The translations under genes and the position numbers were made by a program. This document shows, piece by piece, positions 1 to 64,000 of a DNA stretch of 64,000 nucleotides. Numbering within the stretch: the first letter of the stretch is position 1; every line of letters begins with the position of its first letter. Under the pieces are notes generated by a model. It saw only the letters and a list, made by a program, of their open reading frames with translations. It did no database searches and had not been told where the DNA came from. Location: positions 18,290,001 through 18,354,000 of the forward strand of contig CM120642.1 of the NCBI GenBank assembly GCA_051362555.1, in the 5' to 3' direction. The DNA comes from Lingula anatina (lineage: Eukaryota > Animalia > Brachiopoda).

Positions 1-1514
1 AATAACTGTTTATGTACAGATTATTTCGTATATCTCAATTGTACATAGTTTACTTGGTATTAATATTGTGATGATAACATTTGAGTTTATTTTCAGCTAG
101 CATGCCTTAATCAATATACCAGTATAGGATTTCACTATGACAAAGTCTCATTACACGTACTAATTGATCTTATTGCTTTATATATATATATTGCACAGAT
201 TTGGGCAAAACAGATTGCAAGACATCTGTTTGTGCAATTATAGGTTGGATGAACATTGATAGAGATGATGCTGTGTAAAACAATTAAATGATCTTTTTTG
301 ACATTGAAAAAATGTCAAGAACAAATATTTAAAGGATAATGTATGCAGAGGTTTGCAATATATGAAAAGTCTTATTCCTAATATATATATAAAGAAGAAC
401 TAATATTAGTGGGTAGGCTTATTGGATCTTTGCATTGAGCTTAGGGAATATGATTTTTGGTCAGCTACCAGATTTTAATGGCCCGATTTCAAAGCTTTCA
501 ATTACAGAAGATGTAGGGTAAAGCACAAGAACCAAAATGTAATAGGCGGAAGTAATAAGTGATTTCATATTTAACTTAAGATTTTAATTTACTGATTTGA
601 ATGTCATCAAATAATCTTAATGGCTCATTAGAATATTCAGCTGCAGAGTTGTAAATGTCGTTTGCCAATATATCTTTGATAAAACATTGTCAGAAAACCA
701 GTGATACTTCAGATCTATGTAAAAAAAAGATGCATGCCGATTGGTCACAATTGTCGTGTCGTTTTGTTATGGTTGTCGTGATTGGTCAAATGTTAAAATG
801 TTTATATGTTGATGCTCGCGTGCAATGGTTAACTTTTAAAGATGGACACGGAAGAAGGAACTAGAAGTCCTGACAGTAGATTTAATGTGTTTGAAATTGT
901 ATCTAATTATTTATATAGTATAGTATTGAATTTATTACGACGTTAGCGTGAATAACGCCAGCAACGCTGGTATTCTACACTAAATAGAACGACTCCAATG
1001 GAAATGTATGATGCGTTTACTTTAATTGTCAGTTGAATGGTATACGTTGTTGAGTGATTTGTGAATTATTTACTTGAAAATTATAAAAGGTTGAAAGAGG
1101 TCGCCACTTTTTTTTCATGAAGCTCGGAAAGTAGTTTTGTTGTAGACGTTATGCATTGCGATAAACCTACATCCAAAAGAAATTATATGGATTATTATCG
1201 TTATAAGTACCAATGTTATTCAAGCTCAATTGGCCCATGCTCTCGCTGTTAATAACGGCGGGGTTGATATTGTGGCAAATCGATTGATTGATTAAACGGA
1301 TCCTATTGTTGCACTTTTGTTGATTTATGATATATGATATTCTGAGTAATAAATTGTCACATCATCGAAATGGCGTTTAGTTTTATGTATCAAGTTTGGT
1401 ACATATTTTCTGTTATTATATTAACAATTCTGTTAAAGAATTGTTCCAGTTTGACTATTCACTATCCCCTGCCCATCTGAGACCATTGAATTCTACCGGT
1501 GTCATGTGCAAGGT

Positions 1515-1691
1515 CCGGTGTAACGTGACTGATAGTCCCCTCCCCTATGATAGAGAGTCCGCTTCCCATTCATTTATACAGGCAACCCTCGCCCTAGATT
1601 TTGACCCACTTAAGTCAGGCTAAACCTAACCTTTGTAACTAAAAGGAGGGGGGACTTTCTGTTACACGGACCCTCAGTTTCGTTACACCGG
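1515..1691. mobile_element. MITE with CCGGTGTAAC...GTTACACCGG terminal inverted repeats (other copies at 22038-22234, 42219-42395, 51829-52050, 63222-63398)
   Basis: 10-bp perfect TIR, about 180-220 bp, internal ctaacc/ggttag motifs, five copies in the window. No clear TSD. Confidence 0.75.
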
Positions 1692-2557
1692 TTTCCATGG
1701 ATTTAGAAAGCCCCGCCGTAGATTATACCCCACTCGACTTACTCTAGCCCGTATGAATCAAATTTAGGACATCCTCTGTTAAAGAATTGGCCCATCAGTT
1801 TCTTAACGTAACATAAATATATGCCTTCCATTGTTTTCCAAAATTAGTTTTGGGCCTCTTTGCATGTCGACCATCTAATACTAGTCATCCTCAAAAAAAA
1901 AAAAAAGAAAAAAAAAATGGCGACAATGACGGTGTTACTGAAAAGTTGGCTGATCGGGTAGAAGATACCTCGTGTTATCTTTTTCATAAATGTAGGTACA
2001 CACGATCCAAGTCATAGACCACTGCTGATTTGATTATTGTTGTTGTTAGGCAATTATCTTCAACGAGTTTGTTGACATCCGGAGATCCAGGGCAGTGCAA
2101 TTTTATGTGTACCAAAAATAAATAAATAAATAAATAAATAAATAAATGAAACAACTGGATGATTCTACAAATTAGACGTAAATATTTCAAGGTATATCCT
2201 CTAAAAGCCGACGACCTTGAGAAGAATATGCATGTTTTTTCATGATGATCCTTCAAATATCCTGCGTTTGTCCTTAAGTAGTTCACCTAAAGTGTATGTG
2301 CATGTGATGAATTTGACAGCGGCTTATCATCTTATCCTGACGTTGCGCCACGTACGTGACAACGAGACCCTTTCAGATGGGCTCAAGCTTGACCTCTGCA
2401 TGGCGAACGAGCTATGTCAGTCACAGTGAATTAAAAACTGTTTAATAAATTACTCCTGTAATCCGCTTTACGGGGTTGTATCCTGCAAAGGAGTGTAGAA
2501 CCGTAGGAGCTTAAGGAGAGAAAGTGCCAACACAGGTGTTGCCTTCTAATGCCAAAG

Positions 2558-5500
2558 ATGTATCAGCGTGCCTTCTGGCTTCCGTTGTTCCTTGCAGTCC
2601 TCTTAGTCTCTGAAAGCACAGGTAATTTTTTTATATAAATTGATAATATTTTATCTTTTGATACACCGTAAAGTGGATCGTTATTAATCCCCGTCTTTAA
2701 AATAAACAAACAAATCAATAAAACTGAAGCGTCAACGTAAAGGTAGAACTTAGTATTAACACCTTTAGCTCATGGCAAATAAGCAACGTGACTTTTTTAG
2801 TTCCAAGTCAATCTCCTGACACAAACAAATGCCGATTTTAATGGGTTTTGACTGAGAACTGCAATTTCAGAAATCTTACCTAAGTGCCTTCTTGTTAACG
2901 CTAACGATGATAAACTGTCACACAGAAAAAATTGATACTTTTTTGTTCTAGAACCATATACACAACTTCAATTTGTAACATTGGTTTTGAACCTTTGACT
3001 CGGGCATATCGTGAAATAGCTTGAGTGAAAAAGCTTCCAAAGTATTGAATGCGTACTTTTAGACAAACAGTCCAGGAATTTGGTGAAAAATTGTGCATTT
3101 TTTACCTACAAGCATGAAATTTGACACACCTATGGACAATGAAATTCTAAGCAAATTTGGATATATGGGCATGTCTGAAAATTCCAAAATGGCCGTCAAA
3201 TCCAAGATGGCCACCAAAATACCTTTTCAAATTAAAACTTCAAGTACATAGTCTTCTACTGACTTAAAATATCATATAAAGGTTAGAAAACACCATGGTA
3301 TGAATCCTTCAGGTGTATAAAATCCAAAATGGCCGCCAAAAGTAAAAAAGCAGACCATTTATTCAAGATATCCATTAGAATGGTGAATTCATCAAGCACT
3401 TAAAACTACAAGCATAAAATTTGGCACGTTTGTGGAAAATGAAATTCTGAGCAAGTTTGGATGTATGGGCATATCCAAAAATTTAAAAATGGCCCCCAAA
3501 TCCAAGATGGCCTCCAAAAATACGGGTCCTTATTAAAACTTCAAGTATATAGTCTTTTAAGGGTTTAAATATCATACAAAGGTTAAAAAACACCACAATA
3601 TGAATTCAGAATCAATATCTGCTTCTTTAGGTGTATTAAATCCAAAATGGCCGCCAATAGTAAAAAGCATTCTACTAATCCAAGATATCCAGCAGAGTGG
3701 TGAATTTATCAAAAACTACAAGCATGGCATTTGGCACGTTGTAAAACAGGATTCCAAGCACTTATTGATGTATGGGCATGTCTAAAAATTCCAATATATG
3801 GCCCCTAAATCCAATATGGCCGACACAAATACCCGTTCAAATTAAAACTTCAAGTATATAATCCTATAATAGCTTAAAGTGCAGGTTTTGGGTATGGGGG
3901 TCAATTTTGGGGATCATTAGAATACATTTTAAACATTCAATATTTACACTTACTTAACTCCTATGTCAGTCATATTACGTGATATTGCCCGTTTTAGTGA
4001 TGTTTCTCCGGGAGTAGCCGAGTACACACCGGAAAAGAACGGAAATTAATCAATGACGCGTTTTACGTCAATGGTAGACACTTCGTCGATTCCAAGATGG
4101 CGGACATCATAGAAACCCTTCCAGGCGCTAGCGATTCAGAATTTGAAATTTCTGACGATAATTCGGATGCTGGTTCAGTTTCTCAGGAAAGTACGCTTTC
4201 AGATGGCAGTTACAGTGAAAGCGTACCGTTTATTTCCGTTCAGGGATATCAGTTTGAGCCTAGGAAACGTGAAAGAGTTGGGCCTCTCCCCGAGAATGAG
4301 AGCGTTAACACGGAGGCACAAAGAGTCGGGAATACAGAATGGTGAGTGTTTTTATTATTCTTCAGTGCCGGCATGGTGCTTTAAAATTCAATGTTTTAAG
4401 ATTTAATTGGGCAACTAAATGATATTGAAGTGAAATGCAAAGTTATTTAGAAAGAGTGCAGTCCCTTAGAGTGCAGTCCCCTTTTCGTCCAAATTTCTGT
4501 TTTACATCTGTAGTTCAACAGACTAGATATCTATCTACTGCACTAGGAGCAGTAGCCTTCAACCTCGCTGTATCTTGAGTTTTAGATAGGTAAATATTTA
4601 GAAACACTTATCCGCACCGTTCCCCGTCGTGGCTCAAACTTCACTCTGTTTACACCCCCCCCCCCCCCCCCCCCCAACAGACACCATGTTGTGTAGGACT
4701 TATGACCCCAGATCGGAGATCAGGAAGTGCTTCCGGCAAGATGAAAATAATAGAATATGCATCGGTAAATGTTTTCTTTTTAATTTACTAGTGTCATTGC
4801 TTTTTACAGGTGTGAATGTGGTCATTGTTCAGCTATGACTACAGAGGCAGAAAGTCGCTGTTGTCATGAAATTCCATAGGTGAAAAACTAGCGGAGGAGG
4901 GCGGTGTTGATTGCATTATCATGCACCCAGGATTTGGGCAAGGCTGCTTAAATCCATATGCCTTGGAAATTGCATATTTACATCACAGGCAACAATATGG
5001 TGCAATTCCTGAATCTCACAGGGCAAATCAGGCTGAGTAAGGATTCTTGTTTTGAAATAATACCACAATTAGCGTGAATTGAAAATTCTATATTATTTTT
5101 TCTTTTACACACCATTGAAATTTATAGATAGCTTTTAAATTATCTCAATTGCAAAAATCTATAATACTTTATTTTTATTTAGTGTCATGAAACTTAATGG
5201 GCTTTTCTGGTTTATTCTTTCAGAAAGTATCGTTACATTGCCTATCGCCAAGTGGTGCGGTGGTGCTGGGGCTATTTGGGTAAGCACCGCTTGTGCAGTT
5301 AGCAAAATAAGAAACACTTTTACAACCAATGGACATTACATGGGTTTCAGATTGCCCAACTTGAGATAGAAGAGAACTCATGGCACCTTAAATGACCTGA
5401 AGTTTAATGTTCTTACTGACCTATCCTGGACATCATGTTACAAGAGTCTTCATTTGTGCTCAATTGGAAATATGTACAGAAAAAGTAAATTTAAGAACCT

Positions 5501-8500
5501 TTTTTTAATGTTTATGAAGTTATATACATGCATGTATCAGATGTACTTTTATGAATTAAGAAATTTAAATTTGGCTGCTCTTGAACACAAAAGTTCACAT
5601 GTACTAAATGAGTTGACAAAATAAGTACTTGCTGAAATATTCTCATTATCAAGACACCTTTGCTGCTCATTTAACATTTTTCAGAGGTAGAATAAGTAAA
5701 CTTAAAATGACCATTACTTGGAGTTCACTACATTTCTCTTGCAACTAATCACACAGGTCTTTATGTTAAACAAACATTACAGTTCATTTATTCCACTAAT
5801 GGTCAGCAAAGCGGTGCACATGTTGCTGTACTGCTTGTCTCTTGTTGGGAACATCCATGTCACTTGAGAGGGTGTCTGGTTGGTTCTGGTGAACCTCTTG
5901 AATTGAATCTCGAAGCTGAGCAGGGCTATGAGAAAACTCTTGTTGAAGCCTCTGAAGAATCGTGTCAGTGTAATCTGTAAATGGAAGGGCAGATTTTATT
6001 TTTTTTAGTATTGTTTTAATTTGAAATGTTAGTAAATATCTCCAAGAAAGTTGCAAGCTAAATTTATACAAAAATGAAAATGACAAATGTTAAAATAAAG
6101 CATGATGATTCCTAAATGGAATCGGAATATTTTGCAAACATACTGTATGTTGGCTGTGTTTTTTCCTTTCTAACTGTGTAGCCACCCTTCTTATACTTTG
6201 GAAATCTGTGGGGACTGTGAAGTGCTGGCTAGTGGTTCTTCTAAACAGGACATGTCATTTTGAGAGGCTTCTCCTGTCTCCAATCCATCTAGTAACTAAA
6301 TAAGAAATATATCTGATATGAGTTTTCGAAAGCTACAATGACAACTATATCAAAATAAACAACTCCCCTTTTGCTGTTGTGAATTAAAATTGATGAGCGG
6401 TCGGAAATTGCACGGTTTTCATTTTTCGTTACTCTTATCTACGTAACCGAAATAATTGTGAATATCATATTTATATCATGAGTTAATGCAGTGTTGGGAG
6501 GCAAAATGTAACGAAATGACATTACTTACCCTGGATACTTCAAGCTTCTGAACGACCTTCACGCGACGCTTTACCGTCTTCTCGAACTGTTCACTTTCTC
6601 CGGTGTGTGGTCGTTTCATTGTCGCATGAATGGTAGGGACAGAATCTTCCTTCAACGTCCTTTTTGTCTTTAAATCCAGCGCGTTCATAAGCGGGGATGC
6701 GAAGCAATCTTCCTCGAAGTGTGCCTCACAAAGAACGGCCTGAGACGATGGTGAGGGTGCATTGAAATTCTTCCTTTTTGTTTGCACAAATTTCACCCAT
6801 TGGCGACGTAAATTAGGTTTTTGCGGAAACCTATGCAAGCTGTGCCCAGTATGCTTCGAGTTTGAGCAGTTTTGGGCAACACACTTTTTAACCATGATAC
6901 AATACGGACGCTTTTATAGAGAACAACATCAATTTTAACGCGGCACCAGACTAACATAGAAAGCGGGTCTCGTGTATTATATAGGTCAACCCCAGATCTA
7001 CCAAATACGTGGCAGCCTGTGACAGGCTATATGGTCACGGTGACTTGTTTTTATGTAGGTCAGCAAATTCGCTCTAAAAGCGTGCGTTTTTTATCGATTT
7101 ATTCACTAAAACGATGTCAGAAAATTTTGAAAAAAATATTTTTGTGCAGAATTAGTGTTCCTACATCAGGTAATAACAATATTTTAGGGTGTAAAACGGG
7201 TCAATACCTGCTCTTTAAGATAACATTTTATGGTTAGACAAGACTATGGTATGCATGAAGTATCAATATTTGCTTCTTTAGGTGTACAGAAATCCAAAAT
7301 GGCCTCCAAAAACAGGCCACTCACAGCAGCAGTATGGTGAATTCATCATGCACTTAAAACTACAAGCATGAAAATTGGCACAATTGTACAGAACAGGATT
7401 CTAAGCAATTTTTTAAATAGGGACATGTCTGAAAATTCTAATATGGCCACTAAAACCCTTTTAAAGTAAAAAGTCTACTTCATAATCTGACTTACAACAA
7501 GCTTTACTCTTTTTTGGTTATTCGCTCCTTTAGTCAAATTAAGATCTAAATGACCGTAAAAAGTGGAACAGGACTCCTTTTGGTCCAGTTGTGACACCAC
7601 ATGCAGCAATTCTATAAATGTCAAGGATATGAAAATGTCAAGGTATTTTCACAAATAAGTTTCAAATTAACAAAAGTTATTTAATCAAGTAGGTGTTGCA
7701 CATTTTATGGACGATCAACCTATTACTTTAGTAAATGGACAATATCTCAACAGAGGATAACAGCTAGCTACACCGAAATTTCTACTTATTTGGTCAAATA
7801 ATTTTCATTTATTAATGTGTGCCTAGCTTTAGTTGTGTTTCCCTCAGCTTTCCCAGAATTTGCCTAAAGCTATAGCTTCTACATGTAATCCACTTTCCCC
7901 AACAAAATACCAAGAGGTATTGGTAATTTTTAACACCAGAAAGCATCAGTTTACATGCGTGAGGGTCAATAGGAATATGAAGGTGTGGTAGGGCATATGA
8001 GTAGATGTAGGTTACTAGTGTGAGCCCTTATAGGACCAGTCTTCCAATGCTTCTGACTCCCCTCACCACAGTTAGCAATTGCACACATAACTACAAACAG
8101 ATGTGGTAGGAGCTACCTGCGAAAGGTAGGTTTTGTTATCTGGGTAAGTGAATACTCCCCATGGCTTCATTCTGGATTGTCCCAAAGAGACAATGATGCC
8201 GGAAATCTCATGAATTTTTACCTTTCAAAGTCCATATTGCACTAATTTCTTGGTGTAATCCTCAGAATACACTGAATTTTTTGAAGCTTTGTATGTATTA
8301 ACTTTCTGGAGGATTTTAATTCTTTTATTTTCGTGTTCAGTTATTTGAAAGCATAAGTTTGTAACTAAACAAGTTGCCAAATGATCAAATGAAAACCAAA
8401 GTTTGGCGCCTATCAGTGCTTCTTTTTTAGTGCACGAAGTGTGAAGCCTGCAATGCAACTCTTGGATACAGCACGTATCAACACCTGCCCTCTGTTTGGG

Positions 8501-11500
8501 GTTTTTCTTTGCTCATAAATTTTCACTAAATTCTCAGTAGCCATTACTGCGAATGTACTAAATCCATTTCTTGAAATAAGAAGCTTTTCTAATTTACTTT
8601 TGAAGCATAAGATAACATCATAACATTACGGAGTGCAAATGTGCCCCTTCTTTTAGTACTTTACCAATGCAAAACACCAAATTGTTGAGACCTGTATGTT
8701 TGATTAGCTGTCATTTTTGTTATATTTGTGAGCATTTGATGAAGCGCCATGCACTGATCTAGCTGAAGAATCATAACCAACAGACAAAATTGGTACACCC
8801 CAAGCTTTTTTATATTTGCCTATTTAAGGCTAAGTTATTCTGGTGTTTCTTTCACATTTTATGGATTTTGCACAATACTTTTTTTCTTAGAAAGGGGGAG
8901 TCACTCATGAGTGCCATATAAGTAGATCGCTAACTGGGAATTGATGTAATTGAGAATCCAGAGCAAAAAGCCAAACTGCTTATGTTGGTTCATCAAAAGA
9001 AGGACTGTTTTCAGTACATAATAAATGTATCATGCTTGATGTTTTTTTTTTTTAACTCTGTAGAATAGCTCCTGCACAGGTAGAAATATTCTGATTATAC
9101 AGGTAGTTGTAAAGCCCACATGCCTATTCACGAGTGATTACAATTCAATAATTGTGGACCGCTGACTTTTGGAGGCCATTTTGGAAATTTAAAACCTTAA
9201 GTGGCAGATACTTATACTACATACATACTATGGTATTTTCTAACCATTAGATGATATTTTTATTAAAGACTATACAAATAACTTTCACCTTGAAAGGGTA
9301 TTTTGGGGGCCATATTGAAATTGACTGCCATATTGGAATTTTCAGACATGCCCCTATATCCAACGTTGCTTAGAATCATGTTCTCCACAACTGTGCCAAT
9401 TTTTATGCTTGTAATTGTAAGTGCTTGATGATTTCACCAAACTGCTGCATATTTTGAGTAAGTAGACTGCTTATTTTACTTTTGGAGGCCATTTTGGAAT
9501 TCTATAACCTGTAGAAGCGGATATTGATAATTCATTCATAGCATGTTATTTTCTAGCAATAAAATGATATTTTAAACCATTATAGGACTATATATTAGAT
9601 GTTTTAATTTAAAAGAGTATTTGTGGTGGCCATATTGGATTTGGCGGCCATACTGGGATTTTCAGACATGCCCATATATCCAAAAAGGCTTAGAATTCCA
9701 TTATCTACAAATTTCATGCTTGTAGGTAAAAAACGCACAATTCACCCTTTTTTTCTGCACCAAATTCTTGGACTAAGACGCTCATTATAAACATAAACCT
9801 TTTTGCGCTAGTGGTCCATCCTCAGAAAAGTGAACATTGGAGCCACAGAACTGAAGCACAAATTTTGTGTCCTATTTGCATAATTTTGGCATGCCCCATT
9901 ATTTTCGTTATTTTATACTATGGTTCCCTCAAATGTGGAAAGAAATCAATAGTAATTAAAAATTATATCAAACACATATGCAGATATTAAACAAAATGTG
10001 TGTCACTAAATGGGGCTGTGCATTAGCGGCCTGAATACTCATCATTATCTACATATACAATCATCAGCGGTAACACTAGCAGCAATAACAGTGCCATTTT
10101 AAAACTGAAACGTATAATATTTGGGGAAAAAAATCCTGACAAAAAGTAAACGTTTCATTACAGCCGTCCTTAAGGGGCTCTGGTCGTTCAATCAAGCCAC
10201 ATACACGCCAGGAAACTCATTCAGCGATAAGTCAACGCAGAATAATAAAGCAATCATCAATTCGGGATCTACGGCAACATTTGGTTCTGGATCTGGAACA
10301 GGGATAAAATTATCATCCGGTGCCTATATCTCCGTGTCCAACACTGATGGGGCATTCAGTAGCATGCTTGGAAGCTTTGCCGTGGTAATGGCGATAAAAC
10401 CAACGGCACTGCAGCCGGCCACTCTGTTTGAGTTCGACAGTGATTATGGATCCGTATACGGATCCAAAATAGAAATGGTTGCGGATCCGGCAGGATCGCT
10501 GAAAATCTACGCACCGCCGCCTATCTATGGTGAAATCAATGCAAGAACTGTTCAGGGGATTCTGAAACGTCGCAGCTGGAACTATCTCACCATTTCCTAC
10601 GATTACCAGACAGGATCAATGAAGATTTACAGCGGGTCCGATTTAGTCAGAGACTATCAACTCACAGCGTTCCCAACATCTAATACAAAAGGGTTTCGGG
10701 TAGGAAAAGGGTTCACGACGTCTTCAACGTTTACAGGCCAAGTGGCGTGCGTGCAGGTGCACGACCAACCCATTACGACCAGTGCCAGCCTTAAAAAGAT
10801 GTGGCAACTCTGTGGATATGAAGGTAGGTCACATATTTCTCTTTCTTGAAATACCTCTTTGCAATTTTTGACATGCTTTACTTGTGATAAAGGCGATGGA
10901 CCTTCTTTGTTGATATTTCTTCAATGCATTATGTATTATATTGGTTGCACTGATATTTAATACTAAACTAATGACATATTCTATTTAGATTTATTTTCAT
11001 ATTTTAGTCCCTTCTGTTCGGGATTCTCTACCTGCAGGTAAGACTATTTTAAGTCTTCTTGACTTGTGTTAAAGTGTCTCACTCCTCGGTTGCACAGTTA
11101 TTTTCTCTGTATTATGATCTACAACTCAGATATACAAATTTAATGTCACCATGCAACAAAATATTGTCAAATATCGCATTTTGTCTTTGGCATTTCATGC
11201 ATTTATAGAAAAAGTAAGTTGAAGGCTTCCTTGACGCTGCCACGGTAGACATTTGCAAATGATCGTCAGCGCACTGAATACGTTTTTGTTATATTTGTAC
11301 AAAGCAATTAGCATGTATCTCGTGGCATCACAGTCCCATACAAAGTCATGTATTAATTGAATAAATTTCATGAAAAATTGTTATTATCATTGTATCCTTA
11401 CACTTCATAAGTTTAGAACGCCGTACTAATATGTGTTCATGAACTTGTTTGTAACCTATTTGCAAATCTTGTTTTACTCAAATATTATTGCAATAATATA

Positions 11501-14500
11501 GCATCAGGTTGCCGTGGGTGATATGCTTTATCATGACCAGTATTTTTATTTATCATAATAAACATTTTGCATAATTATCATCACAGAATCTTCTATCAAA
11601 AGGTTGCCTAACGCCTATAGACCTCACCTTTGCTCTGGACGGTTCGTCTAGCATGAAGGACGAGCTCTTCAACAGCCAACTGGACTTCGTGCAAAACATG
11701 GTCGCCACGTTCGCTGTCGGGCAGTCTAAAGGTACCGCTTCGATCTTTTTTTCCGTCTTACTTTAGGTTAGAAAACATACCTATATACATATTTTATGTC
11801 TTAATTGTCGCCAAAGTTTTTTCAGTAATTGCGTTATCAAAGACCGGTGTACAAAGTAGAAAAGACATTGCCACTATCTACTACTGGTATATCTTTTATG
11901 GAATGCAAAACCATAACACCTGTTTGCAAGTTGTTGCTTGTTTCCCTCGGAGGTTATCTAAACTTAGGACAAACCATAGGGTAGCTAAGTTAAGTTGCTT
12001 TTATTATCAGTGGCGGATCGAGAATTTTGTGAAGGGGGAGGGTCCAGTATTTTAGAGATTGACAGGCCTCGGATTGCAAGGCCGACCTTCACCCCCTTGG
12101 CGTCAGGTTCCGGACACGCTGGAGGACCCGAAAAAATTGGTGTTTTGGAGGGGAAGTGGCGCCATGTGGTACGGTTTAGAACTATGATTCAGCTAGATAT
12201 TGTTTGAAGCGTTTTTTTAAAATCTGAAATCAAAGGAGGGAGAGGGTCAGGACCCTACTGACAACCCCTAAATCCGCCAATGTACAGACTTGACATTTAA
12301 TATGGAATATTTTTTTCCAAATCATTTTTTATCAGTTTTTTCCTATTTTGCTGACTAATAAATGAAAACACGGATTAAAATCGTGTTTTAATAACTTTTA
12401 ATTATCTCTTTGATGTCATTGTGACATCAGTTCATTAATGGAATTCACCAGAGAAGCAAACAAAAACACATTGCCTATTCTATGTCATACGAAAACCTTT
12501 AAAAGAGATATTTTGGACCTCCATATTTTCCAAATTATTGTCTGTAAAAGAGTTACACACTCCACAAAGGACCCTCATGTCAGTGTCTAGTCAGAGCAGT
12601 GGTCGCTGTTACGCCTGTCCTCTTCTGGCTGCTACCAGCGCTCTCAAGTGGCAAGGCATTCCTTGGGATATGTTTTTAAATTTCAATCTGGAATAGCATT
12701 CCAGGCACCGGTCAAAATCTGTCTAATTTGGTTCCGTTTTGTTGTAGGACATGTAGGCCATTGATTCGGCCAGTAATAGCCTACCCACATATTGTCTGTG
12801 TGGTTCAAATATGGCGATTTTGATGACCAAGGTAGCTGCTCATTCCCTTGGTTCTGTAAGTAATCTGCTTTTAAAAGTGCTCTGTGTGAACGGGCAATCT
12901 CACCATGCCACCTAAAATTGTTCCTAAGTTGCCCCCTATCAAATGATAGCCAAGTGGTTCCCAGATTATTTCTTTATTTGATCTGGTTCAGGTTTTCGTT
13001 GATGACTACCAGTGGTGTTTTTGCACCAATATGGTATCCACTCCAAATACTGACGCTTTTAATGACTTTAGTCACTTCAGACGCGGCACACGCTTCGTCA
13101 TTGGCCTCCTCTGGATGTCTGTAAACTCTGTTTGGACTGTTGAGCGGTACAGGTGAAATCTGACCTCAACAAAGAAAGCCACGAGATTTCAGGGTTCAAC
13201 CCAGAAACAGTCAAGGTCTCCAATTCATTAGAGAAACATACAGCGATGTTTTGCTGTTTACAGTGGGTTCCTCGGAGGTCGTCTGGTATTCTAACCTGCT
13301 AAAACCAGTTTGGTGTTCGCTAAGGGCCTTGAAAAATGCGTTTTGGTGGCAATTTACCCCTCATTCTGAACAGACTGGGTGGTTTTTGTTTAGTTGCAAC
13401 AGCATATCCCGAAAGACAGTGGGTCCTGTACCCTGGTGGTAAGATTTCAATACATAGGGTGTGGCCTCTGTGTAGGTACATCAGTCTGGGCATTACTCTA
13501 TAAAACTGTGCGGACCGTTTCTTTTGGCACAATTATCTGTCTGGCAATGCCTGTATTTTTCGCGCCATTCTGCCACAGATTAACAAATTTGTAAAGCACT
13601 GCATAGCTCATTTTACACACTGCAAACCCGACCACTTGCATGCAAAATTTCAAATTCTTCTATGCAGTAGTTGCCGACATATGGATAGTTTTTTGACAGA
13701 ACCATGCTTTGCCAAAACCAAGCCTTGACCTGCCCAAAGGAGCACTACCAAATTAAATCACTGCATATTACATAATGCAGCAGCGCAACAAACCTGGTAT
13801 TCAGTTAATTAGTAGCGACACACCTGACTACACACTTCTCCATGTGAAAAAAGAACGCATTTTCACCTAGGCATACATTCGAAACTGAAATATTCCATAT
13901 TAAATGTCAAGTCTGTATTATCATAACATTGCATATTTTCTATTATTTTAGATCACGTTGGATTTGTAAGCTACGGCACCAAAATTGGCACATCTGTGGG
14001 TCTTAACAAGTTCAAAACAACGGCGGAGGTACTTGAAGGTCTTGGAAAATTAACCTCTCCTAAAGGGCTGACTAACACCTATCTGGCGATAGAAGATATG
14101 ATCAAGACACTGAATAATGGTAAGTTGTGCATGTTATATTACTTACACGTCCGCCCTCCTGTTCGCTCGCATGCAAGCAAACAAACACACCACAGACACA
14201 CACACATAGTAAAATGGATGTTCAACCCGCAAACTAGAATTAGATATATTTTTGAAAACTTTGAATGTTGAAGCTTTTGTATCTTCATTCTAACACAAAA
14301 AATAATAAATTTACATTTTCTCAAATCACCTTTTCATTGTGAGAGAGTCCTAAGATTCATAATAATTCATTTCTCTCTCTCTCTCTCAAGGTGCACGCAC
14401 TAACGTTCGCAAAATAGCCATCATTTTGACGGACGGACAATCTCATAATTCGAAACAAACAAACAAGGCCGCCAAAAATCTACGTGGTTTGGGAGCTGAG

Positions 14501-17500
14501 CTCTACGTCATTGGTGTAGGGGTAAAAGACACAACGGGAGTGACGAAGTTGGCGGGAGATGCCTCCAGAGTATTTACCACGACCGATTTTAAGAATGCGC
14601 TAGATCTGAAACGTAATATTGGATCAGCTGTTTGCGGGGGTAAGTCTTGGTGGAAATGACCCTAATAAATTCTTTGTCGTGCCACACTGTCCACACACTG
14701 GAGTTCCGAATACCGGTCTATATAAAAACTTGTGGAAAATATACATGTGCAAGGTCCCATGTATGTTTTATATTGTACACTTGTGCCATTTTTCCATAAG
14801 TTTAATTTGTGTTATACCTACACTTGCTGGTCTTGTCCATCTATAGAGAATATTCCCAGAGACTATTGTCCTAACTTTGGATCGATCTATCTCTAAGGGA
14901 GTTCTCAATAAATTGCTATCAAGTTAAGCGGCCTAGATGTCTCGCACGCCCACTGAAGCTGTTAGAGGGCAATTTACTATCGTTTACTGCTTCAGAGCGT
15001 GTTAGACATCTAAGCCGTTCAAGTTAAAGGCAACCTAACGAGAAATCCCTTGGAGATTGGTCGATCCAGTTAGGTCGATCTAGGCATGGGAACCCAGTCT
15101 ATGTCTTTGCAGTAAACGCATCACTTTAGTTACCTATTACTGTATTTCTTGTTGCTCTGACATACAAGTCTTAAACATCTTGTTTAACCATTTGTATGAA
15201 TAATGCAATTGTAAAATACCAGTCTGCCTCACGTTTCTCTCTTTACATCACTAATAAGAACACACTGTCATGGAAAGAGTTAACACACTAGTGGAACAAA
15301 ACTTGAGAACATATGAATATTTGCATTAGTTTTGTTGTAGATAAATGTTCCACAAATGTGTGTAGAAATGGTGGCACGTGTCACATGGGACCTGGTGGTA
15401 AAGAACGCTGTGATTGTGCCCCCGTCTTCACTGGCGTCAAGTAAGATTTCACTTTCTTTCTTTGTCTATTAGGCCACACTTTTTTATTTTTATGGATGAC
15501 ATCCTCTGGGTACCCCAAAATCGGTGCGAGAGGGCGAAAAAAAAAAAAAAACAGTCCAAAAAAAAAAAAAAACTGCTTAAGTAAAGGAATGCTGTCAGTA
15601 CACAGCTGGAAACACAAATTTAACCACAGAAACACGTATCAAACTAACAATATGTCTTTATCCATGCTCTCAAAATATTAAAGCATTGTGAATACTTCGT
15701 AGAAATGTAAAAAAAGTCATGAATTGATATACTTCATATTACCAAATCTATTTAAGGTTATTTCATGCATTCATTTGGTATAGCAATCAATAAAACAAAT
15801 ATCAATCAAACAGTGTGTCTTTATTTGTATTCTCAGAATATTAAAACATTTTGAACACTTCACAGAAATGTTTAAAAAATGATGCAAAGATATGCTTAAT
15901 ACTACCAAATCTATTAAAGGTCATTTCAGACGATGCCATTTTGTCAACTTCAACTCACACGAAGCAGCTAAACTGTCAGGTGGCCTGTCCGACCTTCAGC
16001 CCACCAAATACCTCGACGCCCTTGTCGACCCTTTTTTCGCTACAGAAAACCTGGTATTAATGTGCTGCTTTATACAGAATGTCACAGAAATGTTTCGGCC
16101 GCCGCCAGCCTTTCGCACAATTGTAAAAAGGTGATATCTCCATGCCCAATATCAATGGCATACCAATCCAAAACGATGGCGCCCGTTCTCTTTATGACTT
16201 TTATTGTTGTGTAATTTGAAAGTAATCCTAGAGATGAATTTGACAGCAAAGTGGCCGCATTTCCACGTGGCGAAAATACGCATGCGCAGAAAGCTCATTT
16301 CCTTGCAAATTCAATAACAACGTTTGCGACAACCGACTTCGTTGGGGGCTGGGGGGGAGGGCATTTTTTTTTTTTTTTTTTTTTGGAGAACGGGCGAAAA
16401 TCCGTGCGCGCGCAGGATGTCATCCATAAAATTAAAAAAGTGTGGCCTTATGTTAAATAAAAAAAGACATCACTAAATTTCCTAAAGACTGACATTTGAA
16501 TCTTGGCAAAAGCGTGTTTTTTGAGCGAATGGTCAAAAATGGTTCGGAATGTGTGACAAAAAAGTACCAAAAGACTCCCAGTTTATGATCTCTTAATGGG
16601 AACAAATGTAAAAAAAAGTACGCCATGACTTACTTGAATATTCTATTGTGTGATTCAGATGTGAGACAAACATAAACCAATGCGGCCTCAACAACCCATG
16701 TTTGAATGGTGCAACATGTAAGATGGATCTCAAGACTGCTGCCGTCGTCTGCTCTTGTCCGCCTGGGTTCAGTGGGAAATTGTGTAATATCAAAGATCCC
16801 TGCGCTAGTCTTATCTGTGCCAATGGTGGAAAGTGCCTAGCAAATGGAAAGAATGCCATTTGCAACTGCCCGCAAGGGTTCGCCGGTGATAGATGCCAAA
16901 CCATAATTTACTGTGCCTCACACCCTTGTCAAAATGGCGGGAGCTGTCAGGAGGGCAATGGGAAATATTCTTGTGTCTGCCAGCGAGGGTTTTCTGGGGT
17001 GAACTGTGAATTGCCCATTGACCATTGTTTGTCATCACCCTGTAAGAACGGTGCAAGCTGCTCCAGCGTTCCCGGTCAGTACATTTGTGTCTGTGCTGCC
17101 GATTTCACGGGTAAAACATGTGATAAGAAGATAGACAATTGCGCGTCCAGACCATGTCAACATGGCGGCGCCTGTGTGGATGGAATCAATGACTTTTCTT
17201 GCAAATGTCCAAATGGATTTAAAGGGAAAACGTGTAGCGAAATCGATGGGTGCCACTCAAACCCTTGCCAGAACCAGGGTCTCTGTGTCACGGTCGACAT
17301 ATTAGGAGGATTTAAATGTACGTGCCGTGCAGGATTCACGGGAACCAAATGTGAGAGCAATATAAACGAATGTGCATCGCAGCCGTGTGTCAATAACGCT
17401 ACATGTGTGGATGGTGTGAACTCGTTTTACTGCCAGTGCTTCCCGGGCACCGTGGGATCAACTTGTAGCATAGTCACAGACGGCTGCTGGTCAAGCCCGT

Positions 17501-20500
17501 GTAAGAACGGCGCCACGTGTAAAAGGAGGTTTGGAGGCTACACATGCCAATGTCCACCAAAATATACCGGCAAAAATTGCCAAACTGAGATCAATTTCTG
17601 CGCTTCGAACCCATGTCAGAACGGCGCCGCGTGCATTGACGGGAAATCCGGATTCAGCTGCCGGTGTCTCAAACACTTCACAGGGCCTACGTGTGGGACA
17701 GCGGTGGATTACTGCATGTCTTCGCCGTGTCGTAATGGAGGCACATGTCAACGAAAACTTGGCGGCTACACATGTAAGTGCGGTGCAGCATTTCAGGGGG
17801 TTCACTGTGAAACTGCAGTCGACTTTTGCCGATCTTCACCGTGTTCAAACGGTGGCAAATGTACAAGTCAGCCGAGCGGGTACCAATGCGTTTGTCCTGC
17901 GTTTTACACCGGCAAACAGTGTCAGACGCAGATAAATTTCTGCAATTCTTCTCCATGCCTGAACGGAGCAGCGTGTAACAGTGTGTTGGGAGGTTACAGT
18001 TGTAAATGCAGTCCTTTTTACACCGGTAAACAGTGCCAGACGCAGGTAGATTTCTGCAAGTCGTCCCCATGTTTAAATGGAGCAACTTGTAACGGTGTGT
18101 TGGGCGGTTACAGTTGTAAATGCAGTCCTTTTTACACCGGTAATCATTGTCAGACGCAGATAGATTTCTGCAAGTCGTCCCCATGTTTGAATGGAGCAAC
18201 GTGTAACAGTGTGTTGGGCGGTTACAGCTGTAAATGTGGGCCTTTTTACTCCGGTAAACATTGCCAGACGCAAGTAGATTTCTGCAAGTCGTCCCCCTGT
18301 TTAAATGGCGGTATATGTGTCCCGCAGCTTGGTGGCTTTAAATGCACTTGTCCTTCTTTCTACATGGGTAAAACATGCGGTACTCAAATCAATTTTTGTC
18401 AGTCTAACCCCTGCCAGCATGGGTCCACGTGTCAGCCTAAACTTGGAGGTTATTCTTGTAGTTGTAACAACCATTACACCGGTAATCGTTGTCAGACGCA
18501 GATAGATTTCTGCAACTCTTCCCCATGTTTGAACGGAGCAACATGTAACAGTGTGTTGGGGGGTTACAGTTGTAAATGCGGTCCTTTTCACACCGGTAAA
18601 CATTGCCAGACGCAAATAGATTTGTGCCAATCATCCCCATGTTTGAATGGAGCAACGTGTAACAGTGTGTTGGGAGGTTACAGTTGTAAATGCGGTCCTT
18701 TTTACACCGGTAAACATTGCCAGACGCAAGTAGATTTCTGCAATTCTTCCCCTTGTTTGAACGGAGCAACGTGTAACAGTGTGTTGGGCGGTTACAGCTG
18801 CAAATGCGGTCCTTTTTACACCGGTAAACATTGTCAGACTCAAGTAGATTTCTGCAAGTCGTCCCCATGTTTAAATGGCGGTATATGTGTCCCGCAGCTT
18901 GGTGGCTTTAAATGCACGTGTCCTTCTATCTACATGGGTAAAACATGCGGTACTCAAATCAATTTTTGTCAGTCTAACCCCTGCCAGCATGGGTCCACGT
19001 GTCAGCCTAAACTTGGAGGTTATTCTTGTAGTTGTAACAATCATTACACCGGTAATCATTGCCAGACGCAGATAGATTTCTGCAATTCTTCCCCATGTTT
19101 GAACGGAGCAACATGTAACAGTGTGTTGGGGGGTTACAGTTGTAAATGCGGTCTTTTTCACACCGGTAAACATTGCCAGACGCAAATAGATTTTTGCAAT
19201 TCGTCTCCATGTTTGAACGGAGCAACATGTAACAGTGTGTTGGGGGGTTACACTTGTAAATGTCCTGTTTTCTTCACCGGTAATCAATGTCAGACGCAGA
19301 TAGATTTCTGCAAGTCGTCCCCATGTTTAAATGGAGCAACTTGTAACGGTGTGTTGGGCGGTTACAGTTGTAAATGCAGTCCTTTTTACACCGGTAAACA
19401 TTGCCAGACGCAAGTAGATTTCTGCAATTCTTCCCCTTGTTTGAACGGAGCAACGTGTAACAGTGTGTTGGGGGGTTACAGTTGTAAATGCAGTCCTTTC
19501 TACACCGGTAAACATTGCCAGACGCAAGTAGATTTCTGCAAGTCGTCCCCCTGTTTAAATGGCGGTATATGTGTCCCGCTGCTTGGTGGCTTTAAATGCA
19601 CGTGTCCTTCTTTCTACATGGGTAAAACATGCGGTACTCAAATCAATTTTTGTCAGTCTAACCCCTGCCAGCATGGGTCCACGTGTCGGCCTAAACTTGG
19701 AGGTTATTCTTGTAGTTGTAACAATCATTACACCGGTAATCATTGCCAGACGCAGATAGATTTCTGCAATTCTTCCCCATGTTTGAACGGAGCAACATGT
19801 AACAGTGTGTTGGGCGGTTACAGTTGTAAATGCAGTCCTTTTTACACAGGTAAACATTGCCAGACGCAAGTAGATTTCTGCAATTTTTCCCCTTGTTTGA
19901 ACGGAGCAACGTGTAACAGTGTGTTGGGGGGTTACAGTTGTAAATGCGGTCCTTTCTACACCGGTAAACATTGCCAGACGCAAGTAGATTTCTGCAAGTC
20001 GTCCCCATGTTTAAATGGCGGTATATGTGTCCCGCTGCTTGGTGGCTTTAAATGCACGTGTCCTTCTTTCTACATGGGTAAAACATGCGGTACTCAAATC
20101 AATTTTTGTCAGTCTAACCCCTGCCAGCATGGGTCCACGTGTCGGCCTAAACTTGGAGGTTATTCTTGTAGTTGTAACAATCATTACACCGGTAATCATT
20201 GCCAGACGCAGAAAGATTTCTGCAATTCTTCCCCATGTTTGAACGGAGCAACATGTAACAGTGTGTTGGGCGGTTACAGTTGTAAATGCAGTCCTTTTTA
20301 CACCGGTAAACATTGCCAGACGCAAGTAGATTCCTGCAATTCTTCCCCTTGTTTGAACGGAGCAACGTGTAACAGTGTGTTGGGAGGATACAGTTGTAAA
20401 TGCAGTCCTTTCTACACCGGTAAACATTGCCAGACGCAAGTAGATTTCTGCAAGTCGTCCCCATGTTTAAATGGCGGTATATGTGTCCCGCTGCTTGGTG

Positions 20501-21351
20501 GCTTTAAATGCACGTGTCCTTCTTTCTACATGGGTAAAACATGCGGTACTCAAATCAATTTTTGTCAGTCTAACCCCTGCCAGCATGGGTCCACGTGTCG
20601 GCCTAAACTTGGAGGTTATTCTTGTAGTTGTAACAATCATTACACCGGTAATCATTGCCAGACGCAGATAGATTTCTGCAATTCTTCCCCATGTTTGAAC
20701 GGAGCAACATGTAACAGTGTGTTAGGAGGTTACAGTTGTAAATGTGGTCCTTTTTACACAGGTAAACATTGCCAGACGCAAGTAGATTTTTGCAAGTCCA
20801 CTCCATGTTTGAACGGAGCAACGTGTAACAGTGTGTTGGGAGGGTACAGCTGTAAATGTGGGCCTTTTTACACCGGTAAACATTGCCAGACGCAGATAGA
20901 TTTCTGCAAGTCGTCCCCATGTTTGAATAAGGCTACCTGTAAAAGTAACCTCGGTGGCTATCAGTGTATATGTCCTTCGTTTTACACTGGCAAGCATTGT
21001 GGGACCCAAATCGATATCTGTCAGCCCAACCCATGTCAGCAAGGGTTCGCTTGCGCTCCAAAGTTTGGGGGCTACGACTGCACCTGCCCGCCTACCCACA
21101 CGGGAACCCGCTGTGAGCAATGCCTGTGTCAGAACGGAGGTAGATGTGACTACAGTCCTAGTGACGGTCACGTGTGTCGCTGCAAGGCGGGGTTTATCGG
21201 GACGAAGTGTGAGACTGATGAGAACGAATGCATCAGCTACCCATGCTATCATGGCGTATGTAGGGACTTGGTTAACGACTATAAATGTGACTGTGACCCC
21301 GGATACACAGGTAAAAACTGTGACGTTAAGTCTGGCAGCTTGATTGGTTAA
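2558..21351 (+). CDS. Secreted LamG/pentraxin-like + VWA + 42xEGF protein, copy A, ~2030 aa. Exons 2558-2621, 10164-10823, 11008-11037, 11603-11731, 13952-14119, 14391-14639, 15341-15440, 16659-21351
   Basis: Exon 1 encodes the signal peptide [21 protein letters not shown]. All introns are GT-AG with consistent phases (total 6093 nt). Exon 2 is LamG/ConA-like (WNYLTISYD...FRVG...[12 protein letters not shown]). The VWA has an intact MIDAS ([11 protein letters not shown]...TNT...IILTDG). EGF repeats follow CxxxPCxNGxTC...YxCxCxxxYTGxxC. The first seven exon sizes are identical in copy B. Confidence 0.9.
4097..5369 (+). pseudogene. Kolobok accessory gene KolX (P2X7 cytoplasmic 'ballast'-like Cys-rich protein), frameshifted; exons ~4097-4341, 4810-5036, 5224-5369
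   Basis: Spliced motifs: YQFEP...RVGNTEW|[20 protein letters not shown]...CIIMHPGF...CLNPYALE...|[19 protein letters not shown]...[10 protein letters not shown]...YMGF. Frameshifts near 4876 and 5288. Confidence 0.85.
5796..6895 (-). pseudogene. Kolobok transposase remnant: N-terminal THAP zinc finger joined to C-terminal tail, catalytic core deleted
   Basis: THAP motif [10 protein letters not shown]...HRFP...RRQW...LCEAHF...LKEDSVPTI (exon 6895-6530). The next exon jumps near 6209 into [21 protein letters not shown], followed by a last exon (5974-5796) [10 protein letters not shown]...VHRF. Confidence 0.8.
12008..12282. mobile_element. hAT-like MITE (CAGTGGCGGAT...ATCCGCCAnTG), shared with copy B (45702-45978)
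   Basis: Terminal inverted repeats, flanked by tattat in copy B. Present in both units, so it predates the duplication. Confidence 0.65.
12285..13915 (-). mobile_element. Tc1/mariner element with decayed transposase
   Basis: 28-bp perfect TIR CAGACTTGACATTTAATATGGAATATTT, TA TSD (12283-84, 13916-17), and an empty site in copy B (~45979). Minus-strand remnants include an HTH-like [17 protein letters not shown] and [22 protein letters not shown]...ARSHRA...[17 protein letters not shown] (cf. Tc1 WPSxSPDLNPIENLW), with stops and frameshifts. Confidence 0.88.
14859..15099. mobile_element. Palindromic MITE-like repeat (agact...agtct); related copies at ~30970-31190 and ~46939-47183
   Basis: Internal inverted symmetry (ggatcgatctatctctaaggga...tcccttggagattggtcgatcc), three copies in the window. 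Confidence 0.55.
15472..16447. mobile_element. Non-autonomous DNA transposon with TTA TSD (PIF/Harbinger- or Zator-type) in intron 7 of copy A
   Basis: ~35-bp TIR GGCCACACTTTTTT...ATGGATGACATCCT, TTA on both sides (15469-71, 16448-50). Absent from the 195-bp intron of copy B. Confidence 0.8.
17925..20900 (+). repeat. Coding tandem array of 114-bp EGF modules (26 modules, order A3-BC-A3-BC-A4-BC-A2-BC-A2-BC-A2)
   Basis: A = [23 protein letters not shown]; B = [23 protein letters not shown]; C = [23 protein letters not shown]. Near-identical at the DNA level. Confidence 0.92.
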
Positions 21352-22507
21352 AGTATTGTCAGTTTTATTTACAGTTCAAAACCCTTTCACACTTTTCTGT
21401 ATGAGAGAGAGAATGTCAATTTCGTAGCCTGGCTTTTTAATATGAGAGCCACTTTAACCCTCTACTCGATATGTCCACTTTACAGGAATAATTTTGATCC
21501 ATAATTGGTATATTGGTGCTTGTTTAAGAGACAAAAAAACAAAAAAACCTTGGCAGCGTAATTACACATTAAGAGCAGTCAAACTGGTACGATACAGAAA
21601 AGTGTACCCTAAAAAGGGCCACAGAGACTAAGACTAAATGCACGTTTTTGCTGGAAATAAGTCCTTTAGTTGTAGTTCCTAAATAGCATTTTGTGTTATA
21701 ACAAACGAACAATGTCTTCATTCTGTTGGCATTACGAGAATGCATTCGGTCACATCTAGCTTATTTGCGACCATAGCTTTAAGTAATATTTGTCTCTTGA
21801 ACTTTTATTTGTTTAATTGGATCGCTTAAATTTTAAGAATAGTTTACGGAATTTATGAAATATGTAAGACAAGGCCTTAAAGTAAAAAAAATGTGACCAC
21901 AGTCACATGTTTGGTATATACATGGATGTTCTTGTGTGATGCAAAAAGATGCTCCGACTGAAGGCTGCATTGCAATTGGCTGGATTTCAAATTTCTTTGG
22001 ATTTACAGATTGGTCAACACAGTATGTTTTCAGAATGCCGGTGTAACGAAACTGAGGGTCCGTGTAACAGTAAGTCCGCCCTCCATTTAGTTATAATGGT
22101 TAGGGTTAGGGGTCAAAATCTAGGGCTAGGCTTACCTATACTAATGAATTGGAAGCGGACCCTCTATAACCGGGGGGGGGGGGGGGGGGGGGAGGGGGGG
22201 GTTGGAGGGGGGGGTCTGTGTCATGTTACACCGGCCATGTAGGGATGAGCTAAAAGACGTGCTGTTGAGTTTAACCAACTAAATAATTGGTTAGTTCAAT
22301 TAAGCGAAATCCGTTTATGGAATGACTTATATTACTAAGTGAGGTTGAAATTAGTGAAACTTAAAACTTTCATTAGGAAAACTTGAAATTATGCCTTGTG
22401 TTGAATTAAGGCTTGGATGAAGAAAGGGTTTTCGGGTGTATTTTGAAAAGATTCTTGTTTAACTTTAACAAAAACGCTTGTAGTTACATTTAAAAAAATA
22501 AAAGATC

Positions 22508-22513
22508 AATAAA
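22508..22513 (+). terminator. Putative polyadenylation signal of EGF gene copy A (matching site in copy B at 52309-52314)
   Basis: AATAAA conserved in both paralogs and followed by a GT/T-rich tract. Confidence 0.5.
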
Positions 22514-25500
22514 TTCAAAAGCAATACCAGTTTGTCATTGTACTTGTTTTTATATTCAATTTCTATATTCGATACACGAATATAGGCCAATATAATGATT
22601 AAAACAACAACAAGTCGTCTGTGTAATTAATACATATTATTTACATATTACACCACAGTAGCTTACAGTGAATATACAATGAATATGGCGACAAGTTCAC
22701 ACAAATTTTATAAAAAATCATATTGGATGACATTTCGTTCCAATATAAATGACTGACAACATTAAGTTTCTATACCAGCACAGGGACATTGCTTGATGTG
22801 AAGTTTTCATTTTAATGGGAAACGAGGACTGACTTAAAAAGTAAATCCATACACAGCTACCAATCTGTTTATGAGGAACACAATATGTTGAAAAGGTATT
22901 TGGTAAATGAATCTCAAGTATATAACATCGCACGCTCGTCTTGCGCTTATTATGTAAAGGAAACATTGCACTAAAACTACCGGCATTTCATATGAATTTC
23001 CCGATGCAGTAGTAAATACGTATTAATTGCCGTCATATTTACTCAGAAATATGTATCAATCTATCTGAAAAAGAAATCTAAATATGGCGCTGTTGTCCGA
23101 CACAGCTTTATTGGATGTAGCCCATGGTCTTGTATTGGTTTAAAGCAAATCATCTGACAACACACAGGGAAAAGTGCACATCTATACTGTTCAACATGTA
23201 AATAACTTTGTATAGGGATTGATCGCACAGTCTTTTACATAGGTACCAAAAGGCATTCCTTGCAGTTTGATTTAAATATCTTAAGAAATAGGGCACACAA
23301 AACTGCATGTCTCGGGGCGTCTTACGTGCTTAGCACATATTTAAGAGGATAAATCTGTCATCTGTATACTATAAATAATGTGGAGCCCCTCATTACGTAT
23401 TTATCGCTCTAATAAAATAAGTGACTCGTCCTTTGGCAATATACATGTTTGGAACTCCTTATGGTTTTGGACTTTTCAATTAACACTTGGACGATCGCGA
23501 GTAAATGATAACATGCAAAAATATTTAATAAAAATATAACCCACATTTTACAAATAAAATACAGCTAATATAAAAGCATCATTACTGAAAGAGTTAAGTT
23601 ATATCTTTTCTGATATACCAGATATCACGATATACAAAAATAAGGGTTAGTACAAAACACCTACTTTAAATATCAAGGAACAAATGTAAAACATATTAAC
23701 AAAGCATGGATGCATTCTGTTACATCTGTTTATGCTTTAAGCCGTTGTTACATAATTAGCGTAATGCACTAATAACAACAGAAACAGCAATAACTTAGGC
23801 CTAAACACATTACTTTGACTATGAAGCAAATGTCACAGTGATGCTAATATAAAAAACGGGTCAGTTAAAACTTTGTCTAAAATATCACCGTAAAGGCGTA
23901 AGCGTGCGTGTGCTTGGCAAAAATTATTTCAAACAAAAACATTTTCAATTTTCACATTTACACAATCACCATCCAAGTTAATGACTAAAATAAGAATCCT
24001 GCATCGAGTAAAGTTTGTCAATGGGGTTTATGAGTCCCCCATTCCTACATTCATACTACTAATATATGTTTTCAAGTAAATCACAAATAATTATGTATAT
24101 ATTACCATAATAATTATGCTTAATATTCCACATTTCGTCTTGATTTCAGCAGAGAAATCCCCACTATCAAAAATCCTAGGGACAAAATTGTATTTTAGAA
24201 AGTTATAGTAAATGCTTTTCTCCTTAAAGCAGCAGCCAGTTCGGCAAGAGTCAGCTGAAGAAAAGCCAGCAGCACCATGCACCTCCAAAGAAGGAAGAAA
24301 AGAAGAAATATTCTGGAGCCAAAAAGGTACCATAATAACTAAACGTTTCAAGTGTCCATTTTTTTCTACATATTTTACTTCTTCATAATTTATCATTTTT
24401 AGATGAAAAAAAAAATGTACTTCCTGACTTTGAATCTTTTTTTTTTTTTTCATATTACCATCTAAAGATTTTATGGTTAAAAGTTTTTACTGATAATTGC
24501 ACAGTCAGTAACATCTTTTCAGGGTTGTTTCTGCAGAGTTGTATATTTTTGTATTTGTAAATTTTTTTATTGAAGGGGGTTGGTTAAGTGGAATTTTCAG
24601 ATGGCCTAAGGGAAAAAATGAGATGAAATTGCCAGATGACAGTAACCCTTCTGTAAGTATTTTGTTTTATTCTATGTATTCATCCTGCTTTCTTCTTTTC
24701 CACCACTCTACCTTGTCTTGGTTACTTTGAGTTAAGAGTAGAATAGTGCATTTTCATTAGTGTGGCAACTAAATTTTACTGAAATTTAAATCTGTCTTTT
24801 AATTTTTTACTTTGAAAAGTGTGTGTTTATATTCCATTGATGTGATTAAATCAGCTGGTGGTACATACCTAGGAGGCAGCTGAGGCTCTCTGCTCCTCTA
24901 GTTGTGTTAATATTGTGTTGTAATGGTGATGGGGAACGTGTTTATTATTTTTCAGATTGTGTGGGACCCAGTCAAAAACCGCTGGGTGAACACGGATGGA
25001 GAAGAGGAGGAGACGACTGCGGCACCGCCGCCAAAGGATACTGACCTTATGGGTAAGTGGAGATTTGTTTGCATTTCTTATCTGTTATACAGGCTTTACA
25101 ATAGATCCTTTCTTTTGATTGTTGGGCTGTGATGGTCTGACAAAAATGCCAGAGTTGTAGTACATTTATTAATCCATTGACCTTTTGCGAGATGTCAGAT
25201 TATGAAAAAATAATGGAACAATTCATTTTCTTGCCAGGCAACTATGATAATAAAAAAAGGCTCTGATAAGTAACATATGAAGTAAAAAAATATTTTTTTA
25301 TTATAAATTGTTGCAAAAACAAATAAAAAGGCTCTGATAAGTGACATGTGAAGTAAAAAAAAAAATTTTAACTTGTAATGTTGTTGAAAAAATTCCTGAC
25401 ATATTCTGCATTCTAGGTGGTGCCAAGCCTGCTCCAGCTATGGCTCCACCAGGGGGCAGCACAGGTGCAGGTACAGACATGACAGCCCCACCCCCACCTG

Positions 25501-26707
25501 CTGGGAACAAGTTCTCACGGCCAAAAGCTAGAGGTAAGGGAATACAGACTAGAAAATTGAGAAAATGTCTGAGGATCTAGATGCACAATGGTATTGAAAA
25601 CTAGAGAGGTCTCTTTGGTTTCCTTAATTAACTTAAAATACACTGAAATCTTGTTAAATAAATTGATTTTTGTATTTCAGAGTATAATTGAAACTAATGG
25701 TGTTGACTAATTTTTTTGAGAGCTTTTAGCAATTAACCACTACCTTTGAAAAGTTGTTTTATTTTTTCTCATAAGTACATAGTTATGAGTGTCTGAAAAT
25801 TAGAAATCTTGAAAAGGTAAAATATTAGAAAGAGAACAGTGTTTGAAATTTAGAAATTATTAACTTTTAACGATTTTACTGTGTGTTGTCTCTCCCCAGG
25901 TGCCAGGAACCAGTATGTTGATGTAATGAATCCGACCAGTGCCTCTGCTGCTGGACCCCCTCCAAACCTACTGCCCATGATGCCAGCACCATCTGCCCTG
26001 CCTGCCAACCTCTTTATACCTCCTCCAGGTCTGTGATGTGCCAGCAACACACACACACATACACACATGCAGGCACACACACACACACTATCAAGTATGG
26101 TCTTTGCAACTATTCAACCTTTATTGTTTTAAATTTTCTCTATAGGACCCTCAGTATTGATTTTAATAATCATTCAATATTTTTGAAATCAATTATTCCA
26201 CAGCCTATGCCATTTTCCTATGGAGTTCTAAATTTATAAAATGTTGTCTTCAGCTCCAGAAGGCAGTGATGCACAGGCTGAAGGTGTTGATCAACAACAG
26301 CAAAACACTGATCAACAGCAGCATCAACAACAGGACCACCAACAACAACAACAGTTTCAGGATCCATACCAACAACAGCAGCAGCAGCAACAGCCACCTC
26401 AGTCGCAAGTAAGACGTTTCTCCTTGATTCCTTGAAAATTTGAACAGCCAACCCAACCAGTCTATGGGACATTGTAAATTCATCCCCACCCCACCCTACC
26501 CCTTAGCTATTTTCATTTATTATGACTCTTGACATTTCTAATTTCATTAAACTAAACACAGTGAAATACCCGTATTACCTCAGTGAAATACTGTTGAATC
26601 AAAGTATTTTTTTTTCATTACAGTTTTACAACCCTGGTCAGTTTGCCCAGCAGCAAATACAGGATCAGGACCAGGTATGTTCTGTCTTCTGTGTCACATA
26701 GTTAGTA

Positions 26708-26722
26708 TTGTGTGTGTGTGTG

Positions 26723-26753
<31 letters not shown>

Positions 26754-26759
26754 TTGCAT

Positions 26760-26791
<32 letters not shown>
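26708..26791. repeat. (TG)n followed by (AG)n microsatellite
   Basis: Directly visible. Confidence 0.9.
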
Positions 26792-27463
26792 TACAGGGTC
26801 AGGGCCAGGTTTATGTTGTGTTCTATGTCAGATAGTATGGAGTGAGATGCTTCTGCACAGACAGAGCAGCTGAATTAACCCGAGGAGACACTGGGCTAGT
26901 GAAAATTGACCTTTTATATACCACTAGCCCATTTTAAGACCTTGATTTGCCTGAAGGTCTAGTAGCCTAAAAGTTTGTGGCACAGACTGATACAGGGTAT
27001 CATGATAGCAGTGTGTGAACATGTGTTATCATCTCATGTACTGGCATGCATGTAAAGAGCACGTACAAGCACGCACACCCAGAAGCATGCATGCATGTGA
27101 AGTCACAATTGCACAGCATTGAGTATGAAACAACTTTGTATTTCTTCAAATCTCGGGTTTTATTTCGATCCAGTTTCACCCACGTGTAACCACGTCATGA
27201 TTTTCAATAATATTACTTGTTATCCTAGAGTTAAATGTTGCATGGCTGTGGCATGTTTTTTATTCTTTTAATTATATATTATTGTAGTTGAAAGCCTGTG
27301 TAGTGCACCTGTATAACAAATAGTGCTAGGACATTGTAATTTGTTAACCACATTAAGGTATATTTGGGGCTGGTTCCACAAATTTAAAAGATTTTAGACT
27401 GAAAGTAAGTCATACCTTTTAGATTTCAATTTTTCTTCAGTCCAGGTGTTTTCTTTCCCTTTT

Positions 27464-30400
27464 TATGTACAGACACAGATGTGTCTGTACATATAGCTGT
27501 CATCTGCGTCTGTCGTCGCCGTCGTCGCTGTTGCCGTCGCCGTCGCCGTGCACTTTTACCGATAACACGATAAGTGGAAAACTGTTTTTTCTTTTGGCTT
27601 GAAACTTACAGAACTGATGAATATTCGTAATACGCAGGTCATGTTCGAAAATCAGCATGATCGGGTCACTAATAGGGAATTTATGCTGTTTTTTCACTTT
27701 TTTCAGCATATATGCAGCACCGATAACACGATAAGTGGAAAACCATTTTACCTTTTGGCTTGAAACTTACAGAACTGATGAATATTCATAATACGCAGGT
27801 CAAGTTCGAAAATCAGCATGATCGGGTCACTTATAGGGAATTTATGCTGTTTTTTCACTTTTTTCAGCATATATGCAGCACCGATAACACGATAAGTGGA
27901 AAACAATTTTACCTTTTGGCTTGAAACTTACAGAACTGATGAATATTCATAATATGCAGGTCAAGTTCGAAAATCAGCGTGATTGGGTCATTTTGAGTGA
28001 ATTTAGGCTATTTTTTCTCTTTTTTCAGCATATATGCAGCACTGATAACACCATAAATGGAAAACCATTTTACCTTTTGGCTTGAAACTTACAGAACTGA
28101 TGAATATTCATAATGCGCAGGTAAAGTTTGAAAATCAGCATGATCGGGCCATTTTTAGGGAAGTTATGCTGTTTTTTCACTTCTTTCAACATATATACAA
28201 AGCTAATAACACAATATAAGAAAAACAGATAGGCCAATTGTCATTATACTCACAGGAGTAGTCAAACTAACTAAATCGCAGGTTGAGTTCGAAAATCAGC
28301 ATAATCGGGCCATTATTTTAGAAGTTATGCTGTTTTTTAACATTTCCTCAGATTCAATTGTTAGGCATGTTAACAGTCTCATTATTGAACTAATAAGATA
28401 TGTAAAAGTGTTTGTTTGTCATTTCCTGCATCTTTATAACATTGTTAGTTGATTATGTAAAAATGATGGTAAACTTGTTATTGTGTATTATGTTATAAAG
28501 TGTCAAAAATGGAAATAAACAAATATCATTGCAGTTTGTCAGATTCAGTCATCTACTATATTCATTATCTCAGAATGGAGGAAATTGGACATTTAACACT
28601 GTTCTATTGATATTTTCCCCATCTCATCAATTTTCTTAGTTGATCATATACAAATGGTAGAAAACTGTTTATTTTGTTTTATGTTAAAAAAAGTGCTTTT
28701 AAAATGGAAGTAAACCCATTGCAGAACAGTGCTGTCTTGTTTCAGCATATATGCAGCACCGATAACACGATAAGTGGAAAACCATTTTACTTTTTCCCTT
28801 GAAACTTACAAAAATGATTAATATTCATAATACGCAGGTCAAGTTCGAAAATCAGCATGATCGGGTCATTTTTAGGGAAGTTATGTTGTTTTTCACTTTT
28901 TTCACCATATATGCAACACTGATAACATGATAAGTGAAAAATCATTTTACCTTTTGGCTTGAAACTTGCAGAACTAATGAATATTCATATTACGCAGGTC
29001 AAGTTCGAAAATCAGCATGATCGGGTCATTTTTAGGGTAGTTATGCTGTTTTTTCACTTTTTTCAGCATATATGCAGCACCGATAACACGATAAGTGGAA
29101 AACCATTTTACCTTTTGGTTTCAAACTTACAGAACTGATGAATATTCATAATACGCAGGTCGAGTTTGAAAATCAGTATGATCGGGTCATTTTTAGGGAA
29201 GTTATGCTGTTTTTCACTTTTTTCAGCATATATGCAACACTGATAACATGATAAGTGGAAAACCATTTTACCTTTTGGTTTGAAACTTGCAGAACTAATG
29301 AATATTCATAATACGCAGGTCAAGTTTGAAAATCAGCATGATCGGGTCATTTTTAGGGAAGTAATGCTGTTTTTTCACTTTTTTCAGCATGTATGCAACA
29401 CCTTTGTGCTATATGATGGTACTGTATGGATGTCAGTCTACAAAATTGTCCCTTGGGTGATCACTAATTAAATTAAGGTCTATAAAGTCACTTGCCTACT
29501 CATTAATTTTCAATTGGCCATTAAATGAGATTACATAAAAGACTCCTTGAGATTTCCCTGTAAAGTCCCATAGGTTTAGCTCTCTTAACTGTGTCACAAA
29601 ATTAGGATTTGGTGATAATTGTGCAGATAAATGGTGTTTAACATTGCAAATAAATTTACAACAAAAAGAATGTGTTATGCCAACATGCTATAGATGAATA
29701 ACAGTGCTTTATTTTTCTGGTGGGGTTATTAATATCAAGTTAATACAGCTAGATTAAAAGTTTGAATAGCAGCTTTATTGGAATTTTTTACGTTTTATTA
29801 AAAATTTTTTTTAAATTATTTTTTAAACACTAGTATCTTCAATATGTGATTTTTTACTCCCATCCACCAGAAGTGCTGTGCATTTTCTGTATTTTTGTAT
29901 ATAATTGTTATTTCTTCAGATTTAATTCTTAGGCATGTTAACAGCCTCATTATGGAACTAATAAGATATGTAAAAGTGTTGTTTTGACATTTTCTGCTTC
30001 TTAACAATATTGTTAGTTGATTATATAAAAATGACGGTAAACCTGTTATAATATTGTGCATTGTGTAATAAAGTATCATAAATGGAAAGGAACTCATCAT
30101 TGCAGTTTGTCAGATTTAATCATTCACCATGTTCAGCATCTGCAAATGGAGCAAATTGGACATTGAAAATTGTTCTATTGATATTTTTCCTATGTCAACA
30201 ATTTTCCTAGTTGAACATTTAAAAATGACAGTTTATTGATCATTTTGTTTTAAAAAAGGTGTTGAAAATGGAAAGAAAATCATTTCAGTACAGTTATCTC
30301 TTGTTTACATTTTGGCATTTTGAAAGTGTGACTCTGAACTTTCATGGCCTTGAAGACCTTCCCAAATCACATTTTCTAAATATTCATGACACTTTTATTT

Positions 30401-30747
30401 TTTTATAAAAAATTTGATGGTCATTATGCTGTTAAGTATTAAGTTTTATTGCATGAAAGTTGAAGAAAACCCAATTTGGACACTGCTGCCAGGATAGCGA
30501 TTAAGGGAAAACCATGTTACTTACGATACTGAAACTTACTGGAAGTTTCATAAGACAGAAGTGCAGCTTGTGTTTGAAAACCAGTGTGATTGTTTTCTGT
30601 TTTGGAAGCAATGCAGGTTTATAGAGTGCTATACTGGCATTTTCAAGTTGTGACTTATCACTCCCATCTGCCAGGAGCCCTGTACTCTTACTTTGTAACA
30701 TTTTCTGTATTTTGTTAAGTTACAAGAATGATTCTTAGGACTGACAT

Positions 30748-30788
<41 letters not shown>

Positions 30789-30793
30789 ATAAT

Positions 30794-30879
<86 letters not shown>

Positions 30880-31369
30880 TGAATTTAAGCAATTTTTTTT
30901 TGTGTGTAATTTTCACTGTACCTCATTCTGGCATTTCCAAAGTTTAACTCTTATCAGCCTGACACCTTAGGGACTATTTCCAGACCCTATCACGCTAACT
31001 GTGGATCGATCTATCTCCATGGGAATTCTCGCTAAATTGCAATCAATGTAAGTGGCTTAGTTGTCTGTCACGCCTACTGAAACTGGCATGCCAGAATCCT
31101 GAGACTCTCAAACTGAAAGCAATTTAGTGAGAAACCCCTTGGAGTTGGATTGATCCTGTTAGATTGATCTAGGTATGGGAACTTAGTCTAATGCTTGATA
31201 CACATTTTACTTTCATCCTAATCCAATGTTATGCAGAATAAGAATTTGATGTTGGCTATGCAGTTACAGTAAGCATAATACATTAGTTCATCAGAATTGA
31301 CAGTATCCTATTTCCTGCGTTTTTATTTTCTGGTTTTTGTCTGTACATTTGACAGCTTTGCTGCCTTGT
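27464..31369 (+). mobile_element. Helentron-derived non-autonomous element (HINE) with internal ~161-bp tandem repeats
   Basis: Inserted in a T-run without a TSD (empty site ~56600). 5' hairpin TATGTACAGACAC-agat-GTGTCTGTACATA, then a (GTC/GCC)n microsatellite and ~161-bp repeats (27559, 27720, 27881, 28042; 28759, 28919, 29080, 29240). 3' subTIR GTCTGTACAT plus a short stem-loop CAGCTTTGCTG. Confidence 0.85.
30753..30877. repeat. poly(A)-(AAT)n-(TA)n-poly(T) simple repeat
   Basis: Directly visible. It produces the spurious YIYI ORFs. Confidence 0.95.
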
Positions 31370-31672
31370 TTATTTTGATAAAACAGTGTTATCCTGGACT
31401 AAGAGACTAAATAAAAAGTCAATAGTAAGAATGAAAAAAAAGCCAATTATAAGTTTAAGTGGACCACCACTGATTTGGTTGAAAGTGGAAGATGAGGGTC
31501 TGAAATTTTAGACAAGCTTTTAGTCAAAAGACCTTTTGTGAAATATGCCCCAGCATTGTATTTTGATCTCTGATTATTTGGTGACAAAACTTTTTTTTAT
31601 CACAAATATTGAGAACAAGAAGTAAGTTTAAAATTTTAGTTACACTTATTAAAACCAACCAAGACCAGAAAA

Positions 31673-31707
<35 letters not shown>

Positions 31708-32568
31708 ATGAATGATAATTAGAAGTAATTAGGTCTGACTTCAGTATCATTACACATAGTAACTTTGCTAAAGTTATGGATGATCACAACACTACTTTGT
31801 TCTTAGTGCTATAAAACCCCTCATCTTTAGTTTGAGAAATTTCAGCTTTACACACTGTATTCTTTATGTTTAAGTGATGTCTTGCAGCAAATTTTAATGC
31901 TTGATTATTTTTTCGTAAAGTGAATTTAAAAGAAGCATTCTCTGCCAGTATTGATGCCAGTATCTCTCTCCCCCCTGAATTTATAACAAGAAAATATGGT
32001 GGGTTTGGAGGGGAGAGGGGGGGTGCAATAAAAGGCATTTTGCTTTACTGAGTACATAAAAATTGCTTTATGGTTTTGTCATAGTTTCCATTTTGGGTGG
32101 GAGGCTGAATTTGCCATTTTGCACATAAATGGGTTGGGAGTCACCTAACTTAGATTGTAGCTCTTTCTAGCGTGATGCTTGCTTTTATTATTATTTATTT
32201 ATTATTTTATTTATTTATTTATTATTATTTTTTTTTTGGGGGGGGGGGGGTAATAAGAGGTTTAAGCACCATTAAACGCCCTTATACAAACACTGGTATT
32301 AAAATGTTGTTCATGGGTTAGTGCCAATAAGCAGTCTCAGCAGTACAAAGAGTAGAGAGTTTGACATGCTGAAAGTGCCCATTCTACTAGCCATGACAGG
32401 TTAAAGGACTGATAAAAAATCTGTTCAGTAGTGCCAAGGAACCGGCAACAATAAGAAGAATTTCCTTTTTGAATTTACAGTCAGTCTGGCAAAAAATCAT
32501 TTCGTCTGGCAAATTTTTCTTAGATGCCGAGCAAAATGGCTGGCAGTTTGAAAAGGTTCAGCATGTTT

Positions 32569-32742
32569 GGCCTTGTTCAAAATAAGGGACTAACTAGTCC
32601 AAGGGTCAAATATGGCCGACCCACTTGAATACTTCCCCATGGGATGTTTATTCAGTGTCTATAAGAGGATTAGGCAGCATGCTTTGTAATGAGTTGCCAT
32701 ATTTGACCCTAGGACTAGTTAGTCCCCTATTTTGAATGGGGC
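32569..32742. mobile_element. Short palindromic MITE, shared with unit 2 (~57765-57938)
   Basis: ~45-bp inverted repeats ttcaaaataagggactaactagtccaagggtcaaatatggc / gccatatttgaccctaggactagttagtcccctattttgaa. Confidence 0.65.
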
Positions 32743-33543
32743 GTTTGAAGGTGCAGTAGAGTAAGCTAGCTCCATGTAACAGTAGAACTGATCCTTGCTG
32801 TCACCCTTTCAGCTGTCGCGCTCCAGTTCCATGAGCTCTCTATCCAGAGAGGTGCAACAGTTTACTCAGGAGGTAAATAACGATAAGGATGAGATCTGTG
32901 CTATATTACATATAGTTCTATATTAATGTGTTCTTTACAAATTCTTCCTGTGGGATTTCAGTGTTGGGAGGGAAATGGGAGATCACAGGTGACATTCTGT
33001 GGCAGTGCTTTTGTGTAGTTCTACAGTATGATGTTGTTTTAGACATTAACTTGCTTCGATAAAGTCTGTTTTTTTGCGACAGTCTTTATTGAGTGTTTGC
33101 TTCTCTTAAAAAAAAGAAGGTTGTTTGAATTGGTTTGATGAATGATGCGAAAGCACTGACAAGGGGTGTCTTCAAAGTAGAGGTTTATCAACTGGTTTCA
33201 TAAAAAAAAAAGCTTGTGTGTTTACTGTCACAGCTCTTGATAAGATACTTGTATTGATTCTGATCCAAACCAATATTGACAGAAAAATTGAAAATTGAAT
33301 TTTTTTTTTTTTTTTTTTTTTTGTGAAACCAGTCTCTACTAGATGTTAACTTACAGGCTAATACTTCAACTTTGCATGTTATACTGCTTATAGTTTGTTA
33401 TTCCTGATACTAAAAATCTATTACTTATTAACCATTCTGAGTGTTTTCAGCAAGCTGCAAGGTACTTACCAAAATATTCAGAAAGTTAAATGGTTTTTCC
33501 CTGTTGATGTATTCTTTCGATTCTGTTTGGTTGGAAAATTATT

Positions 33544-33574
<31 letters not shown>

Positions 33575-33938
33575 TTTTACCTGAGACTTGTTGGTGTTCA
33601 TAAGATATTTTCTTCTGCCAAAAAGATCAACATGTACATTTTTTTTAAGTTGGGCATTTTGTTCTGTTGGGTATGTCTCTCCATTCACTTATGTAAAATT
33701 AACTTTTCACCTTGGAAGTTTTTTTGTGTTTTTATTTGAGCCGTAAGATATGGTGTCTTTACTCACCACAGACTCAAAATATATTTTTTATGTCACACTT
33801 TCCTTGTGATGGTCAAATTAAAGGTTCAGTTAATTCTTCCTTTGTCACATGAAGATGATTATCTAACAGTACTGAGAATATCACATTAGTGTAACTTGTT
33901 AATAATGGTCATAATTTTCACCATTAAGTAGGCAGGTG

Positions 33939-34857
33939 TATGGGCGGCCAAAAGGGCAAAAAATCATGTCGTCGATTCAGTTATGTTTCGTCGATTCACT
34001 GCCTTCCCATCGATTCAGTTTCAAGTTTAAACGATCCTGTCATAAATTCAGCATCTACTTTCGTCAATTCAATTCTCAAACATTTCTCATCTATGGTGTA
34101 TTAAAACCAATGCTGTCACTATTTTCGTCGATCGTGTAACTATTCTCGTCGATCGTCTAATCTCGTCGATCGTCCAACTAATCTCGTCGATCGTGTAACT
34201 ATTCTCATCGATCGTCTAATCTCGTCGATCGTGTAACAATTCTCATCGATCGTCTATTCTCGTCGATCGTCTCATCGATCGATCGCCAGAGGGCGCTGCG
34301 GTAGCACATTGGCCTATCAAAAATGGCAGACATGACTATCAAAATGGCAGACAACAAAATGATTGCTAGTGAAATAAGAACATTTTCTCAACAATTTCAA
34401 TTTTAGTTGTTAATAATTAAAAGATGTTCGGTTGTAGGAACATTTTTTTCTAGTTGTGCTGAACTCTGACCATGGCTGGCCGAGTTAAAAATTACCGCGT
34501 GATTGACAGACAGAAGCACGTGTTGCTACCGCAGTGCCCTCTGGTGATCGATCGATGAGACGATCGATGAGACTAGTTACACGATCGACGAGATTAGACG
34601 ATCGACGAGAATAGTTACACGATCGACGAAAACAGTTTGACGATCGACGAGATTAGTTACACGATCGACGAAAATAGTGACAGCATTGGTTTTAATACAC
34701 CATAGATGAGAAATGTTTGACAATTGAATTGACGAAAGTAGATGTTGAATTTATGACAGGATCGTTTAAACTTGAAACTGAATCGATGGGAAGGCAGTGA
34801 ATCGACGAAACATAACTGAATCGACGACATGATTTTTTGCCCTTTTGGCCGCCCATA
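33939..34857. mobile_element. IS3EU-like palindromic non-autonomous element
   Basis: TATGGGCGGCC...GGCCGCCCATA ends, ~370-bp TIRs containing ~20-bp TCGTCGATCG subrepeats, 6-bp TSD CAGGTG (33933-38, 34858-63), empty site at ~59144. Confidence 0.8.
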
Positions 34858-35035
34858 CAGGTGTTATTTCATATCCTTCAATTGGCACTTCGAGGCATTA
34901 TTGACTTTTACATCACTGCAATTGAAAAGCTGTTATTGCACTTATTTATTGCCGTTATTTTTATGTATGATTGACATCTGTTTTTGCTACTTTAGATGTT
35001 TTATGGTAAAAGAAAGTTTGACTTGATGTATTAAA

Positions 35036-38000
35036 CAAGGCAGCAAAGCTGTCAAATGTACAGACAAAAAGCAGAAAATAACAATGCACAAAATAGGCTA
35101 CTGTCAATTCTGATGCAAAAGTACATTATGCTTAACTGCAAATTCAACATCAAATTTTAATTATGCTCAACAGGTAATACCAATGTAAGTAAAATGTGTA
35201 ACAAGCATAAGGCTTCAGGCCAATGGGAGTTCAAGTTCACACTTTGAAAATGCCAGAATGAGAAAAATGAGAATTTCACACAAAATTGCATAAATTCAAT
35301 AATAAATGATAACCCAATTGAGCTGGCTTTCTAATTTGAACTGCATGCCAATCCTAAAAATCATACTTGAAAGTTAAAAATAATTAAAAGTAACACAGTT
35401 CTCTTTTCATAATGTTTGTAGTAGCAGTGCAATAAGATTTTTGTCAATTTTGATGTAACATTACATAATAAATTACAGAATAATTATCACCAATTTTTGA
35501 TTATTGACTATAAATAGCATGGACATGTAGAAAATTTGACTACCATTCGGCTTCATGTCCATGGGAGCTCTGAGTCCCATAATGAATATGCCAAAACGAT
35601 AATAATGAATATTTCACTAAAATGTATAACTTCCAGAAAAAGAAGCCAATTAGAACATTCAGAAAACGTGACTAGCAAAGGTCTGCAGGCTCATGGAACT
35701 TCAAAGTTACACCTTGAAAATGCCAATATGTGAAAAATTAAATTTTCACAAAAAACTGTTTAACTGCCAGAAAAAATTACCAAACCGACTGCACTGCATA
35801 CTGAAGCTGTATTTCAGCCCCATGTTTCTTTCCTGTAAGTTTGAAAACAGTAAGTGACATGGTTTTTCTTAAATGGTAAACATGAGAGCAGTGCCCAAAA
35901 TAGGGGTTTCTTCAAATTTTGATGCAATATAACATAATGTTTAACAGCATAATGACCATCAATTTTTAATAATGGAATATTAATCACATGATCATTCAGA
36001 AAACGTGATTAGCAAAGGTCTGCAGGCTCATGGAACTTCAAAGTCACACCTTGAAAATGCCAATATGTGAAAAATTAAATTTTCACAAAAAACCGTTTAA
36101 CTGCCAGAAAAAATTACCAAACAGACTGCACTGCCTACTGAAGCTGTATTTTGGCCCCATGTTTCTTTCCTGTAAGTTTGAAAACAGTAAGTGACATGGT
36201 TTTTCTTAAATGGTCATCATGAGAGCAGTGCCCAAAATAGGGGTTTCTTCAAATTTTGATGCAATATAACATAATGTTTAACAGCATAATGACCATCAAT
36301 TTTTAATAATGGAATATTAATCACATGATCATTCAGAAAACGTGATTAGCAAAGGTCTGCAGGCTCATGGAACTTCAAAGTCACACCTTGAAAATGCCAA
36401 TATGTGAAAAATCAAATTTTCACAAAAAACCGTTTAACTGCCAGAAAAAATTACCAAACAGACTGCACTGCCTACTGAAGCTGTATTTTGGCCCCATGTT
36501 TCTTTCCTGTAAGTTTGAAAACAGTAAGTGACATGGTTTTTCTTAAATGGTCATCATGGGAGCAGTGCCCAAAATAGGGGTTTCTTCAAATTTTGATGCA
36601 ATATTACATAATGTTTAACAGCATAATGACCATCAATTTTTAATAATAGAATATTAGTAACATGAACATTCAGAAAACGTGACTAGCAAAGGTCTGCAGG
36701 CTCATGGAACTTCAAAGTCACACCTTGAAAATGCCAATATGTGAAAAATTAAATTTTCACAAAAAACTGTTTAACTGCCAGAAAAAATTACCAAACAGAC
36801 TGCACTGCATACTGAAGCTGCATTTTAGCCCCATGTTTCTTTCCTGTAAGTTTGAAAACAGTAAGTGACATGGTTTTTCTTAAATGGTCATCATGGGAGC
36901 AGTGCCCAAAATAGGGGTTTCTTCAAATTTTGATGCAATATTACATAATGTTTAACAGCATTATGACCATCAATTTTTAATCATAAAATATTAGTATAAT
37001 GGATATTCAGAAAATGTGACTAGCAAAGGTCTGCAGGCTCATGGAACTTCAAAGTCACATCTTAAAAATGCCAAAATGTAAACAAGACAGCACTGTTCTG
37101 AAATGGGTTTATTTCCATTTTTAACACTTTTTTAACATAAAACAAAATAAACAGTTTGTTGCCATTTTTATATGACCAACTAAGAAAATTAATGAAATGG
37201 GAAAAATATCAATAGAACAGTGTTAAATGTCCAATTTCCTCCATTCTGAAATTCTGAACATAGTGGATGATTGAATCTGACAAACTGCAATGATATGGGT
37301 TTATTTCCATTTTTGACACTTTATTACACAATACACGATATTTTAGTTTACCATCATTTTTACATAATCAATTAACAATGTTGTAAAAATGCAGGAAATA
37401 TCAAACAAACACTTTTACTTATCTTATTATTTAAATAATGAGACTGTTAACATGCCTAAGAATTGAATCTGAGGAAATGTGAAAAAACAGCATAACTTCT
37501 AAAATAAGGGCCCGATTATGCTGATTTTCGAACTCAACCTGCATTTTAGTTAGTTTGACTACTCCTGTGAGTATAATGACAATTGGCCTATCTGTTTTTC
37601 TTATATTGTGTTATCAGTGTTGCATATATGCTGAAAAAAGTGAAAAAACAGCATAAATTCCCTTAAAATGACCCAATCATGCTGATTTTCGAACTTCACC
37701 TGCGTATTATGAATATTCATCAGTTCTTTAAGTTTCAAGCCAAAAGGTAAAATGGTTTTCCACTTATCGTGTTATCGGGGTTGCATATATGCTGAAAAAA
37801 GTGAAAAAACAGCATAAGTTCCCTAAAAATGACCCCATCATGCTGATTTTTGAACTTGACCTGAGTATTATGAATATTCATCAGTTCTGTAAGTTTCAAT
37901 CCAAAAGGTAAAATGGTTTTCCACTTATCGTGTTATCGGTGCTGTATATATGCTGAAAAAAGTGAAAAAACAGCATAAATTCCCTAAAAATGACCCAATC

Positions 38001-38159
38001 ATGCTGATTTTCGAACTTGACCTGCGTATTATGAATATTCATCAGTTCTGTAAGTTTCAAGCCAAAAGGTAAAACTATTTTCCACTTATCGTGTTATCGG
38101 TAAAAGTGCACGCCAACGGCAACGGCGACGACAGACGCAGGTGACGGCTATATGTACAG
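35036..38159 (-). mobile_element. Second HINE of the same family, reverse orientation, 5' hairpin truncated
   Basis: Reverse complement of the ends of 27464-31369 (caaggcagcaaagctgtcaaatgtacagac...gacagacgcaggtgacggctatatgtaca). Absent from unit 2 (~59320), where ~115 bp of flank missing from unit 1 is retained. Confidence 0.85.
35658..37080. repeat. 337-bp tandem repeat, ~4.2 copies, inside the second HINE
   Basis: ttcagaaaacgtga..agcaaaggtctgcaggctcatgg recurs at 35658, 35995, 36332, 36669 and 37006. Confidence 0.92.
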
Positions 38160-41100
38160 GAACTTTTTATGTGGTCATGTTAAAGTTTGAGATTTTCAAT
38201 ATTGTAAATAGCCTTCATTTTAAATGATAATAATTATGTTTGTTTTAATTAGTAAGCCATTGTTTGGCACAATATGTGGATGATGATAGCAGGGTTTTTA
38301 TCCTGGTCATTCCACAAAAAAAAAAAAAGTTACTCTCTGAGTTGCATCCAAGATGCATACATTTTGTGTGATATTTGAATAACTGTTTGATATCACTTTT
38401 TGATTAACTGTTGATTTCTTTCCACATTGAAGGGTATTGCACTATGACTAGTATAAAACAATGTAATTAAGGTGGTAGGACAGAATTATGCAGATGTAAC
38501 ACAAAATGAGAGCATCACTGATGTAACACAGAGAGTGGCTGTTCTTGTGGAATGACCCTTGGCATTAGTTCAGATGTAGGCTCACTTCTGAGTCCTTTCA
38601 CAGAAATCTTAAGGTATCACATGTTAAATATTGGAAATTATCTGCGAACAGCAGAAGCACGCTAATTGGTTAGTGTTCTTAGAACACCAGGATCTTTTTA
38701 AAGAAGATGAATGTTTATTATTCTGTATAGTCACTTTTCATTAACCCAGTACTTTTTCTGTTCTATTATTTCTAACCTAGTTTATCTAACATTTCATTTT
38801 TTCCCGTTTCCTGATAGGTCTTGAAAGGCTGTGGCTTTTTTAATCTCCGCTATCAGCATACTGCACGCAAGGCATTTTACGCCCTGTGGTCTACATGTTG
38901 CTTATTACTCTTATCAGAATCACAGCTAGTTTTTTTGTTTGTTGTTGTGGCACTTTAAGTAGCAGCATGATAAATGTTTTGTATGAACAATTATAAGTGC
39001 TTGTGTATTTTTATTCCAATTAATTTTCCTCGGTTTTGCAAATTGTAGCAAAAAATTAGTACATAAATAAAGATAACTAATAATAATAATAATAATAAAA
39101 ATCATCAATATCTTTTAAAAAACAGGTGATGCCATGTAAAAATGCCTATAACTGATAATGTTTTGTTATTTATTTATATGAATTTAACCATAAGATGATT
39201 CATTTACTTTTATTTAGTAATTTTGTTTTAATTGTTTCCAGGGCCATGACACAGCAGCTCCCCCTAGTGGCCCGCCAATGATGTTCAACCCAGCGTCGTT
39301 TGGTGCTCAGCCCTCTTCAGTGCCGGCTGCAGGGCCAGGACGAGGACCAAAGTATGGCCAGAGGAGGCAGTATCCTCACTGAGGACTGAACTGTGTCCTC
39401 ACTGAGGACTGAAGAATATCAAATGAGAAAGTTGAACTTAATTGCAGATGAAAGATTTCTGGAAAATTCAATAATCTGGAAATTGGGGTGGTGTATTTAG
39501 GCCCACTGACCTCCATATAGAACTGCGCGCCAATCAGCCCTTGTATTTTCTGGGTTGTGTCATAAGGTCCGCTTTCATCTCTGCTCAGTGGAGTCCAGAA
39601 CATAAACAGAATGGTTGTGCAAGTGAGGAACAGTGCCCACTATATGACACTGCAGGAAATTAGACAGGATTTTGGATAATCTTAAGATGGAAATGTGGTC
39701 ATTCATAAGACAGGCAGCACTAAGGCAAGAGATGGAAAGCAAAGTGACATTCCAGGATTTCAGTGAAAAGTTTCTGTTAGATAAAGGGAAGAAAGGGAGG
39801 GAGAAAAAGGCTAAGCTGAGGAAAGATGATTACTCTATGTAAGCTGTTGGAGGTGAACTGAAATCATTATGCTGGTTTTGTGAACCATTTGGCTCAAGTC
39901 AGAAGTAAATATACAGGCAGTACATGACTGCACAGACAGTGTAGAATATATTTAGTGGAATGATGAAAGAACCAGGCAGAAATGTACATGAAAGAGAGAT
40001 TGAAAATTTGCAAAAAGATCAACTAATAGCTAAACAAAACGGGGTCCATGGGCCAATTGACAGATGCGGGATTGAAAAGTTTTGGAACATTTTGGGTTTC
40101 TCAGGATGTAACTGTAATGTTGCACAACAGGGAATACAGCCCTAAGTTAAAACCAAAAGAAAAACCATGGTTGCATTGTGAATATGTAATAAAAAGAAAG
40201 GCACCAATATATGGTAGATTTAAATGTTGTTATGCCATGACATACAGATTATTACATAGAAAAGAAAAACCAGAATGCACAGGGAGGCAAGAGATGGATA
40301 GCTAAGTTATGAGTTAAGTGAACTTACGTTGTAGTGTGTTCTGATTGTAGCAAGTAAATAAATAGGTTGTGTTGCATAGGATTTATCCATGAGGAGGTCA
40401 CACAAATGACACTCTGACTATTGGCATCAAAATTGATTTTTTTTTTTTTTGTACTGCAGCCATGGGTAGTAATGCAAGAGTATGCATCAAAATTGGTCAA
40501 GTTTAGAAGTAGCCAGGGCGGTTGTTATACAACAGTTGGTGCTTACATGAATATTTATATGAATGCTAATAAATAAATTAAGAAAAGAGGACATGCAAAA
40601 TATTAAGTTTAAAGGATAATAGTGAAATGTATGTGCATTGCTGGAAGATAAACTGCATACATTTGCTATATGACATATACATATTATATGAACCTGCATG
40701 TACAAATAACTATGTTTATGTACAGATTATTTCGTATATCTCAATTGTACATAGTTTACTTGGTATTAATATTGTGATGATAACATTTGAGTTTATTTTC
40801 AGCTAGCATGCCTTAATCAATATACCAGTATAGGATTTCACTATGACAAAGTCTCATTACACATACTAATTGATCTTTATTGCTTTATATATATATATTG
40901 CACAGATTTGGGCAAAACAGATTGCAAGGCATCTGTTAGTGCAATTATAGGTTGGATGAACATTGATAGAGATGATGCTGTGTAAAACAATTAAATGATC
41001 TTTTTTGACATTAAAATAGTGTCAAGAACATATATTTAGAGGATAATGTATGCAGAGGTTTGCAATATATGAAAAGTCTTATTCCTAATATATATAAAGA

Positions 41101-41425
41101 ACTAATATTAGTGGGTAGGCTTATGGGATCTTTGCATCAAGTTAAGGGAATATGATTTTTGGTCAGCCACCAGATTTTAATGGACTGATTTCAAAGCTTT
41201 TAATTACAGAAGATGAAGGGTAAAGCACAAGAACCAAAATATAATAGGCGGAAGTAATAAGTGATTTCATATTTAATGTAAGATTTTAATTTACTGATTT
41301 GAATGTCATCAAATAATCTTAATGGCTCATTAGAATATTCAGCTGCAGAGTTGTAAATGTCGTTTGCCAATATATCTTTGATGAAAACATTGTCAGAAAA
41401 CCTGTAATACTTCAGATCTATGTAA

Positions 41426-41431
41426 AATAAA
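41426..41431 (+). terminator. Putative SEC16 polyadenylation signal
   Basis: AATAAA about 2 kb after the SEC16 stop, followed by GT-rich ttgtcgtgtcgttttgttatggttgtcgtg. The matching sites at ~721 and ~62429 are plain A-runs. Confidence 0.45.
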
Positions 41432-42595
41432 AGGTGCATGCCGATTGGTCACAATTGTCGTGTCGTTTTGTTATGGTTGTCGTGATTGGTCAAATGTTAA
41501 AATGTTTATATGTTGATGCTCGCGTGCAATGGTTAACTTTTAAAGATGGACACGGAAGAAGGAACTAGAAGTCCTGACAGTAGATTTAATGTGTTTGAAA
41601 TTGTATCTAATTATTTATATAGTATAGTATTGAATTTATTACGACGTTAGCGTGAATAACGCCAGCAACGCTGGTATTCTACACTAAATAGAACGACTCC
41701 AATGGAAATGTATGATGCGTTTACTTTAATTGTCAGTTGAATGGTATACGTTGTTGAGTGATTTGTGAATTATTTACTTGAAAATTATTAAAGGTTGAAA
41801 GAGGTCGCCACTTTTTTTCATGAAGCTCGGAAAGTAGTTTTGTTGTAGACGTTATGCATTACGATAAACCTACATCCAAAAGAAATTATATGGATTATTA
41901 TCGTTATAAGTACCAATGTTATTCAAGCTCAATTGGCCCATGCTCTCGCTGTTAATAACGGAGGGGATGATATTGTGGCAAATCGATTGATTGATTAAAC
42001 GGATCCTATTGTTGCACTTTTGTTGATTTATGATATATGATATTCTGAGTAATAAATTGTCACATCATCGAAATGGCGTTTAGTTTTATGTATCAAGTTT
42101 GGTACATATTTTCTGTTATTATAATTAACAATTCTGTTAAAGAATTGTTCCAGTTTGACTATTCGCTATCCCCTGCCCATCTGAGACCATTGAATTCTAC
42201 CGGTGTCATGTGCAAGGTCCGGTGTAACGTGACTGATAGTCCCCTCCCCTATGATAGAGAGTCCGCTTCCCATTCATTTATACAGGCAACCCTCGCCCTA
42301 GATTTTGACCCGCTTAAGTCAGGCTAAACCTAACCTTTGTAACTAAAAGGAGGGGGGACTTTCTGTTACACAGGCCGTCAGTTTCGTTACACCGGTTTCC
42401 ATGGATTTAGAAAGCCCCGCCCTAGGTTATACCCCACTCGACTCACTCTAACCCGTATGAATCAAATTTAGGACATCCTCTGTTAAAGAATTGGCCCATC
42501 AGTTTCTTAACGTAACATAAATATATGCCTTCCATTGTTTTCCAAAATGAGTTTTGGGCCTCTGTGCATGTCGACCATCTAATACTAGTCATTCT

Positions 42596-42638
<43 letters not shown>

Positions 42639-43259
42639 GACAATGACGGTGTTACTGAAAAGTTGGCTGATCGGGTAGAAGATACCTCGTGTTATCTTTT
42701 TCCTAAATGTAGGTACACACGATCCAAGTCATAGACCACTGATTTGATTATTGTTGTTGTTAGGCAATTATCTTCAACGAGTTTGTTGACATCCGGAGAT
42801 CCAGGGCAGTGCAATTTTATGTGTACCAAAAATAAATAAATTAATAAATGAAACAACTGGATGATTCTACAAATTAGACGTAAATATTTCAAGGTATATC
42901 CTCTAAAAGCCGACGACCTTGAGAAGAATCAGCATGTTTTTTTATGATGATCCTTCAAATATCCTGCGTTCGTCCTTAAGTAGTTCACCTAAAGTGTATG
43001 TGCATGTGATGAATTTGACAGCGGCTTATCATCTTATCCTGACGTTGCGCCACGTACGTGACAACGAGACCCTTTCAGATGGGCTCAAGCTTGACCTCTG
43101 CATGGCGAACGAGATATGTCAGTCACAGTGAATTGAAAACTGTTTAATAAATTACTCCTGTAATCCGCTTTACGGGGTTGTATCCTGCAAAGGAGTGCAG
43201 AACCGTAGGAGATTAAGGAGAGAAAGTGCCACCACAGGTGTTGCCTTCTATTGCCAAAG

Positions 43260-46200
43260 ATGTATCAGCGTGCCTTCTGGCTTCCGTTGTTCCTTGCAGT
43301 CCTCTTAGTCTCTGAAAGCACAGGTAATTTTTTTATATAAATTAATAATATTTTATATTTTGATACACCGTAAAGTGGATCGTTATTAATCCCCGTCTTT
43401 AAAATAAACAAACAAATCAATAAAACTGAAGCGTCAACGTAAAGGTACAACTTGGTATTAACACCTATAGCTCATGGCAAATAAGCAACGTGACTTTTTT
43501 AGTTCCAAGTCAATCTCCTGACACAAACAAATGCCGATTTTAATGGGTTTTGACTGAGAACTGCAATTTCAGAAATCTAACCTAAGTGCCTTCTTGTTAA
43601 CGCTAATGATGATAAACTGTCACACAGAAAAAAGTAATACTTCTTCGTTCCAGAACCATATAAACAAATTCAATTTGAAACATTGGTTTTGAACCTTTGA
43701 CTCGGGCATATCTTGAAATAGCTTGAGTGAAAAAGCTTCCAAAGTATTGAATCCGTACTTTTAGACAAACCTTTTACTTAGGCATTAACCTAAACATTAA
43801 CCTGTTTGCACTAGTGTTCCATCCTCAGAAAAGTGAACATTGAAGTCACATATTTTGGGTCCTATTTGCATAATTTTGGCATGCCCCATTATTGACGTTA
43901 TTTTATACTATGGTTCCCTCAAATGTGGAAAGAAATCAATAGTAATTTAAAATGATATCAAACACATATGCAGATTATAAACAAAACGTGTGTCACTAAA
44001 TGGGGCTGTGCATTAGCGGCCTGAATACCTACTCATCATTATCTACATATACAATCATCAGCGGCAACACTAGCAGCAATAACAGTGCCATTTTAAAACT
44101 GAAACGTATAATATTTGGGGAAAAATCCTGACAAAAAGTAAACGTTTCATTACAGCCGTCCTTAAGGGGCTCTGGTCGTTCAATCAAGCCACATACACGC
44201 CAGGAAACTCATTCAGCGATAAGTCAACGCAGAATAATAAAGCAATCATCAATTCGGGATCTACGGCAACATTTGGTTCTGGATCTGGAACAGGGATAAA
44301 ATTATCATCCGGTGCCTATATCTCCGTGTCCAACACTGATGGGGCATTCGGTAGCATGTTTGGAAGCTTTGCTGTGGTAATGGCGATAAAACCAACGGCG
44401 CTGCAGCCGGCTACTCTGTTTGAGTTCGACGGTGGTTTTGGACCCGGATACGGATCCAAAATAGAAATGGTTGCAGATCCGGCAGGATCTCTGAAAATCT
44501 ACGCCCCGCCGCCTATCTATGGTGATATCAATGCAAGGACTGTGCAAGGGGTTATGAAACGTCACAGCTGGAACTATCTTACCATTTCATATGATCACCT
44601 CTCAGGATCACTGAAGATTTACAGCGGGTCCGATTTAGTCAGAGACTATCAACTACCAGTGTCTTCAACATTTAATACAAATGGGTTTCGAGTAGGAAAA
44701 GGATTCTCGGCGTCCTCAACGTTTACAGGCCAAGTGGCGTGCGTGCAGGTGCACGACCAACCCATTACGACCAGTTCCAGCCTTCAAAACATGTGGAAAC
44801 TCTGTGGATATGAAGGTAAGTCATATTTATTTTGCTTGAAATACCCCCTTACCATTTTTGGAATGGTTTACTTGTGATAAAGGCGATGAACCCGTCTCCT
44901 TCTTTCTTGATATTCCTTAATGCATTATGTATAAAATTGATTTCATTGATATTTTTATATATTTTTAAAAAATGTTTTTTAAAATACCTCACCAAAGGTA
45001 TATTATATTTAAATGTATTTTTATATTTTAGTCCCTTCGGTTCGGGATTCTCGACCTGCAGGTAAGACCATTTTAAGAATTCTTGACTTGTGTCAAAGTC
45101 TCACTCCTCGGTTGTGCAATTATTTTCTGTGTATTATGTTCTTCAACTCAAATGTGCAAATTTAATGTCGCCATGCAAAAAAAATGCTATATCATGACAG
45201 TGACCGGTATTTTTATTATAATAAACATTTTGCATAGATTTCATCATAGAATCTTTTATCGAAAGGTTGCCTTACGCCCATAGACCTCACCTTTGCTCTG
45301 GACGGTTCGTCTAGCATGAAGGACGAACTTTTCATCAGCCAACTGGACTTCGTGCAAAACTTGGTCGCTACGTTCGCTGTCGGGCAGTCTAAAGGTACCG
45401 CTTCGATCTTTTTTTTTATTTATTTTTTATTTATTTTTTTTTATTTTTTTTATTTTTGCTGTCTTACTTTACGTTAGTAATCATACCTACATACATATTT
45501 TATGTCTTAATTGTCGCCAAAGTTTTTTTCAGTAATTGCGTTGACAATGACCTGTGTAAAAAGTAGAAAAGATATTACCATTATCCTCTACTGGTATATC
45601 TGTTATGGAATGCTTAATCATCACACCTGTTTGCAAGTTGTTGCTTGTTTCCATCTCGGGCTATCTAAAGTTAGGACACACCACTGGGCTGATATTATTA
45701 TCAGTGGCGGATCCAGCATTTTTGAAAGAGGGAGGGGGAGGGTCCGGTTTTTTTAAGGATTGACAGGCCTCGGATTGCAAGACCGACCTTCACCCCCTTG
45801 GCGTCAGGTTCCGGACACGCTCGAAGAGCCGAAAAAATGGTCTTTGGAAGGGAAGGGGCGCCATTTGGTACGGTTTAGAACTATGATTCAGCAAAGACAT
45901 TGTTTGAAGCCTTTTTTATCTGAAATCGAAGGAGGGAGAGGGTCAGGACCCCCCTGACACCCCCTTAATCCGCCAGTGTATTATCATAACATTGCATTTT
46001 TTATTATTTTAGATCACGTTGGATTTGTAAGCTACGGCACAAAAATTGGCACATCTGTGGGTCTTAACAAGTTCAAAACAACGGCGGAGGTACTTGAAGG
46101 TCTCGGAAAAATAACCCCTCCTAAAGGGTTGACTAACACCTATCTGGCGATAGAAGATTTGATCAAGACACTGAATAATGGTAAGTTGTGCATGTTATAT

Positions 46201-46443
46201 TACTTACACATTCGCCCTCCTGTTCGCTCGCATGCATGCACACAAACAGATACACACACACACACTCACACTACACATATAGTAAAATGGATGTGCAAAA
46301 AAATTAACCCGCAAACTAGAATTAGATATATTTTCGAAAACTTTTAATGTTGAAGCTTTTGTATCTTCGTTCTAAGACAAAAAAAATGTACACTTTCTTA
46401 AATCACCCTTGTATTGTGACAGAGCCCTTAGTTTAATAATAAA

Positions 46444-46480
<37 letters not shown>

Positions 46481-49400
46481 GTGCACGCACTAACGTCCGA
46501 AAAATAGCCATCATTTTGACAGACGGACAATCTCATAAGTCGACAGAAACAAACAAGGCCGCCACAAATCTACGTGGTTTGGGAGTAGAGCTCTACGTCA
46601 TTGGTGTAGGGGTAAAAGACACAACGGAAGTGACGAACTTGGCGGGGGATGCCTCCAGAGTATTTACCACGACTGATTTCAAGAATGCGCTAGATCTGAA
46701 ACGTAATATTGGATCAGCTGTTTGCGGGGGTAAGTCTAGGTGAAAATGACCCTAATATACTTTTTGTCGGGACAAAATATCCACACACTGAAGTTTCAAC
46801 TACCGGTCGATATAAAAAATATACATGTGCAAGGTCCCATGTATGTTTTATATTGTACACTTGTGCCATTTTTCCATAAGTTTAATTTGTGTTATACCTA
46901 CACTTGCTGGTCTTGTCCATCTATAGAGAATATTCCCAGAGACTATCGTCCTAACTTTTGGATCGATCTATCTCTAAGGGAGTTCTCACTAAATTGCTAT
47001 CAAGTTAAGCGGCCTAGATGTCTCGCACGCCCACTGAAGCTGTTAGAGGGCAATTAACTATCGTTTACTGCTTCAGTAAGCGTGCCAGACATCTAAGCCG
47101 TTCAAGTTAAAGGCAACCTAGCGAGAAATCCCTTGGAGATTGGTCGATACAGTTAGGTCGATCTAGGCATGGGAACCCAGTCTATGTCTTTGCAGTAAAC
47201 GCATCACTTTAGTTACCTATTACTGTATTTCTTGTTGCTCTGACATACAAGTCTTAAACATCTTGTTTAACCATTTGTATGAATAATGCAATTGTAAAAT
47301 ACCAGTCTGCCTCACGTTTCTCTCTTTACATCACTAATAAGAACACACTGTCATGGAAAGAGTTAACACACTAGTGGAACAAAACTTGAGAACATATGAA
47401 TATTTGCATTAGTTTTGTTGTAGATAAATGTTCCACAAATGTGTGTAGAAATGGTGGCACGTGTCACAAGGGAGCTGGTGGTAAGGAACGCTGTGATTGT
47501 GCCCCCGTCTTCACTGGCGACAGGTAAGACCTCTCTGATATCCTGAAAGACTGACATTTGTATCTTTGCAAAAACGTGTTTTTTAGAGAATGGTAAAAAA
47601 CGTTACGGAATATGTTACAAAAAAGTACCAAAAGACCCCAAGTATATGATCTCTTAATGGGAACAAATGTAAAAAAAGTACGCCGTGACTTACTTGAATA
47701 TTCTATTGTGTGATTCAGATGTGAGACAAACATAAACCAATGCGGCCTCAACAACCCATGTTTGAATGGAGCAACGTGCAAAGTGGATCTCAAGACTGCT
47801 GCCGTCGTCTGCTCTTGTCCGCCTGGGTTCAGTGGGAAATTGTGTGATATTAAAGATCCCTGCGCTAGTCTTATCTGTGCCAATGGTGGAAAGTGCCTAG
47901 CAAATGGAAAGAATGCCATTTGCAACTGCCCGAAAGGGTTCGCCGGTGATAGATGCCAAACCATAATTTACTGTGCCTCACACCCTTGTCAAAATGGCGG
48001 GAGCTGTCAGGAGGGCAATGGGAAATATTCTTGTGTCTGCCAGCGAGGGTTTTCTGGGGTGAACTGTGAATTGCCCATTGACCATTGTTTGTCATCACCC
48101 TGTAAGAACGGTGCAAGCTGCTCCAGCGTTCCCGGTCAGTACATTTGTGTCTGTGCCGCCGATTTCACGGGTAAAACATGTGATAAGAAGATAGACAATT
48201 GCGCGTCCAGACCATGTCAACATGGCGGCGCCTGTGTGGATGGAATCAATGACTTTTCTTGCAAATGTCCAAATGGGTTCAAAGGGAAAACGTGTAGCGA
48301 AATCGATGGGTGCCACTCACACCCTTGCCAGAATCAGGGTTTCTGTGTCGCGGTCGACAAATTGGGAGGGTTTAAGTGTACGTGCCGTGCAGGATTCACG
48401 GGAACCAAATGTGAGAGCAATATAAACGAATGTGCATCGCAGCCGTGTGTCAATAACGCTTCATGTGTGGATGGTGTGAACTCGTTTTATTGCCAGTGCT
48501 TCCCGGGCACCGTGGGATCAACTTGTAGCATAGTCACGAACGGTTGCTGGTCAAGCCCGTGTATGAACGGCGCCACGTGTAAAGGGAGGTTTGGAGGCTA
48601 CACATGCCAATGTCCACCAAAGTATACCGGCAAAAATTGCCAAACTGAGATCAATTTTTGCGCTTCGAACCCATGTCAGAACGGCGCCACGTGCATTGAC
48701 GGGAAATCCGGATTCAGCTGCCGGTGTCTCAAACACTTCACAGGGCCTACTTGTGGGACAGCGGTGGATTACTGCGTGTCTTCGCCATGTCGTAATGGAG
48801 GCACATGTCAACGAAAACTTGGCGGCTACACATGTAAGTGCGGTGCAGCATTTCAGGGGGTTCATTGCGAGACTGCAGTCGACTTTTGCCGATCTTCACC
48901 GTGTTCAAACGGCGGCAAATGTACAAGTCAGCTGAGCGGGTACCAATGCGTTTGTCCTGCGTTGTACACAGGCAAACAGTGTCAGACACAGATCAATTTC
49001 TGCAATTCTTCTCCATGTTTGAACGGAGCAACATGTAACAGTGTGTTGGGAGGTTACAGTTGTAAATGTGGTCCTTATTACACCGGTAAACATTGCCAGA
49101 CGCAAGTAGATTTCTGCAATTCGTCTCCATGTTTGAACGGAGCAACATGTAACAGTGTGTTGGGGGGTTACACTTGTAAATGTGGTCCTTATTACACCGG
49201 TAAACATTGCCAGACGCAAGTAGATTTCTGCAAGTCGTCCCCATGTTTAAATGGCGGTAAATGTGTACCTCAGCTTGGTGGCTTTAAATGCACGTGTCCT
49301 TCTATCTACATGGGTAAAACATGCGGTATTCAAGTCAATTTTTGTCAGTCTAACCCCTGCCAGCATGGGTCCACGTGTCAGCCTAAACTTGGAGGTTATT

Positions 49401-51274
49401 CTTGTAGTTGTAACAATCATTACACCGGTAAACGTTGCCAGACGCAAGTAGATTTCTGCAATTCGTCTCCATGTTTGAACGGAGCAACATGTAACAGTGT
49501 GTTGGGGGGTTACACTTGTAAATGTGGTCCTTATTACACCGGTAAACATTGCCAGACGCAAGTAGATTTCTGCAAGTCGTCCCCATGTTTAAATGGCGGT
49601 AAATGTGTACCTCAGCTTGGTGGCTTTAAATGCACGTGTCCTTCTATCTACATGGGTAAAACATGCGGTATTCAAGTCAATTTTTGTCAGTCTAACCCCT
49701 GCCAGCATGGGTCCACGTGTCAGCCTAAACTTGGAGGTTATTCTTGTAGTTGTAACAATCATTACACCGGTAATCATTGTCAGACGCAGATAAATTTCTG
49801 CAATTCGTCTCCATGTTTGAACGGAGCAACGTGTAACAGTGTGTTGGGAGGTTACAGTTGTAAATGTGGGCCTTTTTACACCGGTAATCATTGTCAGACG
49901 CAGATAGATTTCTGCAATTCTTCCCCTTGTTTGAACGGAGCAACGTGTAACAGTGTGTTGGGCGGTTACAGCTGCAAATGTGGTCCTTTTTACACCGGTA
50001 AACATTGCCAGACGCAGATAAATTTCTGCAAGTCGTCTCCATGTTTAAATGGCGGTATATGTGTACCTCAGCTTGGTGGCTTTAAGTGCACGTGTCCTTC
50101 TATCTACATGGGTAAAACATGCGGTACTCAAATCAATTTTTGTCAGTCTAATCCCTGCCAGCATGGTTCCACGTGTCAGCCTAAACTTGGAGGTTATTCT
50201 TGTAGTTGTAATAATCATTACACCGGTAATCATTGTCAGACGCAGATAGATTTCTGCAATTCGTCTCCATGTTTGAACGGAGCAACGTGTAACAGTGTGT
50301 TGGGCGCTTACACTTGTAAATGCGGTCCTTTTTACACCGGTAAACATTGCCAGACGCAAGTAGATTTTTGCAAGTCCACTCCATGTTTGAACGGAGCAAC
50401 TTGCAACAGTTTGTTGGGGGGTTACACTTGTACTTGCGGTCCTTCTTACACCGGTATAAATTGCAAAACGCAGATAGATTTCTGTAATTCGTCTCCATGT
50501 TTGAACGGAGCAACGTGTAACAGTGTGTTGGGGGGTTACAGCTGTAAATGCGGTCCTTTTTACACCGGTAAACATTGCCAGACGCAGATAGATTTCTGCA
50601 ATTCTTCCCCTTGTTTGAACGGAGCAACGTGTAACAGTGTGTTGGGGGGTTACAGCTGTAAATGCGGTCCTTTTTACACCGGTAAACATTGCCAGATGCA
50701 GATAGATTTCTGCAATTCTTCCCCATGTTTGAATAAGGCTACCTGTAAAAGTAACCTCGGTGGCTATCAGTGTATATGTCCTTCGTTTTACACTGGCAAG
50801 CACTGTGGGACCCAAATCGATTACTGTCAGTCCAACCCATGTCAGCATGGGTCCACATGCGTTCCGAAGCTTGGTGGCTACAGCTGCACCTGCCCGGCCA
50901 CCCACACGGGAACCAACTGCCAAACCCGTGTCGACCCTTGCGCCAGCTCCCCCTGTCTTCACGGCGGTAACTGTATCACACGACTCGATGGAACCTTCCA
51001 GTGCACGTGCCAAAAAGTGTGGCATGGGGCCCGCTGTGAGCAATGCCTGTGTCAGAACGGAGGTAGATGTGACTATAGTTCCAGTGACGGTCACGTGTGT
51101 CGCTGCAAGGCGGGGTTCATCGGGACGAAGTGTGAGACTGATGAGGACGAATGCGACAGCTACCCATGCTGGAAAGGCACATGTATTGACTTGGTTAACG
51201 ACTATAAATGTAACTGTGACCCTGGTTACACAGGTAAAGACTGTGATGTCCCGCCTGGCAGTTTAATTGGTTAA
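43260..51274 (+). CDS. Secreted LamG/pentraxin-like + VWA + 32xEGF protein, copy B, ~1651 aa. Exons 43260-43323, 44156-44815, 45032-45061, 45266-45394, 46013-46180, 46481-46729, 47424-47523, 47719-51274
   Basis: Same signal peptide, splice sites and first seven exon sizes (64, 660, 30, 129, 168, 249, 100 nt) as copy A. Total 4956 nt, open frame, MIDAS intact. Confidence 0.9.
48985..50705 (+). repeat. Coding tandem array of 114-bp EGF modules (15 modules, order A2-BC-A1-BC-A2-BC-A4)
   Basis: Same A/B/C module types as copy A, read from the 47762..51274 translation. Confidence 0.92.
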
Positions 51275-54027
51275 AATATTGGCACAATAAAAACCATTTT
51301 CACATTGAGGGGTACACCTTTCAGTATGGCGCCAATTTGATAGATTGTCAATTTTGAAGCCTGGCTTTTTTGTAAGAGAGGCACCTTAACGGAGATCCTG
51401 CATTTGATATGGCCACTTTTCCGGAATAATTTTTAACTTTAATTGGTACTTTGGGGCTTGTTAAAGAGACAAAAAAAAAAGAAAACCTTGGCAGCGTAAT
51501 TACACATTAAGAGCTTTACCAGAAGACATTGGGTCTCATCTATTCGGAATAGCTTCTTTGTGACCATAGCTTAAAGTGATATTGGTCTCTTGAACTTTTG
51601 ATTGTTTTACTGGATCGATTAAATTGTTTGAACAGTTTACTGGATTTATGAAATATATAAGGCAAGGCACTTAAAGTTTAAAAAAAGAGTTTTTATATAG
51701 ACCTGCTGTGTTTATACATGGATGTACATGTGTGATGCGAAAAGATACCCCGACTGAAAGCTGCCATTGCCTGGATTTCAAACTGCTTGAGATATAAAGA
51801 CTGGTTACCACATAATCTTTTCAGAATGCCGGTGTAACGAAACTAAGAGTCCGTGTAACAGAAAGTCCGCAATTTAGTCTACCATTTAGTCATTTAGTCC
51901 GCCATTTGGCCATTTAGTCCGCCATTTAGTTATAATGGTTAGGGTTAGCCTGACTTACGTGGGTCAAAATCTAGGGCGAGGCTTACCTGTACAAATGAAT
52001 GGGAAGCGGGCTCTCTATTACGTGGGGGACTCTGTGTCACGTTACACCGGTCATGTAGGGATGAGCTAAAAGACGTGCTGTTGGAAATTAACCAACTAAA
52101 TGCTTGGTTAGTCCGATTATCGAATGACTTATATTACTTAGTGTGGTTGAAATTAGAAAAAAAAACTTAAAAATCTAACTAAGAAAAGTTGAAATTATAC
52201 CGTATGTTAAATTAAGGCTGGGATGAAGAAAGGGTTTTCGTGTGCATTTTGATTCTTTTTTAACTTTAACAAATGCGCTTGTAGTTACATTTAAGAAAAT
52301 TAAAGTTGAATAAATTCGAAAGCAATACTAGTTTTTCACTGTGCTTGTTTTTATATTCATTATTTGTATTCGATACACGAATATAGGCCAATTTAATGAT
52401 TAAAACAACAACAAGTCGCCTGTGTAATTAATACATATTATTTACATATTACACCACAGTAGCTTACAGTGAATATACAATGAATATGGCGACAAGTTCA
52501 CACAAATTTTATAAAAAATCATATTGGATGACATTTCGTTCCAATATAAATGACTGACAACATTAAGTTTCTATACCAGCACAGGGACATTGCTTGATGT
52601 GAAGTTTTCATTTTAATGGGAAACGAGGACTGACGTAAAAAGTAAATCCATATACAGCTACCAATCTATTTACGAGGAACACAATATGTTGAAAAGGTAT
52701 TTGGTAAATGAATCTCAAGTATATAACATCGCACGCTCGTCTTGCGCTTATTATGTAACGGAAACATTGCACTAAAACTACCGGCATTTCATATGAATTT
52801 CCCGATGCAGTAGTAAATACGTATTAATTGCCATCATATTTACTCAGAAATATGTATCAATCTATCTGAAAAAGAAATCGAAATATGGCGCTGTTGTCCG
52901 ACACAGCTTTATTGGATGTAGCCCATGGTCTTGTATTGGTTTAAAGCAAATCATCTGACAACACACAGGGAAAAGTGCACATCTATACTGTTCAACATGT
53001 AAATAACTTTGTATAGGGATTGATCGCACAGTCTTTTACATAGGTACCAAAAGGCATTCCTTGCAGTTTGATTTAAATATCTTAAGAAATAGGGCACACA
53101 AAACTGCATGTCTCGGGGCGTCTTACGTGCTTAGCACATATTTAAGAGGATAAATCTGTCATCTGTATACTATAAATAATGTGGAGCCCCTCATTACGTA
53201 TTTATCGCTCTAATAAAATAAGTGACTCGTCCTTTGGCAATATACATGTTTGGAACTCCTTATGGTTTTGGACTTTTCAATTAACACTTGGACGATCGCG
53301 AGTAAATGATAACATGCAAAAATATTTAATAAAAATATAACCCACATTTTACAAATAAAATACAGCTAATATAAAAGCATCATTACTGAAAGAGTTAAGT
53401 TATATCTTTTCTGATATACCAGATATCACGATATACAAAAATAAGGGTTAGTACAAAACACCTACTTTAAATATCAAGGAACAAATGTAAAACATATTAA
53501 CAAAGTATGGATGCATTCTGTTACATCTGTTTATGCTTTAAGCCGTTGTTACATAATTAGCGTAATGCACTAATAACAACAGAAACAGCAATAACTTAGG
53601 CCTAAACACATTACTTCGACTATGAAGCAAGTGTCACAGTGATGCTAATATAAAACGGGTCAGTTAAAACTTCGTCTAAAATATCACCTTAAAGGCGTAA
53701 GCGTGCGTGTGCTTGGCAAAAATTATTTCAAACAAAAACATTTTCAATTTTCACATTTACACAATCACCATCCAAGTTAATGGCTAAAATAAGAATCCTG
53801 CATCGAGTAAAGTTTGTCAATAGGGTTTATGAGTCCCCATTCCTACATTCATACTACTAATATATGTTTTCAAGTAAATCACAAATAATTATGTATATAT
53901 TACCATAATAATTATGCTTAATATTCCACATTTCGTCTTGATTTCAGCAGAGAAATCCCCACTATCAAAAATCCTAGGGACAAAATTGTATTTTAGAAAG
54001 TTATAGTAAATGCTTTTCTCCTGAAAG

Positions 54028-54202
54028 CAGCAGCCAGTTCGGCAAGAGTCAGCTGAAGAAAAGCCAGCAGCACCACCTCCAACGAAGGAAGAAAAGAAGA
54101 AAGATACTGGAGCCAAAAAGGTACCATAATAACATAAACGTTTCAAGTGTCCATTTTTTTCTACATATTTTACTTTTTTCATAATTTATCATTTTTAGAT
54201 GC

Positions 54203-54233
<31 letters not shown>

Positions 54234-54372
54234 TTCCTGACTTTGAATCTTTTTTTTTTTTTTTCATATTACCATCTAAAAATTTTTTGGTTAAAAGTTT
54301 TTACTGATAATTGCACAGTCAGTAACTTCTTTGCAGGGTTGTTTCTGCAGAGTTGTATATTTTTGAATTTGT

Positions 54373-54416
<44 letters not shown>

Positions 54417-57400
54417 AGGGGGGCTGGTTAAGTGGAATTTTCAGATGGCCTAAGGGAAAAAATGAGATGAAATTGCCAGATGACAGTAACCCTTCTGTAA
54501 GTATTTTGTTTTATTCTATGTATTCATCCTGCTTTCTTCTTTTCCACCACTCTACCTTGTCTTGGTTACTTTGAGTTAAGAGTAGAATAGTGCATTTTCA
54601 TTAGTGTGGCAACTAAATTTTACTGAAATTTAAATCTGTCTTTTAATTTTTTACTTTGAAAAGTGTGTGTTTATATCCCATTGATGTGATTAAATCAGCT
54701 GGTGGTACATACCTAGGAGGCAGCTGAGGTTCTCTGCTCCTCTAGCTGTGTTTATATTGCGTTGCAATGGTGACGGGCAACGTGTTTATTATATTTCAGA
54801 TTGTGTGGGACCCAGTCAAAAACCGCTGGGTGAACACGGATGGGGAAGAGGAGGAGACGACTGTGGCACCGCCACCAAAGGATACTGACCTTATGGGTAA
54901 GTGGAGATTTGTTTGCATTTCTTATCTGTTATACAGGCTTTACAATATAATAGATCCTTTCTTTTGATTATTGGGCTGTGATGGTCTGACAAAAATGCCA
55001 GAGTTGTAGTACATTTATTAAGCAATTGACCTTTTGCAAGATGTCAGATTATGAAAAAATAATGGAACAATTCATTTTCTTTTTCAGGCAACTATGATAA
55101 TAAAAAAAGGCTCTGATAAGTGACATATGTAGTAAAAATTTTTTTTTATAAATTGTTGCAAAAACAAATAAAAAGGCTCTGATAAGTGACATGTGAAGTA
55201 AAAAAAAATATTATTATAACTTGTAATGTTGTTGAAAAAATTCCTGACATATTCTGCATTCTAGGTGGTGCCAAGCCTGCTCCAGCTATGGCTCCACCAG
55301 GGGGCAGCACAGGTGCAGGTACAGACATGACAGCCCCACCCCCACCTGCTGGGAACAAGTTCTCACGGCCAAAAGCTAGAGGTAAGAGAATACAGACTTG
55401 AAAATTCTTGAGAAAATGTCTGAGGATCTAGATGCACAATGGCATTGAAAACTAGAGAGGTCTCTTTGGTTTCCTTAAATATTTTAAAATGCACTGAAAT
55501 GTTGTTAAATAAATTGATTTTTGTATTTTAAAGTATAATTGAAACTAATGGTGTTGACTAATTTTTTGAGAGCTTTTAGCAATTAACCACTATCTTTGAA
55601 AAGTTGTTTTATTTTTTCTCATAAGTACATAGCTATGAGTGTCTGAAAATTAGAAATCTTGAAAAGGTAAAATATTAGAAAAAGAGCGGTGTTTGAAATT
55701 TAGAAATTATTAACTTTTAAAGATTTTACTGTGTGTTGTTTCTGCCCAGGTGCCAGGAACCAGTATGTTGATGTAATGAATCCGACCAGTGCCTCTGCTG
55801 CTGATGTGTGTGTATGTGTGAGGGAGAGAGAGAGAGAGAGGGAGAGAGAGATATAGGGTCAGAACCAGGTTTATGTTGTGTTCTCTGTCAGCTAGTATGC
55901 AGTGAGATGCTTCTACACAGACAGAGCAGCGCCCTTTGCCATTAGGAATTAGCCTGAGGAGACACTGGGCTAGTGAAAATTGACATTTTATATACCACTA
56001 GCCCATTTTAAGACCTTGATTTGCCTGAAGGTCTAGTAGCCTAAAAGTTTGTAGCACAGACTGATACAGGGTATCATGATAGCAGTGTGTGAACATGTGT
56101 TATCATCTCATGTACTGGCATGCATGTAAAGAGCACGTACAAGCACGCACACCCAGAAGCATGCGTACATGTGAAGTCACATTTGCACAGAATTAAGTAT
56201 TAAACAACTTTGTAATTCCTCAAATCTCAGATTTTATTTCGATCCAGTTTCACCCCTGTGTAACCATGTCATGATTTTCAATAATATTACATGTTACCCT
56301 AGAGTTACATGTTGCATGGCTGTGGCATGTTTTTTATTCTTTTAATTATATATTATTATTGTAGTTGAAAGCCTGTGTAATGCACCTATATAACACAAAT
56401 AGTTCTAGGACGTACATTGTAATTTGTTAACAACATTAAGGTATATTTGGGGCTGGTTCCACAAATTTAAAAGATTTTAGACTGAAAGTAAGTCATACCT
56501 TTTAGATTTCAATTTTTCTTCAGTCCAGGTGTAAATATGCAGTAGTCAGCTAAAATAAAGTGACTAGAGTCTAAAGCAGTTATAGCTTTTTCTTTCCCTT
56601 TTTTATTTTGATAAAACAGTGTTATCCTGGACTAAGAGACTAAATAACAAGTCAATAGTAAGAATGAAAAAAAGCCAATTATAAGTTTAAGTGGACCACC
56701 ACTGATTTGGTTGAAAGTGGAAGATTAGGGTCTGAAATTTTAGACAAGCTTTTAGTCAAAAGATCTTTTGTGAAATATGCCCCAGCATTGTATTATGATC
56801 TCTGATTATTTGGTGACAAAACTTTTTTATCACAAATATTGAGAACAAGGTAGTAAGTTTAAAATTTTAGTTACACTTATTAAAACGAACCAAGACCAGA
56901 AAATAAATAAATAAATAAATAAATGAATGATAATTAGAAGTAATTAGGTCTGACTTCAGTATCATTACACATAGTAACTTTGCTAAAGTTATGGATGATC
57001 ACAACACTACTTGGTTCTTAGTGCTATAAAACCCCTCATCTTTAGTTTGAGAAATTTCAGCTTTACACACTGTATTCTTTATGTTTAAGTGATGTCTTGC
57101 AGCAAATTTTAATGCTTGATTATTTTTTCGTAAAGTGAATTTAAAAGAAGCATTCTCTGCCAGTATTGATGCCAGTATCTCTCTCCCCCCCCCCCCCCCC
57201 CCGAATTTATAACAAGAAAATATGGTGGGTTTGGAGGGGAGAGGGGGGGTGCAATAAAAGGCATTTTGCTTTACTGAGTACATTAATATTGCTTTATGGG
57301 TTTGTCATAGTTTCCATTTTGGGTGGGAGGATGAATTTGCCAGTTTGCACATAAATGGGTTGGGAGTCACCTAACTTAGATTGTAGCTCTTTCTAGCGTG

Positions 57401-58068
57401 ATGCTTGCTTTTATTATTATTTATTTATTATTTTTTTATTTATTTATTTATTTTTTTTTGGGGGGGGGGGGGGGCTTATACAAACACTGGTATTAAAATG
57501 TAGTTCATGGGTTAGTGCCAATAAGCAGTCTCAGCAGTACAAAGAGAAGAGAGTTTGACATGCTGAAAGTGCCCATTCTACTAGCCATGACATGTTAAAG
57601 GACTGATAGAAAAATGTGTTCAGTAATTCCAAGGAACCGGCAACAATTATAAGAATTTCCTTTTTGAATTTACAGTCAGTCTGGCAAAAAGTCCTTTCGT
57701 CTGGAAAATTTTTCTTAGTTGCCGAGCAAAATGGCTGGCAGTTTTAAAAAGGTTCAGCATGTTTGGCCCTGTTCAAAATGAGGGACTAACTAGTCCGAGG
57801 GTCAAATATGGCCGACCCACTTGAATACTTCCCCATGGGATGCTTATTCAGTGTCTATAAGAGGATTAGGCAGCACGCTTTGTAATGAGTTGCTATATTT
57901 GACCCTAGGACTAGTTAGTCCCCTTTTTTGAATGGGGCGTTTGAAGCTGCAGTAGAGTAAGCTAGCTCCATGTAACAGTAGAACTGATCCTTGCTGTCAC
58001 CCTTTCAGCTGTCGCGCTCCAGTTCCATGAGCTCTCTATCCAGAGAGGTGCAACAGTTTACTCAGGAG
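54028..58068 (+). pseudogene. SEC16: More degraded SEC16 3' fragment: exons 54028-54120, 54419-54496, 54800-54896, 55265-55381, 55750-55803 (truncated), 58009-58068
   Basis: Same motifs as the unit 1 fragment. A deletion at 55803/4 removes the equivalent of ~25954-26757, and a deletion at 60426/7 removes the terminal coding exon (equivalent of 39134-39386). Confidence 0.88.
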
Positions 58069-58492
58069 GTAAATAACGATAAGGATGAGATCTGTGCTAT
58101 ATTACATATAGTTCTATATTAATGTGTTCTTTACAAATTCTTCCTGTGGGATTTCAGTGTTGGGAGGGAAATGGGAGATCGAAGGTGACACTTAATGGCA
58201 GTGCTTTTGTGTAGTTCTACAGTATGATGTTATTTTAGACATTAACTTGCTTCGATAAAGTCTGTTTTTTGCGACAGTCTTTATTGAGTGTTTGCTTCTC
58301 TTAAAAAAAAGAAGGTTGTTTGAATTGGTTTAATGAATGATGCGAAAGCACTGACAAGGGGTGTCTTCAAAGTAGAGGTTTGACAACTGGTTTCATAAAA
58401 AAAAAAGCTTGTGTGTTTACTGTCACAGCTCTTGATAAGATATTTGTACTGATTCAGAGCCAAACCAATATTGACAGAAAAATTGAAAATTG

Positions 58493-58535
<43 letters not shown>

Positions 58536-58755
58536 TGAAACCAGTCTCTACTAGATGTTAACTTACAGGCTAATACTTCAACTTTGCATGTTATACTGCT
58601 TATAGTTTGTTATTCCTGATACTAAAAATCTATTACTTATTAACCATTCTGAGTGTTTTCAGCAAGCTGCAGGGTACTTACCAAAATATTCACCAAGTTA
58701 AACAGTTTTTCCCTGATGATCTGTTCTTTTGATTCTGTTTGGTTGGAAAATTATT

Positions 58756-58786
<31 letters not shown>

Positions 58787-61707
58787 TTTTAGCTGAGACT
58801 TGTTGGTGTTCATAAGATATTTTCATCAGTCAAAAAGATCAACATGTACATTTTTTTAATTTGGGCATTTTGTTCTGTTGGGTATGTCTCTCCATTCACT
58901 TATGTAAAATTAACTTTTCACCTTGGAAGTTTTTTTTTTTTTTTATTTGAGCCATAAGATATGGTGTCTGTACTCACCACAGACACAAAATATATTTTTT
59001 ATGTCACACTTACCTTGTGATGGTCAAATTAAAGGTTCAGTTAATTCTTCCTTTGTCACATGAAGACGATTATCTAACAGTACTGAGAATATCACATCAG
59101 TGTAACTTGTTAATAATGGTCATAATTTTCACCATTAAGTAGGCAGGTGTTATTTCATATCCTTCAATTGGCACTTTGAGGCATTATTGACTTTTACTTC
59201 ACTGCAATTGAAAAGCTGTTTTTGCACTTATTTATTGCCGTTATTTTTATGTATGATTGACATCTGTTTTTGCTACTTTAGATGTTTTATGGTAAAAGAA
59301 AGTTTGACTTGATGTATTAAAAAAATTGTGCTTGGATTGGGCACAAAATGTATGGATAATTGTCCATGTAGGTGGAAAGTCATTGGTATTGTTGTGTTTG
59401 TGTAGAGTTAAGGTGTATTTTTGGGGGTGGAACATATTTTTAGGTGGTCATGTTAAAGTTTGAGATTTTCAATATTGTAAATAGCCTTCATTTTAAATGA
59501 TAATAATTATGTTTGTTTTAATTAGTAAGCCATTGTTTGGCACAATATGTGGATGATGATAGCAGGGTTTTTATCCTGGTCATTCCACAAAAAAAAAAAA
59601 AGTTACTCTCTGAGTTGCATCCAAGATGCATACATTTTGTGTGATATTTGAATAACTGTTTGATATCACTTTTTGATTAACTGTTGATTTCTTTCCACAT
59701 TGAAGGGTATTGCACTATGACTAGTATAAAACAATGTAATTAAGGTGGTAGGACAGAATTATGCAGATGTAACACAAAATGAGAGCATCACTGATGTAAC
59801 ACAGAGAGTGGCTGTTCTTGTGGAATGACCCTTGGCATTAGTTCAGATGTAGGCTCACTTCTGAGTCCTTTCACAGAAATCTTAAGGTATCACATGTTAA
59901 ATATTGGAAATTATCTGTGAACAGCAGAAGCACGCTAATTGGTTAGTGTTCTTAGAACACCAGGATCTTTTTAAAGAAGATGAATGTTTATTATTCTATA
60001 TAGTCACTTTTCATTAACCCAGTACTTTTTCTGTTCTATTATTTCTAACCTAGTTTATCTAACATTTCATTTTTTCCTGTTTCCTGATAGGTCTTGAAAG
60101 GCTGTGGCTTTTTTAATCTCCGCTATCAGCGTACTGCACGCAAGGCATTTTACGCCCTGTGGTCTACATGTTGCTTATTACTCTTATCAGAATCACAGCT
60201 AGTTTTTTTGTTTGTTGTTGTGGCACTTTAAGTAGCAGCATGATAAATATTTTGTATGAACAATTATAAGTGTTTGTGTATTTTTATTCAAATTAATTTT
60301 CCTCAGTTTTGCAAATTGTAGCAAAAAATAAGTACATAAATAAAGATAACTAATAATAATAATAATAATAATAATGAAAATAATGAAAAAATCATAAATA
60401 TCTTTAAAAAAAAAACAGGTGATGCCTGAACTGTGTCCTCAATGAGGACTGAAGAGTATCAAATAAGAAAGTTGAACTGAATTGCTTTCTAGATTTCTGG
60501 ATTTCTTTATGCCCACGGACCTCCATATAGACTCTGTGCCATCAGCCCTTGTATTTTTTTTTCTTTTTTTTTTGGATTGTATTACAAGGTCCACTTTCAT
60601 CTCTGCTCAGTGGAGTCCAGAACATAAACAGAATGGTTGTGCAAGTGAGGAACAGTGCCCACTATATGACACTGCAGGAAATTAGACAGGATTTTGGGTA
60701 ATGTAAAGATGGAAATGTGGTCATTCATAAGACTGGCAGCACTAAGGCAAGAGATGGAAAACAAAGTGATATTCCAGGATTTCAGTGAATAAAGGGAAGA
60801 AAGGGAGGGAAAAAAAGGCTAAGCTGAGGAAAGATGATTACTCTATGTAAGCTGTTGGAGGTGAACTGAAATCATTATGCTGGTTTTGTGAACCATTTAG
60901 CTCAAGTCAAAAGTAAAGATTCAGGCAGTACATGGCTGCATAGACAGTGTAGAATATATTTAGTGGAATGAGGGAAGAACCAGGCAGAAAAGTACATGAA
61001 AAAGAGATTGAAAATTTGCAAAAGGGTGAACTAATAGCTAAATAAAACAGGGTCCATGGGCCAATTGACAGATGCGGGATTGAAAAGTTTTGGAACATTT
61101 TGGGTTTCTGAGGATGTAACTGTAAGGTTGCACAACAGGGAATACAGCCCTAAGTTAAAACCAAAAGAAAAACCATTGTTGCATTGTGAATATGTAATAA
61201 AAAGAAAGGCACCAATATATGGTAGATTTAAATGTTGTTATGCCATGACATACAGATTCTTACATAGAAAAGAAAAACCAGAATGCACAGGGAGGCAAGA
61301 GATGGATAGCTAAGTTATGAGTTAAGTGAACTTATGTTGTAGTGTGTTCTGGTTGTAGCAAGTGAATAAATAGGTTGTGTTGCATAGGATTTATCCATGA
61401 GGAGGTCACACAAATGACACCCTGACTATTGGCATCAAAATTGATTTTTTTTTCTACTGCAGCCATGGGTAGTAATGCAAGAGTATGCATCAAAATTGGT
61501 CAAGGTTGGATGTAGCCAGGGTGGTTGTTATACAACAGTTGGTGCTTACGTGAATATTTATATGAATGCTAATAAATAAATTAAGAAAAGAGGACATGCA
61601 AAATATTAAGTTTAAAGGATAATAGTGAAATGTATGTGCAGCGCTGGAAGATAGACTGCATACATTTGCTATATGACATATACATATTATATGAACCTGC
61701 ATGTACA

Positions 61708-63598
61708 AATAACTGTTTATGTACAGATTATTTCGTATATCTCAATTGTACATAGTTTACTTGGTATTAATATTGTGATGATAACATTTGAGTTTATTTT
61801 CAGCTAGCATGCCTTAATCAATATACCAGTATAGGATTTCACTATGACAAAGTCTCATTACACGTACTAATTGATCTTATTGCTTTATATATATATATTG
61901 CACAGATTTGGGCAAAACAGATTGCAAGACATCTGTTCGTGCAATTATAGGTTGGATGAACATTGATAGAGATGATGCTGTGTAAAACAATTAAATGATC
62001 TTTTTTGACATTGAAAAAATGTCAAGAACAAATATTTAAAGGATAATGTATGCAGAGGTTTGCAATATATGAAAAGTCTTATTCCTAATATATATATAAA
62101 GAAGAACTAATATTAGTGGGTAGGCTTATTGGATCTTTGCATTGAGCTTAGGGAATATGATTTTTGGTCAGCTACCAGATTTTAATGGCCTGATTTCAAA
62201 GCTTTCAATTACAGAAGATGTAGGGTAAAGCACAAGAACCAAAATGTAATAGGCGGAAGTAATAAGTGATTTCATATTTAACTTAAGATTTTAATTTACT
62301 GATTTGAATGTCATCAAATAATCTTAATGGCTCATTACAATATTCAGCTGCAGAGTTGTAAATGTCGTTTGCCAATATATCTTTGATAAAAACATTGTCA
62401 GAAAACCAGTGATACTTCAGATCTATGTAAAAAAAAAGATGCATGCCGATTGGTCACAATTGTCGTGTCGTTTTGTTATGGTTGTCGTGATTGGTCAAAT
62501 GTTAAAATGTTTATATGTTGATTCTCGCGTGCAATGGTTAACTTTTAAAGATGGACACGGAAGAAGGAACTAGAAGTCCTGACAGTAGATTTAATGTGTT
62601 TGAAATTGTATCTAATTATTTATATAGTATAGTATTGAATTTATTACGACGTTAGCGTGAATAACGCCAGCAACGCTGGTATTCTACACTAAATAGAACG
62701 ACTCCAATGGAAATGTATGATGCGTTTACTTTAATTGTCAGTTGAATGGTATACGTTGTTGAGTGATTTGTGAATTATATACTTGAAAATTATAAAAGGT
62801 TGAAAGAGGTCGCCACTTTTTTCATGAAGCTCGGAAAGTAGTTTTGTTGTAGACGTTATGCATTGCGATAAACCTACATCCAAAAGAAATTACATGGATT
62901 ATTATCGTTATAAGTACCAATGTTATTCAAGCTCAATTGGCCCATGCTCTCGCTGTTAATAACGGTGGGGTTGATATTGTGGCAAATCGATTGATTGATT
63001 AAACGGATCCTATTGTTGCACTTTTGTTGATTTATGATATATGATATTCTGAGTAATAAATTGTCACATCATCGAAATGGCGTTTAGTTTTATGTATCAA
63101 GTTTGGTACATATTTTCTGTTATTATATTAACAATTCTGTTAAAGAATTGTTCCAGTTTGACTATTCACTATCCCCTGCCCATCTGAGACTATTGAATTC
63201 TACCGGTGTCATGTGCAAGGTCCGGTGTAACGTGACTGATAGTCCCCTCCCCTATGATAGAGAGTCCGCTTCCCATTCATTTATACAGGCAACCCTCGCC
63301 CTAGATTTTGACCCACTTAAGTCGGGCTAACCCTAACCTTTGTAACTAAAAGAAGGGGGGACTTTCTGTTACACGGACCGTCAGTTTCGTTACACCGGTT
63401 TCCATGGATTTAGAAAGCCCCGCCCTAGATTATACCCCACTCGACTCACTCTAACCCGTATGAATAAAATTTAGGACATCCTCTGTTAAAGAATTGGCCC
63501 ATCAGTTTCTTAACGTAACATAAATATATGCCTTCCATTGTTTTCCAAAATGAGTTTTGGGCCTCTTTGCATGTCGACCATCTAATACTAGTCATCCT

Positions 63599-63638
<40 letters not shown>

Positions 63639-64000
63639 GACAATGACGGTGTTACTGAAAAGTTGGCTGATCGTCTCACTGTTGTAAATACAGGGTGTAC
63701 AAAGTTTGGCCGACATCATTTCAATGGCTGAGCTCTAATTATGGGAACAGATACAATGTATACACATTTCTTAATCAAAAGTGGTACCGCACACACGTAT
63801 CATTGAAGAAAGGGCGGCAAATTCAAGAAAAAAATATAGCTATATAACGTCTCTCAAGTTCCTGTTTGCGTATTCTGATCTGAGAAACAGACTGGGTACA
63901 TTTTTAATGACCTTCGAGTTGCCGGGTAGAAGATACCTCGTGTTATCTTTTTCCTAAATGTAGGTACACACGATCCAAGTCATAGACCACTGATTTGATT
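61708..64000 (+). repeat. Start of a third duplication unit
   Basis: Near-identical to 1-2035 apart from a 249-bp insertion. Confidence 0.96.
63674..63922. mobile_element. 249-bp insertion unique to unit 3, origin unclear
   Basis: Interrupts gctgatcg|ggtagaag (intact at ~1955 and ~42673), with CG repeated on both sides. No TIR. Contains a TA-CAGGGTGT motif like a Tc1/mariner end. Confidence 0.55.

What the first reader, a model, noticed from the sequence alone, without database searches (positions are those of the whole stretch)
2558..51274. Tandemly amplified family of secreted LamG-VWA-(EGF)n proteins with variable-length EGF stalks
Seen: two intact 8-exon paralogs, plus the upstream region of a probable third, with architecture signal peptide - LamG/pentraxin-like - VWA (intact MIDAS) - 42 or 32 EGF, and no TM, LNR or ankyrin region. 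The ORF track shows only fragments and misses the signal-peptide exon. Established: VWA, LamG and EGF domains are typical of invertebrate extracellular, adhesive and shell-matrix proteins (Pif, SVEP1, fibropellins, mussel mfp-2), but this exact order matches none of them as I know them. Inference: a lineage-specific, copy-number-variable family (adhesive, mucus, biomineral matrix or recognition) with a variable binding head on a length-tunable stalk.
Basis: partly seen in the sequence, partly recalled or inferred. Interest (0 to 1): 0.8.

Follow-up and report, generated by a model that had tools for sequence, protein, structure and literature searches.

The report
Secreted EGF-rod tethers, tandemly duplicated
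An animal genome, likely the lamp shell Lingula, holds tandem copies of a spliced, expressed gene for a predicted secreted protein with a likely sugar- and matrix-binding head on a rod of 42 or 32 EGF modules, which likely acts as a tether in a glue or coat, like octopus egg-thread and scallop byssus proteins.

Summary
Two intact 8-exon genes encode 2030 and 1651 aa: predicted signal, lectin-like LamG3, VWA with intact MIDAS, then exactly 42 or 32 EGF, no TM. Contigs from public runs splice at 5 of 7 predicted junctions. Three 2026 RNA runs show almost no reads, so expression is restricted. The duplication is real: a third upstream segment follows, and each unit carries a broken Sec16-like 3' fragment that is not the expressed form. 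No close relative or same-order protein turned up, and the scan had not noted it elsewhere. Best reading (0.5, inferred): a one-headed, probably O-glycosylated EGF tether in a secreted coat or adhesive, working like octovafibrin, fibropellin or scallop Sbp9. The paralogs are homogenised in patches but stay diverged at head and tail tip, with dN/dS under 1. Diversifying selection and tuned stalk length are not shown; tissue is unknown. Lingula comes from scan notes, only partly checked. New variant of a known kind; interest 0.45.

The parts
2558..2621 (+). Copy 1 exon 1: ATG and predicted signal peptide (21 aa)
   Evidence: identical to copy 2 exon 1, whose junction is spliced in RNA-like contigs
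10164..10823 (+). Copy 1 exon 2: LamG3 / concanavalin-A-like lectin-fold domain
   Evidence: Pfam PF13385 E 7.2e-8
11008..11037 (+). Copy 1 exon 3: 30-nt linker micro-exon
   Evidence: its letters stand between exons 2 and 4 in an X8 contig (table 5c)
11603..14639 (+). Copy 1 exons 4-6 (11603-11731, 13952-14119, 14391-14639): VWA domain with intact MIDAS
15341..15440 (+). Copy 1 exon 7: EGF 1
16659..21351 (+). Copy 1 exon 8: EGF 2-42 in one 4.7-kb exon, with 114-bp units of types A/B/C in 3- to 5-unit higher-order repeats; acidic calcium-type last EGF; stop
43260..43323 (+). Copy 2 exon 1: ATG and predicted signal peptide
   Evidence: joint to exon 2 in X4
44156..44815 (+). Copy 2 exon 2: LamG3 lectin-fold domain
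   Evidence: Pfam E 1.2e-7; model pLDDT 79.7; fold matches
45032..45061 (+). Copy 2 exon 3: linker micro-exon
   Evidence: both joints in X4
45266..46729 (+). Copy 2 exons 4-6 (45266-45394, 46013-46180, 46481-46729): VWA domain with intact MIDAS
   Evidence: exon 6 matches collagen VI alpha3 and mussel PTMP1 VWA
47424..47523 (+). Copy 2 exon 7: EGF 1
   Evidence: joints 6-7 and 7-8 in X4 and X8
47719..51274 (+). Copy 2 exon 8: EGF 2-32 and stop; AATAAA at 51286
24230..32900 (+). Unit 1 passenger: 3' exons of a Sec16-like gene (name recalled from C-terminal motifs, no library hit), frameshifted by a 4-nt insertion near 24280
   Evidence: expressed form lacks the insertion (X5 all depth, X17 6 of 6 reads)
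54026..55803 (+). Unit 2 passenger: Sec16-like 3' exons, cut by a deletion of about 790 bp that removes exons present in the mRNA
61708..64000 (+). Unit 3: upstream region of a probable third gene, with a 252-bp insertion at 63674-63925
10356..14800 (.). Block of retained divergence between units 1 and 2 (5-12% per 300 columns), covering distal LamG and VWA
21119..22549 (.). Second block of retained divergence (12-15%), covering the C-terminal tip and 3' flank

Best explanation
These are two expressed tandem paralogs, likely of the brachiopod Lingula, for a predicted secreted rod protein that likely works as a tether or cross-linker in a secreted coat, thread or adhesive. The LamG3 domain would bind glycans and the VWA domain would bind collagen-like or acidic partners through its metal site. 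The 42 or 32 disulfide-locked, mostly non-calcium EGF modules would form an extensible, probably O-glycosylated spacer of about 80-125 nm. The single acidic calcium-type EGF at the tip would be the second contact. Shown: gene structure, splicing, domains, fold, purifying selection, restricted expression, real duplication, in-frame repeat gains. Inferred: secretion, ligands, glycosylation, tissue, material role.
For: Architecture. The stalk unit has the cysteine positions 5/10/16/25/27/36 reported for octovafibrin, a non-calcium 29-EGF load-bearing fibre protein of octopus egg threads (PMC10336842); this spacing is also the common Notch-type one, so it is not specific. Scallop byssus uses a lineage-specific chimeric family with 1-49 EGF whose length tracks foot region (PMC9168380, PMC6244088). 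VWA exon 6 matches only collagen VI alpha3 and mussel byssal PTMP1 among solved structures (2 hits). The LamG model best matches the arabinotriose-bound domain 4 of arabinanase AbnA (Z 20.0, rmsd 2.8, 191 aligned) and trypanosome sialidase (Z 18.9). O-glucose motif in 36 of 42 and 28 of 32 EGF, O-fucose motif in 28 of 42 and 22 of 32, full calcium consensus in 2 each (motifs recalled). dN/dS 0.28 over residues 1-893 and pN/pS 0.17-0.28 among repeat units. Expression in contigs of X4, X5 and X8, and near zero in raw RNA X11, X14 and X17.
Against: No tissue is known, and nothing ties the gene to an adhesive organ. Octovafibrin and fibropellin have assembly domains at both ends; this protein has a head at one end only. 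It has no spare cysteine, unlike Sbp9, which cross-links through free thiols. Contig depth in X5 (53-94) is of the same order as the Sec16-like transcript (36), not the very high level expected of a bulk fibre protein, though contig depth is a poor measure. Tyrosine is under 4% of the stalk. A shared fold shows no ligand.
Confidence: 0.5

Rival explanations
1. Shell or biomineral matrix organiser secreted by the mantle: the head docks on the chitin-collagen-glycosaminoglycan scaffold, and the cationic EGF rod spaces sulfated glycans or apatite laminae.
For: Lingula shell proteomes are enriched in EGF, VWA and PF13385 domains (PMC4595640, PMC13425148). A separate 654-aa VWA+PF13385 Lingula protein group is listed there. 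Most stalk EGFs carry net charge +1 to +3.
Against: No LamG3-VWA-(EGF)n protein of this size appears in the part of the 2015 shell list that I read (supplement part 9). None of 7 motifs from these proteins is in the 2026 supplement. This is weak, because the gene seems absent from the protein databases, so those searches probably could not find it. No chitin-binding domain.
Confidence: 0.2
2. Soluble recognition protein (agglutinin or opsonin in mucus or coelomic fluid, or a gamete-surface recognition factor): the lectin-fold head reads foreign or partner glycans, and the paralogs are kept different in the head.
For: Amino-acid change is highest in LamG (27 of 220 residues) and in the last EGF plus tail (pN 0.139), against 19 of 460 in EGF 1-12. 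Divergence peaks under gene conversion can mark selected sites (PMC3924837). X4 and X5 hold further variants matching neither copy (11 of 27 listed X4 letters).
Against: pN/pS is below 1 in both variable blocks (0.47 and 0.60). Introns in the head block are as diverged as the exons (9-17%), and large insertions there can stop conversion neutrally. No collagen stalk, coiled coil or spare cysteine for multivalent display.
Confidence: 0.18
3. Soluble Notch-like decoy or signalling modulator: the densely O-glycosylated EGF array binds DSL ligands or EGF-recognising receptors, and the head localises it in matrix.
For: Notch-type EGF spacing, and denser O-glucose motifs than two stored Notch1 proteins by the same regex (35 of 41 and 27 of 31, against 15 of 30 and 17 of 33). 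The top EGF hits are mostly Notch, Crumbs and EYS-like.
Against: Best identity is only 33-47%. The stalk is a recent homogenised repeat with identical units, unlike the position-specific EGFs of Notch. Calcium sites are nearly absent.
Confidence: 0.07
4. Assembly artefact: the units are uncollapsed haplotypes of one locus.
For: Flanks differ by only 1-5%, near the 1.6% heterozygosity reported for Lingula (PMC4595640). Long reads and read depth could not be examined.
Against: Three copies of the upstream segment lie head to tail. Head introns differ by 9-17% and dS is 0.11. Neither Sec16-like fragment can give the expressed mRNA, so a further intact copy must exist. Both copy-like transcripts occur in one sample (exon 6 contigs with 0 and 17 differences from copy 2).
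Confidence: 0.05

Closest known systems
Octovafibrin (Octopus bimaculoides egg-thread protein; PMC10336842, abstract, passages and first part of Discussion read)
   Same: Signal peptide, lectin-type N-terminal domain, long array (29) of 38-residue non-calcium EGF with the same cysteine positions
   Different: C-type lectin at both ends drives end-to-end assembly; here a ConA-fold LamG3 plus VWA sit at one end only; no sequence orthology tested
Scallop Sbp9 / 'EC proteins' (PMC6244088, PMC9168380, passages read)
   Same: Lineage-specific chimeric family of EGF arrays of variable length (1-49 EGF); Sbp9 is 2033 aa and could not be obtained whole from the genome assembly
   Different: Calx-beta domains inserted in the array and free thiols for cross-linking; no LamG3-VWA head
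Sea-urchin fibropellins (as described in PMC10336842) and mussel mfp-2 (PMC12817120, passages read)
   Same: Secreted tandem-EGF cohesive or coat proteins
   Different: Fibropellins have a C1s-like N-terminal and an avidin-like C-terminal domain and up to 21 EGF; mfp-2 is EGF only
Matrilins and slug matrilin-like glue proteins (PMC11178922, passages read; vertebrate architecture recalled)
   Same: VWA with MIDAS followed by EGF repeats; gastropod adhesive combines lectin-like and VWA/EGF proteins
   Different: No second VWA or coiled coil here; lectin fold and VWA are fused in one chain; far more EGF
Pif/BMSP shell proteins and Lingula VWA+PF13385 shell proteins (PMC11291548, PMC13425148)
   Same: VWA and LamG-type domains in one secreted chain
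   Different: Pif/BMSP have VWA, chitin-binding and C-terminal LG domains and no long EGF array; the Lingula group is 654-673 aa and its one shell peptide is not in these proteins
SVEP1/polydom, EYS, Crumbs, Notch (architectures recalled; hits)
   Same: EGF arrays with LamG, pentraxin or VWA domains
   Different: No sushi, HYR, TM, LNR or ankyrin; LamG lies before, not after, the EGF array

Membership tests
Tandem-EGF fibre/adhesive proteins (octovafibrin, fibropellin, Sbp9 type) | Secretion signal, no membrane anchor | tested here: met
   Hydrophobic stretch only at the N-terminus; later 19-residue windows under 1.4. SignalP not run.
Tandem-EGF fibre/adhesive proteins (octovafibrin, fibropellin, Sbp9 type) | 20 or more tandem six-cysteine, mostly non-calcium EGF making up most of the chain | tested here: met
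   42 and 32 EGF, 2 with full calcium consensus in each
Tandem-EGF fibre/adhesive proteins (octovafibrin, fibropellin, Sbp9 type) | Globular assembly domains at both ends, or free thiols | tested here: not met
   Chain ends 9 residues after the last EGF; all stalk cysteines fall in sets of six
Tandem-EGF fibre/adhesive proteins (octovafibrin, fibropellin, Sbp9 type) | Protein present in a secreted fibre, coat or adhesive | not testable with these tools
   Runs are coded, with no tissue
VWA domain, integrin-I/collagen-VI class | MIDAS DxSxS...T...D | tested here: met
   DGSSS, T of GLTNT and D of ILTDG in both copies; Pfam VWA
LamG3 / concanavalin-A-like lectin fold (PF13385) | Profile match above cut-off and jelly-roll fold | tested here: met
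   33.2 and 32.4 bits against 27.6; model pLDDT 79.7, Z 20.0 to AbnA domain 4
LamG3 / concanavalin-A-like lectin fold (PF13385) | Carbohydrate binding | not testable with these tools
   Fold only; needs a glycan array
Pentraxins | Pfam Pentaxin match and HxCxS/TW signature (recalled) | tested here: not met
   No PF00354 hit up to E 1; the matching strand reads WNYLTISY; the fold is related (PTX3 Z 17.7)
Pif/BMSP | VWA followed by chitin-binding CBM_14 and C-terminal LG | tested here: not met
   No CBM_14; order is LamG3 then VWA then EGF
Matrilins | VWA-(EGF)n-VWA-coiled coil (recalled) | tested here: not met
   One VWA and no C-terminal extension
SVEP1/polydom | Sushi and HYR domains (recalled) | tested here: not met
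   No such Pfam hit, and every residue is accounted for by the other domains
Notch / Crumbs / EYS | TM with LNR and ankyrin, or LamG domains C-terminal to EGF (recalled) | tested here: not met
Lingula shell matrix proteins | Peptides in a shell proteome | tested here: inconclusive
   Not in the lists seen, but the gene seems absent from protein databases; first rows of the 2015 table not read

The most novel reading that the evidence does not exclude
The first brachiopod adhesive or thread protein (pedicle anchor, burrow lining or embryo coat), built on a new plan. One-headed, O-glycosylated EGF rods chain head to tail when the VWA metal site grips the only strongly acidic module, the last EGF, while the lectin-fold domain grips glycans. 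Selection against gene conversion keeps both ends paralog-specific, and unequal crossing-over resets rod length.
Probability: 0.15. Interest if true: 0.72.

Novelty: new variant of a known kind. Interest (0 to 1): 0.45.

Why it matters
Long tandem-EGF proteins keep turning up as load-bearing parts of marine holdfasts (octopus, scallop, mussel, sea star, ascidian), each with a different head. A review of marine adhesive proteins does not mention brachiopods (0 occurrences in PMC12817120). This gene, apparently missing from protein databases, gives a concrete candidate with a head combination not found in my searches. It also offers two natural length variants with near-identical units, so the effect of EGF number on spacing and mechanics can be tested directly. 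Existing Lingula mass spectra can be re-searched at almost no cost. As genome evolution it is a clear but familiar case of segmental duplication with patchy homogenisation and a dead passenger gene fragment.

Tried and rejected
No whole genome was held, so units beyond the window were not counted. The ESM Atlas could not read either query. Word-based homologue searches with the LamG exon (385-2000 aa; 0 of 3355 candidates) and VWA exon 6 (145-2000 aa; 0 of 192) found nothing; the tool calls this weak evidence. Single-sequence folding of LamG failed (pLDDT 31.8) and was discarded. A sequence search of solved structures with LamG gave only chance hits. Complex prediction for two copies of the LamG domain gave no verdict (score 0.00); it is no evidence either way. 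The spliced VWA could not be given to the folding or complex tools, so VWA-tip binding is untested. X1 contig depths (about 110 in the stretch missing from unit 2, 141-178 in shared stretches) fit one copy fewer, but the tool says they are no copy number, so they were not used. A tree of 45 repeat units did not separate by gene (13 label changes, 206 of 500 shuffles as low), so whole-array concerted evolution per gene is rejected; only the most recent unit gains are gene-specific (nearest neighbour in the same gene 33.8 of 43, against 22.3 shuffled, p 0.001). Positive selection on the head was rejected on pN/pS below 1. Pfam and PDB gave no match for the Sec16-like exons, so that name is recalled. 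The neurotoxin binding-domain entries among the fold hits share only the common jelly-roll fold (10-19% identity); nothing suggests a toxin. Paper searches (one search was on gene conversion) listed no description of this domain order, but most subscription journals are not covered and figures were not seen.
Full report
OBSERVATION. The window is 37% G+C animal DNA with two cysteine-rich ORFs at 16654-21348 and 47714-51271. Self-comparison shows a head-to-tail segmental repeat with periods of about 40.7 and 21 kb, the difference being insertions in unit 1. Splicing by coordinate gives two 8-exon genes with GT..AG introns and phases 1,1,1,1,1,1,2, encoding 2030 and 1651 aa without internal stops. 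Pfam finds Laminin_G_3 on exon 2 of both copies, VWA on copy-1 exons 4-6 and EGF on exons 7-8. The stalks hold 252 and 192 cysteines, exactly 42 and 32 EGF. The head has four more, placed as one likely pair per domain. MIDAS is intact. The only strongly hydrophobic stretch is at the N-terminus. The third unit matches the upstream region up to the window's end, about 500 bp short of the expected ATG.

EXPRESSION. The run search listed 20 runs of one organism, 10 holding part of the stretch, none on record as RNA. Contigs of X4 and X8 skip introns at the predicted GT..AG sites for junctions 1-2, 2-3, 3-4, 6-7 and 7-8, so they behave as RNA. Junction 5-6 is implied by one contig, and 4-5 was not listed. 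X4 holds an exon-6 contig identical to copy 2 and another with 17 differences. Of 27 listed X4 variant letters, 16 equal copy 1 and 11 equal neither. X5 holds two variants of the 3' end, with 16 and 13 differences from copy 1. Raw RNA runs X11 (12.4 million records read) and X14 (9.5 million) give no depth in the exon-only bins of the head region. At the 3' end X11 gives under 1x while the Sec16-like exons reach 14-32x, and X17 gives 0 against a weak control of 1-4x. Expression is therefore real and restricted, but the tissue is unknown.

IS THE DUPLICATION REAL? Each unit carries, 2.7-2.9 kb behind the stop, 3' exons of a Sec16-like gene (name recalled from C-terminal motifs; no library hit). 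The unit-1 fragment has a 4-nt frameshifting insertion and the unit-2 fragment lacks about 790 bp. The spliced mRNA in X5, X11 and X17 includes the exons missing from unit 2, and in X5 and X17 it lacks the insertion of unit 1. An intact copy must therefore lie elsewhere, and the segment exists at least three times. A caveat: the one listed X1 DNA contig at that place also lacks the insertion, and 24 of 35 listed X1 letters that I could map equal unit 2. The unit-1 version may be private to this assembly's individual, or dropped from the contigs. With three upstream segments in tandem and dS 0.11, uncollapsed haplotypes are unlikely (0.05).

EVOLUTION. Over residues 1-893, dN/dS is 0.28 (LamG 0.46, VWA 0.24, EGF 1-12 0.18). 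From EGF 13 on the stalk is made of 114-bp units of three types. By my motif typing, which leaves a few divergent end units untyped, they run AAABCAABCAAAABCAABCAABCAA in copy 1 and AABCABCAABCAAAA in copy 2, with pN/pS 0.17-0.28 among units. The types are shared between genes and the tree does not split by gene, but the newest units are gene-specific and some are identical. This fits in-frame gain and loss by unequal crossing-over inside one exon (inference). Divergence between units is patchy: mostly 0-6% in promoter, signal exon, the first 65 LamG residues, EGF 2-12 and the passenger region; 5-12% from distal LamG through VWA; and 12-15% at the C-terminal tip and 3' flank. Such peaks can mark sites where selection resists gene conversion, but insertions also stop conversion neutrally (PMC3924837, passages), and unit 1 has insertions in these blocks. 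pN/pS stays below 1 in both (0.47 and 0.60).

RELATIVES. HMMER with the LamG exon against 1.84 billion representatives gave 22 hits, none below 1e-30 and the top four at 21-29% identity. Eight of the 10 looked up are from amphioxus, a hemichordate and a sea anemone, and 2 are unnamed. I scanned 20 of the 22 with Pfam (P0007 and P0018 left out); none has LamG3-VWA-(EGF)n. P0002 is LamG3x3-sushi-VWA-C-lectin. The first 420 residues of the EGF exon hit 3733 proteins; the best 120 are 33-47% identical, mostly Notch, Crumbs and EYS-like, with a Lingula VWD/TIL/EGF protein on top. The spliced VWA matches 1 of 149 stored proteins (P0002) and none of those 120. Two further searches were empty. With a 14-row alignment the LamG model reaches pLDDT 79.7. 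It is a ConA-type jelly roll closest to AbnA domain 4 (Z 20.0), with trypanosome sialidase (18.9), clostridial neurotoxin-complex domains (15-19) and PTX3 (17.7) behind. VWA exon 6 matches collagen VI alpha3 and mussel PTMP1.

ORGANISM. Notes of other agents on the same genome call it Lingula or a brachiopod. I checked this only in part: the window's G+C (37.3%) fits the 36.3% reported (PMC4595640 supplement), and the top EGF hit is a Lingula protein.

MECHANISM (inferred unless a call is cited). The chain would be secreted and fold into a two-domain head on a rod of about 105-126 or 80-96 nm (2.5-3 nm per EGF, recalled). The rod is mildly cationic, mostly +1 to +3 per module, and rich in O-glucose and O-fucose motifs. 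Only EGF 8 and the last EGF have a full calcium consensus, and the last is the most acidic module (-4, -6). The head would bind glycans and collagen-like or acidic ligands, and the tip would be a second contact. This is how tandem-EGF proteins are proposed to work in octopus egg threads (PMC10336842: abstract, passages, first part of Discussion), scallop byssus (PMC6244088, PMC9168380: passages) and other holdfasts (PMC12817120: passages). I give this 0.5; shell matrix 0.2; recognition protein 0.18; Notch-like decoy 0.07; artefact 0.05. Lingula shell proteomes are rich in the same three domains but list no such protein (PMC4595640: passages and supplement parts; PMC13425148: passages, section 8, supplement searches). 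That test is inconclusive, because the gene appears to be missing from the protein databases. Figures and unread supplement parts may bear on this.

NOVELTY. It works like a known kind (secreted tandem-EGF tether or fibre proteins) but fails membership of each named family. The order LamG3-VWA-(EGF)32-42 with no C-terminal domain was not found in the database searches above, in nine topical paper searches or in the scan's own notes. New orders of these modules are common in invertebrate extracellular proteins (general knowledge; Sbp9 is a published example), so a specialist would find this interesting rather than very surprising. Verdict: new variant of a known kind, interest 0.45. The boldest reading left open, a head-to-tail chaining brachiopod adhesive, has probability 0.15 and would deserve 0.72.

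Noticed in passing
window 3069-9787: 6.7-kb insertion in intron 1 of copy 1 only, with long imperfect inverted ends (3069-3661 vs 9774-9165, 74%) and a THAP-domain ORF at 6479-6913 on the minus strand (E 9.5e-17): likely a THAP-type DNA transposon.
   Followed up: partly
window 22712-24048: A 1878-nt X5 contig (depth 52.7, 62 other letters, 28 gaps) matches this non-coding stretch between the EGF gene and the Sec16-like exons and runs on into other sequence: a transcript from a related locus elsewhere.
   Followed up: no
window 33937-34859: Unit-1-only element with about 370-bp inverted arms built from 17-21-bp subrepeats: MITE-like.
   Followed up: no
window 27485-29402 and 35653-38159: Unit-1-only arrays of 161-bp and 337-bp repeats, present as a large inverted pair.
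   Followed up: no
window 22038-22180; inverted relatives at 1537-1691, 42241-42395, 63244-63398: Very high-copy short transcribed repeat (summed contig depth over 52,000 in X1; hundreds of RNA reads) near the likely unit junction.
   Followed up: no
window 26254-26408: Glutamine-rich Sec16-like exon; reads and contigs of the expressed form carry extra or repeated letters here, so it varies in length.
   Followed up: no
window 63674-63925: 252-bp insertion about 600 bp upstream of the expected third ATG, absent from units 1 and 2.
   Followed up: partly
PMC13425148 supplement, Tables S5-S6: A Lingula group of four 654-673-aa VWA+PF13385 proteins (XP_023931458 and others) is listed as a shell protein on one weak peptide; its relation to this head was not tested by alignment.
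   Followed up: partly
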